A stretch of DNA of 64,000 nucleotides from a virus (taxonomy: Duplodnaviria; Caudoviricetes): positions 8,369-72,368 of the IMG/VR virus record IMGVR_UViG_3300028805_000101; one strand, written 5' to 3'. The notes beneath the pieces were generated by a model. That model saw only the letters and a program-made list of their open reading frames with translations. It ran no database searches and had not been told where the DNA came from. Position numbers and translations under genes: made by a program. How positions within the stretch are numbered: position 1 is the first letter of the stretch; each line of letters starts with the position of its first letter. Below are positions 1 to 64,000 of the stretch, piece after piece.

Positions 1-336
1 CAAATCATACTTATCAAAATCCATACAATTATTCCATCTTATACAAGCAGATTCGGAAATTCCAAGTTCATCTCGTGGATGTACAAATTCTACAGCATCA
101 ACCAAGCACAATTCAAATAAATGAGGATTCTTCGGATTTGCATCAGTAATTCCTTCAATTAATGTTGTTTTAATGATTTCATCACGATAATAGACATATA
201 GTGTAGGTACATGAAAATCCAACGCAAGTTTATTTTCTTTACGCCAGTTTTGGATGGCATTACGAATTTCTGCACCAAGCATTGCTGTTACACAATTAAC
301 TTCTTTCTTTCCATTATAAATGTACTTTGATTTCAT
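1..336 (-). CDS. Hypothetical protein, 3'-truncated by window edge (MKSKYIYNGKKEV...)
   Basis: Manually translated: ATG at 336 after a GGAG SD, open to position 1. Confidence 0.7.
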   Translation of the reverse strand, partial: MKSKYIYNGKKEVNCVTAMLGAEIRNAIQNWRKENKLALDFHVPTLYVYYRDEIIKTTLIEGITDANPKNPHLFELCLVDAVEFVHPRDELGISESACIRWNNCMDFDKYDL

Positions 337-675
337 TTAAATCTCCACAAAATCATTATTGATATTTTTAAGTTTTTCTTTAATCTTAATTTCCTTCAAT
401 CTCATAGCGATATTTTTTATTCTTCTATCTATTTCAGCATCATTTGTAAAAGGCACAAACATATTAGGTTCCCATCCTCTAGCCGTTCTATTCAATTTGT
501 TTAAAACAACATAGTTATCATCTATATTGTAAGCAATATATACACCTTCATTATCATTAGTTGATAGCAAATATGTATTATGGTCATCTCTTACACAAAT
601 AGTTAAAGCATCCAACAATAATAAATTCCAAAGTCCATTATCAATAATACATTTTTTTAATTCAGATTTCAACAT
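337..675 (-). CDS. DF-tail family small protein
   Basis: Ends KEKLKNINNDFVEI. Confidence 0.8.
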   Translation of the reverse strand: MLKSELKKCIIDNGLWNLLLLDALTICVRDDHNTYLLSTNDNEGVYIAYNIDDNYVVLNKLNRTARGWEPNMFVPFTNDAEIDRRIKNIAMRLKEIKIKEKLKNINNDFVEI

Positions 676-833
676 ATTTTATCCTTAAAAATACAAGCTA
701 ATAGTCCAATTCCAATGAATACACCATTGGAAATATACAATCCTGCATCGCCTATTGAAAAATAAGCAATAAAATTGCAAATCATGTATAAGAAAACAAA
801 TGTTAAGAATATCTTATCCTTCTTCGTCATCAT
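669..833 (-). CDS. Small two-TM membrane protein
   Basis: Hydrophobic ORF; start moved to MMTKKDK after GAGG SD. Confidence 0.65.
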   Translation of the reverse strand: MMTKKDKIFLTFVFLYMICNFIAYFSIGDAGLYISNGVFIGIGLLACIFKDKIC

Positions 834-1038
834 CAGCCTCACTGATAACAATATATTCATCTTCAGGCAAAATGTTTAGTGAACCCCAAGTTCCAGAAAT
901 AGAACCATCATCAAAAATTTGTTCCACCACACCAGTTTTACCAATTAGTTTACGTTCACTTTCATAGATTTTTCCTGCGAAACCGATAATCTTAATGGTA
1001 TCACCGATCTTTGCTCTAGCATCTTCTATTGTTGTCAT
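814..1038 (-). CDS. DUF4314-like SH3-fold small protein
   Basis: IGDTIKII...GKTGVVEQIFDDGSI..TWGSLNILPED pattern. Confidence 0.5.
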   Translation of the reverse strand: MTTIEDARAKIGDTIKIIGFAGKIYESERKLIGKTGVVEQIFDDGSISGTWGSLNILPEDEYIVISEADDDEEG

Positions 1039-1047
1039 ATTTGCTCC

Positions 1048-1704
1048 TTATGCCACATATAGAATTGTTGGGTTGTCTGGGTGAATTGCAGGTGCAGTTT
1101 CTGGTGCATCTGTGTGAGTAGTTCTAAATTCAGTCCAAAGTTTTTCATAATCGTCTTTATTGAATGGATGCACAATCAGATGCATACCACTCTTTGAATG
1201 GATTTCTTTCATTACGATATATGCAAATTGTGACTTGCACTTATTGACAAGTTTGATTAAATCATCCAAATATGGAAGATATTCTTTATCAACATCTAGA
1301 AGCCAGCTTTTAGATTCCTTTGGTTCACTATTGGACTTACCACATGCAGAACTCAATAGTCTCTCAGGATTCTTGAATGTACCACCTTTCATGCAAGCAT
1401 AAATGTGTTCATAGATTTTCATATTGACATCTTTATTTGAGCGGCGATTAAGACGAATATATGCACGAACATCTTCAGTATTACAAAGATTAATGATTTC
1501 GTCTTTAAATTTATCCAAATCTTCAGGCTTTCTGATAAAATAGTTCTTCAGTGACCTACTATGCATATCACCATGATAAGTAGGATTTTTCTTACCATCT
1601 TTCATCGGGTCATCTGATTGTCTTTTAAGCAACTGAACAAAATAGAAATGTTCTGGCAAATTGAATTTTAGCATTGATTTAATAAGTTCAAAATTATCAA
1701 CCAT
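1048..1704 (-). CDS. Conserved phage protein, possible AEP (primase-polymerase) superfamily
   Basis: YFVQLLKR, RAYIRLNRRS, WLLDVD (DxD) and SKSGMHLI (sxGxH) motifs; start at MVDNF after GAGG SD. Confidence 0.45.
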   Translation of the reverse strand: MVDNFELIKSMLKFNLPEHFYFVQLLKRQSDDPMKDGKKNPTYHGDMHSRSLKNYFIRKPEDLDKFKDEIINLCNTEDVRAYIRLNRRSNKDVNMKIYEHIYACMKGGTFKNPERLLSSACGKSNSEPKESKSWLLDVDKEYLPYLDDLIKLVNKCKSQFAYIVMKEIHSKSGMHLIVHPFNKDDYEKLWTEFRTTHTDAPETAPAIHPDNPTILYVA

Positions 1705-1723
1705 AGTAATTACCTCTATATAA

Positions 1724-1791
1724 AATATAAAAAAATGACCGACAAATGTCAATCATTTTAAACTTAGATTATATGTAAAATTTAATTTACT
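1724..1791 (-). promoter_or_regulatory. Early promoter TTGACA-17-TATATT with upstream TGTAAA-N6-TTTACT box; hairpin over the -35
   Basis: -10 at 1724-1729, -35 at 1747-1752, palindrome 1774-1791. Confidence 0.8.
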
Positions 1792-3460
1792 TATGGATTC
1801 TTCTACCAAGTAAGTTATAGTATTTTCTCTTGTTTGGTTTATAAACATTGACCTTATTCTTTTGCAAGATTATTGTAGGTTGTTCTTCAATGTCTATAAC
1901 AGGTGCAATTTCAACAATAGTATCTTTTACAGTTGAATCTATGTAAATTGGTATGTCATAGTTTATTGTATCAAGTTCACCATAATCATATCTTCTAGCT
2001 TTCAACAATGCATTAGATGTTTCTCTATGCAAGTATACTCTAAATGGTTTGAATTTTATATTCTGACCACATCTTACGAAATCACCAGCCTTAAATCCAT
2101 CTGCGGCTACACCAGCAAATCCATATACATTATTCAGGTCATCACCAAAATCAGAACCATACATGAATCTATGATAAGAATTTAATGACCACTGATTAGT
2201 GGAGTTGTAGACTTTTTGTGGTTCTACAGGTTTAACATTGAATGTTCTAGCAGTAATTTTAACTGTATCAGTTTGTGGAATAATGATATATGGAACACCA
2301 GCATAAAGACTATCACCAGCGACAGCCTTCAAATGGACTTCCCATGTTGGATTTTTATAAATGTCATTCAATTCATAGAAATCAGTATTAACTTCAGACT
2401 TTGCTATGGTTATTGGTAATTCAAGTGTATTATAAGTTCCTGCATTAAATTTTCTATTGAAAATAATTGAATCAACAGTAAATTCTTTATTAAATACAGT
2501 TTCACTCATTGTCTTAGTGTAATTACCATCCAAGACCAATATTTTCTTATTGTCTTTGAACAAAATGGAATATACACCATAATCCAATTTATCAGCTACA
2601 ACAGCATTTTCACTATGGGCTTTTCCAACAGAATTCGTAACATTGTCAGATATGAATGTAGCATTAGAAACATGAGCAGTTCCTTCATATACATCACCAA
2701 TAATTCCACCAATATAGGTAGTTCCGTCAGCAACAACATTTATATTACCTTCCCAAAGAACACTATCTATGGTAACATTTTTCTTTGTCATACCAACAAT
2801 GCCACCAACGAAAGAAAGGTTCTTGACATTTATAGTGACTGCAGAACTAGAATTTTTGATAGTGCCCCAAGTATTACCTGCTATACCACCAACATTCTGA
2901 CCATCACCAAAACCATTCAATACACCTGTAGCAGATGAACTATCTACTAAACCAGTTGCATCCATCCATCCTACAATTGTTCCAATACATATTGCTTTCT
3001 TTTCTTTACCTTCAGCACTATTGTCAATAGCACCTGGTGTTTTACCACCAACACTATAACTTGTGACTGTTATATTGGATAAGTTTAGATTTTTTACAGT
3101 ACCTGACATAGTACCAATGAAACCAAGGTTTTGAGGATAATGGTCATTCAATTTTTTAAGTGTATCACTATCCATATAGTAGTTTGAAATTGTATGGCCA
3201 TTTCCATCAAAGACACCAGCAAATTTAGGTGTTCCAGTTCCAGCTGCTATTGGAATCCATAACTGATTACCATAGTCAATATCAGCCATCAACTTAGCAT
3301 TTAGATTTACATTACTACTATTATACGAATTGACTTTGTCTCGGAACCAGTTAAGGTCTTCAACAGTTTCAATTTGATAATAATTGTTTACATATAATGG
3401 TTCACCAAAAGATAACCCTATAAGGGCTAATAACAATAAGATATGTTTCATTTTATGCAC
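1787..3460 (-). CDS. Secreted GLUG-motif/beta-helix protein with Fibrobacter/Prevotella-type C-terminal domain
   Basis: Signal peptide MKHILLLLALIGLSFG; FAGVFDGNGHTISN; repeated VGGIxG; C-terminal YYNLLGRR. Confidence 0.7.
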   Translation of the reverse strand: MHKMKHILLLLALIGLSFGEPLYVNNYYQIETVEDLNWFRDKVNSYNSSNVNLNAKLMADIDYGNQLWIPIAAGTGTPKFAGVFDGNGHTISNYYMDSDTLKKLNDHYPQNLGFIGTMSGTVKNLNLSNITVTSYSVGGKTPGAIDNSAEGKEKKAICIGTIVGWMDATGLVDSSSATGVLNGFGDGQNVGGIAGNTWGTIKNSSSAVTINVKNLSFVGGIVGMTKKNVTIDSVLWEGNINVVADGTTYIGGIIGDVYEGTAHVSNATFISDNVTNSVGKAHSENAVVADKLDYGVYSILFKDNKKILVLDGNYTKTMSETVFNKEFTVDSIIFNRKFNAGTYNTLELPITIAKSEVNTDFYELNDIYKNPTWEVHLKAVAGDSLYAGVPYIIIPQTDTVKITARTFNVKPVEPQKVYNSTNQWSLNSYHRFMYGSDFGDDLNNVYGFAGVAADGFKAGDFVRCGQNIKFKPFRVYLHRETSNALLKARRYDYGELDTINYDIPIYIDSTVKDTIVEIAPVIDIEEQPTIILQKNKVNVYKPNKRKYYNLLGRRIHK

Positions 3461-3626
3461 CTACTGACACACTTGGGTCAATAAATACAGGAATTGTTGA
3501 CCCAATTTCACCTTCTTCTTCACAGCCATAACAAGAATCTTGTAGCAAATCAATCTTAGAATTTAGATTTACTACCTCGAGTTCAGGCTTTATGTATTGT
3601 TTCTTTTCTTTATTTTGTTCATTCAT
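3453..3626 (-). CDS. 57-aa peptide with YxxPxL motif
   Basis: MNEQNKEKKQYIKPELEVVNL...LLQDSCYGC; AGGAG SD. Confidence 0.7.
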   Translation of the reverse strand: MNEQNKEKKQYIKPELEVVNLNSKIDLLQDSCYGCEEEGEIGSTIPVFIDPSVSVGA

Positions 3627-3642
3627 AGTATATCTCCTAAAT

Positions 3643-3807
3643 CTATTTATATTCCTTGCATCTGCCACATTTGCTACAGCGTTTGTATAATTGGTCAGTA
3701 TCTGTTCTTTCCACTATTTCCCACTCGTGTTTGCAACGAAGCTTAAAATAGGACAAAACATAAACTGCCACAATCAGTATGAATCCAAATATAATAAGAT
3801 ATATCAT
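3643..3807 (-). CDS. Small TM protein with zinc ribbon (not in ORF track)
   Basis: Manual translation MIYLIIFGFILIVAVYVLSYFKLRCKHEW...RCSKCGRCKEYK. Confidence 0.7.
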   Translation of the reverse strand: MIYLIIFGFILIVAVYVLSYFKLRCKHEWEIVERTDTDQLYKRCSKCGRCKEYK

Positions 3808-3840
3808 AATGCGTAAAATATAATTAAATTTTACAGTTTG

Positions 3841-4173
3841 TCAACTTTTGCCAAAATCTTTGCTTAATTCCATTTTTCTGGCATTTGTAAATTGTTTCTT
3901 ATGGTATAAAATAAGAAAATTGTATTGTCTTTTATAATAATCCAGCGAATAGTTTAAATGGTTCAATGTTGTATCTTCAATAATTGTTCTATGTTGTACA
4001 TAACTTACCATTATAAAGTTTTCATCATAGAGCAAGTTATATGTATCTGCGAGAAAACCGTGAACTCTTAAGAATATTTGATTTCTATAAAATATTGAAA
4101 ACCCATCGGATTGTTTCCGAATGTCATACAGCTCATTTGAGTTAGCCCAAGCTAGAATTTCATCTTTTGTCAT
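3841..4173 (-). CDS. DF-tail family small protein
   Basis: Ends ARKMELSKDFGKS. Confidence 0.8.
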   Translation of the reverse strand: MTKDEILAWANSNELYDIRKQSDGFSIFYRNQIFLRVHGFLADTYNLLYDENFIMVSYVQHRTIIEDTTLNHLNYSLDYYKRQYNFLILYHKKQFTNARKMELSKDFGKS

Positions 4174-4439
4174 ATCGTTTTTTCAAAAATAGTAAAATTA
4201 TGATAAGTGTCAATGCAATACCGTAATTAAAATATTGTGGGTATTGCCAAAAACCACTTATATAGTTAGTTCCAAAGATGTATATGGCTGAAAATATATT
4301 GCCAAATATTGAAAGAATGATATAGAATAAACTTATATCTTTCGTTGATTTAGTTTTGAATGCTTTTATTACTTGTGGTAAAGCACAGACTGCAAAACAG
4401 ATTGCTCCAAGAACTCCGAATTATCGTTAAAATTGCCAT
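4160..4439 (-). pseudogene. SemiSWEET/PQ-loop transporter, frameshifted (+1) at about 4418
   Basis: MAILTII in one frame, then GVLGAICFAVCALPQVIKAFKTKSTKDIS... in the +1 frame; 280 nt = 3n+1; AGGA SD before ATG 4439. Confidence 0.75.
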
Positions 4440-4441
4440 AA

Positions 4442-4966
4442 TTATCCTAATATTGTTTTAATAAGTTTATTTTCCACTAGATATTTTACAAGTTCAGAAC
4501 TCCCTCCACCAGCCTTTGCCATATCAACATCAGTTATTACAGACAAATCAGGATCTTGTGTCATTCTATTTTTTGCCTTGATATAAGCGAAATCTTTACA
4601 TTGTTCCATAATTTCTTTATCAGACAATGTTTTACAGATTTCACATACATTGTTGATAGTTTTCTTTTCCATTTCAGCAATATAGTCCAAATCAGGTTTA
4701 TTATTACATTCTATAAACTTATCATAGGTATCTTTTTCATCGTAATAAGTATTGAATTCTGAATTTGGTAGAATAAAATCATTGAACTGTAATGGTTTAA
4801 GGAATTTTCCTGATAAATGGAATCTATCATCAAATATGGCTTTACCATATTTTGATAAATATTCCTTTTGTGAAAGATACATTATTCCATATAGTCTATT
4901 CAGTGTTGTCTTATGTTGAAGTTTTTCTAAGATATATTTAATCACTTCTACATCTGAATTTTTCAT
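4442..4966 (-). CDS. Panacea (DUF4065/SocA-like) antitoxin-domain protein
   Basis: RLYGIMYLSQKEYLSKYGKAIFDDRF, PDLDYIAEME, DMAKAGG; GPV motif degenerate. Confidence 0.6.
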   Translation of the reverse strand: MKNSDVEVIKYILEKLQHKTTLNRLYGIMYLSQKEYLSKYGKAIFDDRFHLSGKFLKPLQFNDFILPNSEFNTYYDEKDTYDKFIECNNKPDLDYIAEMEKKTINNVCEICKTLSDKEIMEQCKDFAYIKAKNRMTQDPDLSVITDVDMAKAGGGSSELVKYLVENKLIKTILG

Positions 4967-5121
4967 AATTTACTCGAAATAAAATTCATTAGATACATAA
5001 AACCAGTCACAAACAGTGGAAATAAAAAATACTCAATGAGACCCATTGGGTATTGTATAAGAAATGAAAATAGGATTACTCCAAATAATGCTGTAATGTA
5101 TATGCTAAAAAATGTTTTCAT
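4963..5121 (-). CDS. Small membrane protein (not in ORF track)
   Basis: Manual translation, 52 aa, two hydrophobic segments, ATGA overlap with next gene. Confidence 0.6.
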   Translation of the reverse strand: MKTFFSIYITALFGVILFSFLIQYPMGLIEYFLFPLFVTGFMYLMNFISSKL

Positions 5122-5151
5122 ATCTAATAATATAACAAAATATTTATAGAA

Positions 5152-5334
5152 TTAAGAATCTATTGTTTTTGTTTTATCAACTTCAACTTTAAGAATATCT
5201 GGTGTAGTTTGATACTGTTCTCTGATAAATTCATATAGTTCTTTTCTAACCTGTTCTTCAGTTTCACAATATCGCTTAAATACTTGTGGCTCGCCAAACA
5301 TATTAACTACACATTTATATCTAATCTTATTCAT
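5152..5334 (-). CDS. Hypothetical protein
   Basis: ORF in operon with overlapping neighbours. Confidence 0.6.
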   Translation of the reverse strand: MNKIRYKCVVNMFGEPQVFKRYCETEEQVRKELYEFIREQYQTTPDILKVEVDKTKTIDS

Positions 5335-5764
5335 TATACAATATTTCCGTACTTGTTTTTATAAAAATCTTATCCAAATCAAGTATCTTTGATTTTTTAT
5401 TTGGAACTTCTTTTTGAGGTCCAATTACACAGAATGACCCAATTCCATAAACAATCGTGACTTCAGAATATTTTTCTTTGTATTTTAGTTGAATGTGGTA
5501 GTTTTCCCATTTGTCTTTTGGGTCTGTATAGATAAATTCTCTAAATTCCTTAGTCCATAGATTTTGATAGAAGAACTCCATACAAGACCAAATTTCATCT
5601 TTATCTTTACCTTTATATTGGTAAAGCATAGATTCTTCTTCAAATGTTTTATTATATTCAACAATCTCTTTTAGTTTAGATAACATCTTTGATAATTTTA
5701 CTTTTGCTCTAATTAAATCATCAAATCCTTTATACTGTTTTAAATTTGCTGGAACAATAACCAT
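5327..5764 (-). CDS. Hypothetical protein
   Basis: 145-aa ORF, coupled to neighbours. Confidence 0.7.
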   Translation of the reverse strand: MVIVPANLKQYKGFDDLIRAKVKLSKMLSKLKEIVEYNKTFEEESMLYQYKGKDKDEIWSCMEFFYQNLWTKEFREFIYTDPKDKWENYHIQLKYKEKYSEVTIVYGIGSFCVIGPQKEVPNKKSKILDLDKIFIKTSTEILYNE

Positions 5765-5913
5765 TAGTAAACCTTAAAATTCTGATCATCGCAATTATAT
5801 GTGGTAGAGTCAGTTTCCATTACCTTACAATTTTCTACTGGTGCATTTGATATTCTGGAATCATTACACGATATTATACAGAATACTGCAATTATTATTA
5901 AATACTTAACCAT
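5764..5913 (-). CDS. Small lipoprotein (not in ORF track)
   Basis: MVKYLIIAVFCIISC-NDSR: signal peptide with lipobox Cys. Confidence 0.6.
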   Translation of the reverse strand: MVKYLIIIAVFCIISCNDSRISNAPVENCKVMETDSTTYNCDDQNFKVY

Positions 5914-6409
5914 TTTTATTACCTAATTCTTCAGCGATCTTATCCATTATTCCGTTCTGTATTGCATCCTGTAGTTTCAATGAAATGTATTTGCTAAATG
6001 ACATTCCTGCTTTATTTGCTGCTAGTTGTAATTGTGCAATTTCTTCATCAGTCAAATCAAGACAGATTTCTTCCATACCATCTTCAATCAACTTAACTCC
6101 TGTTGGTTCTAACCATCTACGAGCAACTTCATTTTCAATCTGACAACCTTTAGAATCTTTCCAACCTGGGGCAAAATAGATTATTTCAGCACCAGCCATT
6201 TTTGATAATGCTTGACCTAACAAATTTACAGCACTAATGGCATTGTATTCAGTAGTTTCTTGTGGCTGATATGAATCAATTACAACAATTTCATTATCAG
6301 GATAAACATTAGAAATATAATCAGCAGCTTTTCTTCTTGTTTCTAAAATTTCATCGTTAGTCAATCCACTCATTGGTTGTGAAATAAATACTCTCTTAAT
6401 CGGCTTCAT
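5906..6409 (-). CDS. DUF4406 (nucleoside deoxyribosyltransferase-like) domain plus C-terminal RHH-like domain
   Basis: VFISQPMSG, IYFAPGWKDSKGCQIE; C-term LDLTDEEIAQLQLAANKAGMSFSKYI. Confidence 0.65.
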   Translation of the reverse strand: MKPIKRVFISQPMSGLTNDEILETRRKAADYISNVYPDNEIVVIDSYQPQETTEYNAISAVNLLGQALSKMAGAEIIYFAPGWKDSKGCQIENEVARRWLEPTGVKLIEDGMEEICLDLTDEEIAQLQLAANKAGMSFSKYISLKLQDAIQNGIMDKIAEELGNKNG

Positions 6410-6704
6410 TAAAATCTCCTTCCATTACATTCTTTCGTTCTGCGGTTATCAATGTTTTATAAGTCTGTCTATAAACCTTTATTATAGATTTCAATTCATT
6501 CAGTGAACTAACTCTTTTATTTGCACCTGCAATAATATTAAAAGTTCCATCATCATTTACTGAAAATGTCAGAACATCAATTGTAAAATATTTATTACCG
6601 TAGTTTGATATTTTCAACTTATAATTACCAAGAATTAAATAAGTATGTTTGGTATCATTTTTATAATATTTTATCGGATACATATCATCCAACGCAGAAT
6701 ACAT
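6396..6704 (-). CDS. DF-tail family small protein
   Basis: Ends ERKNVMEGDFNEAD. Confidence 0.8.
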   Translation of the reverse strand: MYSALDDMYPIKYYKNDTKHTYLILGNYKLKISNYGNKYFTIDVLTFSVNDDGTFNIIAGANKRVSSLNELKSIIKVYRQTYKTLITAERKNVMEGDFNEAD

Positions 6705-6705
6705 A

Positions 6706-6936
6706 TCAAAACCTACCGGACTTTTTTAGTTCTTTCAGAAATGCATCATATTGTTTAGCAAAATATTCAAATGTATTATCTTCATCTACAGGACCAACTG
6801 TTTGTAAATTCATGTCTTTACAGAACTTTTCCCATTCTTCATCAGAACAAACTTGTTCCTGGTCATCTATATAAGATTTCATCCATTCATTCATCGCTTC
6901 AGACGGCGTTTTCCACATTTGGTTCTTCTCCTTCAA
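6706..6936 (-). CDS. Hypothetical protein
   Basis: 76-aa ORF, GGAG SD. Confidence 0.65.
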   Translation of the reverse strand: MKEKNQMWKTPSEAMNEWMKSYIDDQEQVCSDEEWEKFCKDMNLQTVGPVDEDNTFEYFAKQYDAFLKELKKSGRF

Positions 6937-7696
6937 AAATTACATTTTCACGATTAGTCACTTTGGAGAATATAGGCATATCCAAAATACGGATTTCATG
7001 TCTCTTCACCATAGTATTTCTATCTAAAGTAAATCTATGTTTTTCAGGAATCTTATGCCATTCTTCATCATTCAATTTTCGTTCAATGATTTTTCGCTGA
7101 GCATATGTTCCACGCTTGAAAAATACTGGATAATCATTCCAGTTAATACCTTTTTCCATTAACAAGTCTTGTTTTTCTGCACCATTCTTATTCATTAGTT
7201 GTTTGTCTGAATAATATGCTCTTGCTGCCATAGAAATAGAATTCTTTGTAGCATCAAATTCTCTCCATAGCAATTCATTTGCGGCTTCAGTCCTATTTGG
7301 AACTTGCCAACATCTACAATCAAAAAATGCCAATGGCTTATCAGGATATTTCTTATGAATGACTTCGTTGAACTTAGCTGTAGCAATACTCGCTATAACT
7401 GAAGTCAGTTTAGAAATTCTACCATTGAACATCGGATCTTTTATATCAGATAGAATTAGTGTTATTTCATCAGACTGTGTATATCCAATACAAGCATCAC
7501 TTTGTTCCACAAGATATCGCATTGTTTCAACCATTGAGTCTGACATATCCTTGTCATAGGGGCGTTTCATTCCTCTAGTGAATGTGTGGAACGCCCTTCC
7601 ATCAATACGAACGCAGATTGGAAGTCTTGGCATAAAGCTGCGATTTGCTTCAATGCCTTCATATAATTTCATTCTATCACCAAATTTATCTGCCAT
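6899..7696 (-). CDS. thg1: tRNA-His guanylyltransferase (Thg1/TLP family)
   Basis: MKxYE, VRIDGRAFHTFT, YTQSDEI, FDCR, WREFDATKNSI motifs; start at MADKF. Confidence 0.92.
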   Translation of the reverse strand: MADKFGDRMKLYEGIEANRSFMPRLPICVRIDGRAFHTFTRGMKRPYDKDMSDSMVETMRYLVEQSDACIGYTQSDEITLILSDIKDPMFNGRISKLTSVIASIATAKFNEVIHKKYPDKPLAFFDCRCWQVPNRTEAANELLWREFDATKNSISMAARAYYSDKQLMNKNGAEKQDLLMEKGINWNDYPVFFKRGTYAQRKIIERKLNDEEWHKIPEKHRFTLDRNTMVKRHEIRILDMPIFSKVTNRENVIFEGEEPNVENAV

Positions 7697-7787
7697 TTTT
7701 ATACCATAATTAAAAGAATTTCCACACAATGAAACTCATTACAAATAAAGCTAATCCTAGCCAAAACATAACTTTATTAACCATCAT

Positions 7788-8108
7788 TTAATCATCCCTC
7801 TCTGGAAAAAATACCAATACTGTTTGTGCTGCTGCCCAATCAAGTAGTTCATTTGCTAAATCATCTGGCATGTCAGCATATTCATTTTCATCAAAATAAT
7901 TATCTATATAACCTGATATGCATTCATAGTTATCATAAGTTGTATCATATTCTTTCATATATTTCATGAATTTCTTTGGTGCTTTAGCCCATAACTTTTT
8001 AGCCAAACCATCCACAGTTCTTGGAAGAATATTTTTTAGTGGTGTTTCTAGTTCACGTCTTACCAAATCCTTATATCTAGAATCGGCTACAATATCATCA
8101 TATGTCAT
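7788..8108 (-). CDS. Hypothetical acidic protein
   Basis: 106-aa ORF, GGAG SD. Confidence 0.7.
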   Translation of the reverse strand: MTYDDIVADSRYKDLVRRELETPLKNILPRTVDGLAKKLWAKAPKKFMKYMKEYDTTYDNYECISGYIDNYFDENEYADMPDDLANELLDWAAAQTVLVFFPERDD

Positions 8109-8451
8109 ATTTTACTCCATGTTTAATAATATCACAAAAATAATGAAAATATACAATCCAACAGTAATTATAATATCAATCTTACTGGTCTTCTTAAATT
8201 CATTTATTGCTTCAGAATTATCTGCAATTGGTCTAAATGATAATTCAGTATTATCATTAGAATCATTACTTTTCAATAACATCTATTATTCTCCATACAT
8301 TATTATGGAATATAATAAATATTTCACAGATTGGCAATATTGTAAACTACAACACCCAATATAATCCATGAAATAATAGACATAGTAAGTATTACTGTGA
8401 ACTTTGTTATCTTTGACAAATGTTGTTCTTTATTTATAATGTTGTCGCTGT

Positions 8452-8646
8452 TCATGATTTTCCTTTTAGTCTAGAAATTTCCTTTTTCAATTCTTCATTT
8501 TCTTTAATAAGCATCTTAATCTGATGGAAAAAATCATTCACATCATCTATACTTAATGAAGAGTGTTTTTTCTTACCAAAGACATGTTTCGGTAACAATT
8601 CGTGTTTTTCATCGTGAACTGGATATTTTTCATCATCAAACTTCAT
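8452..8646 (-). CDS. Hypothetical protein with coiled-coil end
   Basis: 64-aa ORF overlapping upstream stop. Confidence 0.6.
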   Translation of the reverse strand: MKFDDEKYPVHDEKHELLPKHVFGKKKHSSLSIDDVNDFFHQIKMLIKENEELKKEISRLKGKS

Positions 8647-9113
8647 TACAGATCCTTTGGATTTATGGCGATGGCATTATGGTCTAGATTATAGTCTGTA
8701 TCAGTGGTATCATCAATCAAAACACATTTTTCTGTATCAGTCATACGAGGCTTAGCATGAATTATCTGAAGAAAAGAAGTGGTCTTATCTATACAGTATT
8801 CACTGGTCATCATACCAGGAATCATTGCCTTATTAAAATCATCCACTAATCCTAGTCGCATAGCAATAGAAACTGAATTTTCTTTTACCATCACACTAAC
8901 TCGTTTTGAGTTAGGAACACCAAGCTTATCAAAGATATTGTTTGCAATATCATAGTCAATTTCTTTTACTTCCGTCCAACCCCAAGTATATAATACCACC
9001 TTGGCATTGTTGTCAGCAATATATCTACTGATTTTCTCACAATTTTCTTCCATCCAATTGCAAGTGACCAGATCATCTATCACTGTATTTTCAATATCTA
9101 AGAATATAACCAT
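8646..9113 (-). CDS. HAD-superfamily-like protein
   Basis: N-terminal IFLDIENT (DxE variant of motif I) and C-terminal LIDD motif IV. Confidence 0.55.
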   Translation of the reverse strand: MVIFLDIENTVIDDLVTCNWMEENCEKISRYIADNNAKVVLYTWGWTEVKEIDYDIANNIFDKLGVPNSKRVSVMVKENSVSIAMRLGLVDDFNKAMIPGMMTSEYCIDKTTSFLQIIHAKPRMTDTEKCVLIDDTTDTDYNLDHNAIAINPKDL

Positions 9114-9130
9114 ATTATTTCCTCAATACA

Positions 9131-9195
9131 AATATAGAAAAATGACTGACATAAGTCAATCATTTCTTTTGGTTGTGTGTAAATATTATTTTACA
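9131..9195 (-). promoter_or_regulatory. Early promoter TTGACT-17-TATATT fused to a terminator hairpin, with perfect TGTAAA-N6-TTTACA box
   Basis: -10 9131-9136, -35 9154-9159, palindrome 9178-9195. Confidence 0.8.
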
Positions 9196-9669
9196 TTAGA
9201 AATCCCAGTTATCAAGTATTCTGATTTGACTATTCTTTATTTGTTTAATCATTCTATCAGCCTTTTGCTTGTCAATGATTTCGTCAATATCACATTCACG
9301 GATATTAAATGCATTGTCTTCAGAACTACTGATATATGCGGAAGTCCAATCACTCGTTAAATGCTTAATCTGTTGCCATTCATCATTGTACTTAATATGG
9401 ACTACTTTTGCATTTGCTTTGAAAAATCCTTCACCTCTATACTTAATATCCAAGATATGAACAATCTTAATATCATTTGGATTCTTTATGGTGTTAGTCA
9501 TACTAACTGTTCTACCATAGAAGACTAGATATTTGCCACGATACTTTTCTTCTAGGATTTCTTTTTGTTCTATTTGTTTGGCTTCTCGTATTTCTTCCAA
9601 TCTCTTATCAGCCATATCACGAATTTGCTTCAATTCAGTTTCGTCTGTAATTGTAGTTAAATCTATCAT
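9196..9669 (-). CDS. Hypothetical protein
   Basis: Start at MIDLTT after GAGG SD; ends NWDF (possible DF-tail variant). Confidence 0.7.
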   Translation of the reverse strand: MIDLTTITDETELKQIRDMADKRLEEIREAKQIEQKEILEEKYRGKYLVFYGRTVSMTNTIKNPNDIKIVHILDIKYRGEGFFKANAKVVHIKYNDEWQQIKHLTSDWTSAYISSSEDNAFNIRECDIDEIIDKQKADRMIKQIKNSQIRILDNWDF

Positions 9670-9686
9670 ATTAGTCCTCAAGTTAA

Positions 9687-9715
9687 AATATAATCAAAGT
9701 TTCTTTTGTTGTCAA
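9687..9715 (-). promoter_or_regulatory. Early promoter TTGACA-17-TATATT
   Basis: -10 9687-9692, -35 9710-9715. Confidence 0.75.
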
Positions 9716-9881
9716 TCAAAATAGAACAATGAAACAAATTATAGCAATTAGTAAGATACCCAATGAAAGCATTCCTTCAATAAAACATTGTCTTTCCCAA
9801 CGTTTCAGATCTTCTTGATATTCTGCTTTTGATTTTGGGTCATTAAGATTATATGGAGCATGTCTCCATTCAGGTACTTGT

Positions 9882-10277
9882 TTAGCCATTTGGTCTCCTC
9901 CAAATCATTTGATTTTCTTCTTGTTCAACAAAGCCAAGTTTTTCATAGAATAACCTACTTTCCGGCAAAGTGCTTAATGTAATTTCATCATAGTCTTCTT
10001 TAAACTTATTTAATAGTCTTCTACCATTATTGTTCAATCTAAGTTTCTTATGGACTTCCAAAGAGAATATATGAATTTTCTTATTGTCAATTTCACGATA
10101 TATTACTATTGCCGTTGTATAAGGAATTTCTTGATCTTTAAATTCTCTAACAACAATCATCCAAGACGAAAGTTCATAATGATTCTTTGAACACATATCT
10201 GTAGTCAATGGATAATTTTCTTTATCCAATTGTTCAAAGAATTCTTTCGTGTACTGTTTTTCCTCATACCATCTCAT
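9882..10277 (-). CDS. GNAT-family acetyltransferase
   Basis: IFSLEVHKKLRLNNNGRRLL and RLFYEKLGF motifs. Confidence 0.75.
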   Translation of the reverse strand: MRWYEEKQYTKEFFEQLDKENYPLTTDMCSKNHYELSSWMIVVREFKDQEIPYTTAIVIYREIDNKKIHIFSLEVHKKLRLNNNGRRLLNKFKEDYDEITLSTLPESRLFYEKLGFVEQEENQMIWRRPNG

Positions 10278-10618
10278 TCAAAATCCTTTTTAAACTTATA
10301 TTTGTTCCATTCAACATTTGCTTCTTTAACTATTTTCTGTACATGGCTCAGTTTTTCTTCCATTTCTTTTTCTGTCATTATTTCATCAGTATCACCTATT
10401 TCAATTCTATCTGGTATCAGTGATATAGTATTGCATATATTAACTTCTTCTTCATCTTTCAACAAATATATAAAACTATATTCATTACCAGTCGCTTGTA
10501 ATCTAAGATATCCAGCTAAATGATAACCATAAGCACTTACCCATGCACAAGGTTCTTTTTTAACATAAAAACCATATTTTTCTACAATAGATTTAAATCT
10601 TTCATCAGATATTTTCAT
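10274..10618 (-). CDS. DF-tail family small protein
   Basis: Starts MKISDERFKSIVEKYGF; ends NKYKFKKDFE. Confidence 0.8.
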   Translation of the reverse strand: MKISDERFKSIVEKYGFYVKKEPCAWVSAYGYHLAGYLRLQATGNEYSFIYLLKDEEEVNICNTISLIPDRIEIGDTDEIMTEKEMEEKLSHVQKIVKEANVEWNKYKFKKDFE

Positions 10619-10619
10619 A

Positions 10620-10931
10620 CTAATCTACAGAATACCAAATGTCTATATGGTGCAATTTCAATTCTATTTCTTCTTTTTTAACCTTCTCAGTCAACATATC
10701 TATTTCTTTCAGTGATACATTTCTAAATTTTATATCTTTTAAAACCTTATCCAAATTATTGTATATTGTGACTTCTCTAAAAGTTATGAAATCCCAAAAG
10801 AAAGATTGTGTTTTAACCTGAATCCAAAAATTAACATTGACTTCAAATTGGTGTTCGTTACAAGAAACTACTTTTATTGGCTTTACTGAATTGACAACAT
10901 TCTTAACTTTATATTTGTAAAATGGTTTCAT
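10620..10931 (-). CDS. Hypothetical protein (possible DF-tail variant)
   Basis: Ends KVKKEEIELKLHHIDIWYSVD. Confidence 0.65.
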   Translation of the reverse strand: MKPFYKYKVKNVVNSVKPIKVVSCNEHQFEVNVNFWIQVKTQSFFWDFITFREVTIYNNLDKVLKDIKFRNVSLKEIDMLTEKVKKEEIELKLHHIDIWYSVD

Positions 10932-10932
10932 A

Positions 10933-11055
10933 TCATAAAATGAAGAATATGATAAACAACATTAAAAATACAGCCGGTGATATTGAACCATTGGCGGCCA
11001 ATATACCAAGAATTATTAGCAACAAACAGCCATAGCTTTTTCTATCAACATTCAT
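10933..11055 (-). CDS. 40-aa membrane peptide (not in ORF track)
   Basis: MNVDRKSYGCLLLIILGILAANGSISPAVFLMLFIIFFIL, directly after a promoter. Confidence 0.55.
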   Translation of the reverse strand: MNVDRKSYGCLLLIILGILAANGSISPAVFLMLFIIFFIL

Positions 11056-11062
11056 ATTTAAA

Positions 11063-11091
11063 AATATAATTTAAATGTTAAAGTTTGTCAA
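11063..11091 (-). promoter_or_regulatory. Early promoter TTGACA-17-TATATT
   Basis: -10 11063-11068, -35 11086-11091. Confidence 0.75.
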
Positions 11092-11098
11092 ATAAAAA

Positions 11099-11122
11099 GA
11101 GGTGGTATATTTCAACCACCTC
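11099..11122 (-). terminator. Intrinsic terminator with TGAAATAT loop
   Basis: GAGGTGGT-TGAAATAT-ACCACCTC followed by a T-tract. Confidence 0.8.
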
Positions 11123-11148
11123 AAATTTCGTTCACACTACACTACCAA

Positions 11149-11973
11149 TTAAAGGTAGAGAAGATCTTCCTTCATATCATTAATCTTCTTAATGATTTCG
11201 TTAATGTACTTGCCATCCATGATATTCAGGTTGTAGTCAAACTTGTCCTGAATACCCTTCGGGAAGTGCTTAATGATTGTTGCCTTGCGGTCAGCCATAG
11301 AGTATGCAGCGACAACCTTGCCACCCTTGGTAATGTAGCGGAAGGACTTCCAATCATAGAACGGAATGGTCGGATCAAATTCTTCAAAAATCTGAGCCAT
11401 CTTGCGGAACACTTCCAGGTGCTTTTCGTCCTTCGTCTTGTAAATGCGGTTCGTCTTCAGATGTTCGGAGGAACCCTTCACATAGACATTGAGCGGAGCA
11501 AGAACCTTCTTGTCCGTGATGACATGGTTATAAAGGTTAAAACCAATGGTCTTGGACTTATCCCAGACCATCTGAATCTTATGCTTCATGAGAAGATTTT
11601 CCTCAACCTTACCCATCTTTTCCACATATTCGGCATTCTTAACCATTCGGTGACTATTCATCACCTTCTTGCTAAGGGAAAGAATATCCTGCATGACCTT
11701 TTCCTTGTTTTCGCGGTAGGCATCAGCACCAACCACATACATAAAATCCTTGGAAGTAGTCACCTTGCCATTCTTATGACCAAGATAACGATACACGCGA
11801 ATGTTCTTCTTTGCATTCTTAATGCAGAAATTGTGCTTGATAAGCCAAGCCTGAAGGTCATTTGCCTCGTCAGTAGAAAGCGGTTCCACACAGGTACGAG
11901 TACGAACCTTCGGTTCAGCAACAGCAGTTTCGGCGACAGTGTTAGTGGTGCTGGTGTTGGTGGTCATAGTCAT
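11149..11973 (-). CDS. Hypothetical basic early protein (monocistronic)
   Basis: 274 aa, own promoter and terminator, visibly higher GC3 than neighbours. Confidence 0.8.
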   Translation of the reverse strand: MTMTTNTSTTNTVAETAVAEPKVRTRTCVEPLSTDEANDLQAWLIKHNFCIKNAKKNIRVYRYLGHKNGKVTTSKDFMYVVGADAYRENKEKVMQDILSLSKKVMNSHRMVKNAEYVEKMGKVEENLLMKHKIQMVWDKSKTIGFNLYNHVITDKKVLAPLNVYVKGSSEHLKTNRIYKTKDEKHLEVFRKMAQIFEEFDPTIPFYDWKSFRYITKGGKVVAAYSMADRKATIIKHFPKGIQDKFDYNLNIMDGKYINEIIKKINDMKEDLLYL

Positions 11974-12030
11974 ATTTTACCTCTTGTTTTAGTTGTTAAT
12001 TGTTTATGAATGCACAATCACATTCAATTT

Positions 12031-12105
12031 CTAAGATAAAATATAGAAACTTAACATATACTTGTCAATAGAACTTATTAAAAAATATGTAAAAAATTAT
12101 TTACA
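12031..12105 (-). promoter_or_regulatory. Early promoter TTGACA-17-TATATT-TTATCTTAG with perfect TGTAAA-N6-TTTACA box
   Basis: -10 12040-12045, -35 12063-12068, palindrome 12088-12105. Confidence 0.85.
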
Positions 12106-12513
12106 GTAATAAGTGTAATAATCATCTATTGTAAGTTCAATTTCTTTTTCTATTTCTGCGACTGACCAAACATGTGCTTCAAATGTTCCATAATAACAAA
12201 TATATCCTGTATATCTACTGTAATCAGTACAATGTCCGTAATCCCAGCCAAATATTATTGAATTTTTTGGCTTAATATCCATAGTTGCAATTTCTGTATT
12301 GCAAAATGTTAGTCCACCATTACAATGATTAAATTCTTGATAATCATCGTATGATATACTTTGATTTTTTAGTTTTAGATGTTCTTTTGGAATTACAATA
12401 TATGCCAACGGACACAATCGTCCTCTAACAATATACCACTGTATATTCCGATATACACCTTGCTTTGCTATGCCAGGTTCATCACCATATAATATTTTAG
12501 TCGGTTCATTCAT
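12097..12513 (-). CDS. Conserved phage hypothetical protein (GGLTF...GWDYGH type)
   Basis: HCNGGLTF and FGWDYGH motifs common in phage proteins. Confidence 0.65.
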   Translation of the reverse strand: MNEPTKILYGDEPGIAKQGVYRNIQWYIVRGRLCPLAYIVIPKEHLKLKNQSISYDDYQEFNHCNGGLTFCNTEIATMDIKPKNSIIFGWDYGHCTDYSRYTGYICYYGTFEAHVWSVAEIEKEIELTIDDYYTYYCK

Positions 12514-12679
12514 TTATAACCTTCTTTATTTCTAAGTCCCAGTAAAATAATACAAGATGTTTATCTTCAACCACTATAATTGTTTGTATTCTAGTCTGTG
12601 GTATATTGTTTTCATTCACAAATCTAGTCAATTCTTCTCTGGTGAAGAAATATTTACTTTTCAGGATCTGTTTTTCCAT
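12506..12679 (-). CDS. Hypothetical protein
   Basis: Start at MEKQIL after AGGAG SD. Confidence 0.65.
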   Translation of the reverse strand: MEKQILKSKYFFTREELTRFVNENNIPQTRIQTIIVVEDKHLVLFYWDLEIKKVINE

Positions 12680-12866
12680 CTTGTTTTCTCCTTTCAATTT
12701 CTGCTTTAAATTCTGGTGTATCACAAATCATTTTTGCTTGACCCAATAGTTGAACTAGATTATTTAGCAATATATCTGCCATTGTCTGTTCTTCTACATT
12801 TTCAGAATTATCTCTTAATATGTTCAATCGTTTAATAGTTGACTGCAATTCATCTAGACTAATCAT
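12654..12866 (-). CDS. Hypothetical protein
   Basis: 70-aa ORF, AAGGAG SD, ATGA overlap. Confidence 0.65.
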   Translation of the reverse strand: MISLDELQSTIKRLNILRDNSENVEEQTMADILLNNLVQLLGQAKMICDTPEFKAEIERRKQDGKTDPEK

Positions 12867-13219
12867 AGTTGCTCCTTAAAGTCTTTTTCAATCTGTTTCT
12901 TTTTATATTTTTGTTTTAGTTCTTTAACTCGCTTGTTAATATAAATCAATTCTTCAATTACATGTTTTTCATCTATTGCTGGTATATGTTTTCCAGTTTC
13001 CCAATCAGGATTTGTACTAACAACATTTCCTTTACTATCCAATTTTAATTTTAATGGAAATATTATTCTATCATGAGCCAGATCATACATTACATCAGCT
13101 TCTACATTACTTGATAAAGTACCTTCATATAAGGTGTAATGTGCTCTAGCATCAGGCATCTGTCTAAGACACGGACAATATTCAGACACCATTTTTTCAA
13201 ATTTTCTAAATTTAATCAT
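12863..13219 (-). CDS. DF-tail family small protein
   Basis: Ends KKKQIEKDFKEQL. Confidence 0.8.
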   Translation of the reverse strand: MIKFRKFEKMVSEYCPCLRQMPDARAHYTLYEGTLSSNVEADVMYDLAHDRIIFPLKLKLDSKGNVVSTNPDWETGKHIPAIDEKHVIEELIYINKRVKELKQKYKKKQIEKDFKEQL

Positions 13220-13541
13220 TTTTAAAATCTTTATCTATGGTTTCTTTCTTATCCATAATATCCATTATCTTAAATACCCTTTGCTGAATATCATCAAATA
13301 TTGTATGAAATGCTTCAGAACTTTGTAAATGTTTTACTTTGATTCCACTCAATACCATTTCACTAAATAAAGCATTTTCAACAAGTTTTTGATACAATGA
13401 TTTATTTAAGTTTACATATTCATTCAAAGACAAATGTTTATGTTTTTCTGGATAATGTAGATAATGCCAGTTCATACACATTATTTTAAACTTTGATTCT
13501 AGATATTTAAACATCGGTGTATCTTCTAAATTCATAGACAT
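13212..13541 (-). CDS. DF-tail family small protein
   Basis: Ends KKETIDKDFKND. Confidence 0.75.
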   Translation of the reverse strand: MSMNLEDTPMFKYLESKFKIMCMNWHYLHYPEKHKHLSLNEYVNLNKSLYQKLVENALFSEMVLSGIKVKHLQSSEAFHTIFDDIQQRVFKIMDIMDKKETIDKDFKND

Positions 13542-14079
13542 AATTCATTACCTTCGGAACATATTGTCTAGTTTGTGTAGGAATACTATCTTGAGACAAA
13601 TAACCATTTAGATATTTCTTATACTTATTGGCTCCACCATTACCACCATTATAACCGGCAGCAATCAGTTCATAACTCCCATATTTTCTTTTTAGATGTG
13701 CCAAATATGCTACTCCAATCTCTATATTTGTTTCAATATCATATAGGTCAATATAATCAATTTCATATTTTTTGGCAATAGATTTAGCAGTCTTTGGCAT
13801 TATCTGCATTAGTCCAATTGCACCACAATATGATTTTGCATATACATTGAAGCGACTTTCAGCCGAAATTACTCCCAATGTGAAATGAAAATCTATATCA
13901 TATTTTTCAGATTCTTGATATACAATGGTGCTTATTTCAAAAGCATCTGTATATTCAATCTTCTTGTTAATATTTTGGATTATTTCGGAACCTTTTGAAA
14001 TCATGTATAGTTCTTCAAAACCATGATGCCCAAAAGATAAACTTATTAAAAATAGAATACTAATTATTATGTTTTTCAT
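13507..14079 (-). CDS. Lytic transglycosylase (SLT domain) with signal peptide
   Basis: VISAESRFN, GAIGLMQIMPKTA, NIEIGVAYL, AAGYNGG. Confidence 0.92.
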   Translation of the reverse strand: MKNIIISILFLISLSFGHHGFEELYMISKGSEIIQNINKKIEYTDAFEISTIVYQESEKYDIDFHFTLGVISAESRFNVYAKSYCGAIGLMQIMPKTAKSIAKKYEIDYIDLYDIETNIEIGVAYLAHLKRKYGSYELIAAGYNGGNGGANKYKKYLNGYLSQDSIPTQTRQYVPKVMNYVYEFRRYTDV

Positions 14080-14099
14080 AGCAGGCAAATATAAAAATT

Positions 14100-14849
14100 T
14101 TATGTATTTATTTCAACATTAAATTTCACACAGTCTGTATATTTTAATTTACCGCCAAATATATCAAGTGCTGAACCAATGGTTAAATCTATCTTACCTT
14201 TTGATATTTCATTCACCAAATATAAGTCAGAAATATCTCTAGCACCGCCTGCATAAGTAGTCTTTATTGGACTATATTCTGATAAGAACTTTATAAGTTC
14301 AATATCCATACCATTCTGTTTTCCTTCTACATCGCAAGCATGTATAAGAAATTCATCGCAGTAATGAGATAGTATGTTCAATAATTCAGGTGTTAGTATG
14401 ATATTGCTTTTATCTTTCCAATATTTCAACAATATATTTCTATCTGAATTACAACTTAAATCTATTACTATATGTTCTTTTCCAATCTTACTTGATATAA
14501 GTATCAAATCACTCAAATCAAATTTACCATTTGGAAATAATAGACTTGTTATGATTACATGACTGGCACCAGCATTTATATATTCTTCAGCATTGTCTAA
14601 TGTAATTCCACCACCAATCTGTAAAGCATTTGGATATGATTCAAGCGCAGCTTTCGCCACGCTCGAATTTTCTCCACCCAACATAATTATATGTCCACCA
14701 GTTAGTCTGTCTTTCTTATATAGATTGGCATACCATACAGGTGATTTATCAGTTTCAAAATTGACCTCGGTCTTGCTAGATAATGTAGAACCAACAATCT
14801 GTTTTACTTTACCATTATGGAGATCTATGCAAGGCCGAAATATAGTCAT
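14100..14849 (-). CDS. hisA: ProFAR isomerase HisA (HIS6-like subtype)
   Basis: FRPCIDLHNGKVKQIVGSTL, LQIGGGI, DVEGKQ.G.D, TYAGG, DLTIGSALDIFGG. Confidence 0.93.
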   Translation of the reverse strand: MTIFRPCIDLHNGKVKQIVGSTLSSKTEVNFETDKSPVWYANLYKKDRLTGGHIIMLGGENSSVAKAALESYPNALQIGGGITLDNAEEYINAGASHVIITSLLFPNGKFDLSDLILISSKIGKEHIVIDLSCNSDRNILLKYWKDKSNIILTPELLNILSHYCDEFLIHACDVEGKQNGMDIELIKFLSEYSPIKTTYAGGARDISDLYLVNEISKGKIDLTIGSALDIFGGKLKYTDCVKFNVEINT

Positions 14850-14850
14850 A

Positions 14851-16533
<1,683 letters not shown>

Positions 16534-16537
16534 TTAA

Positions 16538-16999
16538 TTAGCCATCAATGGTAATCTGTCTAGGTTTTGCTTCTTCTTTCGTTTTAAATCTGATAGTCAG
16601 CAAACCATTGACAAGTGAAGATTTTGGTTCATCAACATTCAATGTAGAAGGCAACCATATACGAGCATCCAAATCAGCAAGATTTTTAATCTTACGAATT
16701 GTATAGACTCGTTTTTCTTCAGCTTTCTTCTGTTCTTCCGATTTTTCAGGAACATTTGACTTGATGTAAAGATATGTCTGACCATTTTCAGTCTTAATGG
16801 TCATATCAATATCTTCCTTCTTCAAACCAACTGCTGCAATCTCAATTACCTGAGTACCATCTTCTTCCTTGTAGATATTCATAGGAATATAGACCTTCTC
16901 GGTAATTCTATTGACAAGATTGTTTGAGGAATTAAATGTAGATTCTAATGCACTAGCAACGGAATCAAAATCAGAAAATAATTGACCATAATTTATCAT
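16538..16999 (-). CDS. Small heat-shock protein (Hsp20/alpha-crystallin)
   Basis: PMNIYKEEDG.VIEIAAVGLKKEDID and SSLVNGLLTIRF. Confidence 0.85.
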   Translation of the reverse strand: MINYGQLFSDFDSVASALESTFNSSNNLVNRITEKVYIPMNIYKEEDGTQVIEIAAVGLKKEDIDMTIKTENGQTYLYIKSNVPEKSEEQKKAEEKRVYTIRKIKNLADLDARIWLPSTLNVDEPKSSLVNGLLTIRFKTKEEAKPRQITIDG

Positions 17000-17161
17000 A
17001 TTATTTTTATCCTGTGTCCTTTAAAAAGTAACACGAACATACCTACGAAAATATAAACTTATTGCCATTCGGTCAATAAGAAGTCGCATACCGTAGAAAT
17101 ATGCGACATTTTTAATTGTTCAGTAATATAATTTTATACTACTGAACAAAATGTTTTTGAC

Positions 17162-17377
17162 TTAGACACCCATTGCTTTAATGAATGTTGCTAAGTCTTC
17201 CAATGCACGAAGATAACCTTGGTTATAAGCAGCATTCAACTGATACTGTGGAGTAGCCTTGTCACCTGTTGGTGCATGCTTCTTGACTTCATCAGTCTTC
17301 TGTGGAATGTATTGCTTAATGGCTCTAAGAGCATTGGAAAGAATATCTTCACCATTTATTGTATCATACTGGTTCAT
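17162..17377 (-). CDS. Hypothetical protein
   Basis: 71-aa ORF, GAGG SD, followed by hairpins. Confidence 0.7.
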   Translation of the reverse strand: MNQYDTINGEDILSNALRAIKQYIPQKTDEVKKHAPTGDKATPQYQLNAAYNQGYLRALEDLATFIKAMGV

Positions 17378-17466
17378 TTTTCACCTCACTTAAATTTGAT
17401 TAAACAAATATAATATTTTCATATTTCTATATGTATATATAATAGTTTTATTTTTAAGTTTAAACT

Positions 17467-18798
17467 TTAATGTTTAAGAAATGCACAATATCCAAGATAT
17501 GCTGCATAAACATCATCTCTATGAGTTATTTCCATTGGAGAATGCATATTCAACACAGGAACACCAGCATCCAATACATTTATGTTAAGTCTACATACGA
17601 TAGAAGCGATAGTTCCGCCACCACCGACATCAACTTTACCCATAGTATCAAACTGATATGGAACCTTTTCTGTATTCAATACATTTCTAATATATGCTAT
17701 ATATTCAGGATTAGCATCAGCTCCACCAGACTTACCTCTACCACCATTGTATTTTGATAGAACAAATCCTTTACCAAGCTTGGATGTTTCTTCAAAATTT
17801 GCTACATCTTCATATTGTGGGTCAAATGCAGCAGTAACATCTGAACTTAACATATTTGTATCATATAAAATAGTTGCAAATTCCAATCTATCATTCACAC
17901 CACTAACAGCATAAAGAACATCTTCCAACCATCTAGATTCAGAACCAGTTGCACATATAGAACCAACTTCTTCTTTATCTATTAGTACACAACCACAAGT
18001 CCTATGTGGTATTTCCTTCATATCCAATAATGCTTGTAATGAAGTATATGCACAGACTCTATCATCCTGACCATAACCTGCGATTAGTGTTTTATCCAAT
18101 CCACACCAGCGAGCATTGCCAGCAGGAACAACTTCTAGTTCAGCAGAACAAAAGTCTTCTTCAACGAATTTGTCAGCATATTTTTCACGAATAATTGAAA
18201 GGATATTCTTCTTAAGTTGTTCATTTTCTTCAGTTGAATTTGGGTCACTACCAATTATCAAATCAAGTTTTTCACCAGATATGAAGTCAGATGCTTTCTT
18301 TTCATCCAATTTTCTATCCAAATGCGGCAATAAGTCAGAAATACAGAATATTGGGTCATTCTGGTCTTCACCAATTTCAATATTCAAAGCAGTTCCATCA
18401 GTGAAACAAATCTTGCCATGAATAGCCAAAGGACGAGTAATCCACTGATATTTCTTAATTCCACCATAGTATTGTGTATCAAAGTATGCTACACCTTGTT
18501 TTTCATATAATGGATTAGTCTTTATATCAAGTCTAGGCGAATCAACATGAGCACCCAATAAGTTTAAACCACTATTTCCAAATTCATTACCAATAATAAA
18601 AGCTGCAAAATTCTTATCCTTATTCACAAAATAAACTTTATCGCCAATTTGTAAAGTTCTATTTTGTGCTTTAATTTCTTTCATGGTTAGAAAACCATTA
18701 AAACGAGCCTTTACAATGGCATCACTAATACATTCTCGTTCAGTCTTATTAGCCGAAATATAGCTGATATAATTTGATCCGAATACTTTTGAATCCAT
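17467..18798 (-). CDS. M18-family aminopeptidase (aspartyl aminopeptidase-like)
   Basis: GAHVDSPRLD, GQDDRVC, DKEEVGS, SSDVTAAFDP, MHSPME; start at MDSKV after GGAG SD. Confidence 0.93.
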   Translation of the reverse strand: MDSKVFGSNYISYISANKTERECISDAIVKARFNGFLTMKEIKAQNRTLQIGDKVYFVNKDKNFAAFIIGNEFGNSGLNLLGAHVDSPRLDIKTNPLYEKQGVAYFDTQYYGGIKKYQWITRPLAIHGKICFTDGTALNIEIGEDQNDPIFCISDLLPHLDRKLDEKKASDFISGEKLDLIIGSDPNSTEENEQLKKNILSIIREKYADKFVEEDFCSAELEVVPAGNARWCGLDKTLIAGYGQDDRVCAYTSLQALLDMKEIPHRTCGCVLIDKEEVGSICATGSESRWLEDVLYAVSGVNDRLEFATILYDTNMLSSDVTAAFDPQYEDVANFEETSKLGKGFVLSKYNGGRGKSGGADANPEYIAYIRNVLNTEKVPYQFDTMGKVDVGGGGTIASIVCRLNINVLDAGVPVLNMHSPMEITHRDDVYAAYLGYCAFLKH

Positions 18799-18837
18799 TT
18801 TTATATTCTCCAATTTGAGATAACAAAAAATAAAAAT

Positions 18838-18859
18838 TGTGGCTGATATTTCAACCACA
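18838..18859 (-). terminator. Intrinsic terminator with GAAATAT loop
   Basis: TGTGGTTG-AAATAT-CAGCCACA followed by a T-tract. Confidence 0.7.
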
Positions 18860-19064
18860 AAATGAAAAATAAAGTTTACAATTATGCTTTACTCAGCATA
18901 AATTGACTCTATGTGAATTGATTTTAAGTTTATGTCTTTGATTTTAGATAGTCTAGCGTGAGCATTTGATATTGCTTCTTTAACATCTTTAGCTTGAACT
19001 AGATGATTCATCTGACAATCATCATTCCATAAAGTGCGATATGTTATACTTAATACATAAGTTT

Positions 19065-19535
19065 TCATATCAAATCCTTAATGGATTTCTTCAGACCATC
19101 AGATAATTCTTCAATTGAATCATAATCATTGTTTGGAAAGTGCATGCCTATGCCGAGAACAACAAAATCACCACTATCAAATAATGGTTTAATCTTACCA
19201 ATCCAAATCACAGATGCCGTATCATTTGAAGTCACGAAAGCATAATCATCTCTAGATGGGTCATCTTTAGTTAATCTTTCTTCTTTCGTAATATTCAATC
19301 CAGAATCTATAATTGCTTGTCTGACTATGGATAATTCTTCATCTGAAAAATTATAAGCATCATCACGAACACAAAGGTCCTGTATTCTACCCAATAGAAG
19401 ATTACAATTCAATTCTTCTTCAGACATTGAATTTACTTTGTCAATGGCATCTTGTAGTTTGTTAGAATCGTATATTTCAGGATGTTCTTTGACTTCCTTC
19501 TTCAAATATACAATAGTTGTTTCGGCTAAAGTCAT
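19065..19535 (-). CDS. Hypothetical protein
   Basis: 156-aa ORF, AGGAG SD. Confidence 0.75.
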   Translation of the reverse strand: MTLAETTIVYLKKEVKEHPEIYDSNKLQDAIDKVNSMSEEELNCNLLLGRIQDLCVRDDAYNFSDEELSIVRQAIIDSGLNITKEERLTKDDPSRDDYAFVTSNDTASVIWIGKIKPLFDSGDFVVLGIGMHFPNNDYDSIEELSDGLKKSIKDLI

Positions 19536-19537
19536 GA

Positions 19538-19930
19538 TTATCTCCTATCATGTGATTTTTCATCAACAGCATAATTGTGGATAATCTGTGTAATATCATT
19601 TACGATAGATACACCACTAGCACCAAGTTCCTTTGCCGTTTCTGTCTTGCTAAACTGGTTTACCAATTCAATTCCAGCAACCATATATACAGCCTTTTCA
19701 GATGGTGTAATTGCTGCTATTGTAGAAAATACAATAACTAAGACAAAACATATAATTCCTGTTCTACGCTGGAATGGTCTATGTGCATCTTTAGTATCAG
19801 AATCAAATGCACATAGCATAAAGACTCCACCAATCACGGCTGCAACGCATGCTAGTAATATAAAAGCCACTCTAATGCCATTACATATACCAGCACCTAG
19901 AACAATCCAACTTAATGTTGAAAGACCCAT
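19538..19930 (-). CDS. Membrane protein (2-3 TM)
   Basis: Hydrophobic segments; AGGAG SD. Confidence 0.75.
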   Translation of the reverse strand: MGLSTLSWIVLGAGICNGIRVAFILLACVAAVIGGVFMLCAFDSDTKDAHRPFQRRTGIICFVLVIVFSTIAAITPSEKAVYMVAGIELVNQFSKTETAKELGASGVSIVNDITQIIHNYAVDEKSHDRR

Positions 19931-19944
19931 TGATTACTCCTTTT

Positions 19945-20709
19945 TTATAATGCACCGGCATTATCAAGTTCATGGATATAGTTAGGTAAAAGTGGATTAG
20001 TCGGTTCAAATGCAGGAACACGAATCATTTCTGTTTTAAACTTATTGGCTTTGTATTTTCCAATAATCAAGTCATAATTAGGTCCCTTGATACCTTTACG
20101 AATAAGGTCATTGATTTCCTTGTATGTGCAACCAATACCATCTTCATCAGTCTTTCCACACAATCCATCGCTTGGAGTCTTATGAACCAAATCATAAGGA
20201 AGACCAAGGTCATCACCAATTGCACAAACTTCTTCAGTTGTCAATCTAGACAATGGACTAAAGTCTCCAGCACTATCACCATAGATAGTTGCCCAGCCAA
20301 CAGTGTCTTCAGATAGATTACATGTATTTGCCACACGGCCACCAATGTTCTGTGCCACACCATATAGAACAGTCATTCTCAGACGAGGCGGCATGTTCAT
20401 TTCTGCCTGACTACTAATATTTTTTTCATTGATCTGATTTACGAGATTATAGTAAGCATACTGAATATTAACCACCAATCCCTTAATGCCAAGATAATCA
20501 ATGATTTTTTCAGAATCCTTAATGTCGCTTTGAACACCATTGGGCATCATTACGCCAATTACATTTTCTTTTCCAAGTGCCTGAACACAAAGACCAGCAA
20601 CAACAGTGGAATCCTTACCACCACTAATGCCAATTACAGCCTTCCGTCCATTAGTTTCCTTGAAATACTTTTTAATCCATTCAATGCAGTCAGTTGTGAG
20701 TTTATTCAT
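19945..20709 (-). CDS. nadE: NH3-dependent NAD+ synthetase
   Basis: GISGGKDS, NMPPRLRM, TIYGDSAGD, KTPSDGL. Confidence 0.95.
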   Translation of the reverse strand: MNKLTTDCIEWIKKYFKETNGRKAVIGISGGKDSTVVAGLCVQALGKENVIGVMMPNGVQSDIKDSEKIIDYLGIKGLVVNIQYAYYNLVNQINEKNISSQAEMNMPPRLRMTVLYGVAQNIGGRVANTCNLSEDTVGWATIYGDSAGDFSPLSRLTTEEVCAIGDDLGLPYDLVHKTPSDGLCGKTDEDGIGCTYKEINDLIRKGIKGPNYDLIIGKYKANKFKTEMIRVPAFEPTNPLLPNYIHELDNAGAL

Positions 20710-20855
20710 TTTGTTTCCTTTATGCCAGATAAGCGAATACTAATCCACCATTCAATGATGCCAGTATAATCATCAAAATTGTCATCCATTTTGGTACATT
20801 ATCTTTAGTAATGATTGCGGTTAGAGCACTGAAAATTCCCGCGAAGACATTTAGA

Positions 20856-21395
20856 CTAACCATTAATTACCTCAATTTGTTGCATCTTGAGAATATACTT
20901 GACAGACTCTCGGCACTGAGTTTCATCACCATTTTCATCAGCCATAAATCCACAACCAGCAAAGTCCATAGTGACCTTCTTGTTAGGATAGCAAGCACGA
21001 AGAATTACAGCCTGAGCAAATGGACAAATTGGATTTACCGTGCCATAAATTACAAATTCATCAATGTCTTCAGCAAGTCCAAAAATTTCCTTCCATTCAA
21101 TGTAACCAAAAGTTTCCTTTTCTACAATGATAGGTGTCTTCGTACAAGCATCAAGCAACACCTTAGCAATTTCAAAACCAGATGTACCTTCAATGCAATG
21201 TGGTACAGGTAAATTCTTACCTTCAAATGTTTCCAAGTAATTGCTATAATGCTTATCCTTGGTGAAAACTACCGGACGTTCAGCATTCTTAATACGATTT
21301 GCCACATATCCAAGTTTCTTTTCAAAATTAGGATTAGGAAGTGCACCATTGATGAAGTCAATCTGACCATCTACACAAATTTCTTGTTTAGCCAT
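20856..21395 (-). CDS. pncA: Nicotinamidase (isochorismatase family)
   Basis: VDGQIDFINGAL, TKDKH, PVPHCIEGT, EKETFG, and catalytic Cys in NPIC. Confidence 0.88.
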   Translation of the reverse strand: MAKQEICVDGQIDFINGALPNPNFEKKLGYVANRIKNAERPVVFTKDKHYSNYLETFEGKNLPVPHCIEGTSGFEIAKVLLDACTKTPIIVEKETFGYIEWKEIFGLAEDIDEFVIYGTVNPICPFAQAVILRACYPNKKVTMDFAGCGFMADENGDETQCRESVKYILKMQQIEVING

Positions 21396-21420
21396 TTTTA
21401 TCTCCTTATGAAATTGTTAG

Positions 21421-21969
21421 TTAATAAAGTGTAATGTCCTTATAGAACTGATTGTTAAGTTTTACTGCTTCATCATATTCCATCTTAGCCTTTTTGGTAC
21501 GATTACGAAGTTTGAATGCAGGAACACTAGATTTTACCCATTCAGGCTTATACATGAAAAATTCAAGATTTGGAAATCTTTCATTCATTTCCTTAATGCG
21601 GCGTTTCACGATAGCACGATCTTCCTTTCGGACAAGTGCAACACCAGTATTTTCTGCAAGATTCCAATCAACATCATAATGGATATGTCTCCATTCAATA
21701 CTATGGCATCCTTCAACCTTATGTGGTTTTGCACCAATAATTACACCAGGCATTCTTTGTTCAATGATTTCTGGGTGTTTCTTGATAAAGGTTTCGTATT
21801 GTTGCCTTGTTGCTTGTTCAACAATATATCTTGGTTCATCAATACCAATGTTATAGCCTTCAGCCAATGTTCTATTGATAGAACGATAATTTACAAGAGT
21901 CTTCTTCACATATCTTGCCTGTTCTGGAAAGACAATTAGACATTCAGGATATTTACGTTCATCGCACAT
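21421..21969 (-). CDS. Hypothetical basic protein
   Basis: 182-aa ORF, AGGAG SD, first gene of the pncA/nadE operon. Confidence 0.75.
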   Translation of the reverse strand: MCDERKYPECLIVFPEQARYVKKTLVNYRSINRTLAEGYNIGIDEPRYIVEQATRQQYETFIKKHPEIIEQRMPGVIIGAKPHKVEGCHSIEWRHIHYDVDWNLAENTGVALVRKEDRAIVKRRIKEMNERFPNLEFFMYKPEWVKSSVPAFKLRNRTKKAKMEYDEAVKLNNQFYKDITLY

Positions 21970-21998
21970 TTTAACTCCTTTTGTTATTTGTTTTAATA

Positions 21999-22054
21999 AA
22001 TTTAGTATTTCACATACTTTGTGTCAATTCAACATTTGTAATATTTTCATTACA
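21999..22054 (-). promoter_or_regulatory. Promoter TTGACA-17-TAAATT with TGTAAT-N6-ATTACA palindrome
   Basis: -35 22022-22027, palindrome 22037-22054 (9 bp from the -35). Confidence 0.65.
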
Positions 22055-22058
22055 TTAG

Positions 22059-23885
22059 TTAAATCCAAGGATTTTTAATGACTTCTACTATTCCATTAGC
22101 ATCAGTAATGGTAGTATCTCCAATTTCATAATTATCACCACCAAACTGTGTTTCAATAGCATTATTTACATTATCATTAAACATTCTATCCATAACAAGT
22201 TCTTCTTCAATTCTAGAAGATTCATAAGCATCCTTCAATTCCTGGTAATCATCATCAGTCAATGTCACATTGACAGTGCAAAGGATTTTCTTCTTACCAT
22301 TATCAAGTTGTTCATTGTCTAGGATTTCAATAGAAGCATTAATATTACCACTAGGCTGCGCAGTACTTGCACCAGAATTAGCAGTTGCACTATTGTTAGT
22401 AGTTGCATTTGTATTTGTAGAAGAACCATTCGGCGTTGCAGTACTGCCATTATTAGATACTACATCAACCTGACCAAATGTTTCAATCTTGGCATCTTCA
22501 TAAACCATGAGAAGACCAATGATTTTAGCATCGCTCTGCCAATTTCTAGTGAACTTAGTATTGACTGCCCAGACAATTCGTTCAGGATATTCAGGTTCTT
22601 CTGTTCCAATGACATTCTTCAATTCGTCAATTTCAGATGGCATCAAATCTACCTGAACAATCCTCTTATATCTCTTATCATTTGTTTCCAGCACAAGCGT
22701 TGTATGTACAAAAGTTTCTTCAAGCGACCCTGCAGGCTTACCACCAAACTTCGGATCGTTAGTTTGGGCCTTCGTAAAAATATTGTCAAATACCTTATCA
22801 GCAGTCGGATTGTTAGAAATTTCCAAACCAACACCAGCAATTATCTTATCGCTACTGGCAATATGGATCTTTCCTTCATAAATGTTTCCACCACCAACAT
22901 CAATCTGAATGGTGAAACCACGATAACCAACATTCTTCGGATATTTCTTCGCATCAACAAGACCCTTGAAACCAACCTGGGCATTGGCATTGAACTTCTT
23001 CATAGTGGAGTTCTTGTATTCACGCTTGATAGACAAGTTGTATTTTCCACTAAGGACCTTGCTATGTGCAATCGTATATTCAATCCACTGCTTAAGATAG
23101 TCAGTGTTAATCTTTTCATCACCGGTCAACGGAGCAACATTTTCAGGTTCTGTAGAATTGGTTGTTGTCGCAGGTGTAGCCGTTGCCGTTGCAGCATTTG
23201 TGGTTGTTGCAGTCTTCTTTGTCTTCTTCTTTGCGGTAGCCTTCTTTACCTTCTTCACAACAGCACCAGCAACAGTATTCAAATCCAAAATCTGCATAGC
23301 CATATATTCATCAATATCCTTGGAATTTGTCAGTGCAAATTCATGTGTTTCGTTGCTAGAATGTTGGGTAATATCATTTACAGCCAATTCATTCACAAAA
23401 CGCTTCTTCATATTGCGAACAGCACTAGCAAACATCAAATCGGTATTTGACTGTGCCGAAACAAAATCATTGAAGAATGCATAGTTGCTATAATCGGTCT
23501 TCATTACAGTCTTCATCATACCATCAATATCATAGCCCAGCGGGAATACGAAATACTTGGCATCATCAGGAACTTCAACAATGAAGGAAACCTTGTCGCT
23601 GAAGAAATGGTCATTATGCCATTCCGAATGAAGTTCATCTTTATCATTGAATGTATCATTCAGAACATCAGAGAACCAGGTATAAACATCTGGTGTTTCA
23701 GCACCTTCCACAATGAGTGATACTTTAAACGGGTCATCACTAACAGATGCATGTTTCTTTTCGTCAGGATTCAGATTGTTATAGATATATTCGGCGATGT
23801 ATTTTTTCGCCTCATCATGAGTTTCATGGAGCTTGGAGTCAATGATTTGGTGAGCACCATGAGTGATAGTCAAAAATTTTGCCAT
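22059..23885 (-). CDS. Large multidomain early protein with Lys-rich and Thr/Ala/Asn low-complexity linkers
   Basis: 608 aa; KKVKKATAKKKTKK; TATTTNAATATATPA; NGSSTNTNATTNNS. Confidence 0.8.
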   Translation of the reverse strand: MAKFLTITHGAHQIIDSKLHETHDEAKKYIAEYIYNNLNPDEKKHASVSDDPFKVSLIVEGAETPDVYTWFSDVLNDTFNDKDELHSEWHNDHFFSDKVSFIVEVPDDAKYFVFPLGYDIDGMMKTVMKTDYSNYAFFNDFVSAQSNTDLMFASAVRNMKKRFVNELAVNDITQHSSNETHEFALTNSKDIDEYMAMQILDLNTVAGAVVKKVKKATAKKKTKKTATTTNAATATATPATTTNSTEPENVAPLTGDEKINTDYLKQWIEYTIAHSKVLSGKYNLSIKREYKNSTMKKFNANAQVGFKGLVDAKKYPKNVGYRGFTIQIDVGGGNIYEGKIHIASSDKIIAGVGLEISNNPTADKVFDNIFTKAQTNDPKFGGKPAGSLEETFVHTTLVLETNDKRYKRIVQVDLMPSEIDELKNVIGTEEPEYPERIVWAVNTKFTRNWQSDAKIIGLLMVYEDAKIETFGQVDVVSNNGSTATPNGSSTNTNATTNNSATANSGASTAQPSGNINASIEILDNEQLDNGKKKILCTVNVTLTDDDYQELKDAYESSRIEEELVMDRMFNDNVNNAIETQFGGDNYEIGDTTITDANGIVEVIKNPWI

Positions 23886-23907
23886 AGTTATTCCTTTTGT
23901 TGAATTT

Positions 23908-23983
23908 CTAAGTTTAAATATAGAAAATTATTTATGTTCTGTCAATTTGATTATGAATGAACTTATGTAAATTTTTTGTTACA
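23908..23983 (-). promoter_or_regulatory. Early promoter TTGACA-17-TATATT-TAAACTTAG with TGTAAA-N6-GTTACA box
   Basis: -10 23917-23922, -35 23940-23945, palindrome 23966-23983. Confidence 0.85.
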
Positions 23984-24263
23984 TGAAGTCCTTATTCATC
24001 TTCATTTTCCTAAGATCAATCTCATGTTGCTTTAAATGTAGTTGATATTCAGTATATTTTTCAAGAAATAATTTTTCAGTAACATTATCCAAATCCATAT
24101 AATCTCTATCAAATATAAAGAAAAATCTATCTGTATCTGTACTATAAACAAATAAATTTCTCTTTATGCCATTTTTGTCAGCGGTTACTGCATATAATGA
24201 TGGTAATTCAATTGTATATAGACCAAGCTGTTTAGAATAGTCTAAAATTTCTTGTATAGTCAT
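23979..24263 (-). CDS. DF-tail family small protein
   Basis: Ends LRKMKMNKDFM. Confidence 0.8.
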   Translation of the reverse strand: MTIQEILDYSKQLGLYTIELPSLYAVTADKNGIKRNLFVYSTDTDRFFFIFDRDYMDLDNVTEKLFLEKYTEYQLHLKQHEIDLRKMKMNKDFM

Positions 24264-24589
24264 TTAAAGTCACCATTAACATCTTCAATCTTATTTTCTA
24301 TTTCAAACTGTTTATCCAATAGGATAAATTTGTTTATTTTGTCTTTGGCTTTATCATAGTCATAATACGAATCTGAACCCCAGAAAAGACTTTTCTTGCA
24401 ATCTATACCTGAAGCAATAAGACACATGTTCTCATTACATCTATATTGCATTAGAAAGCCTGCATAGTTTTTATACTTAACATTTATCCACTGGTCATTA
24501 TTAACCGGATGAGTCTTAAATCCAAATTCATTAACCAATGTATAAAATATTTCTTTCGGATCCATTAGTCTTCTCTCTTCTTCAGCCAA
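24260..24589 (-). CDS. DF-tail family small protein
   Basis: Ends NKIEDVNGDFK. Confidence 0.8.
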   Translation of the reverse strand: MAEEERRLMDPKEIFYTLVNEFGFKTHPVNNDQWINVKYKNYAGFLMQYRCNENMCLIASGIDCKKSLFWGSDSYYDYDKAKDKINKFILLDKQFEIENKIEDVNGDFK

Positions 24590-25626
24590 TCATCAATAAT
24601 CTTAGCATGGTGAAAACCAAGTTTAGGCAAATTATCCAAGTCAAACCAACGAGCCTCGGCAGCATCATCACTACCAATAGCTTTATTCATTAGTTTCTTT
24701 GGAACACGAACCGCAAATGCTGTATCTACTATCTTCATTCTAGGGTCAAAATTGTGTCCATAAGTCTTAATTTGGATAAACTTATTCGGTTCCAAATCCA
24801 ATCCTGTTTCTTCACGAAATTCTCTTGCTGCACCATAGTTTAAGTCTTCATCTGTCTTTTCAAAAAATCCCCCTGGAGTACACCAATAATTCTTATATGG
24901 GAAATTACCACGGCGAATTAGAAGCACCTGATTTCCATTGTATGCCACGATGTCAGTAGTAACGCTAGGTTCACTCCATCCATTCTTTTTCTTCTTTATC
25001 GCATAGTCAGCAAGAAATTTCTTTTCTTCATTTTCATAGTCATTACCATTTTGCCAATACAGTTCATTGTCTTTAATGTATCGGAATGTTTGATGAGCAA
25101 TAAAGGACTTAACATCATCATAATGGCAATCAGGATTTCTAGAAAGAATATCTCGCACAGCACTAGAACTAATAAGTTTACTATTGTCAATGTTCACAAC
25201 AATAGCATCATATTTCTTCGTATCAATGTCAGAATGTTCTCTACCAACAATCATAAACTTAAATTGCTTAAGAATCAGATCATAATTTACCCATTTGCCA
25301 GCAAGCAATGACTTCCATTCATCTTCACCTATGCAGATTATTATATCTTTAGCAGTAATTCCTTGCATTTTCGTGTAATCAGATAGGAACTTATATGTAC
25401 GATGATTTTGTGAAAATATCTGATAACTATTCTTAATCTTTTCTGCCACGATTTTCTGAACCATGTTCATTCTATCAGTGAATGAACACTTATAATTCTT
25501 TTCATCATTATTCGCAACACCAATAATAAGTGAATCAGACTTATTCATAGTTTCACGAATAGTCTTCAAAATATCAATATGAGCATTAGTTACTGGGTCA
25601 AAACTTCCGCCATAAAAATAAATCAT
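24565..25626 (-). CDS. nadD: Bifunctional nicotinate/nicotinamide-nucleotide adenylyltransferase plus Nudix (ADP-ribose pyrophosphatase-like)
   Basis: GGSFDPVTNAH (HxGH-like), CIGED, ISSSAVR; Nudix box GGFFE...AAREFREETGL; GSDDAAEARWF. Confidence 0.9.
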   Translation of the reverse strand: MIYFYGGSFDPVTNAHIDILKTIRETMNKSDSLIIGVANNDEKNYKCSFTDRMNMVQKIVAEKIKNSYQIFSQNHRTYKFLSDYTKMQGITAKDIIICIGEDEWKSLLAGKWVNYDLILKQFKFMIVGREHSDIDTKKYDAIVVNIDNSKLISSSAVRDILSRNPDCHYDDVKSFIAHQTFRYIKDNELYWQNGNDYENEEKKFLADYAIKKKKNGWSEPSVTTDIVAYNGNQVLLIRRGNFPYKNYWCTPGGFFEKTDEDLNYGAAREFREETGLDLEPNKFIQIKTYGHNFDPRMKIVDTAFAVRVPKKLMNKAIGSDDAAEARWFDLDNLPKLGFHHAKIIDDWLKKRED

Positions 25627-25992
25627 TTAATTTCCTCCAGGTCCTTTATGTTGAGGCTGTTCTTGAAATGCTTGTTGCTTGGTTGCTTTCATCCAATTGT
25701 CAATAGCGGCCAAAATATCCTTTTCATTTGGACTATATCCCCAAGTTTCACCTCGTTCATCAAAAGCGTAATATGTGTCTCGGTTAAGATTAGCGGATGT
25801 AGTGTAGTTTTCAATTCGGATATATCGCATTGGATAAGGTCTTCCAGTCTTTATTCCGACAATCCGACCATCCTTCGTAATAATTTGTTCTTGCTTATTG
25901 TCAAGAATTTGTTCAAGTGTCTGTTCCTGTTTTGGTTCTTCATTTTGAACATGTTTTTCATTTACATAGTCATTCCAGTTTGGTGTTTCCAT
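25627..25992 (-). CDS. Hypothetical protein
   Basis: Start at METPNW after GGAG SD. Confidence 0.7.
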   Translation of the reverse strand: METPNWNDYVNEKHVQNEEPKQEQTLEQILDNKQEQIITKDGRIVGIKTGRPYPMRYIRIENYTTSANLNRDTYYAFDERGETWGYSPNEKDILAAIDNWMKATKQQAFQEQPQHKGPGGN

Positions 25993-25994
25993 TG

Positions 25995-26219
25995 TTACTC
26001 CATAGTTATTGTTATTTTCCTTACCTTGGCATCTGTCAAATCCATTTTTATAGACCAACTTTCCTGCCAATTTTTTAAAGTTCTTTCTGCAACATTGCGG
26101 TCAGTAAATCCAGCCGATGAAAAAATATTATCAGTCAATTTCAATCCAAAATGAGTTTCTGTAATATAACGAATTACTCCATCTATGGTTTTTGTTATGA
26201 TATAATATTCTTTTTTCAT
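25995..26219 (-). CDS. Hypothetical protein
   Basis: Start at MKKEYY after GAGG SD. Confidence 0.7.
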   Translation of the reverse strand: MKKEYYIITKTIDGVIRYITETHFGLKLTDNIFSSAGFTDRNVAERTLKNWQESWSIKMDLTDAKVRKITITME

Positions 26220-26235
26220 TGATACCTCTAATATA

Positions 26236-26301
26236 AATATATAAAAAATTGCACATTCTGTCAATGTGCAATAAGTTAATACATGTAAAAAATTTTTAAC
26301 A
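26236..26301 (-). promoter_or_regulatory. Early promoter TTGACA-17-TATATT, hairpin over the -35, TGTAAA-N6-TTAACA box
   Basis: -10 26236-26241, -35 26259-26264, palindrome 26284-26301. Confidence 0.8.
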
Positions 26302-26302
26302 A

Positions 26303-26734
26303 TTAGTCAAAATCACTAAGGAAATTGTTTTTACTTATCTTGGTATTTTTTGCTTTTAGATAAATGTTGTATTCCTTAATTCTCTTCAGAATATTTTCGT
26401 TCTTGACTATGATTATTGTTTTATAACCTTTATCCTTATGAGTAATTTCATAACCTTTGGAACACTTCATAATTACGAATGGATAGTTAGGATGCTTCCA
26501 CTCATGGTTATTGAATGACCAGCCATTACCAGTTAGAATTTCATTTCCTTTCTCATAAAATGAATCATTGTTCAAATATGATTTTAATTGTCTAGCGGCC
26601 TCTGATGCCGCCAATTCACTCATTAACTTTCGTTTCTTTTTGTCTTCAACATAACCTTTTTCATAAGGAGAAAAGAACTTCTTTATGCTGTTAATTTTTT
26701 GTTCTAACCAATTACAAAATTTGTCATATGACAT
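26303..26734 (-). CDS. DF-tail family small protein
   Basis: Ends ISKNNFLSDFD. Confidence 0.75.
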   Translation of the reverse strand: MSYDKFCNWLEQKINSIKKFFSPYEKGYVEDKKKRKLMSELAASEAARQLKSYLNNDSFYEKGNEILTGNGWSFNNHEWKHPNYPFVIMKCSKGYEITHKDKGYKTIIIVKNENILKRIKEYNIYLKAKNTKISKNNFLSDFD

Positions 26735-26748
26735 TGTTTTTTTACTCC

Positions 26749-27201
26749 TTAGATTAATCCTTGTTCATAATGTTCAATACATTCTTTAACTATTGGGCCT
26801 AATGACCTATAAAACATATTCGTATCATTTACCCAATGGTACTTAATGACTTCAGGCACATTATTACCAAATCTATTTTCAAACATTGAATTGCATTTTA
26901 GAGCTGTAATATCAATATCATCAACAATTAAGTATAAATGCAAATCCTTCTTCGGAATATATTGGAAAATTCCACAATCATGTATTTTTTGGTCAGTAAT
27001 TCTTAAACCGGTTTCTTCATATAGTTCACGAATTGCCGCTTCTAAGTGTGTTTCGCCATTTTCTACATGACCTTTAGGAATATCACAATTATATTCTTTA
27101 AACGATCTGCCATATGCCTGACAAGCCAAAATTTGACTTTCATCATTCTTATTCAATATGACAAATCCACAACTAATTTCTTTCATATTACAAATATACA
27201 A
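26749..27201 (-). CDS. Stand-alone Nudix hydrolase
   Basis: PKGHVENGETHLEAAIRELYEETGL. Confidence 0.9.
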   Translation of the reverse strand: MYICNMKEISCGFVILNKNDESQILACQAYGRSFKEYNCDIPKGHVENGETHLEAAIRELYEETGLRITDQKIHDCGIFQYIPKKDLHLYLIVDDIDITALKCNSMFENRFGNNVPEVIKYHWVNDTNMFYRSLGPIVKECIEHYEQGLI

Positions 27202-27558
27202 TTATTTCTGCATAGTGTCAACTGTGAAATCTAAAGCAATCTCACATTCTCTAATACATTGTGCAAATTTTTTCCTATATTTCTCAATTAAAGCATCTTC
27301 CTTTATACTGGGCGGCAATCTATATCTACTAAGTTCATAGTCAAATTCTCTATCAAGGTCTGTAATTTTTTTAGCAATCTTTGCATATTTAAATTCATTG
27401 ACCTTTATATTTCTAAAATTATCATACACCATCAAACTTGAAATATAGTTGTATAGCAACTTTATTCTTATAGCTGGATCTGCACCAGCAGAATCAATAA
27501 AATCCTGTTTTTGTTTTTTGACTATGTAGGCATATTTTTCTAGTTTAAAATCACTCAT
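27202..27558 (-). CDS. Hypothetical helical protein
   Basis: 118-aa ORF in operon. Confidence 0.65.
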   Translation of the reverse strand: MSDFKLEKYAYIVKKQKQDFIDSAGADPAIRIKLLYNYISSLMVYDNFRNIKVNEFKYAKIAKKITDLDREFDYELSRYRLPPSIKEDALIEKYRKKFAQCIRECEIALDFTVDTMQK

Positions 27559-27950
27559 AATGTATATTTTATAGTAAATTTTTTCGCCAAAATTTCACTT
27601 GTTTTAATGATATAACTATCTGCACAGCCTCTCGGATTTTCCATAAATGAACCAGTAATCTTAAAAGAATCTAACAATAAATCAAAGGCTTGTTGAACAA
27701 TATCATCAAACATTTCTTTGTTAGACCAGAACATATAGAATGGAAAATTGTTTTTATCTAAAGACCAAGTTATTGCTCTAACAATCAAATCACCTCGTTC
27801 CCAACACATTCTAGCTCGCCAAGCATTTTTTTGGTCATACAAAAAAATTGCTATTTCAGTCTTTACTTCTTTTAACAATCTATAACGAAATTCATCGTCT
27901 GCTGTGCGATAATCCATCATAATCTTTACACCCGGTCCTTTATATTTCAT
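27555..27950 (-). CDS. Hypothetical protein
   Basis: 131-aa ORF in operon. Confidence 0.65.
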   Translation of the reverse strand: MKYKGPGVKIMMDYRTADDEFRYRLLKEVKTEIAIFLYDQKNAWRARMCWERGDLIVRAITWSLDKNNFPFYMFWSNKEMFDDIVQQAFDLLLDSFKITGSFMENPRGCADSYIIKTSEILAKKFTIKYTL

Positions 27951-27961
27951 AAAATAAAAAA

Positions 27962-27983
27962 GGCGGTCATATTTCAGACCGCC
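27962..27983 (-). terminator. Intrinsic terminator after pncB with TGAAATAT loop
   Basis: GGCGGTC-TGAAATAT-GACCGCC followed by a T-tract. Confidence 0.8.
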
Positions 27984-27992
27984 ATTATTTTG

Positions 27993-29375
27993 TTAGACAG
28001 CCATTGGTGTGTAAATATCCTTTAACCATACATCCTGGAATGCAGGTAGAATCTGGACAATTTCACTAACCAACATATCATCAATGGACTTATAGTCATA
28101 GACCTGACGAACATAGTTATTATATTCCTCATTCTGACATAGAGTTTTACCATTACTATCGCTGAGTTTCGTGACAGGTTTTCCATTGACTTCAACAACC
28201 TTCATAACCATAGACAGAGGTTTCTTCTTTGTACCACAGATAGTAGCACCAAGATATGTACCAATGCCAAACGAAACCTTGATACGATTATTGAAGTGCT
28301 TAGCAATAGCCAAGGCCTTATTAATATCCAGCGAATCAGACCAACATCCAACCTTGGTTCTTGGGTCAATGCCAATCTTCTTGTAGTATGCAATCAGCAT
28401 TTCACCCCAACGAATCGGGTCACCAGAATCATGACGGCATCCATCAAAGAGCTTTGCAAATTTCAAACCAAAGTCATTCAAGAAACTCTTGAAACCAAAG
28501 TTGTCGCTCAATGCAATACCAAGCGAACCATCATATTCAGTAGACCAGTCTTCCATGACCTTCTTCTGTGCCATAGCAACAGGAACATCAGCAAGACCCT
28601 GATATGTTGCATAGAGTTCATGTGCGAAGGTTCCAATTGGCTTACATTTATGCTTCCAAGCAAGATAAACATTGGATGTTCCAACAAAGGCAGGACACAT
28701 GGCAGTCATACGACCGACCATATAATCTTCCCATTCACTAGAAATAGTACGGCGAACAGAGAAGTCTGCAATCGTGAAATTGATGCCAGCACGAGTTGCC
28801 GCATTAATCTTAGCAATTTCCTTATCCAATGCATCGCTAGCCTTTTCAAAATCAATCTTTTCATCAGCCATCCAAAGTGCCTGAATGATATGAAGAACAT
28901 AGATTTCAAACGGAGAAACATTTTTCTGTGGACCTTCGGCTTCAACAAACAATGTAGTATTCTTCTTATCAGAATACACCTTGATGTATCTACGCTTTAA
29001 CTGGAAATCTTCAAGGAATTCAATGTAGTCCTTCTTGAACCACGAGAATGAAGCCATATAATCCAATTCAAATTGCTGGAATCGTAGTGTGCAAATCCAA
29101 TCAAGTTCTTCGTTGATACGATTGATGAACTTAGTGAGATTTACTCCCTTTGTTCTACACTTAAATTCCCATTTAGCCTGTTCATTTGGGCGGCGATGAA
29201 AATAGAACTGTTGCTGAGAGAACTTATACAAGTCCGTTTCAGTTAGGAAATTGATAATATGCTTATGAGCATAAAAATCTGCACCATCTTGTACCTTTAG
29301 GCGTGTTGGTTGCTTTGCCTTTTCAGGCTTCTTTGTGGGAGTTTTCTTTGTTGTATTTTTCTTTTTACTAGACAT
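27993..29375 (-). CDS. pncB: Nicotinate phosphoribosyltransferase
   Basis: TDLYKFS, DFSVRR, GTSNV, GTFAHE, RHDSGDP, SDSLD, FGIGT, TKLSDSNGK. Confidence 0.95.
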   Translation of the reverse strand: MSSKKKNTTKKTPTKKPEKAKQPTRLKVQDGADFYAHKHIINFLTETDLYKFSQQQFYFHRRPNEQAKWEFKCRTKGVNLTKFINRINEELDWICTLRFQQFELDYMASFSWFKKDYIEFLEDFQLKRRYIKVYSDKKNTTLFVEAEGPQKNVSPFEIYVLHIIQALWMADEKIDFEKASDALDKEIAKINAATRAGINFTIADFSVRRTISSEWEDYMVGRMTAMCPAFVGTSNVYLAWKHKCKPIGTFAHELYATYQGLADVPVAMAQKKVMEDWSTEYDGSLGIALSDNFGFKSFLNDFGLKFAKLFDGCRHDSGDPIRWGEMLIAYYKKIGIDPRTKVGCWSDSLDINKALAIAKHFNNRIKVSFGIGTYLGATICGTKKKPLSMVMKVVEVNGKPVTKLSDSNGKTLCQNEEYNNYVRQVYDYKSIDDMLVSEIVQILPAFQDVWLKDIYTPMAV

Positions 29376-29408
29376 AGTATATAACCTCTCAGTTTTATTA
29401 TTTTAATA

Positions 29409-30089
29409 TTAACAAAGATCCTTCAAAATGTCAATGTTTTTTTGAAAAATAACTTTCATTTTATCTAAATGTAAATGTTTTTCATTGCTTAGCTGTTTAA
29501 TTTGTTCTTTCAATAGATTAATTTCTTGTTCTTTAGCTTTAATAATATCACTATATTCAATAATTCCTTTATTATGAATTAACTTATTAAACTGGTCTAT
29601 ATTGTCCTTACTGGCATTAAAAGCCTTTTTAATTGCTTTAACCAAAGAATCAATGTTTGTGACTTCAAAGTCAATAGGAACATTTGTCATATTAAAATAT
29701 TTCGCAGTAAATTTATCAAAATAAACTTCTTTACTGCCAAGTATACTATAAAATATGTTAAAATCTATCTTATCAAATAAAAGTCTATTATAATTAAGAT
29801 TAGTCAAATGGACAACCTTATCACTCATTGTCTTATCAAATACAGCCGAACAATATATCATATTACACTTATCATTAATATATGATACATCCATAAAATC
29901 ATTATCTACATTAAAGAATTTTATAGGAAAAGACAATTTGATAGTAGTATTAGAACATTCCACAATATTCACTGGTACACTATTGACTTTTAAAGGTAAA
30001 ACATCTTTACATTTTTCCTTGAAAATTTTGCCAATTCTATGTAAATATTCTCGGTCATTTGCTGTAATATTATCTATTGTCTTTGTCAT
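29409..30089 (-). CDS. Hypothetical protein with C-terminal coiled coil
   Basis: 226-aa ORF, ATGA overlap. Confidence 0.7.
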   Translation of the reverse strand: MTKTIDNITANDREYLHRIGKIFKEKCKDVLPLKVNSVPVNIVECSNTTIKLSFPIKFFNVDNDFMDVSYINDKCNMIYCSAVFDKTMSDKVVHLTNLNYNRLLFDKIDFNIFYSILGSKEVYFDKFTAKYFNMTNVPIDFEVTNIDSLVKAIKKAFNASKDNIDQFNKLIHNKGIIEYSDIIKAKEQEINLLKEQIKQLSNEKHLHLDKMKVIFQKNIDILKDLC

Positions 30090-30706
30090 ACAAAATCCTT
30101 CATCATTTGTCTCTTTCGCTTTAAATCTAATGCTTCCTTTTTCTGCTTTTGTGTTAAAGCAGCCATGATATTTCGCTTACTATGCATCAATTTTTTAATT
30201 TGTTGGTCAATATCATTCATCTTATCATACATAACTTTATAATTATTGAAATCATCTATTGTATTCTGATTATTGCACCAATCATTAAATGCAGAAATAT
30301 TATTATAAACTGTATTTAATATCTTATCTAAAGTAATTATCAAGGTATTTATTTTTGAAAAATCCTTCCACACACTAATACAAATAATATTAAATATATT
30401 ACTTGACAGCTTAGTTGTAATACCATTTTTATTTGCCCAATAATTATAAAGTTCGTACTTACTACTAACAGAAAGAAAATTAGGATTTTGTAATGTATGG
30501 ATAGACAATCTACACTTTTTATTCTTAAATGGTGTTATAAAACAACAACACGAAGTATTATTTAACAAATTACCAAATTTTTTAAATGGTTCTGTCTTCT
30601 TAAAATTAATGTACAGCTCATCAATATTATTTTTTCTTTCTAAGACAATATCAGTATTTCTAAACTTATGTTTTTTAAGTTCACAGAACAATGAATAAAA
30701 ATCCAT
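30086..30706 (-). CDS. DF-tail family protein (long member)
   Basis: Ends LKRKRQMMKDFV. Confidence 0.75.
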   Translation of the reverse strand: MDFYSLFCELKKHKFRNTDIVLERKNNIDELYINFKKTEPFKKFGNLLNNTSCCCFITPFKNKKCRLSIHTLQNPNFLSVSSKYELYNYWANKNGITTKLSSNIFNIICISVWKDFSKINTLIITLDKILNTVYNNISAFNDWCNNQNTIDDFNNYKVMYDKMNDIDQQIKKLMHSKRNIMAALTQKQKKEALDLKRKRQMMKDFV

Positions 30707-30707
30707 A

Positions 30708-31547
30708 TTATACTCCGCACATCTTCACGAAATCGTCTTCAGAAATAAGAGTAATTCCCTGTTTACGGGCCTTTACGGCCTTAGACGAAGTAGAATTTGG
30801 GTCAGCAAGAACCAAGAACTCAGTGTCCTTCTTAATTCCTTCGTGAATTACACCACCATTCTTTTCAACCATAGACCACAGTTCCTTACGAGGACGAGAT
30901 GCCGCACCAGTGAAACAGAACGATTTTCCAGCAAGAACACCATTGGTATTAACAGTTTTCTTTTCCGGTTCCTTGATAGTTACGAATGTCAATGTCTTTT
31001 CCATATCTTCACGCAGTGCTTGCAATCCCTGGGCGAGTTTCTTGGAGATAATAGAACCAACACCATCGCAAACAAAACGCTCAGGAGATTCAGCATATGC
31101 GAAGAAATCATTGAAGGTCTGGAAATTCTTTTCCTTGATGATGTTGTCAATTACCTTTTCGCCAACTCCTTCAATGTTGTACCCAGCAATAAACTTCGCC
31201 AGTGACATTTCCTTGTGAGTATCAAGTTCCTTTTTCATCTTCATTGCAGAACGCTTTCCCAGACCAGAAATGGAAGCAATCTTATCCAAATCCATAGTGT
31301 AAAGCGAAGAAATCGTGTCAATCACCCCATTGTCAATTAGTGTTTCAATCGTAGTCAGACCAAATTCCTTAGCACCGATGGTGTTAGTCCATTTTCCAAT
31401 TCTACCAGAAAATTTACTCTTGCAAAATTCATTCACACATCGCAGTTGGCAATGATTGTCAGATAGTGTGAGCTCGCCACCACATACCGGACATACCGTA
31501 GGAAGATTCCATTTGTGAGAAGTGGCAAGTGTCTGAATAATATTCAT
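30708..31547 (-). CDS. ligA: NAD-dependent DNA ligase, C-terminal half (Zn finger, HhH, BRCT)
   Basis: PTVCPVCG...CVNEFC; ISGLGKRSA; IEGVGEK; BRCT LAGKSFCFTG...SKAVKARKQGITLISEDDF. Confidence 0.92.
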   Translation of the reverse strand: MNIIQTLATSHKWNLPTVCPVCGGELTLSDNHCQLRCVNEFCKSKFSGRIGKWTNTIGAKEFGLTTIETLIDNGVIDTISSLYTMDLDKIASISGLGKRSAMKMKKELDTHKEMSLAKFIAGYNIEGVGEKVIDNIIKEKNFQTFNDFFAYAESPERFVCDGVGSIISKKLAQGLQALREDMEKTLTFVTIKEPEKKTVNTNGVLAGKSFCFTGAASRPRKELWSMVEKNGGVIHEGIKKDTEFLVLADPNSTSSKAVKARKQGITLISEDDFVKMCGV

Positions 31548-31569
31548 TTGGTACCTCGTTGTTGTTTTT

Positions 31570-31645
31570 CTAAGTTAAAATATAGAAAAATGACTGACTA
31601 CTGTCAATCATTATATATTGGTTATATGTAAAAAATTTATTTACA
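31570..31645 (-). promoter_or_regulatory. Early promoter TTGACA-17-TATATT-TTAACTTAG, hairpin over the -35, TGTAAA-N7-TTTACA box
   Basis: -10 31579-31584, -35 31602-31607, palindrome 31627-31645. Confidence 0.85.
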
Positions 31646-32459
31646 AAGCCATCAGTGAATCATAAGAATGTACACCAGAATTTCGTCTAATCTTATGCAT
31701 AATTTGTTTCTTTAGCGAAGCTAGTCTTTGATGTGATAGACCATGTTCTACAGCAAGGTCAACTATTGTTGTTGGCTCGTTTTCGCCTATACCATAATGT
31801 TTCAATACGATATTTCTATCTCGTTCAGACAGATCCTTCATTATGGTATCAATCTTCTTCATTATGTCATTATTTTCAATATCATTTTTAAATGAATTAT
31901 CTTCAACAACATCAATAAGTTCAGTTGTTTCATTATCCAATCCTGGAACAGGTGTATTAAGTGATTCAATGTTCACCGCATTATCAACCAATACAAAATC
32001 AAGAATTTTTTGATTAGACAAACCAAGTTCATCAATAGTCTTATGTTCTTTATTCATTCGTTTAATAATCTTATTAGCTTCCTGTCTTTGATTGATTGGA
32101 ATATAAATTGCTGAAGTATACGAATCTAGATATTTCTTAATTCGCTGAACAATGTACCAGACAGCATAACTAATGAATTTCGTACCATCATTAACATCAT
32201 ATTTAGTGGCAGCATATTTCATACCAAGAATGCCTTCTTGAATTAGATCTGTCAATTCTACGGATTTATTAGCGAACTGCTTTGCTACTGATACTACAAA
32301 TAATATATGGTTTTGAACAATCTTATTCATTGCCATGTTCTTGATTGTTTTTGAAACCTTATCAGATTGAATAATGTTGAAATATGCTTTTTCTTCATTA
32401 ACCGATAGTTTACAATTTGTCTCTAGTGCATTTTTCAAAAATGGTTGCAGTTCTTTCAT
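31641..32459 (-). CDS. RNA polymerase sigma70-family factor (regions 2-4)
   Basis: NHILFVVSVAKQF, DLIQEGILGM, KYD...GTKFISYAVWYI, C-terminal HTH LSERDRNIVLKHYGI. Confidence 0.92.
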   Translation of the reverse strand: MKELQPFLKNALETNCKLSVNEEKAYFNIIQSDKVSKTIKNMAMNKIVQNHILFVVSVAKQFANKSVELTDLIQEGILGMKYAATKYDVNDGTKFISYAVWYIVQRIKKYLDSYTSAIYIPINQRQEANKIIKRMNKEHKTIDELGLSNQKILDFVLVDNAVNIESLNTPVPGLDNETTELIDVVEDNSFKNDIENNDIMKKIDTIMKDLSERDRNIVLKHYGIGENEPTTIVDLAVEHGLSHQRLASLKKQIMHKIRRNSGVHSYDSLMAL

Positions 32460-32575
32460 ATATTGAACTCCTGATTAAAGTTCTATTATGTATCTTTTAA
32501 ATTACAATATACAAAAAAGGTTGTCAATGCAACTTTTGTAAATTATCTGTTACATTAACAACCTAATGTTTAAAA

Positions 32576-32944
32576 TCACATAGTCAGCATGGATGCCAAC
32601 TTCGTAATCTTCTTGTCTTTGATGGTCGGCGAGTCATCTGTTTCGTAAACCTTTACAGCAGCACTCAACCACTGACGGCACTCTTCACATTCCATATTTG
32701 CAAATGCCGTATTTTCAAGGGACTGAATCTTCAATCCATGCTGAAGGAATGCCTTCAGTCGCCGATAGAACTTGTTTATGTCACCAATCCTCTTCAACTG
32801 CGCGGTTGCAGCCACAACGGGATTCGGTCGCTTCCAACAATCCTCGGCTCGCATATTGTCCTTCGGTTCCGGGACATACGATTCATAGTTCTGTGCGAAC
32901 TTGAGAATGAAGTCCTTCTGTTCAATTGTTCCAGGTTGTGCCAT
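32576..32944 (-). CDS. Hypothetical early protein
   Basis: 122 aa, GGAGG SD, higher GC3. Confidence 0.75.
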   Translation of the reverse strand: MAQPGTIEQKDFILKFAQNYESYVPEPKDNMRAEDCWKRPNPVVAATAQLKRIGDINKFYRRLKAFLQHGLKIQSLENTAFANMECEECRQWLSAAVKVYETDDSPTIKDKKITKLASMLTM

Positions 32945-32967
32945 AATTGACCTCCATTTAGTTGTTG

Positions 32968-33300
32968 TTAAAATTCAAGTTTATATTCATTGATTGTCTG
33001 CCAATCATCAATTGGATTTGTAGTTTCATTATCTACAATATCATTAAATTCCATTTCACGCAATTCCTTTTCAATATCCATATCATCAAATGAAATTTCA
33101 AGTGGTACGGCCTTGTTATTATAGAATGATACCTTAAATAAACGTGTATCAGGTTTCTTTAGTTCACGAATGGTTGTATCAATAATAGACTTAAATTCTG
33201 TTTCATTTTCAACATTAACAAACTTCAATGTCATTTTATCAATTCCAATACATGCTTCTCGGCCAGCAACATCAGAATACATATATAGAGCTTTCAACAT
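32968..33300 (-). CDS. Hypothetical protein
   Basis: 110 aa, AAGGA SD. Confidence 0.7.
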   Translation of the reverse strand: MLKALYMYSDVAGREACIGIDKMTLKFVNVENETEFKSIIDTTIRELKKPDTRLFKVSFYNNKAVPLEISFDDMDIEKELREMEFNDIVDNETTNPIDDWQTINEYKLEF

Positions 33301-33324
33301 AGTTTTATCCTTTAGTTAATTTGT

Positions 33325-33398
33325 CTAAGTTTAAATATAGAAAAAATATCCATATTTGTCAATCATTTAAACTGTATTTATGTAAAACTTTATTTACA
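33325..33398 (-). promoter_or_regulatory. Early promoter TTGACA-17-TATATT-TAAACTTAG with perfect TGTAAA-N6-TTTACA box
   Basis: -10 33334-33339, -35 33357-33362, palindrome 33381-33398. Confidence 0.85.
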
Positions 33399-33698
33399 AA
33401 ATTCTTGTTCAATAATTCTTTTTTTCATATTGATATTATATTCTTTAGCCAATTTTGTTATCCTACTCAAATCTTCTTCAAAATTATCTTTAGTAATTCG
33501 CCAAGGTCCATAAAAACCATTTAAATTATACAAGGTTTTAACACCCCATTGTGAATTATAATGACAGACAAACAAACCACTTAAAAAATTTTCATCATTA
33601 TAATTAAATTTATAACAACTGGGTAGACTCCTCATATCAAAAACTGGAACTAGGCCCCATTTAGCACAAATTTCTTTGTATTCATCAAAAGTTATCAT
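33390..33698 (-). CDS. DF-tail family variant (EF)
   Basis: Starts MITFDEYKEICAKWGLVP; ends KKRIIEQEFCK. Confidence 0.75.
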   Translation of the reverse strand: MITFDEYKEICAKWGLVPVFDMRSLPSCYKFNYNDENFLSGLFVCHYNSQWGVKTLYNLNGFYGPWRITKDNFEEDLSRITKLAKEYNINMKKRIIEQEFCK

Positions 33699-34063
33699 TA
33701 AATGAAGTCCGATTGAAGTTTCAATTGCTTATCATACATGTATAATTTCTTATTAAATAAGATAAGATAACTATACAATAACATAGTTTTCTTTAATTGT
33801 AGTTCAAATTTTTTTATGTCTCTATATGATAATCCATAAAAATTATCATCTACTTCAAATTCACCATCAATAGTTGACATTCTAAATTGAATAGACGTAT
33901 AAAGAAAAATATATCCATCATCATAATCTTTATGATATGAAAAAATCTTGTACTGATCTGAACGATCTTTATATTCACAAACATACAAGAGATCGCTTTC
34001 TTTTTTCAAAACCAATTCTGGATATTTGTGTACTATGTTTTCTACATCTTTAAATTTAATCAT
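33698..34063 (-). CDS. DF-tail family small protein
   Basis: Ends DKQLKLQSDFI. Confidence 0.8.
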   Translation of the reverse strand: MIKFKDVENIVHKYPELVLKKESDLLYVCEYKDRSDQYKIFSYHKDYDDGYIFLYTSIQFRMSTIDGEFEVDDNFYGLSYRDIKKFELQLKKTMLLYSYLILFNKKLYMYDKQLKLQSDFI

Positions 34064-34080
34064 ACCAAATCCTGTATTAA

Positions 34081-34326
34081 TTAATGATTGATATTTGTAT
34101 TAGAATGATTTTTGTTATAATAATCAAGCATTTTTCGTTTTTGCATCTCTAGATTATTTACAGATTCCATTTCTTCATACCATAGACGATTATAGTAATA
34201 TCCAACCGAAAGAGGATTTTCATGATATTCTGGTGTATCATGTTCAACTAGCCAATCAAGCAATTCTTTCTTTTTTACAGGCTCAGTTATAAATGTTTTA
34301 TAAAGATATTTAATAAATTTGAACAT
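34081..34326 (-). CDS. Hypothetical protein
   Basis: 81-aa ORF. Confidence 0.6.
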   Translation of the reverse strand: MFKFIKYLYKTFITEPVKKKELLDWLVEHDTPEYHENPLSVGYYYNRLWYEEMESVNNLEMQKRKMLDYYNKNHSNTNINH

Positions 34327-34345
34327 ATATTTTTGTTCTCATGAA

Positions 34346-35455
34346 TTAAAGTTCATAACCTTCGGCATACTTACCAGTGTTGACATCCTTGATAATCTTA
34401 GGAATAATCATACCACAGCGGCAAATGATAACCTTATGACCAATTTCAATTCCCATATTTTCCAAGCAAGCGACATTGCAGAGGTTTGCCTTCTTGACAG
34501 TGGCACCCTGAAGGTCTACAGGCTCAACAATACCTACCGGCGTAAGATTGCCATTACGAACCTGCCAGACAATGTCAATCAGAGTGGTTTCCTTGAGAAT
34601 CTTGGCAGGCTTCAATGCAATGTTAGTCTTCGGACGGACATTGGTTCGCATATCATTCATATCAATGGCATTCTGTTTCCAGACGATACCATCAATATCA
34701 TACTCAAGATCGTCAAACTTTGCAAACACATCATTGAGATATTCCATACATTCCTTAGAAGTAAGGTTCTTGAACATCTTGTAAGGAGCAACCTTAAAAC
34801 CATTTCGTTCAATAAATTCAATGAGGGTTTTCTGAGTACCAAAAGATTCAGAATGGTCAAGATACTGAGCATCATAACAAACAACATCCAGATGTTCACA
34901 ACCAGCACCATCAAGACGCTTCATAATGCCAGTCGCAGTATTACGGCAATTCTTCATTTCAGGATAAAATTTGTTTTTGTTGGCACGAGACAGAAGAACT
35001 TCACCACGAACATCGCCAGTGAAATTATCATTGAGTCGCATCGGCACGAAATTCATTTTTTTCACATTTTCCGTAATATCATAACCCGTTTTACCATCAC
35101 CACGAGTAGCAGCCTTAACAAAATTTCCATTCACATAAGTCATACAGAGTGAAGCACCATCCATCTTATAAGAACCAAGTACAAATGAATTATCAATGGT
35201 AGACAACCAAGCATTCATTTCAGGTTCCGTGTTGGCTTTGTTTTGGCTACCCATAACAATGTTATGCTTCACCTGCTTAAAACCAACAGCAGTGTCAGCA
35301 CCAACCAAGGTTGTCAACAATGCATTATTCGGATCAAGAACAGCGAGTTCATCAACCAATGCATCAAACTCAGCATCAGAAATCTTCGGTTTATCATTGT
35401 AATAGAGTTCCTGATTGGTTTTGATTTCGTTTTCAAGGATTTCAATTCGTGTCAT
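34346..35455 (-). CDS. ligA: NAD-dependent DNA ligase, N-terminal half (domain Ia, adenylation domain, OB fold)
   Basis: YYNDKPKISDAEFD, SYKMDG (KxDG), ATRGDG, VRGEV, DIDGIVWK, WQVRNGNLTPV, CGMIIPKII. Confidence 0.93.
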   Translation of the reverse strand: MTRIEILENEIKTNQELYYNDKPKISDAEFDALVDELAVLDPNNALLTTLVGADTAVGFKQVKHNIVMGSQNKANTEPEMNAWLSTIDNSFVLGSYKMDGASLCMTYVNGNFVKAATRGDGKTGYDITENVKKMNFVPMRLNDNFTGDVRGEVLLSRANKNKFYPEMKNCRNTATGIMKRLDGAGCEHLDVVCYDAQYLDHSESFGTQKTLIEFIERNGFKVAPYKMFKNLTSKECMEYLNDVFAKFDDLEYDIDGIVWKQNAIDMNDMRTNVRPKTNIALKPAKILKETTLIDIVWQVRNGNLTPVGIVEPVDLQGATVKKANLCNVACLENMGIEIGHKVIICRCGMIIPKIIKDVNTGKYAEGYEL

Positions 35456-35480
35456 TGTTGTTACCTCTTGTTGTTATTTT

Positions 35481-35555
35481 CTAAGTTTAAATATAGAAAA
35501 AAATATATAATATGTCAATTAAAAACATAGAATGTTATGTAAAATTTTATTTACA
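35481..35555 (-). promoter_or_regulatory. Early promoter TTGACA-17-TATATT-TAAACTTAG with perfect TGTAAA-N6-TTTACA box
   Basis: -10 35490-35495, -35 35513-35518, palindrome 35538-35555. Confidence 0.85.
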
Positions 35556-35557
35556 TA

Positions 35558-35914
35558 TTATACAACACACCACAAGACACAAATCGCATCGTGAGGAATA
35601 ACTCCCTTAGTTCCATTGAAGAAAATATCCCACATTTCATCAGTAAACTCTTTTAAATTCTTACGATCTTTACAATTTTCTTTTTCCATTTCACGATGTG
35701 CTTCAGCAGTAATCCAACAAAGTTCTGAAATTGAAATAATGATTGTTTTTGTTTTATCAGAAACCTTTGACATTTTAGCTGCTATCCAATCAAAATCATA
35801 AAATGTATGTGCGTAGATGGCATCTGGTGGTAAAACACCAATACCATTCCAGTTATAGAATGCTTCTCTTGCTTCTTTGCTATGCCAAATTTGAAGGTGT
35901 GTATTCATAGTCAA
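35558..35914 (-). CDS. Hypothetical protein
   Basis: 118 aa after promoter. Confidence 0.7.
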   Translation of the reverse strand: MTMNTHLQIWHSKEAREAFYNWNGIGVLPPDAIYAHTFYDFDWIAAKMSKVSDKTKTIIISISELCWITAEAHREMEKENCKDRKNLKEFTDEMWDIFFNGTKGVIPHDAICVLWCVV

Positions 35915-35917
35915 CCT

Positions 35918-35955
35918 CTAAGTTTAAATATAGAAACTTATTTAAGGTCTGTCAA
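35918..35955 (-). promoter_or_regulatory. Early promoter TTGACA-17-TATATT-TAAACTTAG
   Basis: -10 35927-35932, -35 35950-35955. Confidence 0.8.
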
Positions 35956-35959
35956 TATA

Positions 35960-36391
35960 TCATTCAAAGTCTTTATTGATTTTCTGCAAATTGTTATAGC
36001 GTTTAATCATCTTATAATAGATATCTGGATAGCCATTCAAAGACTTATCACTTATATAAGTACCTATCTGTGTAATACAATAATATTTAGTTTCTTCATT
36101 AAAATCATAAGCACAGAATTCTTTCCATCCAGTAAATGCATTTAAACAACCATCAAGCAATCTACTATATTTTTGTATTTTTAATGATATATCTGTTATA
36201 TGAATAAAAGCACCATCATAGATCTGTGGTTTAAATTCATTATCGTAATCTTGCTTGTTTATATAAATCATGAACCCATAAGACGGTTCATTACGAACAT
36301 AAAAACCTGCATTTTCATAGCTTTCAACAAGTTTATACATTAGATCTTTATATACTGGAAATCGTACTTTATCAATTTGCCTATTCTTCAT
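35960..36391 (-). CDS. DF-tail family small protein
   Basis: Ends NNLQKINKDFE. Confidence 0.8.
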   Translation of the reverse strand: MKNRQIDKVRFPVYKDLMYKLVESYENAGFYVRNEPSYGFMIYINKQDYDNEFKPQIYDGAFIHITDISLKIQKYSRLLDGCLNAFTGWKEFCAYDFNEETKYYCITQIGTYISDKSLNGYPDIYYKMIKRYNNLQKINKDFE

Positions 36392-36693
36392 TTGAAGTCC
36401 TTTTCAATAGTTTTTAATTTTCGTTTAACCAATATTTCCTTATATTGACCCATTAGTTTAGCCAATTGTTGTCTAGCTTGCTTAGGTCTTAATTCCAATG
36501 CACCATAACAGCAGATACATTCACCGCAATCTATCAATGTACCAGCAACAAGGAACATATCCTTATAATAAAGGAACTTTAATATGAAATCAGCTGGATG
36601 AATATATGGCCAAGAACAAATATAACCCGTATGTTTTAAATTTAAATGGAACTCTTTAGCCATTTTATAATATTCTTCACAATATGGTGTCAT
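36388..36693 (-). CDS. DF-tail family small protein
   Basis: Ends RKLKTIEKDFK. Confidence 0.8.
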   Translation of the reverse strand: MTPYCEEYYKMAKEFHLNLKHTGYICSWPYIHPADFILKFLYYKDMFLVAGTLIDCGECICCYGALELRPKQARQQLAKLMGQYKEILVKRKLKTIEKDFK

Positions 36694-37097
36694 ACAAAAT
36701 CCGTTTTCATAGTTTCAATTTTATCATTTACAATAATTTCTTTTGCAATTCGTCTATTATTGCTAATAATAGCTTTAATTTCTTCCCAATTGGCTTCATC
36801 AAGTAACACATTAACAAATCGTGTAATGTATTTCAATTCCGGTCTTGCTGTGTCAAAAACTTTATATGAATTGTCTCGATTTATTACATCAAAATCTAGT
36901 TCAAATTTTCCACCATGTGTCTGAATAATAGAAAATCGTAAATGTGACAAATTATTAATATGTAAGTACATATCACATCTGTTAACATTTGACCTATACA
37001 TAAAATTATGCCAATCATCAGTATATTTTGTCTTATATCCCATTGAAAGAACATAATCATGGATTTTTATTAGATTATTTGATGTTCCAGCAATCAT
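36690..37097 (-). CDS. DF-tail family small protein
   Basis: Ends DKIETMKTDFV. Confidence 0.8.
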   Translation of the reverse strand: MIAGTSNNLIKIHDYVLSMGYKTKYTDDWHNFMYRSNVNRCDMYLHINNLSHLRFSIIQTHGGKFELDFDVINRDNSYKVFDTARPELKYITRFVNVLLDEANWEEIKAIISNNRRIAKEIIVNDKIETMKTDFV

Positions 37098-37399
37098 TAT
37101 TTAAAGTCCTCTTCAATAGTCTGTAATGCTGCTTTGATTTTTCGTCTCTTTAAGTCTGCCATTAGTTGATTTAATTGTGATTCAAATTCATTCTTATTAC
37201 AGGTCCAATATCTCCAATTTAATCCAAAAGATTCAAGTTTACAGACTTGTGCTTTCTTATTCAAATATTGCACCACGATAGCACCAGAATAAAATCCATA
37301 TCCTGGTGGAACATCATAATAATATGGTGTTTCTTTATTTTTACGAGGAACAAAACCATATTTCTTACACAGTTCATTATATTCGTTTTTAGTAATCAT
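37097..37399 (-). CDS. DF-tail family small protein
   Basis: Starts MITKNEYNELCKKYGFVP; ends AALQTIEEDFK. Confidence 0.8.
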   Translation of the reverse strand: MITKNEYNELCKKYGFVPRKNKETPYYYDVPPGYGFYSGAIVVQYLNKKAQVCKLESFGLNWRYWTCNKNEFESQLNQLMADLKRRKIKAALQTIEEDFK

Positions 37400-37779
37400 T
37401 TAAAGTCATTTCCGATAGATTTTAGTTTTTTACTAATATAAAACTTTTTAACGTCTTTTTCAATATTTGTAAGATATAATTCAAAATCATTTAATGTTTT
37501 TATTGGATTATATTCTTCAAGATTCTTATTTCTATCAAACATTAAATTGCCAAACATATCTTTTACTATTACATTATAATAGCGTATAATTCCTGTATTA
37601 ATGTCATTTCTAAATATATCAAAATTGTAGCTTGCAACTGTTTTATAATCTCTATAATATTTACCGTCCTTAAATAATATTTTCAAATTATATCTCTGTA
37701 TATCTTCTGTATAACTTCCCTTCCAAAAAAATTTATTCCGATGTTTGTGTACAATTGACATAATATCTTCTTTTTTCAT
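37396..37779 (-). CDS. DF-tail family small protein
   Basis: Ends KKLKSIGNDFK. Confidence 0.8.
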   Translation of the reverse strand: MKKEDIMSIVHKHRNKFFWKGSYTEDIQRYNLKILFKDGKYYRDYKTVASYNFDIFRNDINTGIIRYYNVIVKDMFGNLMFDRNKNLEEYNPIKTLNDFELYLTNIEKDVKKFYISKKLKSIGNDFK

Positions 37780-37824
37780 ACAAAATCCTTTTCTAATTCG
37801 TAAATATTTTTATCACTCTTATAA

Positions 37825-38157
37825 TCATTCAAAGTCTACACTAAAAGCATCTTTTCGTTCTCTAATTTTTACTACTTTAACAGTTTTAACTATTTTCTTC
37901 GCCATTCTTAAGATATTTCTGTATTTTGTATTATCTCTCATATCAGTGTGATAATAGTTGATATTATCAGCAAGATGGCTATAAAAAGAATTAGTCTTTT
38001 CAACAAATGTAAAACAAATATGGCCGTCATAAATGAAATCATAAAATCTAGTTACGGAATTTTCATTATTCAATATCTCAAAACCAAGATTCACTAAATC
38101 TTTCTCAATTTTATTCATGAACACTTTAACATGCGGATATACAGTATCAATGTTCAT
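37825..38157 (-). CDS. DF-tail family small protein
   Basis: Ends ERKDAFSVDFE. Confidence 0.8.
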   Translation of the reverse strand: MNIDTVYPHVKVFMNKIEKDLVNLGFEILNNENSVTRFYDFIYDGHICFTFVEKTNSFYSHLADNINYYHTDMRDNTKYRNILRMAKKIVKTVKVVKIRERKDAFSVDFE

Positions 38158-38639
38158 AAGAAATCACTCCTAAATGACTGTAATTTGTCTTCCATTTTCT
38201 CAAATAGTTTTCCATTCATTAGACGAGTAAAACAGAACTTCAAAAATTCAATGATTTTATCTTCAGTTGAATTGTCAATGTCTTTTTGATACATTGTATC
38301 ATGTTTACATCTTTCATCAGATATAGAGAAACAAGATATATAACCTTTAGAAGAATCCCAGATTTCTGACGGATTTTCTTTAATTGGATATGCATTTCTA
38401 TTATACTTATTACCAGATGGATAATAAACAAGACGAGTCATCGCAGTCACACAATAAATGTTTCGTCTATCAGATTTATTCATCAAATCATATATATCAC
38501 CATAGAATCTAACAGCACCAATCTTGTTTGTTCCATATAAGAAATCAAACCAGCCAATATTCCAATCAAAATTTGTATCTAAGCCCATTGACTTAGCGAA
38601 CTTCAACAGTTTCTTCTCAAATCGCTTAGTCATTTTCAT
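38154..38639 (-). CDS. DF-tail family small protein
   Basis: Ends DKLQSFRSDFL. Confidence 0.8.
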   Translation of the reverse strand: MKMTKRFEKKLLKFAKSMGLDTNFDWNIGWFDFLYGTNKIGAVRFYGDIYDLMNKSDRRNIYCVTAMTRLVYYPSGNKYNRNAYPIKENPSEIWDSSKGYISCFSISDERCKHDTMYQKDIDNSTEDKIIEFLKFCFTRLMNGKLFEKMEDKLQSFRSDFL

Positions 38640-38640
38640 A

Positions 38641-38931
38641 TTAGACTTCCTTCTTCACAATTGAAAGATTCTTTACTTCCGTAATAGGCTTAAATTCAAC
38701 ATAGTAGCAAGGCTTTTCATTTGTAAATATTGGTTGAACATTAAATCTTTCAGCCAAGTTAGGATGCTTTTTCAAAAATTCTTTTGCTTCCTTATTGTGG
38801 TGGAATCCAACAGCCTTACCAGGTTCGTCTGTAATCAAAACATTACCTGCATCATCCATACCAGCAAAATAGTAGTAATGGTATTCGTATGTGTTCTTGC
38901 TTTCAAGTGTGTAATAAGTGAAGTCTGCCAT
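38641..38931 (-). CDS. Hypothetical early protein
   Basis: 96 aa, GAGG SD, first gene after promoter. Confidence 0.75.
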   Translation of the reverse strand: MADFTYYTLESKNTYEYHYYYFAGMDDAGNVLITDEPGKAVGFHHNKEAKEFLKKHPNLAERFNVQPIFTNEKPCYYVEFKPITEVKNLSIVKKEV

Positions 38932-38953
38932 AAGTTACCTCTTTTGTTGTTAT

Positions 38954-39029
38954 CTAAGTTTAAATATAGAAAAAATATCAACTTATGTCAATAACTTAAA
39001 TAAAAAATAATGTAAAATTTTAATTTACA
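38954..39029 (-). promoter_or_regulatory. Early promoter TTGACA-17-TATATT-TAAACTTAG with TGTAAA-N7-TTTACA box
   Basis: -10 38963-38968, -35 38986-38991, palindrome 39011-39029. Confidence 0.85.
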
Positions 39030-39060
39030 AAGTCACTATTTAAATCTTCTATTTTAGTAA

Positions 39061-39459
39061 TCATACAAAATCCTGCCCAATTTCTACGATTTTCTTTTTT
39101 GATAATTCTTCTTTCAATTCTTTTGAATACATAGCTTTCATTTGAACTGACGTATTGATAAATGCAACCAATCTCATTAAATAGTCTTCTATGACTTTAA
39201 AATCTTTAGTTATAGCACCAGGAAAAAATGTTTCATACTTAAATGTACCTGTTCCACTAATACCATAATATAAGTCTGCATAATCAACATTACCATTAGC
39301 TGGTGTATAAGACATTAACAGTACACTCTTTCCTTCAACACCATATTTTGTGGTATTCAAGTACAAATTCCAACTATCTCTTTCTTTGGTGTTTAGAACG
39401 AAATGTTCTTTATACCTTTCAATCAAGTTTTTAAAATCTTTTGGTCTAATCTGACTCAT
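39061..39459 (-). CDS. DF-tail family small protein
   Basis: Ends KKIVEIGQDFV. Confidence 0.8.
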   Translation of the reverse strand: MSQIRPKDFKNLIERYKEHFVLNTKERDSWNLYLNTTKYGVEGKSVLLMSYTPANGNVDYADLYYGISGTGTFKYETFFPGAITKDFKVIEDYLMRLVAFINTSVQMKAMYSKELKEELSKKKIVEIGQDFV

Positions 39460-39794
39460 TTGAAATCCTCATTGATTGATTTTATCCTAGATTTCATTTT
39501 TGCTTTCTTAAACTTATATTCACAATTTCTTACCCATTTAACAATTGTTTCAATTTTTTTATATTTTAGTTGTTTATCTCTATACAAGACTTTTCCATCT
39601 ACTGTAGCAGCCAACCGGAATATACTTAATGACTTATCCCACCAGCAACAAGCAAAATTTCGTTCATCTGTTCGGTCGCCATAAGTAATTTGCGGCAAAT
39701 ACACAGAAGTAAAAATATTATTAGGATTTAGTAATTTCCATCCAGTTATTTTTGACAGTTCTGGTAAATCAGTATAATACATAATAAGTTCCAA
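39456..39794 (-). CDS. DF-tail family small protein
   Basis: Ends SRIKSINEDFK. Confidence 0.8.
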   Translation of the reverse strand: MELIMYYTDLPELSKITGWKLLNPNNIFTSVYLPQITYGDRTDERNFACCWWDKSLSIFRLAATVDGKVLYRDKQLKYKKIETIVKWVRNCEYKFKKAKMKSRIKSINEDFK

Positions 39795-39806
39795 AATTTT
39801 GTAAAA

Positions 39807-40241
39807 TTATTTAAACATTTCAGCAACATCTTGTTTTTTCATTTGGATCTGTATTGTCTTGTATGACAATATAAGTTTTCTAATGTGGTTTATTGTAGTA
39901 TTATTACACTTATTATCGTTATATTCATTTCTTTCTCTACTAGCAGATATAAAACTATTTGTACCTATACACTTATCACCAATATAATGAGATATGCTAT
40001 GAAGATTAAGTTTTTGTATCAATGAACATTCTATCCAACATTCATTTTCCCTAGTATATTTAAATTGAATGTCGCCTAATTCATATCCATTATATGTAAT
40101 CGTGTAAATTAATATACCACTGTCTTTCATATCTAAGACAGTTATAACACAGCCAATAGCTCTAATTTCCTTTAACAAGAAATTATCTAAATAATTCTGC
40201 AGATTTTCACTAGAATGTATTTCTGGATATGTGAATTTCAT
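39807..40241 (-). CDS. DF-tail family variant (MF)
   Basis: Start at MKFTYP; ends MKKQDVAEMFK. Confidence 0.7.
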   Translation of the reverse strand: MKFTYPEIHSSENLQNYLDNFLLKEIRAIGCVITVLDMKDSGILIYTITYNGYELGDIQFKYTRENECWIECSLIQKLNLHSISHYIGDKCIGTNSFISASRERNEYNDNKCNNTTINHIRKLILSYKTIQIQMKKQDVAEMFK

Positions 40242-40248
40242 ATATGAT

Positions 40249-40277
40249 AATTTAACAAAAGATTGAGATTTTGTCAA
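40249..40277 (-). promoter_or_regulatory. Promoter TTGACA-17-TAAATT at the late/early block boundary
   Basis: -35 40272-40277, -10 40249-40254. Confidence 0.6.
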
Positions 40278-40282
40278 ATTTA

Positions 40283-42730
40283 TCAATATTCTATAAATTC
40301 GGATGATAATATACCGTTTGAACCTCTATCAAATGAACAGATAGTTCGTTTACTATTAGTCCAAGTAACATTGTCTATACGAATATACACATCTTCAAAT
40401 CCTGTTTTTACAATACCACCTGAGCCATTCATTTTCATGGCGGGAATACCACCCTGATGATTTACATAAGCACCAACAGAACCCCACCAGTTACCAGATG
40501 TACCATTATTACAGCACCAATAAGTATTTCCATTATTATGATACAAACCACCAAAACCGTGAGATACATATCCTTCGGTTAAAATTCTTGTAATGGCACT
40601 AGCTGTAACATCAGCAAATACAGCCACATTTGGATTTTTAGACTGAATCCATCTTGCCTTATATATTGGTGATGTAGTTTCTTCTTGCTGAATTACCATA
40701 AATTCCCATTTATCCACCATATCACAAATAGAGCCATCAAAGAATCTATTGGTATCTTTATACACACCTGTTCTAAATGGATCTGTACCAGTAAATAAAT
40801 ATGTAGCAGGTGCATTATGATGAACTATCCTTACCCAACAAGAACCATCTGGTTCAAAATATAAATTTGTATCGTATTTACCTGGAAGTTCAGATATATT
40901 TGATGCTTTTGATATACCCGTTCTTGTATGTGAGATAATTGAATTACCTTCTTCAATAGATGTTGTAAATAATTCTCCTTTATTGGATATAGAAATTGGA
41001 TTATTATATAATGCTTTTACATCTTCTGGTGATAATGCTTTTCCATAAATTCTAAAATCGGACATCATTCCCTGAAAATAGTTTGAATCACTTAATGAAT
41101 CGGTTGAAGATCTACCTAAACTTGCTTTATTATTTGATTTTGAAAGTGTAGAACTAGCAGTGACACTTGAAACTTGAACACCATTCAAATAAGTAATTTT
41201 ATTACCACCATATTTCCAGGTCACAGCAAGATGATACCATTTATTGCTTACCAAGGTTGTACTACATGTTGTTTGATTATCATCATCTACTCTTAATTTA
41301 CTTCCTATAAGAAATATACCTATGGCTTTACCAGTTGTAGTTCTACCATTCCAAATACATTGTTGTTTAGAAATACTTGAACTATTAAACCACAATGATA
41401 TAGTAAATTCTTTAGTTGTTGATTTTATTGGATCTGGTATTGGATATATACAATTACCACCTGATATATTTAGAGATCTTTCATATCTAGGTGTAGAATT
41501 ATTTGTTGTAAGTGTTCCATTAAGTGAAGAATGTCTACTATATCCGCTTACATCCTCCACTGTATTTAAACCATATCCAAGCATGGTATATTGTGGTTGA
41601 TTTGGTCCTGGTACGAATGTAGTATAACTATCTTCTTCTATTTTAAAATCCCAAAAATAATGTGTAATTGAAGTTGAACCATCTGAATATAAATTCGTTC
41701 TAAATGTTATATCTTGAGCATTACTTGGTGATGTCCATTTCCATACATATAAATTATTTTGCGGATCATTTATATAAATGTTATTTACATTTAAATTTGG
41801 TGCAGAATCATATTGACCTATAGCTTTTGAAGTACCTTGATTTCTTAAATATAAGAATATAGTAAACTGGTTTCTTTTCGCTAATGTATCAATACTTTCA
41901 TGTGCTCCAGGCACAGCATCACTATGTACAGTAATATAATATACTTTTCCTGGTGTTAAAGTTACAAGAGAATCATTACCTAAATATTTCATACCATCTT
42001 TTGCAGAAGTAGTATGTACAATTGGATTGGATTGTGAATATTCTCTTGACCAAGTTAATAAATTTGGATTTCCAGGTAAACTATTTACTTCATCTAATTT
42101 ATAGTGTATTAAAAGTCCATTAGAAATTTCATGAATTTCTTTATCACTTAATGTATTATTATAGATTCTAAAATCACAGATTGAACCAATTAAAGGATAA
42201 ATGTTTCCACCACTATAATAGAAACAACTTAAACCTACACCAACACTTTCTGCAAAAGTAGGTAATGTACCACTAAATGTAGCAGTAGTTTTTAAAGTAC
42301 CATCAAGATAAATTTTAATTTCCGTTCCTTGTCTAGTAAATGTAATATGATGCCATTCATTATCTGGTACACCAGTAACTTCCCAAAATGTTGTACCAAA
42401 TACTATACGAACACTTGTAGTAGAATAAACTTGTAAACCATATCCCCTACCACCTGCATCGGCTCTACCGTTAGTAAATGCCCACATAGAATTTGCAGTT
42501 TTTGCTGAAAAGTTTTTATTTATCCAACAACACCAAGAAAAATCGTCATTTATAAAATTTAATTCCGTTGTAGAAGTAGTAATTCTTTGACCAGCATTAT
42601 TATTAAATGTAGCACAACCACCAATAGGGCTAGTATTACCCCAAGATGCAGGTGAACCTGTAGTATAATAATCTGATATACCTTGATTCTTGTTATCACT
42701 AATTAAGGGCAACCATAATTTCAATGCCAT
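40283..42730 (-). CDS. Virion protein with two LamG/concanavalin-A-like domains (putative adhesin/receptor-binding protein)
   Basis: WHHITFTRQG, ICDFRIYNNTLSDKEI, WYHLAVTW, MSDFRIYGKALSPEDV. Confidence 0.8.
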   Translation of the reverse strand: MALKLWLPLISDNKNQGISDYYTTGSPASWGNTSPIGGCATFNNNAGQRITTSTTELNFINDDFSWCCWINKNFSAKTANSMWAFTNGRADAGGRGYGLQVYSTTSVRIVFGTTFWEVTGVPDNEWHHITFTRQGTEIKIYLDGTLKTTATFSGTLPTFAESVGVGLSCFYYSGGNIYPLIGSICDFRIYNNTLSDKEIHEISNGLLIHYKLDEVNSLPGNPNLLTWSREYSQSNPIVHTTSAKDGMKYLGNDSLVTLTPGKVYYITVHSDAVPGAHESIDTLAKRNQFTIFLYLRNQGTSKAIGQYDSAPNLNVNNIYINDPQNNLYVWKWTSPSNAQDITFRTNLYSDGSTSITHYFWDFKIEEDSYTTFVPGPNQPQYTMLGYGLNTVEDVSGYSRHSSLNGTLTTNNSTPRYERSLNISGGNCIYPIPDPIKSTTKEFTISLWFNSSSISKQQCIWNGRTTTGKAIGIFLIGSKLRVDDDNQTTCSTTLVSNKWYHLAVTWKYGGNKITYLNGVQVSSVTASSTLSKSNNKASLGRSSTDSLSDSNYFQGMMSDFRIYGKALSPEDVKALYNNPISISNKGELFTTSIEEGNSIISHTRTGISKASNISELPGKYDTNLYFEPDGSCWVRIVHHNAPATYLFTGTDPFRTGVYKDTNRFFDGSICDMVDKWEFMVIQQEETTSPIYKARWIQSKNPNVAVFADVTASAITRILTEGYVSHGFGGLYHNNGNTYWCCNNGTSGNWWGSVGAYVNHQGGIPAMKMNGSGGIVKTGFEDVYIRIDNVTWTNSKRTICSFDRGSNGILSSEFIEY

Positions 42731-42740
42731 AATAAACCTA

Positions 42741-45700
42741 TTAATTAAAGATAAAATCTACTGAATTAGTTGCTGTATTATATTCCATTGTAGCACTTGA
42801 TGTGATACCAAACTTATTTGCTCTTACCATTTTTGTACTTGGATTGACTGTAACAACATCAGCAAATCTTGCACCAGCAGTTACTGTAGTTGTACCACTT
42901 GAATCTTTTGTTAAGATTGGATAGAATACATTATCACTTGTAACAGTTTGAGAAACCTTTGTATCAGTATTTGTTGCCCATGTACTACTATTGGCAGTAA
43001 CAGCACTCCAAGCACTCCAGCCAGATTTAGCACTATTTGTTAAACCTGCTTTGTTAGTATTCCAGTCAGCTGCATATCCACTAGCCGTCTGTATATTGGA
43101 TAAATGTGTAGCTGTAATGAAGTTTGCAGTTGTATATGTAGTATCTTTTGCTGTAATCGTTATTTGTGAATTACTTGCAGATGTAAATCCAATATTTGTT
43201 CCTGCATTAAGTTTCAATGCACTTAAATAATATACCCCAGTAGTTGTTCCATTTATTCCAGAAACTTGGAACCCTGATGGAATGTATGCTGTAGAGTTGT
43301 CATTTTTTGCTGAAATGTAAATATCATTTCCACTAACAAAGAATTGTATATTTGAACCAGATGGCTTGAAGTTCACACCTGCAGACACATTTACAGCAAT
43401 ACCATTACCACTCAATTTATAAGCATGATTGTGTCCAGATAATGCATATCCACCAGGAAGAACACCACCAAGTTTATCCGAATCCGCTGCTTTTGCTGCA
43501 TTGGTTGCAGATGTAGCAGATTTAGCATATAGAGCACTCGTACCATCAAAGTATGTTGATTTGTCGCTTGCATTTGCTATATCATTTCTAGCACTAATAC
43601 CAATTGCTTTAGTACCAGCACTAGTTATGTTTATATTCGTACCAGCACTTAGTTGAATACCGGCAGATACATTGAATGCTGTTGTATTTGCACTAATTGT
43701 GTAGTTGTGGTTATGGGATGCAACCGGAGCAGCACCTGCAGAAGTTGCATATGTTGCAGTTCCAGCATTTTTAGCTGAAGTAGCACTACAAGCACTTCTA
43801 GCAGAATTACCAGAAAAATAAGTAGCCGTATCACTATGGGATGCAATAGTATGTGATGCAACAGGCGCAGCCTTTGCACTTAATGCATATTTAGCGGTTA
43901 ATGCGGACAATGCCGAAGGAGCAGCCGTAGTACCACTAAAATATGTTGCTGTGCCATTTAATGCTGATAAATAATGGTTATGGTTAGTTAGCGAATATCT
44001 ATATACTGGAACTGTTGTTGGAACAGCATCATAAACACTTTGTTCTACTTCAATATTTTGTGTTGTTACGGTATTATTTGTATTTAATACAGAATAATAT
44101 ATAGTTCCCCAACCACCTACTTTAACATAAACTTCGGTGTTATCGGTTGTATGAGAAGTCTTAAATTCAAGACTTAAATCTTGTTCTGTTAATAAATAAA
44201 CTCTATCTTTATTACCTGTTCCTTGGTAATTATCATTTCTTATAACTAATAAACCTTCACCATTATTATCACCACTATCTCTTGAACCAAATATAAATGT
44301 TGTTGGTGTTGCTTTAGAACCAAATGTCAATGTACACATTTTATAATAATGTGCTGAACCATTATTTGCATTAATAATGAATGGCTTTAAATGTCTTGAA
44401 TGTATAGCAGTTCCACTCAAATTACCACTAAATGTAGTTGCTGTGATATTAGTTGAAGATATATTTTTAACTAATAATTTATTTGAACTTGGATTATATG
44501 TAAAGTCACTATCATAACCTACGGTAGTACTTGCTTTATTTTCACCAAATAAAATATATCTAGCAGAATCAGCATTCCATTGAGAGGCATTTACATTTGC
44601 TGCTGTACCAGCACTTGCCGCTTTAGCCGCAGAACCTGCACTCAGTGCAGATTTAGAAGTCAAAGCAGATAATGCAGACGGTGCCGCAGTAGTACCACTA
44701 AAGAAATTAGCAGTACCATTCAAGGCAGTCATATTATGGTTGTGGTCTGTAGTAGAATAATCACCACTAGCCTTAAATGCCATTGTACCAAATGAAATTG
44801 TCTTATCTGTGCTTTGGTTTAGTGTAAATGTTTGTGAAGTACTTGGCGAAGCAGCAGTAGTAATTGTAATGGTCTTATTGTTTACCGTTGGTATAGTATA
44901 GGTCTTTGAACTAATAGTGAGCGAATTAGCACCACTAACGAAATCTATATTATTGCCAGCAATTAGTGTAAATTTATCAGCAGAATTAGCTGGAGCAAAT
45001 GAACCTTTACTTGCAGAACCACTAGCAGCAGAAATTGAAGCATAATTCTTTATGTTCTTTACACCACTAACACCTGTCAAAGCACTATATTCAGTAGAAT
45101 TTACACTATTCAATGAAGTATAAGTAGTATCTTTAGCAGATATGTTAATAGTATTAGCAGCAGTACTAATGGCTATATTTCCATTTGGTTTTAAGTTTAT
45201 ACCAGCAGAAACATCTAATGCTGTTCCAGCACCACTCAATTTATAATTGTGGTTATGGTTTGATGGTGAAAAATCACCACTTGCCTTGAAGGCCATTGTT
45301 CCAAGTGTAATGGTCTTATCGCTATTTTGGTTCAATGTGAACGAACCAGTTGCTGGTGAAGCACCAGATGTAATTGTAATTGTTTTATTATTAGGTATTG
45401 TATCTTTTGCAGTAATACCAATTATATTTGTTCCAGCAGAAACTAGACCAATGTTCGTACCAGCGCTCAATTGAATGTTACTAGATACATTGAATGCAGT
45501 TGTTCCGGCCGAAATTTTATAATTGTGGTCATGTGCTATAAATGGGGCAGCCCCAGCTGATGTAGCATAATTAGCTGTGCCAGCATTTGTCGCATAATCA
45601 GCAGAAGTAGCACTAGAAACTTTAATATTCTTATTTGTTAGATTGTAAGCATTTGTAGCACTTGTTGCTGATTTAGACCATTTAGCACTATTGCCATCAA

Positions 45701-47558
45701 ATCGTGCAGCTGTCCAAGTATTGAAATCAGCCGTCTTATGGTAATCACTCAAATCAGTTGATGTATCACCAATCAATAGGAAGTCTGCAGTTGTACCATC
45801 CGTACCTGTAATAACATATTCATTATACCTGTCAGTACCAGTACCAACAGGACCAACAAGATAGATTGCAGTCTTATCATATGGTGTTGTAAAATTATCT
45901 AATGAAGTTTCAGGACCAATGAATGCAGCTTTAGTTACCATAGATGCAGTAACGAAATCATAAACTGCTTTTGGTGTTGTGAATTTATTTGTAGTAGAAC
46001 TATTTACTGTTCCTGTATGAGCAGAAATTGCTTTCCAAGGAACATTATTAACGGTTGCATTACCTGTTACACTAGCAGCACCATTGAATGACACAGACCA
46101 AGTAACATCACCACTAGCCGCAATGTTTCTAGCCGAAGTTAATTTAGTAGCACTACCAGCACTATTAGCATAATTTGCGGTTTGAGAATACTTAACAGTT
46201 ATGGCTGTGTTTGTTAAATTTGCAGCATTTGTTGCAGACCCAGCCAATGAAGCATAGTCAGCACTAGTAGCACTAGATACTTTAATGTTCTTATTGGTTA
46301 GTGTATCTGCACTAGAAGCACTTCCAGCTAATGTTGCGTAATCTGCGCTTGTTGCGCTTGATACTTTTATGTTGGTGTTTGTTAGTACAGCAGCACTAGT
46401 AGAACTACCTGCTTTAGTTGCGTAGTCCGCGCTAATAGAAGAATTTACCTTTATTGCTGTATTAGTTAATGTTTCTGCTTTAGAAGCTGAACCGGCTTTC
46501 GTAGCATAGTCGGCACTTGTTGCAGATGCTACTTTAATTCCTGTATTTGTTAGAACTTGGGCAGATGTTGCCGAACCAGCTTTAGTTGCATAATTAGCAC
46601 TATTGGCTGTACCAGCAAAAGTAGCAGCACTATTACTTGAATAACTTTTTGCTAGATAGTCATCTTTATGTGCTGTAATCCAAGCACTAGCAGCAGCACC
46701 ACTATTGGCACTTTTTACTAAATTTGTTTTTGTGCTATTCCAATCATTAGACCAAGTATAAGCATTACTAATGTTTGTAGCAGAACTAGCTGTTATAAAA
46801 TCGTTCGCACCATAAGTAGTATCTTTAGCCGAAATGTAAATGTCTTGTCCACTTACATAGTATTTGACATTATTTCCAGATACTTTTAATCCAATATCAT
46901 TCTTAATACTAAGTGCCGTGCCATCGGTACCATTTACTTTTACAAGATATTCGTGGTCATGTGGAGCAACTGGAGCTGCACCAGCACTAACAGCATAATC
47001 AGCACTTGAAACTTTTATATTCTTGTTTGTTAATATAGATGCTGAAGTGGCACTTGTTGCTTTATCAGCACTTTTAGCACTGCCATTAGTGAAATATGAA
47101 GTTACACCGCTAACACCGGTTAAAGCTTTATATTCATTTGTATTAATGCCATTTAATGAAGTATATGTAGTATCTTTTGCTGATAATGTAATTGTTTTAT
47201 TTGCAGTTGTAACTGATATATTTCCACCATTTACTATGGATAAAGAATCAGCTGATGTAGTAGCATTTATTCCAGCAATGGTTTTAAATGTTTTAATACC
47301 TTTTAGATTAGTAATGTCAGTTTGGTTTGCTGTTACCCAAGCCGATGCGGCTGCACCTGATTTAGCAGAATTTATAACATTATTTGCAGCTGTACCACCT
47401 AGATTTTGAGCATTGTTCGCTACGGCAGCACTACCGGCAGACTTAGCAGAATCAACTGTTAATTTAGATGGTAATTCATCATAAAATGCTTGTAAACCAC
47501 TAATGTTTACATACTTATTTTTCTTACTAGAAATTGATGGGTCTATTGGATTTGCCAT
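42741..47558 (-). CDS. Long Ser/Ala/Thr-rich tail-fibre-like protein with internal repeats and HxH motifs
   Basis: About 1605 aa from MANPID; 28-aa repeats, duplicated modules, seven H[DN]H motifs. Confidence 0.75.
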   Translation of the reverse strand: MANPIDPSISSKKNKYVNISGLQAFYDELPSKLTVDSAKSAGSAAVANNAQNLGGTAANNVINSAKSGAAASAWVTANQTDITNLKGIKTFKTIAGINATTSADSLSIVNGGNISVTTANKTITLSAKDTTYTSLNGINTNEYKALTGVSGVTSYFTNGSAKSADKATSATSASILTNKNIKVSSADYAVSAGAAPVAPHDHEYLVKVNGTDGTALSIKNDIGLKVSGNNVKYYVSGQDIYISAKDTTYGANDFITASSATNISNAYTWSNDWNSTKTNLVKSANSGAAASAWITAHKDDYLAKSYSSNSAATFAGTANSANYATKAGSATSAQVLTNTGIKVASATSADYATKAGSASKAETLTNTAIKVNSSISADYATKAGSSTSAAVLTNTNIKVSSATSADYATLAGSASSADTLTNKNIKVSSATSADYASLAGSATNAANLTNTAITVKYSQTANYANSAGSATKLTSARNIAASGDVTWSVSFNGAASVTGNATVNNVPWKAISAHTGTVNSSTTNKFTTPKAVYDFVTASMVTKAAFIGPETSLDNFTTPYDKTAIYLVGPVGTGTDRYNEYVITGTDGTTADFLLIGDTSTDLSDYHKTADFNTWTAARFDGNSAKWSKSATSATNAYNLTNKNIKVSSATSADYATNAGTANYATSAGAAPFIAHDHNYKISAGTTAFNVSSNIQLSAGTNIGLVSAGTNIIGITAKDTIPNNKTITITSGASPATGSFTLNQNSDKTITLGTMAFKASGDFSPSNHNHNYKLSGAGTALDVSAGINLKPNGNIAISTAANTINISAKDTTYTSLNSVNSTEYSALTGVSGVKNIKNYASISAASGSASKGSFAPANSADKFTLIAGNNIDFVSGANSLTISSKTYTIPTVNNKTITITTAASPSTSQTFTLNQSTDKTISFGTMAFKASGDYSTTDHNHNMTALNGTANFFSGTTAAPSALSALTSKSALSAGSAAKAASAGTAANVNASQWNADSARYILFGENKASTTVGYDSDFTYNPSSNKLLVKNISSTNITATTFSGNLSGTAIHSRHLKPFIINANNGSAHYYKMCTLTFGSKATPTTFIFGSRDSGDNNGEGLLVIRNDNYQGTGNKDRVYLLTEQDLSLEFKTSHTTDNTEVYVKVGGWGTIYYSVLNTNNTVTTQNIEVEQSVYDAVPTTVPVYRYSLTNHNHYLSALNGTATYFSGTTAAPSALSALTAKYALSAKAAPVASHTIASHSDTATYFSGNSARSACSATSAKNAGTATYATSAGAAPVASHNHNYTISANTTAFNVSAGIQLSAGTNINITSAGTKAIGISARNDIANASDKSTYFDGTSALYAKSATSATNAAKAADSDKLGGVLPGGYALSGHNHAYKLSGNGIAVNVSAGVNFKPSGSNIQFFVSGNDIYISAKNDNSTAYIPSGFQVSGINGTTTGVYYLSALKLNAGTNIGFTSASNSQITITAKDTTYTTANFITATHLSNIQTASGYAADWNTNKAGLTNSAKSGWSAWSAVTANSSTWATNTDTKVSQTVTSDNVFYPILTKDSSGTTTVTAGARFADVVTVNPSTKMVRANKFGITSSATMEYNTATNSVDFIFN
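46151..46601 (-). repeat. About five tandem 28-aa (84-bp) coding repeats SADYATxAGSAxxAxxLTNxxIKVxSAT
   Basis: Read directly in the translation of 42741..47558. Confidence 0.85.
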
Positions 47559-47562
47559 AATA

Positions 47563-47569
47563 TATTTAT
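47563..47569 (-). promoter_or_regulatory. Putative late promoter ATAAATA (T4 TATAAATA-like)
   Basis: Same heptamer sits a few nt upstream of the ATG of four structural genes (also 49983, 51030, 58984). Confidence 0.55.
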
Positions 47570-47574
47570 GACAA

Positions 47575-47601
47575 ATGCTAAACCTCATAAAGGTTTAGCA
47601 T
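47575..47601 (-). terminator. Hairpin after 47630..49282
   Basis: ATGCTAAACCT-N5-AGGTTTAGCAT. Confidence 0.7.
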
Positions 47602-47629
47602 CATATTTTAATAGATTATTTTGATTATT

Positions 47630-49282
47630 TTACCATTTAATCCCAGATACTATTTCTCCTGATGTGTATGGTGTTAATCCCATATTGCCAGAATTAGTAG
47701 TAATCCAATTCAAAGCAGATTGACCTGATTGAGCAGAACCAATTAAATTGTCAATGGTAGAAGTTGTACCATTAGCACCACTTATATTAGTTCCACTAAA
47801 ACCATCATTTGCGATAATTTTTTCAGCAGAAATTGTATCGCCATTTATTAGAGAAGATACTGCAGCACTAGCAGCATGACCTTCCTGCATATATGTTATC
47901 GCAGAATCACTCAAGCCATAAGTAATATCATAAGTATTAGCAGTTGAACCTGTAACCCAATCTCCAATAGTAAATGTTGTTTTATATCCACTAGCATTTA
48001 ATGTAATTGAAGTACCACTTGTGCTTGTTGTTGATGTCAATCCAATAGTTGTATTTTTACCAGCCGCAGTTGTTACACCAGTTATAGTCTGTTTAGCATG
48101 TGCTGTTACCCAATCATAAGCAGCACTACCAGCGGAAGCAGAAGTAATTACATTAGTTGCATTTTGTGCTGTAGAACCTTCACCAACATTTTGTGCATAT
48201 TGTGCGGTTGAAGCACTACCGGCACTATTTGCGCTTCTTGATGTACCACTAAATAGACTATTTGTTGAATCACGCCAGTCAGTAAATGATGATGTTTTAA
48301 GATAATCAGTTAGGTCAGTTGAAGTATCACCTATTTTTAAGAATGACCCAGTTACAGTAGCATCAGCAGTCAATACATATTCTTCATATTTGTCTTCACC
48401 AGATCCACTAGGACCAATCAAGTAGATACTTAATTTATCATAATCACCAGTTGGGATAGCATTTAATGTTTCATATGGTCCTTTGAATGCTGCTTTAGTA
48501 GACATTGATGCTGTAATAGCATCATTTACTTGTTTTGGTGTTACGAAACCAGATTCAGTTGTAGCATCTACACCACTAGCACTAACATTAGTCATTGCAG
48601 ACCAAGGAACATTAGTAATTTGTAGATTACCCGTTACATCACTTGAACCATCAAAAGAAACTGACCAAGTACCGTGTCCTGTTGCAGAAATAGTTCTAGC
48701 GGTTGCTAATTTTTCAGCTTCCGCAGCTGTACCACTTAAGTTACCAGTAATAGATTGTGCAGATATACCAGTAAATATAGCACTTGTACCACTAGCAGTC
48801 AAAGCAGTCAAATTGGTGGCACTAATGGCAGTAGATGATAAATTTGTAGCCGTTACATTTTTAGCAGATATATTTTCATATTTGGCTGAATTACCTTCAG
48901 CAGTTAATGCTGTAATGTTAGTAGAACTTATCGTATCTCCACTTATATTTGTAGAAGATATTGTTGTTATTGTAGCACTTGTACTTGTTAAATTATTGGC
49001 AGTTACATTTTGACCAGATATAGCAGTCGCAGTAATACTTGGAATACCACCACCAGTGAAATTATCAATCCAAGCAGATGCGGCTGAACCACTAGAAGCA
49101 GCACCTGATAATGAAGCCATGTCTGAACCTTGCATGGCTATGTATTTTGATATAGCACTATTGGCGATTGGATGGTCGCTAGTTAAATTAAAATCTAAAT
49201 CAGCACTTGTTTTTTTCTTTAATTCGTCATAGAATGCTTGTAAACCACTAAGGTTAACATATTTTCCTGATTCATCTGCCAT
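47630..49282 (-). CDS. Fibre-like virion protein, paralogous to 42741..47558
   Basis: Shared KYVNxSGLQAFYDEL N-terminus and a shared ~145-aa TPK...IGDTSTDL module. Confidence 0.75.
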   Translation of the reverse strand: MADESGKYVNLSGLQAFYDELKKKTSADLDFNLTSDHPIANSAISKYIAMQGSDMASLSGAASSGSAASAWIDNFTGGGIPSITATAISGQNVTANNLTSTSATITTISSTNISGDTISSTNITALTAEGNSAKYENISAKNVTATNLSSTAISATNLTALTASGTSAIFTGISAQSITGNLSGTAAEAEKLATARTISATGHGTWSVSFDGSSDVTGNLQITNVPWSAMTNVSASGVDATTESGFVTPKQVNDAITASMSTKAAFKGPYETLNAIPTGDYDKLSIYLIGPSGSGEDKYEEYVLTADATVTGSFLKIGDTSTDLTDYLKTSSFTDWRDSTNSLFSGTSRSANSAGSASTAQYAQNVGEGSTAQNATNVITSASAGSAAYDWVTAHAKQTITGVTTAAGKNTTIGLTSTTSTSGTSITLNASGYKTTFTIGDWVTGSTANTYDITYGLSDSAITYMQEGHAASAAVSSLINGDTISAEKIIANDGFSGTNISGANGTTSTIDNLIGSAQSGQSALNWITTNSGNMGLTPYTSGEIVSGIKW

Positions 49283-49294
49283 AATTTATTCCCT

Positions 49295-49978
49295 CTACCA
49301 TTGTATAAAATCATTAACTTGTGCAGTAGTTGCTGCATTGTCAGCAGTACCTACATTTATAATTTTGCCATTTTGTTGTTCAATAGCAGTAATTACATAA
49401 TATGGTTCAATTGTATATGATGTAGTTGCTGCCGCAATAGTATTTTCTACATTATTAAGTCTATTGTTAATGTTTGATATAGTTGAAGACATTGCTGATA
49501 TATTTGCACTATTTTCATTAATTCTAGCATTTATAGCCGATATAACATCACCAAAATCAGCACTAGTTATATAAGTTTCATCTATTATATTACCTTTTCT
49601 ATCTCTTTCAGCAAACTTTGCATAGATAGGATAAGTTTCACCAGTCTGCTCATATTCAGCCAATGGGGCAATACCACTAGCACATTTACCACCAGACAGA
49701 TTACCATAGTTAATCTTATTTAGATTGCTTTTAATATAATCTATTTTTGTTTCAAATTCAGCAATCTTATTTTCAACATATTCATATTCTGCTTGAGTAT
49801 AGTCTTTTAATGCCTTAAAATCATTTTTTAAAGTCTGTAGTTCTGATGAACAAATACTCAACTTATTATTGAGAACTGTTACATTTTTATCAAAATTTGC
49901 TGTGATAAAATTGATTTCTTTCTCAATCTTCGCAATTAATTCATTAATATTTTTTGTCTGTACACCAAAACCAGTCAT
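49295..49978 (-). CDS. Coiled-coil virion-associated protein
   Basis: Heptad-rich segments; YAKFAERDRKGNIIDETY motif typical of fibre proteins. Confidence 0.65.
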   Translation of the reverse strand: MTGFGVQTKNINELIAKIEKEINFITANFDKNVTVLNNKLSICSSELQTLKNDFKALKDYTQAEYEYVENKIAEFETKIDYIKSNLNKINYGNLSGGKCASGIAPLAEYEQTGETYPIYAKFAERDRKGNIIDETYITSADFGDVISAINARINENSANISAMSSTISNINNRLNNVENTIAAATTSYTIEPYYVITAIEQQNGKIINVGTADNAATTAQVNDFIQW

Positions 49979-50008
49979 ATTGTATTTATGACTTTTTAAA
50001 GATTTCTT

Positions 50009-51025
50009 CTATGGATTTGGTTTTGGTAGGCCATTATCGCCAGATGTATAGGTGACTTTTTCCAATTCAAATTCGTCTACTTCCATATTCATATCATCAA
50101 GTTCTTTATTGAACTTCGTAGTATCTTCAGTGACTTTTTCCTTAAATTTGTCAAATTCTTCATCCATGCCATCGGCATCTTGCATAATATGGTAGGTCTT
50201 CTCTCCAATTTCTCTAAGTTGGTCTGAATAATCACCAAATCTACCAGCAATAGTGTCAGCATAAGATTCCAGTATTTCATAGTCTTTATTTGGATTATAC
50301 AGAACATCCATGTGGTTCACATTCTTGGATTTCTTCAATGCTTCATATTTCAAGTAATCATTGGTCTTCAATGGGTCATTTATATTGTATTGTTCTGGGA
50401 AGTCCTTAGTTGCTACGTCCCAGATTGGGTCGGACAATGGAATTGTTGGACTATCATTTTTAATGGTCAGCTTGGTGTCCTTATACACCCTTAAGGTCAA
50501 AGTATATGTATGCGATTGCAAACCAAATGCTTCCTGGTAATATTTTACATCTCTTATTTCATAGAATGTATTGTTTTGTGGAAGATAGACTACATCACCA
50601 ATTCTAGGCTGAAAATCATCATAAACTTTTGGTGTATTTCTATCTTTTCCACCATAAGTGCTCCAATATTTGAATGCTGTAACACCAACATAGCAAGTCA
50701 CAACATCTTCACCCCAGATACCTTGAATCTGGTATGTGCGAACATTTGGAGGCAATGATTCTGTATAGAGCATGAAATTGAAAGCTCTTTCAACAACTTG
50801 TAGTTGGTCTTCACCAAAAATTCTATCTCTTTTAAGATTTTCTGATATCTTATAATAGACTGACTGTAAACCATATTTGCCATAAGCTTCAGTTGTAAAT
50901 GCCTCTGCATTATGTCCTTCAGAATCAGATACAATATTACCATTTACCGATGAACAATATTGATTTCTTTTTGGCATTGTTGAACATAGCCAAGGATATG
51001 CAGATATATTTACATTTACAGTCAT
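50009..51025 (-). CDS. Neck/head-completion protein, T4 gp14-like
   Basis: PRIGDVVYLPQNNTFYEIRDVK...FG...YTLTLRVY. Confidence 0.7.
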   Translation of the reverse strand: MTVNVNISAYPWLCSTMPKRNQYCSSVNGNIVSDSEGHNAEAFTTEAYGKYGLQSVYYKISENLKRDRIFGEDQLQVVERAFNFMLYTESLPPNVRTYQIQGIWGEDVVTCYVGVTAFKYWSTYGGKDRNTPKVYDDFQPRIGDVVYLPQNNTFYEIRDVKYYQEAFGLQSHTYTLTLRVYKDTKLTIKNDSPTIPLSDPIWDVATKDFPEQYNINDPLKTNDYLKYEALKKSKNVNHMDVLYNPNKDYEILESYADTIAGRFGDYSDQLREIGEKTYHIMQDADGMDEEFDKFKEKVTEDTTKFNKELDDMNMEVDEFELEKVTYTSGDNGLPKPNP

Positions 51026-51032
51026 AATATAT

Positions 51033-51731
51033 TTATTGAAGTGTTATCAATCCTTCAACATTCCAGTCAACTTCTATATAGTTCTTATTTGAATAGAAGG
51101 TCTTACCTAAATCGTAATAAACCATTGGTATTAACTTATCATTATTATTTTTACAGCCAAGTAAGATATATCTCATAGCGGTCAAATTATTTTCTTGATA
51201 TGTCAAGTCTGCTGCAGTAAGACTTGCTACATTGTCTTCAACATAGGTCTTATTAATGCTATAAGTTCTATATTCAGCCGAACTATAATTTTCATCAAAA
51301 TTATATTCTGCCTTCCAGTGTTTCAATCCAGTAGTTGACATTGGATCTGGCTTATAATAATCTAAGTCTTTCATAACCCAACTGTTACAGTTTTGATAAA
51401 CGGTATCACCAAATATTCTAGAAGAACAAGCAATATTCTGATGTTCATCATACGAATATTCAGACGATATGTTTGTGTCTTTATTGTATGTTGTAATATT
51501 TGTATCTAAAATATAAGTATTAATTGGTGTTATAGTTGCACTGTGTGATATATTTTCTGCCAATTCTATTAAATTATCATAATAACCTGATATTTGTGAA
51601 AATATATTTAGAAAATTAGCATCTGAAGAATAATAGCCACTTATCTTATTATTATAATCACCTGAAATTTCATTATTACCTAATGCTTTCTTATATTGAG
51701 GAAATATCATTCTGTGTCCAGAAAAAGACAT
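51033..51731 (-). CDS. Putative tail-associated structural protein
   Basis: C-term AMRYILL...LIPMVYYDLG...IEVDWNVEGLITL resembles a common tail module; late cluster. Confidence 0.55.
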   Translation of the reverse strand: MSFSGHRMIFPQYKKALGNNEISGDYNNKISGYYSSDANFLNIFSQISGYYDNLIELAENISHSATITPINTYILDTNITTYNKDTNISSEYSYDEHQNIACSSRIFGDTVYQNCNSWVMKDLDYYKPDPMSTTGLKHWKAEYNFDENYSSAEYRTYSINKTYVEDNVASLTAADLTYQENNLTAMRYILLGCKNNNDKLIPMVYYDLGKTFYSNKNYIEVDWNVEGLITLQ

Positions 51732-51732
51732 A

Positions 51733-54700
51733 TTATTTAACCTCCAATATATTCATCTTATCATTATTGGATTCAGTATCAATCTTAAAACTAACACTAT
51801 TTCCTGTTAATGGAACATTATTAGAATTTTCCATAAACATTATATTTCTTCCAGATGAATCTACAACAAGTAATCCTGCAAAATCTTGTTCAGATGAAAC
51901 CGATGTTGTAGTGAAATTACCTTTCTTATATAAAGTATCTCTAATTTCGAGTGGTGTCAAATAATCACCAATAGTATAGTATGTTTTTGTATGAGTTCCA
52001 TCCAATGAGTAATATATCTTATCACCATTAGCAGTAAATGTTACATTATGTTTACCAATAAGACCATTAGTTTCAATATCTTGGAATGTATCATAATTTA
52101 TTGTAGCAGAATTTATTATATCATAAGTATAATAGAAATATTTATCATAGTCTTGTGAATGGGCTGATAATATAGATTTGTCAATAAATGATTCTTCAGT
52201 AGCAATTAAATTTGACATATCATTAATATATACAAGGCTATTATTCCTTCCGATTGGAGTACCTTCAGGTTCACCCATATAATACATATCTGGATTTTCT
52301 ATATTATATGGTGTCAAATGATAACTCTTATAAATAAATCTATTCTTTTCAAATATTCTAGGATTATGATACTTATTATTGTTATCGCCTAATGTAGCAT
52401 ATTCATAGAATTTACCAAATTCATCAGGATTTGTTAGAATATTTCTTAATTGTTTATCTGGTGCATAAGCCGGTTGTGTTTCTGTTCTTATGAATGTATA
52501 TCCATCAAAAGAATTCTGAATACCCGCAACTTCCATTCCATTTAAGTAATATCCTGAATTAAATGTCATACACGATACAGAACCATTTGTCGCAGTATAA
52601 GGTTCTAACTTATAAACATCGCAATATACATTATCTATCATGCCTTTGCCATCATGTTCAGCTAAATCAATTTTAAATTTAGTTGTTGCATACGAATTGG
52701 CTAAGCCTAAATAAATTCCAGTATTTCCATATAAGTATCTTTTATTCCATTTTTTAGTATGAGCAACATTAAGACTCAAATTATTATATGAATCAGGATC
52801 TTCATCACCCCAAGTATTAAAGAAATCATCATATAAAACTATAATAGGTGATATATTTGAAGTACAACTTGCAACAGTTATCAATTCATGTGCAATATTT
52901 CTCTTATTATATCCATTAGGTATATTCAAGCCTAAATTATTTACACTATCACTATTCATTTGGGGAGACAAATTCCAGTTACCCCAGAATGATGCACCGG
53001 CACCACCAGATGCATAGTTAGTCATAAATGGTAAATCAGCAATAAACAAATATCCTGTATCATCACCTTTCAATAAATCCTTTGTTGTTGGGTCTATTTT
53101 TGCAGAATATGAAGATACTTCAGGTTGTGTAGGAAATACTGGATTATATGTTTTAAAAAACCAAATATTTCTATCTGTAGTTGCTAGAGATAAACTATTT
53201 ACTGGATTATATTTTAATTCATAAATACCAACATATCTTCTATTATCTGCTTCATATTCAACACCATCATATACATAAGACTGATAGAGTTGATTATTTT
53301 TTCCTGTAAGAACCTTTAATTTATATGGTTTTATTTTTAAGTCTTCGCCAAATACACCATATGCACTAATATGTGAATTTATTAAACGAATTCCTGCAGT
53401 TTGAATGAATGTAGATGAAAGTTCCATATTACTGGTTTCATAATCTATTTTTCCAGCAATTACACCAAAAGCATTCTCAATACTTATATCAGCAGATGCT
53501 CCTATTGTATGTGTATTTCCATAGTTTGAATACATCATTATATCACAAGAACTTATTGTACAACCTGCTAGTATATAATCATATGAAACATTATCAGCAA
53601 AACAATATTCATCAGATGGAATATATCTACCAAATAAACCACCAGCAATAAATATTGGTTTTAACTTATAAATTATACAGTCATCTGTAATATCTCTATC
53701 CAAATCAACTGTCGGATCATCATCATAAAATGCAGAAAACATTAAATCAGCATTACAAGATGTAACGGTATTATTCGCGGAATAGACATAATAATCAGGT
53801 TTCTTATCCTTTGGTAATAATGGTGTCTGTTTGTAAACTACTTGATAACTCTTATCATTGCCTACAGGATTATAATTAAGCTGATAATTTGTATCAGCAT
53901 GTACTTTTAATAACTGACCTCTACCTTGCTTACCAGCAATACCACCAATGAAACCAACGAAATTAGTATCATTTGTAATTTTAACTCGAGTATATACACT
54001 TGATATAGTTCCATAGTTTGCACCAACAAGACATCCAATGTTATATGCCACACGAGCCATTGGACTCATTCTTAATGATGTCTGACAATATGCAGAAGGA
54101 CAATATGGAAAATAACTAGATGTGGCTGTGGTGCTTCCTTCATCATTTAAGGCTTTATCTATCTTATTCTTATAAACATTTTTAATAATGTTAGCATTGT
54201 AGCAGATATTGGAGCCACCCCATGCATCTCTATATGATGTTACTGTGTTCGGCCAGAATTTAGGAGGAATACCTGGATCTGTTTTCTTTTCATTCAAAGT
54301 ATTATTAAGAATACAAGTAGTATAGTTTAAGTCTTTATCAACACCCATATAAACAGGTATTTGACATAATGCTAATATTTCATTTTTTAATATAGTAGGA
54401 TTTGTTGTATCTGAATATTTAGCATCTGCATATTGACCACCAAGGCCTAATCCATAAAATACATTACCTACACGATTATATGCATTTAATGGCTGATAAT
54501 AAGGACCATTATTAATTCCAGTATATAAAATACTATCAAGAAAATCAAATTTTTTAGCTGTTGTACCAGTTAGTGCCCAATCTGCACTCAATGGCAGGTC
54601 ATTTTTAATATTATCAGTAGTCGCAGTAAGATTATGTGAATCTTGATAATATCTAGTTGATGCCCACATATCTTCGCCATAATAGCCTTCGGCGAAATAA

Positions 54701-55731
54701 CCAACATAAGGACAGACATTACCTGGTGAATTTATGCACCACGAATTTAAGAAATAGAAATTCTCAGTTCCTTTACTCCATTTTTGTCTAACTTTACCAT
54801 CTGACCAAGTATAATCATCACTCTTATTTGTGACTGAATATACTTCCGGAATAAACCCATTCAAATGTAATATAGGTGTAGATCTTATATTATAAACTTT
54901 TCCATAATTTCTACCAACAAGTACACCAGCATTAATATCTCTAGCATCAGATTTTATATGATTAAGATTAAGTTTCTTATTACAATTTAATGTTATATTA
55001 CCGTAAATATTAAAATTTTTTACAGTTCCAAATTTACCAAGTACACCAACAAGACCATAATCTGTTGTAGAACATTCTAATGTAATTTCTTGTAGATTAT
55101 AACCATTACCATCAAGAATACCTTCAAATGGATACTTTTCATCCGCACCGATTGGGTCACCATTGATAACGCCTTCAATTTTATCACCAATAACACCAAT
55201 AATTCTATTATTTAACTTATTTGCTCTATTTGCGAACCAAGTTAATTCATCTTTTGAACGAATATAATAGAAACCACCAGAATTTATATATTCTGTTATG
55301 CTTGTAATATTTGCACTAATTGTTGAATAATAATATTCTTTAAAGTTATCAAAATTTTCAGCATTAATGAACATCGGCTTGTTTGACAATACTTCATCAT
55401 CTAAAACTTTTCGCCATGATTTTTCATATATACAGCCACTAAGTAATCCTGTTCCTGACATAGTTTCAATTTTATAGTTGAAATTGTCAGAACTTAAAAC
55501 CATCTCGTCATGATTATATGCTGTTGCTTCAGCTGGACTTGTATAACTGAAAACTGTTGAATCAGTCTTCATAAAGTCATCAACATTTCTATATTGTTCC
55601 AAAGGCATTCTTGTAGTATCATAAGTATTCTTAAATACAGAATTAACTGGTATAAAATACCATTCATCTGCCGAAGGAACATTACCACTTAGAAATCGTT
55701 TTTTAAAATTATTGAATAATATTGAAGACAT
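51733..55731 (-). CDS. Large virion protein with GLUG/beta-helix segments
   Basis: PFEGILDGNGY, GVLVGRNYG, GCLVGANYG, IGGIAG; 1332 aa. Confidence 0.7.
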   Translation of the reverse strand: MSSILFNNFKKRFLSGNVPSADEWYFIPVNSVFKNTYDTTRMPLEQYRNVDDFMKTDSTVFSYTSPAEATAYNHDEMVLSSDNFNYKIETMSGTGLLSGCIYEKSWRKVLDDEVLSNKPMFINAENFDNFKEYYYSTISANITSITEYINSGGFYYIRSKDELTWFANRANKLNNRIIGVIGDKIEGVINGDPIGADEKYPFEGILDGNGYNLQEITLECSTTDYGLVGVLGKFGTVKNFNIYGNITLNCNKKLNLNHIKSDARDINAGVLVGRNYGKVYNIRSTPILHLNGFIPEVYSVTNKSDDYTWSDGKVRQKWSKGTENFYFLNSWCINSPGNVCPYVGYFAEGYYGEDMWASTRYYQDSHNLTATTDNIKNDLPLSADWALTGTTAKKFDFLDSILYTGINNGPYYQPLNAYNRVGNVFYGLGLGGQYADAKYSDTTNPTILKNEILALCQIPVYMGVDKDLNYTTCILNNTLNEKKTDPGIPPKFWPNTVTSYRDAWGGSNICYNANIIKNVYKNKIDKALNDEGSTTATSSYFPYCPSAYCQTSLRMSPMARVAYNIGCLVGANYGTISSVYTRVKITNDTNFVGFIGGIAGKQGRGQLLKVHADTNYQLNYNPVGNDKSYQVVYKQTPLLPKDKKPDYYVYSANNTVTSCNADLMFSAFYDDDPTVDLDRDITDDCIIYKLKPIFIAGGLFGRYIPSDEYCFADNVSYDYILAGCTISSCDIMMYSNYGNTHTIGASADISIENAFGVIAGKIDYETSNMELSSTFIQTAGIRLINSHISAYGVFGEDLKIKPYKLKVLTGKNNQLYQSYVYDGVEYEADNRRYVGIYELKYNPVNSLSLATTDRNIWFFKTYNPVFPTQPEVSSYSAKIDPTTKDLLKGDDTGYLFIADLPFMTNYASGGAGASFWGNWNLSPQMNSDSVNNLGLNIPNGYNKRNIAHELITVASCTSNISPIIVLYDDFFNTWGDEDPDSYNNLSLNVAHTKKWNKRYLYGNTGIYLGLANSYATTKFKIDLAEHDGKGMIDNVYCDVYKLEPYTATNGSVSCMTFNSGYYLNGMEVAGIQNSFDGYTFIRTETQPAYAPDKQLRNILTNPDEFGKFYEYATLGDNNNKYHNPRIFEKNRFIYKSYHLTPYNIENPDMYYMGEPEGTPIGRNNSLVYINDMSNLIATEESFIDKSILSAHSQDYDKYFYYTYDIINSATINYDTFQDIETNGLIGKHNVTFTANGDKIYYSLDGTHTKTYYTIGDYLTPLEIRDTLYKKGNFTTTSVSSEQDFAGLLVVDSSGRNIMFMENSNNVPLTGNSVSFKIDTESNNDKMNILEVK

Positions 55732-58700
55732 TATCTATTCCATCTTATAGCGTAATCATCATCATCTGTAGTTGTAGTAACAACATTTGGTCTTGGTGAA
55801 TCAAAAGTTATATTCATATTTATAGTATTGGCAATAGAATTTACCTGTGATGGTCTATCATAAATTGTTTCACTATCTATCCCTTTTATATCTGATTTTA
55901 CTTCTTCAGATGTATCACTCACATGTTCAAAATTTTTCCAATCATCAATAGTTTTTGAATTACCAGTTCCAAAGAAAGTTATACAAGCATTATTTATATC
56001 ATCTACAGTATCTTGAATCAATTTTATATACTTTGTACTATCCAAATCAAATTTGAAAGCAAATAGTAAATTAAGTTGACCATTTGAAGTTCTAATTATA
56101 CTAGGACTTCCTTGTGTTGTAAATGGATTTACTATTTTTTCAGTGTCTATATAGCCATTATCTTTATTTACAACAGCATTAATACCACCTGGAATAACAA
56201 TACTAAGCCTTCCTGAACCTGGTATTACTGGAACTCTATAAGTATTTGGATAATAGTCAGAATTTCTTACACTTTGGAATGAATACGAATCATATGTAGA
56301 ATAGTTGCTATGATTTTGTAACATTAAAGTATTAAATTGTAAAACCGAATTATTAGCATTATTATACTCATAAGTTGGTTGGTTATTTGCCGGAATACCA
56401 TCATTTACAGCATTAACATTACCAGGAAGTCTTAAACCACCATTAAGATAATAAGTTGGTCCTAAATTAAACACATATTTTGGATAGAAGTATCTATATG
56501 CAAGATAAAAATAATCAAAATTTGGTGCTTTAATCAAAGCATAAATATCTCTCAAGTCATCCCATCCATTAAAGCCATTCCATATAGATAAGTAATACAT
56601 TGAAGAATCATAATCATATTTCCAGATACACCAATTCTTAAAATCTTCTAACCAGAACCAATTCTGTTTTTCTTCTTCATATTCAATCTTATTATATCCA
56701 CCAAATGATGTATTATTATAAGCATAATAATCAGATGGAGTGACAAGACCGGATTTCTTTGCTCCTTCAATTAAAGCATCAATATCTACCTCTGAAGAAT
56801 CACTAAATATACGAATTTCTGGTTGATATTCAAGTTGTTCTTCTTTTGTATGTTGGTATAATTGCTTATAGTTACGAATTGATAATTTTTCCCATTTAGT
56901 TGTTATAACATTAACTTGTTTAATACGAGGATACTTTACAATTATCTTATTATTACCATCTCTTAATGTTACGATATTTAAGCCATCTGTATGATAATTT
57001 ATACCATCAATAAGATTTAGTTGTTCTTGTCGGTAATTAATATTTTTCCACATTACAAGATTTTTTATAGGTTCTTTGTCATTTATTACATAATCGCCTT
57101 CATCATTTAAAGGTAAAAAGTTAGAATATCCAAATAAAACAATCTTATCCTGATTATATTTTATATCAATTTTTGCTGTATCTATATAAGTATTTAATGA
57201 CTGTGCTGGTGTAAGACTCGTAATTGTTCCTGTTTCTCGTCTTGGTAATACACAAATTCTATCATTTTCTCTATATTCAACAGTTAAGGTTACATCTCGT
57301 CTAAATGAATTGTCATCAACATAAAATGTCTTTGTTTGTTCATATAGATAAGCATGGTCTTCAGTTTTTTCATGTTTTTCTGTAGATAATTGTTTAAGAT
57401 AAGAACCATCCCAATAAAATTCATATCCAGCATATACATCTGGAATTGGTGTATAGTTACTATCACTTACATCTACAGGGTCATCTTCGGTTACAGTATC
57501 AGGAATATAGTTATGTGCATAGTAATCTACACCATATGGAGGCGCACCACCAGTGCCTAATACAGTAAAATATTCACCTACATTAAATCCAATTCTACCT
57601 TCATTCTTTCGTTTTATCTGATATCTTATAACTTTTGTTGCAACAATTTTTCCTTCTTCTGTTACATAAGTATCATCTACTGGTAATTTAGTTGTTGCCA
57701 TTGTAGACTTATATCTTTGGTCTGTATTTGGATAGAACTTTGTATCAGCCAATATATGTGAATCTTTCTTAAAAGAATCCTGTTTAAAAAATCTAGCATC
57801 TTTCCAGCATTTTATTTCACCTACTAATGGATTTTGCATTGAATAATGTGATAAATGTGGTGGAACATTTTCTGTACCAAATCTATTTGGTGATAATTCA
57901 GGCCACCACACTACTTTCAATTCACCATTTATATAAACTACCCAATTTGATAGTATATAGCCTATACCAACTTCATTAAATAATTCCGGTGAATATAAAG
58001 CATCATAATCATATCCATTTGTTGTTTTACTCACTCTATACAATACATAAACTTTATTTGACTGATAGACCTTACCATCAGCAGTATTATAAACATCGTA
58101 TATAGGCAATTCTTCACACAAAGTACATAAATCACCATTACGAGCCACTGTATTATTTGTTGCATCTATTGTATAATATACTGATTTTCCTAATTCTCGT
58201 AAATTATCTATAAGTAAACCATTACTATCAACATCATATGAATATACGGTATTAATAAAATTAAGTGAATTATTTGAGCTTGTTGGATTATCCAAAGTAT
58301 CTTGTATTTCTTGATAATATGTTGATAATTCTCTTTCAAATATGAATGATTCATAACTATCAGTCCAAGACTTATCCCACGATGGAGAATCATACCTTAA
58401 TCCTGAGGACTCATATACAAACTTAAATTCTCTCCATATTTCAGTATTACCATTATGACCGATATATTGTATAAGTCTATATTTTGTATTATCATCTGGG
58501 TCAACAATTATAGTTAAAATACTTATACTATCTAGTAACTGATTATCATCATTTAGCCAACCGTATCTAACATCAGTATTAGACATATCATATAAGCCTA
58601 GAACGTTAGAGTACATTCTATTAAATAAACAATTATTAACTACAACATTCTTTATATATTCAAAGTAATTTAAACTGTTTGCTTTCAAATTAATTTTATA

Positions 58701-58976
58701 GTGTAAAGGAACAGTCCCAGATGAAGATGGTGTATATAAATCACTTGACCTATCATGAGTCCAAGTAATTGAATTATCTTCATTATTATATGGTAATACT
58801 ATAAATGCTGATACATCACAATATGCATTGAATTCTGAATACCATGCTTTATTACTTATATTTGAATTTAATAGTTCATATTCTCCCTGTGATACTAAAT
58901 CGTCGGCAGCATTATATTCATTTGTCTTATAAAAGATTTTATTGTTTATAATTGTATATTTAAACTTATAGCTCAT
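55731..58976 (-). CDS. Large Tyr/Asn/Asp-rich hypothetical virion protein
   Basis: 1081-aa ORF after ATAAATA late motif. Confidence 0.7.
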   Translation of the reverse strand: MSYKFKYTIINNKIFYKTNEYNAADDLVSQGEYELLNSNISNKAWYSEFNAYCDVSAFIVLPYNNEDNSITWTHDRSSDLYTPSSSGTVPLHYKINLKANSLNYFEYIKNVVVNNCLFNRMYSNVLGLYDMSNTDVRYGWLNDDNQLLDSISILTIIVDPDDNTKYRLIQYIGHNGNTEIWREFKFVYESSGLRYDSPSWDKSWTDSYESFIFERELSTYYQEIQDTLDNPTSSNNSLNFINTVYSYDVDSNGLLIDNLRELGKSVYYTIDATNNTVARNGDLCTLCEELPIYDVYNTADGKVYQSNKVYVLYRVSKTTNGYDYDALYSPELFNEVGIGYILSNWVVYINGELKVVWWPELSPNRFGTENVPPHLSHYSMQNPLVGEIKCWKDARFFKQDSFKKDSHILADTKFYPNTDQRYKSTMATTKLPVDDTYVTEEGKIVATKVIRYQIKRKNEGRIGFNVGEYFTVLGTGGAPPYGVDYYAHNYIPDTVTEDDPVDVSDSNYTPIPDVYAGYEFYWDGSYLKQLSTEKHEKTEDHAYLYEQTKTFYVDDNSFRRDVTLTVEYRENDRICVLPRRETGTITSLTPAQSLNTYIDTAKIDIKYNQDKIVLFGYSNFLPLNDEGDYVINDKEPIKNLVMWKNINYRQEQLNLIDGINYHTDGLNIVTLRDGNNKIIVKYPRIKQVNVITTKWEKLSIRNYKQLYQHTKEEQLEYQPEIRIFSDSSEVDIDALIEGAKKSGLVTPSDYYAYNNTSFGGYNKIEYEEEKQNWFWLEDFKNWCIWKYDYDSSMYYLSIWNGFNGWDDLRDIYALIKAPNFDYFYLAYRYFYPKYVFNLGPTYYLNGGLRLPGNVNAVNDGIPANNQPTYEYNNANNSVLQFNTLMLQNHSNYSTYDSYSFQSVRNSDYYPNTYRVPVIPGSGRLSIVIPGGINAVVNKDNGYIDTEKIVNPFTTQGSPSIIRTSNGQLNLLFAFKFDLDSTKYIKLIQDTVDDINNACITFFGTGNSKTIDDWKNFEHVSDTSEEVKSDIKGIDSETIYDRPSQVNSIANTINMNITFDSPRPNVVTTTTDDDDYAIRWNR

Positions 58977-59000
58977 AACAATATATTTATGAACACATAT

Positions 59001-60492
59001 TTAAATATTTACAGATGTTGTTATAGTAGGAAATTCTTGTTCCTTATAGTATGTCATTCTCTCATGCCAGTGTTTCATTAAATAGTTCTCAATTACACGG
59101 CCAGTTCTAGTCTTATAACTCAAATCATCTGCAATATCATATAGGATAATCTGGTCTTTTGTCTTATGTTTACGAAGACCTCTACCAATGGACTGTAGAA
59201 CTTTAATCTTTGATTTACTATTGGCAAATAGAATTACATCGTGCAATTTAGGCATATTTATACCAGTAGAACAAGTTGCATAAGTAGCCAATAATATTGT
59301 TCCATCTTCATTCTCAATACCAGTTCGGATTTCACCTCTTTCTTTACCACTAACAGCACCCGTAATTGTACTTATTTTCTTACCAGGATAATTAGTTGCA
59401 AACCATTCCTGCATTAGTTTAACATGTTTCAAATGGTTCACCAATATAAGAATATTGTGTTTATCATCTGTATGGTCTATAATCATTTTTAAGACCTTAT
59501 TTCTATCCTCATATTCTTCAACCATTTTAACTTCTTCAGGATAGCTTCTGCCTTTATTCTGCAATACGAAATCAGATGGATATTTTGCTATAATGTTGGC
59601 AATCTTAATTTTTGTAAGTACACCAACATCAATTAATTCCTTTGATTTAAGTTCAAATATAACATCGCCCATTACAGACTTAATCTGTAATAATTCAGCT
59701 TTATCTGAAGGTAATGTACCAGTCGTACCAATCTTAAATCTAGCATTTTCACATAGTTTGGCTATTCTAGTAAGTTCCTTTCCTTTGACCGAATGTACTT
59801 CATCGATAAATAATGCATCATATTTTTCAAAGAAATCATTTTCTTTATTCTGTAAAGACTGCCATGTAGAAATCAATACAGGCTTATCAAAATATGCTTC
59901 ATGACCTCCACCAAGTCTTTCAACTTCATGTTCCATATCTTCATAACCATAGTCAGTAAAATCATCAAACATCTGGTCAACAAGCATAATGTTTGGAACA
60001 ATTAGAAGGATTTTCTTATAATTTTTCTTTCTAAGACAACGAATAATATTGTAAATCATTAAAGACTTACCACTAGAAGTACAACTTAGAAGAATTCCTT
60101 TATGGTTAGTCAATGCAGCACGAACTGCTCTATCTTGATAATCACGAATTTCAAATGGAGCATTCTTCATATTGTCTTTAATCTGTTCAGAATATGAATC
60201 TTCATCCAATTGTTCTTGAAGTTCAGTATCATGGAATCCTTCAAGTTGAAATGTGGTTCCTTGAGATACACACCATTTGATTAGGTCTTTAACTAATCCA
60301 TAAGGTAGAATATGTGTCTTAATATTATATGCTCTATATCTCCCATCCCAAGCGCGAAGTTTATAGCGAGGATTAAACTGATATCCGTGCCATATATTCA
60401 GAATATCTCATATAAACATTATGATGAATGTCATCATCACAATCCAACTCAACTACACTTTCATTTATTTTTCTTATTACTAAGTCTATCAT
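59001..60492 (-). CDS. uvsW: UvsW-like SF2 DNA helicase, with +1 frameshift at about 60387
   Basis: CTSSGKS, DEVH, GTTGT, QSIGRGLR. N-terminus MIDLVIRK...VELDCDDDI...EYMA, then GYQFNPRYK...WDGR...LPYGL in the next frame, aligns by eye with T4 UvsW. Confidence 0.85.
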
Positions 60493-60576
60493 ATTTAACC
60501 TATTATAACGAATTCAATATAGAAAAAGGATAACCAATAATAGTTATCCTTTCGTTTTATTTATATATGTAAACTT

Positions 60577-60873
60577 TTATTCATAGCCTAAGAAATTAAT
60601 CTCAATAGCCATTTTGTTCAATTCAGCACCAAAATATTTAAAACAGTATTCAGGTCCTTTCTTTAAATATTCAGGTAAATTATACAATTTAAATTTTAAA
60701 ATTCTTTCTTTATTTTTTACATGACCTTCAAGATCCAATTCATTTGTTCGGTATATTGAAATATGTACAAAATTTTCTTCACCTATACTTGCATAGACAT
60801 AAGCATATTTATCATTATCTGTTTTACATATATAATCCCAGTCATCAATGTCATAATTATACGTGTGAATCAT
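60577..60873 (-). CDS. Hypothetical protein, paralog of 60950..61267
   Basis: MIHTYNYDIDDW...KGPEYCFKYFGAELNKMAIEINFLGY. Confidence 0.75.
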   Translation of the reverse strand: MIHTYNYDIDDWDYICKTDNDKYAYVYASIGEENFVHISIYRTNELDLEGHVKNKERILKFKLYNLPEYLKKGPEYCFKYFGAELNKMAIEINFLGYE

Positions 60874-60949
60874 AGTTCTATAACATAATCCTTTATTTTA
60901 ACTGAAATTTCTTTTCAATGTATCACCCTGTATAATACCAAGAATCTTT

Positions 60950-61267
60950 CTAGTAATAGCCTTTAAAATTCAACTCTATTTCCATTTTATCAAGTTCATT
61001 GTCAAAGAATTTCTTACAAAATTCAGGACCTTTCATTACAATCTGTCTTAAATTGAATCTCTTATTTGCTACACAGCAATATCTACTATTTTGACTTCTA
61101 TGTTGAGGCCAATTCATATTTTTACTATCGGACCTAAATAAGGATATTGATATTATATCCGGATTCTCTTGAAATGCAACCACGAAACAATATTCATACT
61201 GTTCTATTAATGGTACATCACACCATTTTTTCCAGTCATTCAAGTCCCAGTTATATTTCTTTATCAT
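60950..61267 (-). CDS. Hypothetical protein, paralog of 60577..60873
   Basis: MIKKYNWDLNDW...KGPEFCKKFFDNELDKMEIELNFKGY. Confidence 0.75.
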   Translation of the reverse strand: MIKKYNWDLNDWKKWCDVPLIEQYEYCFVVAFQENPDIISISLFRSDSKNMNWPQHRSQNSRYCCVANKRFNLRQIVMKGPEFCKKFFDNELDKMEIELNFKGYY

Positions 61268-62166
61268 AGGTCTATTATGTAATCGTTATAAGTTGTTTCT
61301 CTTGACTTACGTTCTAGTTGCTCACCTGTATAATCCCAGGTATCTGCATATCTATCATATTCTCCAGGATAACCATAAGGATTACATAGAATTTTTATGA
61401 TATTTCCTTTTGAATTTTTATATGTACAGATTTTCTTATCGTGTATATGTCCGCATAGCCATATTGTTCCATTATCAAGTTCTTCTAGATACTTTTCTGC
61501 CTTGAAATAGAAAAATGTATTTGTATTGCTATTCCTATATTTCCAATTTATTCCTACTTCATAAGGTGCAAAATGAGTTACAATAATTTTTGGTTTTTTC
61601 TTTACAAAATCCATTAACATATTATCGTAATGGTTCCAGATTTGTTCAGGATCTTGATTAAAATAATTCCAGTAATTACCATCAAACCAGTTATTCTTCC
61701 ATTTTTGTTTTATATCATAATAACCCGGTTCAACTTTCAAATCACAACTTGCCATACATCCAGCAATTCCATTTACAATATTACCTTCCAACAAATGAAC
61801 ATTGTCAAATGAAGAACAGTATTCTTTTATCTTCTCAATCTTTTCTTCAGATGTATTGAATTGAGCATTTGATTTAGATGGTGTAGCACCTTTTATAACC
61901 AAATCATGATTACCTAAAGTCCAGAATACTTGCAAGTACTTAGACGCTAGCCATTTTATTTGGCGAGATAATGTTAGATAATCATTTGACATGTCTCCCG
62001 CTATAATGATTGCTTCTGTGTCAGGAATTGAATATGATTTCCACTGCCATTCTAAAGTTTCAAAGACAACACTTTCTTTTGGGTCATCTCCATTAATTCT
62101 TGATGGTTTTACAGCATAAGAAAACCACATGTCAGAATGTATGTCAGATATCAGTAATGTTTTCAT
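61264..62166 (-). CDS. Calcineurin-like metallophosphoesterase
   Basis: SDIH, AGD, GNHD, THFAP, GHIH motifs. Confidence 0.9.
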   Translation of the reverse strand: MKTLLISDIHSDMWFSYAVKPSRINGDDPKESVVFETLEWQWKSYSIPDTEAIIIAGDMSNDYLTLSRQIKWLASKYLQVFWTLGNHDLVIKGATPSKSNAQFNTSEEKIEKIKEYCSSFDNVHLLEGNIVNGIAGCMASCDLKVEPGYYDIKQKWKNNWFDGNYWNYFNQDPEQIWNHYDNMLMDFVKKKPKIIVTHFAPYEVGINWKYRNSNTNTFFYFKAEKYLEELDNGTIWLCGHIHDKKICTYKNSKGNIIKILCNPYGYPGEYDRYADTWDYTGEQLERKSRETTYNDYIIDL

Positions 62167-62546
62167 TCAAAATCTTTTTCTATTGTTTTTTTCTTTTTTT
62201 CAGAATCAAACATCTTAGGTATAAACTGCAGTTGATTTAAAATATTCATCATTTTGATTACAGCTTGTTCTAACTCATTATAATCGTTAAATTGGATAGA
62301 ATTAGAATAATTTATCTTATATTCATTTGTATAAACATCAAAGTTAAATTCAAGACCACACCAGAATTCAGCAGTCAAATAAGTATCATTATCATATTTA
62401 ACTACATCTATCAACGGTTGCCATTCATCAACATTATACTTATTTTCAGGCAAACTTCCTGTACATATTACTTCGCTATAACCAGTATCAAAAACTAAGC
62501 CATATTTTTCACATAAGGCTTTAATGTTATTTTTGGTAATTTTCAT
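62163..62546 (-). CDS. DF-tail family small protein
   Basis: Starts MKITKNNIKALCEKYGLV; ends KKKKTIEKDFE. Confidence 0.8.
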   Translation of the reverse strand: MKITKNNIKALCEKYGLVFDTGYSEVICTGSLPENKYNVDEWQPLIDVVKYDNDTYLTAEFWCGLEFNFDVYTNEYKINYSNSIQFNDYNELEQAVIKMMNILNQLQFIPKMFDSEKKKKTIEKDFE

Positions 62547-62773
62547 ACATAATACTCCAGACTTGTTCTAGTCGTTGGTGTCTGAATACTATAATCGCTA
62601 ACATCACCAGGCATATCATTCTTATGTGCATAATACAGATATTTAAATGTTCTACGTACAGCCTTAAATGCCTTATCGGACAGCATACCTTTAGTATGAA
62701 CATTACATCTTACAATTATATTACCATAATGGTCTGCAATAGCAATTGGTGTATCAAATTTTTCATAATACAT
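62543..62773 (-). CDS. Hypothetical protein
   Basis: 76 aa after promoter. Confidence 0.65.
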   Translation of the reverse strand: MYYEKFDTPIAIADHYGNIIVRCNVHTKGMLSDKAFKAVRRTFKYLYYAHKNDMPGDVSDYSIQTPTTRTSLEYYV

Positions 62774-62799
62774 TTGTGAAATCCTTTCAGTTTATAGAA

Positions 62800-62870
62800 A
62801 ATATATAAAAATAAATAGTGGCTGTCAATTACGAACAGCCACAATTCATGTAAGTAAAATATTTTTTACA
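62800..62870 (-). promoter_or_regulatory. Early promoter TTGACA-17-TATATT with hairpin over the -35 and AGTAAA-N6-TTTACA box
   Basis: -10 62800-62805, -35 62823-62828, palindrome 62853-62870. Confidence 0.75.
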
Positions 62871-62874
62871 ATTA

Positions 62875-63654
62875 TTAGTCAGATATCTTCTTTAATCCGA
62901 GAACATCGCAGGAACGGTCAGAAATATTATGCACCAACTTCATTTCTTCATTGGTATCAAAGTTTCTCCAAATTTCAATGCAAGCATCGTCTTCAGGACC
63001 ATCACCTTCACTAACTTTCTTCTGTGATACACATTTCCAATCATTTAATATATCTTCTATATCATCGTAAGTAGCACCTTTCTTAATCTTATTCAATATA
63101 GTTTGACCAGATTTTGCTTTGGATTCTCTTAAATAAGATTCATTCTTTGGCTCTTGCATCATATCCATGAATACAGAATGATTATGAGACTGATTAGTCA
63201 AATCGTCAATAAAATCAGAATCAACCAAGTCATAATATTTAAAATCCCAGGTCTTATCATCAAAGCCACAGCAGTCAATATCTATATCTCTATAACAATC
63301 AACATCAATAGTTCCATCACCACCGCATTCAGAACAGGTTTCTTCTCTTCTTACAGTTTCACCATCTTCATCTTCTTCCTCATATTCATCGTAGCCAGAA
63401 CCACCGCAGTAATCACAGGACTTACATAGATAAATCTGTGAAACACCATTAGCAATAAATTTAGCGGCTTCAACAGCTTTTTCATTATTGTCAGTTTCTT
63501 CAGCAAGAGCTTTAACCCAAGCATCCATAGAACCATAAACATCAATTACATCGTCAATGTATCCATTGAAACAAGCTTGTGCCATACCACCATTACATAT
63601 TTGATAATGTAAATGACCAAGCCAATCTACGGCAGATAAATCTTCTTTATTCAT
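62875..63654 (-). CDS. Acidic protein: DMP19/DUF4375-like N-terminus plus DnaJ-type CxxCxGxG zinc finger
   Basis: YQICNGGMAQACFNG; CDYCGGSG and CSECGGDG; very D/E-rich. Confidence 0.5.
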   Translation of the reverse strand: MNKEDLSAVDWLGHLHYQICNGGMAQACFNGYIDDVIDVYGSMDAWVKALAEETDNNEKAVEAAKFIANGVSQIYLCKSCDYCGGSGYDEYEEEDEDGETVRREETCSECGGDGTIDVDCYRDIDIDCCGFDDKTWDFKYYDLVDSDFIDDLTNQSHNHSVFMDMMQEPKNESYLRESKAKSGQTILNKIKKGATYDDIEDILNDWKCVSQKKVSEGDGPEDDACIEIWRNFDTNEEMKLVHNISDRSCDVLGLKKISD

Positions 63655-63666
63655 AATTAAAAACCT

Positions 63667-64000
63667 CTATGCATTATTTATAATCTTATCAAATTCAATA
63701 GATAAGGTCTGTTCTAGGTCATTCAATTCTAGGAATGCCCATACATCATTTCTAATTTTAACCAATGATTTTGCATATTCAATAGTTTCAGCATCTTGTG
63801 AATGATATTTCTTTATTACAGCATTTATAAATGCTTTATCTCTAAGTTTATCATTTTCAAATATATAACCTTTCTCTATACAAGCTTTATTGAATTTGGA
63901 TTTACATTTTCTAATGAATTTTGATTCAGTATGTTCTATATCTTTATCTCTATATATTATATTATTAATATTATTCTCTTTTAAATTATTTTTAAAATCA
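63667..64000 (-). CDS. Hypothetical protein, 5'-truncated by window edge
   Basis: Manual translation open from 63999 to TAG at 63667 (...EFDKIINNA). Confidence 0.65.
   Translation of the reverse strand, partial: DFKNNLKENNINNIIYRDKDIEHTESKFIRKCKSKFNKACIEKGYIFENDKLRDKAFINAVIKKYHSQDAETIEYAKSLVKIRNDVWAFLELNDLEQTLSIEFDKIINNA

Follow-up and report, generated by a model that had tools for sequence, protein, structure and literature searches.

Why should so many small and otherwise dissimilar genes of one phage close with nearly the same few residues? The stretch of DNA in which this question arises, a window of 64,000 nucleotides, is from a jumbo phage of the ruminant gut, uncultured and about 400 kb in size, for which no cultured relative was found. 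The initial annotation listed 21 small proteins ending in a hydrophobic residue, two further residues and Asp-Phe (D-F), together with an EF and an MF variant, and all 23 ORFs could be verified on the minus strand, both in their positions and in their endings. D-F followed by 1-4 residues closes 23 of the 89 non-overlapping minus-strand ORFs of at least 50 aa, 21 of which are no longer than 210 aa and have I, L, M, V or F three residues before D; in the same ORF-end count, a third of the small genes (21/63) end in this way, with the hydrophobic residue present in all 21, as had been noted. Composition does not account for such a number, as only about 1.7 D-F endings would be expected by chance from the DF dipeptide frequency and none of the 101 plus-strand ORFs ends in D-F plus 1-4 residues. 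DF is also, by a wide margin, the commonest dipeptide near ORF ends in the window. Both codons of each residue are in use among the 21 endings (GAT 12, GAC 9; TTT 16, TTC 5), and in about 95 members from several phages D is replaced by E once and F by L once; selection therefore acts on the protein, as had been proposed.

The family turned out to be larger than the minimum of 21 given at first, with 24 members making up 27% of the genes in the window when three variants (EF, MF and DL) are counted. Membership of the EF variant is backed by BLASTP and by a model of the C-terminal helix described below, while for the MF variant a profile match is accompanied by weak helix-model support. The 24th member, absent from the original list, ends in D-L and has all the other conserved positions in register. 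All members are collected in the table.

Table. Members of the DF-tail family in the window (tail, hydrophobic (h)-x-x-D-F plus 1-4 residues; bits, score of the C-terminal helix model)
Feature	Position	Strand	Evidence and remarks
DF-tail member, 112 aa	337..675	-	h-x-x-D-F + 3 residues; 21.7 bits
DF-tail member, 110 aa, last gene before promoter	3841..4173	-	tail; 18.2 bits; no coupled downstream gene; orthologue P0025 at 92%
DF-tail member, 102 aa	6396..6704	-	tail; top helix-model match, 23.7 bits
DF-tail member, 114 aa	10274..10618	-	tail + N-terminal helix motif; best match of exhaustive profile search
DF-tail member, 118 aa	12863..13219	-	tail + 4 residues carrying next gene's AAGGAG
DF-tail member, 109 aa	13212..13541	-	tail; profile match
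DF-tail member, 94 aa, last gene before promoter	23979..24263	-	tail; uncoupled; 10.0 bits
DF-tail member, 109 aa	24260..24589	-	tail; 20.1 bits; true start may be 8 codons downstream, as orthologue P0013 starts later
DF-tail member, 143 aa, last gene before promoter	26303..26734	-	tail; uncoupled; profile match
D-L variant member, 226 aa	29409..30089	-	BLASTP to 30086 E 1.6e-4; K-14, K-7, I-10, I-3 in register
DF-tail member, 206 aa, longest strict D-F	30086..30706	-	tail; profile match over C-terminal 135 aa; no L001 orthologue
E-F variant member, 102 aa	33390..33698	-	BLASTP to 37097 E 1e-6; best own-genome profile match; replaced in run X5 strain
DF-tail member, 121 aa	33698..34063	-	tail; leave-one-out body score 12.3 bits, above all non-members; absent from L001
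DF-tail member, 143 aa, end of 8-gene operon	35960..36391	-	tail; uncoupled; L001 orthologue cut by TnpB insertion
DF-tail member, 101 aa	36388..36693	-	tail; 21.7 bits; dN/dS 0.66 vs L001
DF-tail member, 135 aa	36690..37097	-	tail; 15.2 bits; orthologues P0004-P0009; dN/dS 0.26
DF-tail member, 100 aa, modelled	37097..37399	-	AF2 pLDDT 75; 14.3 bits
DF-tail member, 127 aa	37396..37779	-	tail; 13.0 bits; dN/dS 0.36
Decayed member, last ~13 tail codons left	37776..37815	-	h-x-x-D-F-V-stop, 19 open codons; aligns to tail of intact 147-aa L001:9185-9628
DF-tail member, 110 aa	37825..38157	-	tail; uncoupled; dN/dS 0.58
DF-tail member, 161 aa	38154..38639	-	tail; AF2 pLDDT 58
Decayed member, 14-codon mini-ORF (start + tail)	39020..39064	-	aligns to last codons of L001:7734-8039
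DF-tail member, 132 aa	39061..39459	-	tail; 10.6 bits; no L001 orthologue (cassette difference)
DF-tail member, 112 aa	39456..39794	-	tail; 13.0 bits; dN/dS 0.29
Probable M-F variant, 159 aa	39807..40286	-	profile match; helix model only 4.9 bits
DF-tail member, 127 aa	62163..62546	-	tail + N-terminal motif; leave-one-out body score 12.6 bits

In regard to the nature of the constant element, it is not a short tag but an amphipathic C-terminal helix of about 34 residues, with a hydrophobic residue at -15, Lys at -14, hydrophobics at -12, -6 and -3, Asp at 0 and Phe at +1, followed by the protein end. In DF-anchored profiles K-14 reaches 95% and 83% and D-F 100%, the residue at -3 is hydrophobic, the stripe is heptad-like and shifts phase around -12 to -15, and conservation extends 14-30 residues upstream of D-F. 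K/R at -7 is found in 89% of members in the lineage of the window but in 32% in the sister contig G001, so that the surface common to all copies is smaller than it first looked. An HMM built from the last 20 residues had been suggested; a helix model made from other phages only ranked 16 of the 23 first-listed candidates of the window above every other ORF, its matches lying always at the C-terminus. The rest of the protein is highly variable. Paralogues share about 15% identity, and when trimmed of their last 36 residues 65 of 93 bodies form singletons at E <= 1e-3, which bears out the earlier impression that the middles do not align. Cysteines number 0-7 per member, patternless and with none conserved. 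The N-terminal helix ending in K-[YW]-G-[FL] is real, but is a feature of only part of the family, since its loose pattern occurs in 58% of 40 members (14% of non-members) and its strict pattern in 36%; K-14 and K/R-7 are retained in members without it. The 34-residue helix never occurs outside the family, and body searches across the family found no homologue lacking it, which indicates that the helix is integral to one family. The proposed architecture of a variable body with a constant C-terminal element thus holds across phage lineages, but the constant part is not a movable tag.

The same family is abundant in related phages, with at least 57 members (21% of genes) on the 133-kb G001, five in 20 kb of L005 and four of the five ORFs of L007, and its relatives sit on contigs of 266-376 kb. 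Judged from the sequences, it is a very large, lineage-specific and fast-evolving family. Pooled dN/dS of DF orthologues is 0.40, as compared with 0.02-0.19 for neighbouring enzymes, a value that shows purifying selection. The L005 orthologue of the member at 6396 has diverged to 34% identity while the neighbouring gene at 5906 keeps 70%, and DF cassettes were swapped or lost between strains (L001 and run X5 strain comparisons).

Conservation at gene ends could also arise at the level of nucleic acid, if the ending were kept as the ribosome-binding site or coupling signal of the next gene, or as a junction for cassette recombination. Translational context gives this possibility some substance. 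Coupling to the following gene is seen in 16 of 23 members (the one at 337 among them, as the gene after it begins at base 336), and in 11 of these the F codon ends 2 nt ahead of the following ATG. Of the codons that precede D, 9 of 23 have G as their third base against a background of 13%, placing GGA 6-7 nt upstream of ATG. Moreover, decayed genes retain exactly their last ~13 codons, and in three cases the codons that follow F share sequence with the operator-like palindrome of the promoter after them. However, D-F is also kept by six members that have no gene close enough downstream, so the motif is not confined to genes in which it forms the next Shine-Dalgarno sequence. Furthermore, the ~95 members vary almost wholly synonymously although GAA/GAG or TTA/TTG would serve the RNA equally well, conservation continues 14-30 residues upstream, and dN/dS of the helix alone is 0.43, below 1. 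As the sole cause, the ribosome-binding role is thus largely refuted and the whole nucleic-acid explanation has very little chance of being right; the role is better regarded as a second layer of constraint.

Structure prediction had been suggested in the initial annotation as a test of a common alpha-beta-sheet-alpha fold. Two members were modelled with AF2 on the alignment of the family itself, the better model being moderately confident (37097, pLDDT 75; helix 4-13, five strands, helix 69-99) and the other reaching pLDDT 58 (38154; helix 5-17, four strands, helix 126-160). To this extent they agree: the order of helix, strands and C-terminal helix is the same in both, with the highest pLDDT at the tail, where a continuous helix of 31-35 residues is predicted (pLDDT 87-92 in the better model). 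For the 37097 model, Foldseek returned no match at E <= 1e-3, and VIA gave Z 5.0-6.3 over 74-92 residues, which is below the tool's own informative level and leaves many unrelated folds tied. Two-layer sandwiches such as frataxin/CyaY, YjbR/PSPTO_3016/T4 MotA C-terminal double-wing, Med17C and the Fbxo7 FP domain share the order of the model, with an N-terminal helix, a five-strand meander and a C-terminal helix, and profile searches against PDB chains detected no sequence relation to them. The matches mostly end 10-15 residues short of the protein end, the C-terminal helix of the DF family being longer by that much than in most of them.

These predictions bear on two ways of understanding the helix. 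In the one that we favour, tentatively and at a little under an even chance, each member would combine a beta-rich middle, variable in length and unrecognisable in sequence, with the constant C-terminal helix and, in many cases, a short helix at the N-terminus. The first half of that helix, having a broad hydrophobic face, would be a spine packed on the sheet, while the last two turns, with a narrow hydrophobic stripe and conserved charges, may provide every member with one and the same contact surface, which would most likely meet a single shared partner. Each copy would then owe its own target to its variable sheet and loops. K-14 and Asp 0, near-invariant on one helical face, would fit such a common contact without being proof of one, and a simply structural helix end would be conserved too. 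Alternatively, the whole helix including D-F could be the buried spine of a common alpha/beta sandwich, with F plugging the core and D capping or salt-bridging within the molecule, so that copies act alone through their variable surfaces. This purely structural explanation, which we consider rather unlikely although by no means negligible, would explain why no body exists without the helix in our searches, why over half of the members conserve the N-terminal helix as well and why hydrophobic positions keep a regular 3-4 spacing up to F; it also agrees with the shared element order and tail confidence of the two models, and with the likeness to frataxin-like and YjbR-like two-layer sandwiches, whose terminal helices are packed against the sheet. 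Less easily explained by it are the near-invariant charges K-14 and D0, unusual for a purely structural helix among paralogues of ~15% identity, and their persistence in members without the N-terminal motif. In addition, the terminal helix as modelled is longer than a small five-strand sheet with strands of 3-5 residues can bury, and coupling between N- and C-terminal charges was not detected, in an underpowered test.

The narrow a/d-type stripe (-10, -6, -3, +1), with conserved charges at g-like positions seven residues apart, could also be taken for a coiled-coil-like interface through which members form homo- or hetero-oligomers, and one of the fold neighbours, the Fbxo7 FP domain, is a dimerisation module. 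Nevertheless, only ~14 residues would be available for it, and a single interface in 50-100 co-expressed paralogues would cross-pair promiscuously, which makes self-association improbable.

The genomic setting offers a further view of what these proteins may do. Fourteen sigma70-type promoters were found in the window, all on the coding strand, where 0.27 would be expected, and such promoters head operons holding DF genes, the companions of most members being ligase, NAD salvage and sigma-factor genes. No DF gene lies within the blocks of large structural genes, either in the window or in G001. Judged solely by promoter type, the DF operons look early-expressed; in the RNA-library evidence, transcripts and carried-over DNA are not separable. 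Under the favoured reading of a common contact surface, early expression would make the family a repertoire of host-directed proteins serving takeover or counter-defence. Such a setting is hard to reconcile with loading into the procapsid or another phage compartment by the C-terminal helix, one of the partners considered at the outset. Many different small proteins with one constant terminal element would suit loading well, as known for the T4 capsid-targeting sequence, scaffold C-terminal helices and encapsulin cargo peptides, and three members do follow the gene of an 815-aa virion protein without an intervening promoter. Still, loading is disfavoured because sigma70-type promoters head most of the genes, outside the structural block. 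As element and body are joined without a linker or protease site, the element being predicted as part of the domain, we regard loading as very improbable.

T4 internal proteins carry an N-terminal capsid-targeting sequence (CTS) that ends at a prohead-protease site, come from polymorphic ip loci and include at least one that counters a host defence. They and their CTS (PMC7697877) resemble the DF family in combining unrelated-looking small proteins with one constant terminal element, at loci that vary between related phages. In the DF family, on the other hand, the element is at the C-terminus, spans ~34 residues and is predicted to belong to the fold; a protease site is not apparent, and the genes stand behind sigma70-type promoters outside the structural module. 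A CTS of T4 type was also rejected for the N-terminal motif, which is found in 36-58% of members and is free of any cleavage-site pattern, the universal element being C-terminal.

A known short linear motif was likewise considered, either a clamp-binding peptide (of the T4 gp45 type, which the initial annotation had named, or of the beta-clamp QL[SD]LF or PIP-like type), or a motif read through its free carboxylate (SSB tip, PDZ ligand). An acidic residue and Phe near the C-terminus superficially resemble such motifs, for which QL[SD]LF and Q-x-x-h-x-x-a-a are the reference clamp patterns. The DF-anchored profiles, however, contain no conserved Q and do not fit the spacing, as D and F are adjacent with an obligatory hydrophobic at -3; the element is predicted within a long helix and not in a flexible tail, and 20-100 clamp clients per phage would be implausible, which leaves this explanation scarcely credible. 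Ligands of the SSB-tip, PDZ and tail-specific protease kind were rejected because 0 to 12 residues trail F (none in 15 members, one in 60, 2-5 in 14 and 10-12 in two), making recognition of a free C-terminus unlikely.

Comparison with catalogued families gave no shared match in Pfam-A, PHROGs v4, NCBIfam or PADLOC (first 10 members, 40 of A2 and 53 of G001), only isolated single-member chance matches with none common to members. By profile against PDB chains, the best whole-family match was 2gsl_A (E 1.1) and the best helix-only match a designed TPR (E 0.34). On these searches the family appears undescribed, in agreement with the earlier remark that no such family was known. With its numbers in the window, G001, L005 and L007, it belongs among the lineage-specific multigene expansions of jumbo phages, such as the ~35-copy zinc-ribbon family of Bacillus phage G (Iyer et al. 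2021, PMC7824862), and expansions of this type were interpreted as specific regulators or conflict proteins (PMC7824862). Dozens of highly diverged small-protein copies in one giant phage genome are common to both cases. The DF family differs in having neither a zinc ribbon (no CxxC...CxxC) nor any catalogued domain, in keeping a terminal helix conserved beside a remainder that cannot be aligned, and in its higher copy density (24 in the 64 kb of the window and no fewer than 57 in the 133 kb of G001, or about one gene in every four to five).

Roughly one in four genes of the window thus belongs to one family that shares only a 34-residue helix. A further reading, in line with the docking first suggested, is that the helix is a handle by which ~100 diversified binders plug into one machine, be it a host protease, RNA polymerase or phage assembly. 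We consider this doubtful, but if true, the family would be an adaptor or decoy repertoire that, early in infection, redirects or blocks a large number of host proteins simultaneously, in loose analogy to the poxvirus ankyrin/F-box-like families.

Two decayed tails are also present in the window (39020-39064 and 37776-37815). At the latter, the body of the intact 147-aa gene L001:9185-9628 is missing, and in the former the F-V-N codons of the mini-ORF and the operator-like palindrome of the next promoter overlap. The probable MF variant at 39807..40286 shares 4 nt with the end of the 815-aa virion-protein gene.

All 23 ORFs that the initial annotation had grouped as small proteins ending in Asp-Phe or a close variant (21 with D-F, plus E-F at 33390 and M-F at 39807) were found in the window, with the endings described. 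Counting D as position 0 and F as +1, D-F followed by 1-4 residues closes 23 of the 89 non-overlapping minus-strand ORFs, 21 of which are small and hydrophobic at -3. The motif is well above chance, as about 1.7 such endings would be expected, and none of the 101 plus-strand ORFs has one. Both synonymous codons are in use for D as well as for F, and among about 95 members from several phages D was exchanged once (for E) and F once (for L). An RNA-level signal could be served equally well by GAA/GAG or TTA/TTG, yet the two residues are nearly unchanged; selection on D-F therefore acts at the protein level, and a purely nucleic-acid signal is a less likely explanation.

The nucleotides of the tail nevertheless carry a second constraint. 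Translational coupling to the next gene, by ATGA or TAATG overlap, was found for 16 of the 23 members, the sixteenth being member 337, whose downstream gene begins at base 336. In 11 coupled members the next ATG lies 2 nt after the end of the F codon; G is the third base of the codon preceding D in 9 of 23 cases (13% background), placing a GGA 6-7 nt upstream of that ATG, and where a single residue follows F, its codon usually ends in A and completes the ATGA overlap. The tail thus doubles as the initiation region of the next gene, which explains the one-residue ending after F. Such a role does not account for D-F itself, since six uncoupled members, lacking a downstream gene within reach and standing last before a new promoter, keep D-F, and since conservation in the family extends 14-30 residues upstream. 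Tail codons serving both as protein signature and as translation start represent a clean case of overlapping constraints in packed phage operons. GAC is used for D in 9 of 21 DF tails, compared with 21% of Asp codons genome-wide, an excess that may be linked to the overlapping initiation region. In two decayed genes (39020-39064 and 37776-37815), intact in the syntenic relative contig L001, the start codon and exactly the last ~13 codons remain.

According to sequence profiles, the conserved element is the whole C-terminal helix. Anchored on D-F, a profile of 37 members (21 in the window, 16 on other contigs) shows Lys -14 in 95% of sequences, K/R -7 in 89% and a hydrophobic side chain at -3 in all of them (100%). 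A hydrophobic stripe with 3-4 spacing extends as far as about -32 and shifts phase near -12 to -15. The sister lineage represented by record G001 (53 members) repeats Lys -14 (83%), the hydrophobic positions -15, -12, -6 and -3, and D-F, with K/R -7 in only 32%. A 34-residue profile made from the 16 non-window members, and hence independent of the window's own sequences, scored 16 of the 23 window candidates higher than any other ORF on either strand; the best non-member scored 4.3 bits, and matches always lay at the extreme C-terminus. Lys -14, a hydrophobic residue at -3 and D-F closing a long helix form a searchable signature, permitting annotation where ordinary homology searches fail. ORF 29409-30089, a BLAST-detectable paralogue of 30086 that ends in D-L with every conserved position in register, is the 24th window member. 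The paralogous pair 60577-60873 and 60950-61267 (BLASTP E 2e-15), with Lys -14 and the ending I-x-x-N-F-x-G-Y-x, may have diverged from the DF family or may constitute a small family of its own. Membership of the 161-aa ORF 9196-9681 is uncertain: it ends exactly in W-D-F and has Lys -14, without the hydrophobic residue at -3, and its N-terminus is coiled-coil-like.

In regard to the remainder of the proteins, the middles had been described as not alignable, and the comparisons bear this out. After removal of the last 36 residues, 65 of 93 bodies were singletons at E <= 1e-3, and leave-one-out body profiles placed only about 10 of the 23 window bodies above nearly all non-members. Members of any lineage gave isolated chance matches only in Pfam, PHROGs, NCBIfam, PADLOC and PDB sequences. 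The N-terminal helix motif noticed initially, h-x-[DE]-h-h-K-x-aromatic-G-[LF] (h, hydrophobic), is enriched, occurring in 36-58% of members and 14% of non-members, although it is not universal. A search among non-members for a tail-less member found none, nor was any body homologue without the helix detected, and strong links from members to non-members lead only to proteins with variant tails. An N-C charge-coupling test gave a best score of 5.0 against a null median of 6.2, with low power at 27 sequences. AlphaFold2 modelling of a 100-aa member (37097-37399) with the family alignment (pLDDT 75) predicted a helix at 4-13, five short strands and a continuous helix at 69-99 (pLDDT 87-92). The model of a 161-aa outlier (38154-38639; pLDDT 58) repeats this succession of elements, interrupted by insertions of low confidence; it lends weak support to a common fold, as the family alignment used as input biases the outcome. 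Foldseek searches of PDB and BFVD gave no match at E <= 1e-3, the ESM Atlas returned for either query only unnamed viral clusters without structure, and a wide VIA search returned only generic two-layer sandwiches with Z 5-6.3 (frataxin, the YjbR/MotA C-terminal domain, Med17C and the Fbxo7 FP domain). We read the proteins as a single family that has diverged strongly and of which the helix is an intrinsic part; a tag added to otherwise unrelated proteins does not fit these results. For 24260-24589, the longest ORF begins at TTG and orthologue P0013 begins 8 codons further in, so its annotated start is probably too far upstream.

The initial annotation had proposed a variable body joined to a constant C-terminal element that docks on a shared partner, suggesting a clamp, a capsid-packaging or import receptor, a protease or the host RNA polymerase. 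The architecture holds, while the named partners are unlikely. The hydrophobic face of the helix is broad in its first half, as would suit packing against the sheet. With 31-35 residues, the predicted helix is longer than a small sheet can bury, most fold matches stop 10-15 residues before the C-terminus, and in the last two turns the hydrophobic stripe (-10, -6, -3, +1) is narrow, with conserved charged residues at a spacing of 7 on its flanks. Helix length, early-stopping matches and narrow stripe together lead us to favour, tentatively, a common exposed patch through which all members would make the same contact, specificity coming from the variable sheet. The main rival, a purely structural role of the helix end, is somewhat less likely. 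Should the helix serve as such a shared handle, the family would amount to a naturally occurring collection of binders that have one scaffold in common. Self-association, capsid loading (blocks of large structural genes contain no DF genes, in the window and in G001 alike) and known short linear motifs are less likely. Mimicry of the K-D-F-like tail in which primary sigma factors of Firmicutes end was rejected, as the register does not fit (the invariant hydrophobic residue at -3 would be basic in a sigma tail), the phage's own sigma factor ends otherwise, and the helix profile matched no sigma chain in the PDB.

The family is large. In the window, the 24 members make up 27% of called genes and ~14% of the DNA. 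In G001, strict DF-tail ORFs number 55 on the coding strand and 1 on the opposite one; 53 of its 258 non-overlapping genes are DF-tailed (21% of genes, 17.6% of coding capacity), and four further members have Ala at -3 or a 12-residue extension. By extrapolation, roughly 100 copies are plausible for a complete genome. HMMER, run exhaustively against 1.84 billion representatives, recovered only 19 proteins at E <= 1e-3, 13 being the window's own proteins or close orthologues and 6 distant relatives, all keeping the ending. Since only 13 of the window's own 23 members reached this database-wide significance, the 19 matches mark a lower limit, short of the actual range of the family. Contigs with distant matches hold several members: L005, a 376-kb scaffold, has 5 in 20 kb, and in L007 they are 4 of 5 ORFs. 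In the sequenced portions of at least two giant ruminant-gut phage lineages, between a fifth and a quarter of all genes belong to this one uncatalogued family, which makes up much of the "dark matter" of the genomes.

Among published precedents, the nearest is lineage-specific expansion in jumbo phages, such as the zinc-ribbon family of phage G with its ~35 copies, termed unprecedented (PMC7824862). The DF family has a higher copy density and no zinc ribbon. Internal proteins of T4 likewise combine a constant terminal element with a variable rest, but their element is N-terminal, cleaved off and found on virion proteins, whereas the DF element is C-terminal. Two surveys of jumbo phages from the gut are silent on paralogue families of this sort. 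The DF family is a new protein family, and the phenomenon is of a known kind on an unusual scale.

The window spans 64 kb of an IMG/VR record of 72 kb with a CheckV completeness of 18%, and close relatives lie on contigs of 266-376 kb, so it belongs to the genome of an uncultured jumbo phage, some 400 kb in size. Its G+C content is ~31%, and the minus strand carries all long ORFs. Recognisable genes encode GroEL, a split NAD-dependent ligase, an NAPRT-like enzyme, an M18 aminopeptidase, a helicase and a sigma factor, besides a block of very large proteins, one of virion type. Window DNA turns up in gut metagenomes of sheep and cattle produced by several studies. No relative of the 1615-aa protein, the 1332-aa protein or a family member was found among GenBank phages, and GroEL matches were uninformative. 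L005 has non-DF genes in common with the window at 28-70% identity and an identical promoter type, and therefore belongs to the same clade. IMG/VR scans with two single-protein queries gave no matches; a scan with a two-sequence alignment of a conserved neighbour gene reached G001 (IMGVR_UViG_3300031994_001875; 133 kb, ~35% complete). Shine-Dalgarno use and promoter type suggest a Firmicutes-like host.

The promoter, a strong TTGACA-N17-TATATT, occurs 14 times in the window (0.27 expected), always on the coding strand; it numbers 24 on the coding strand and 0 on the other in G001, and 5 in L005, again on the coding strand only. It is often followed by TAAACTTAGA, and a TGTAAA-N6-TTTACA palindrome often lies upstream, in three cases overlapping the codons just past F of a DF gene or remnant. 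DF genes share these operons with ligase, NAD-salvage and sigma-factor genes. From this context we infer that they would be expressed early and depend on the host RNA polymerase. Contigs from RNA libraries X6 and X8 match several DF genes exactly; they cover structural genes at similar low depth and are therefore no proof of transcription, and uncovered parts are uninformative.

Promoter -35 elements and IS605-type TnpB genes
Feature	Sequence	Position	Strand
-35 element	window	62828	minus
-35 element	window	38991	minus
-35 element	window	35955	minus
-35 element	window	35518	minus
-35 element	window	33362	minus
-35 element	window	31607	minus
-35 element	window	27221	minus
-35 element	window	26264	minus
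-35 element	window	23945	minus
-35 element	window	12068	minus
-35 element	window	11091	minus
-35 element	window	9715	minus
-35 element	window	3844	minus
-35 element	window	1752	minus
TnpB gene	L001	11119-12324	
TnpB gene	genome, upstream of window	1122-2309	

Between the window and L001, eight orthologous DF genes have dN/dS of 0.26-0.66 (pooled 0.40), compared with 0.02-0.19 for neighbouring enzymes and 0.37 for a fibre-like virion protein; the DF genes are real genes under purifying but relaxed selection. The middle changes ~1.6 times faster than the helix. Gene content also turns over, as four window members have no L001 orthologue and three L001 members are absent from the window. In the strain of sequencing run X5, 33307-34343 (genes 34081, 33698 and 33390, two of them members) is swapped for 912 unrelated bases, and in L001 the last part of the DF array is cut short by a TnpB element. 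Promoters of early type, purifying but relaxed selection and turnover of cassettes between strains are hallmarks of genes for host interaction or counter-defence.

Several smaller observations concern the same regions. The array 35960-40286 has a pooled dS of 0.13 relative to L001, about three times lower than the 0.37 of its neighbours (two of them at 0.75-1.0), which hints at recent exchange between strains or mosaic ancestry. Two non-family genes, 38641-38931 and 35558-35914, each the first behind a promoter in or beside the array, have no L001 counterpart. The X5 replacement site lies between the ligase stop and the next promoter, where L001 has three different genes, and the L001 TnpB element truncates the orthologue of 35960 and replaces 35558.
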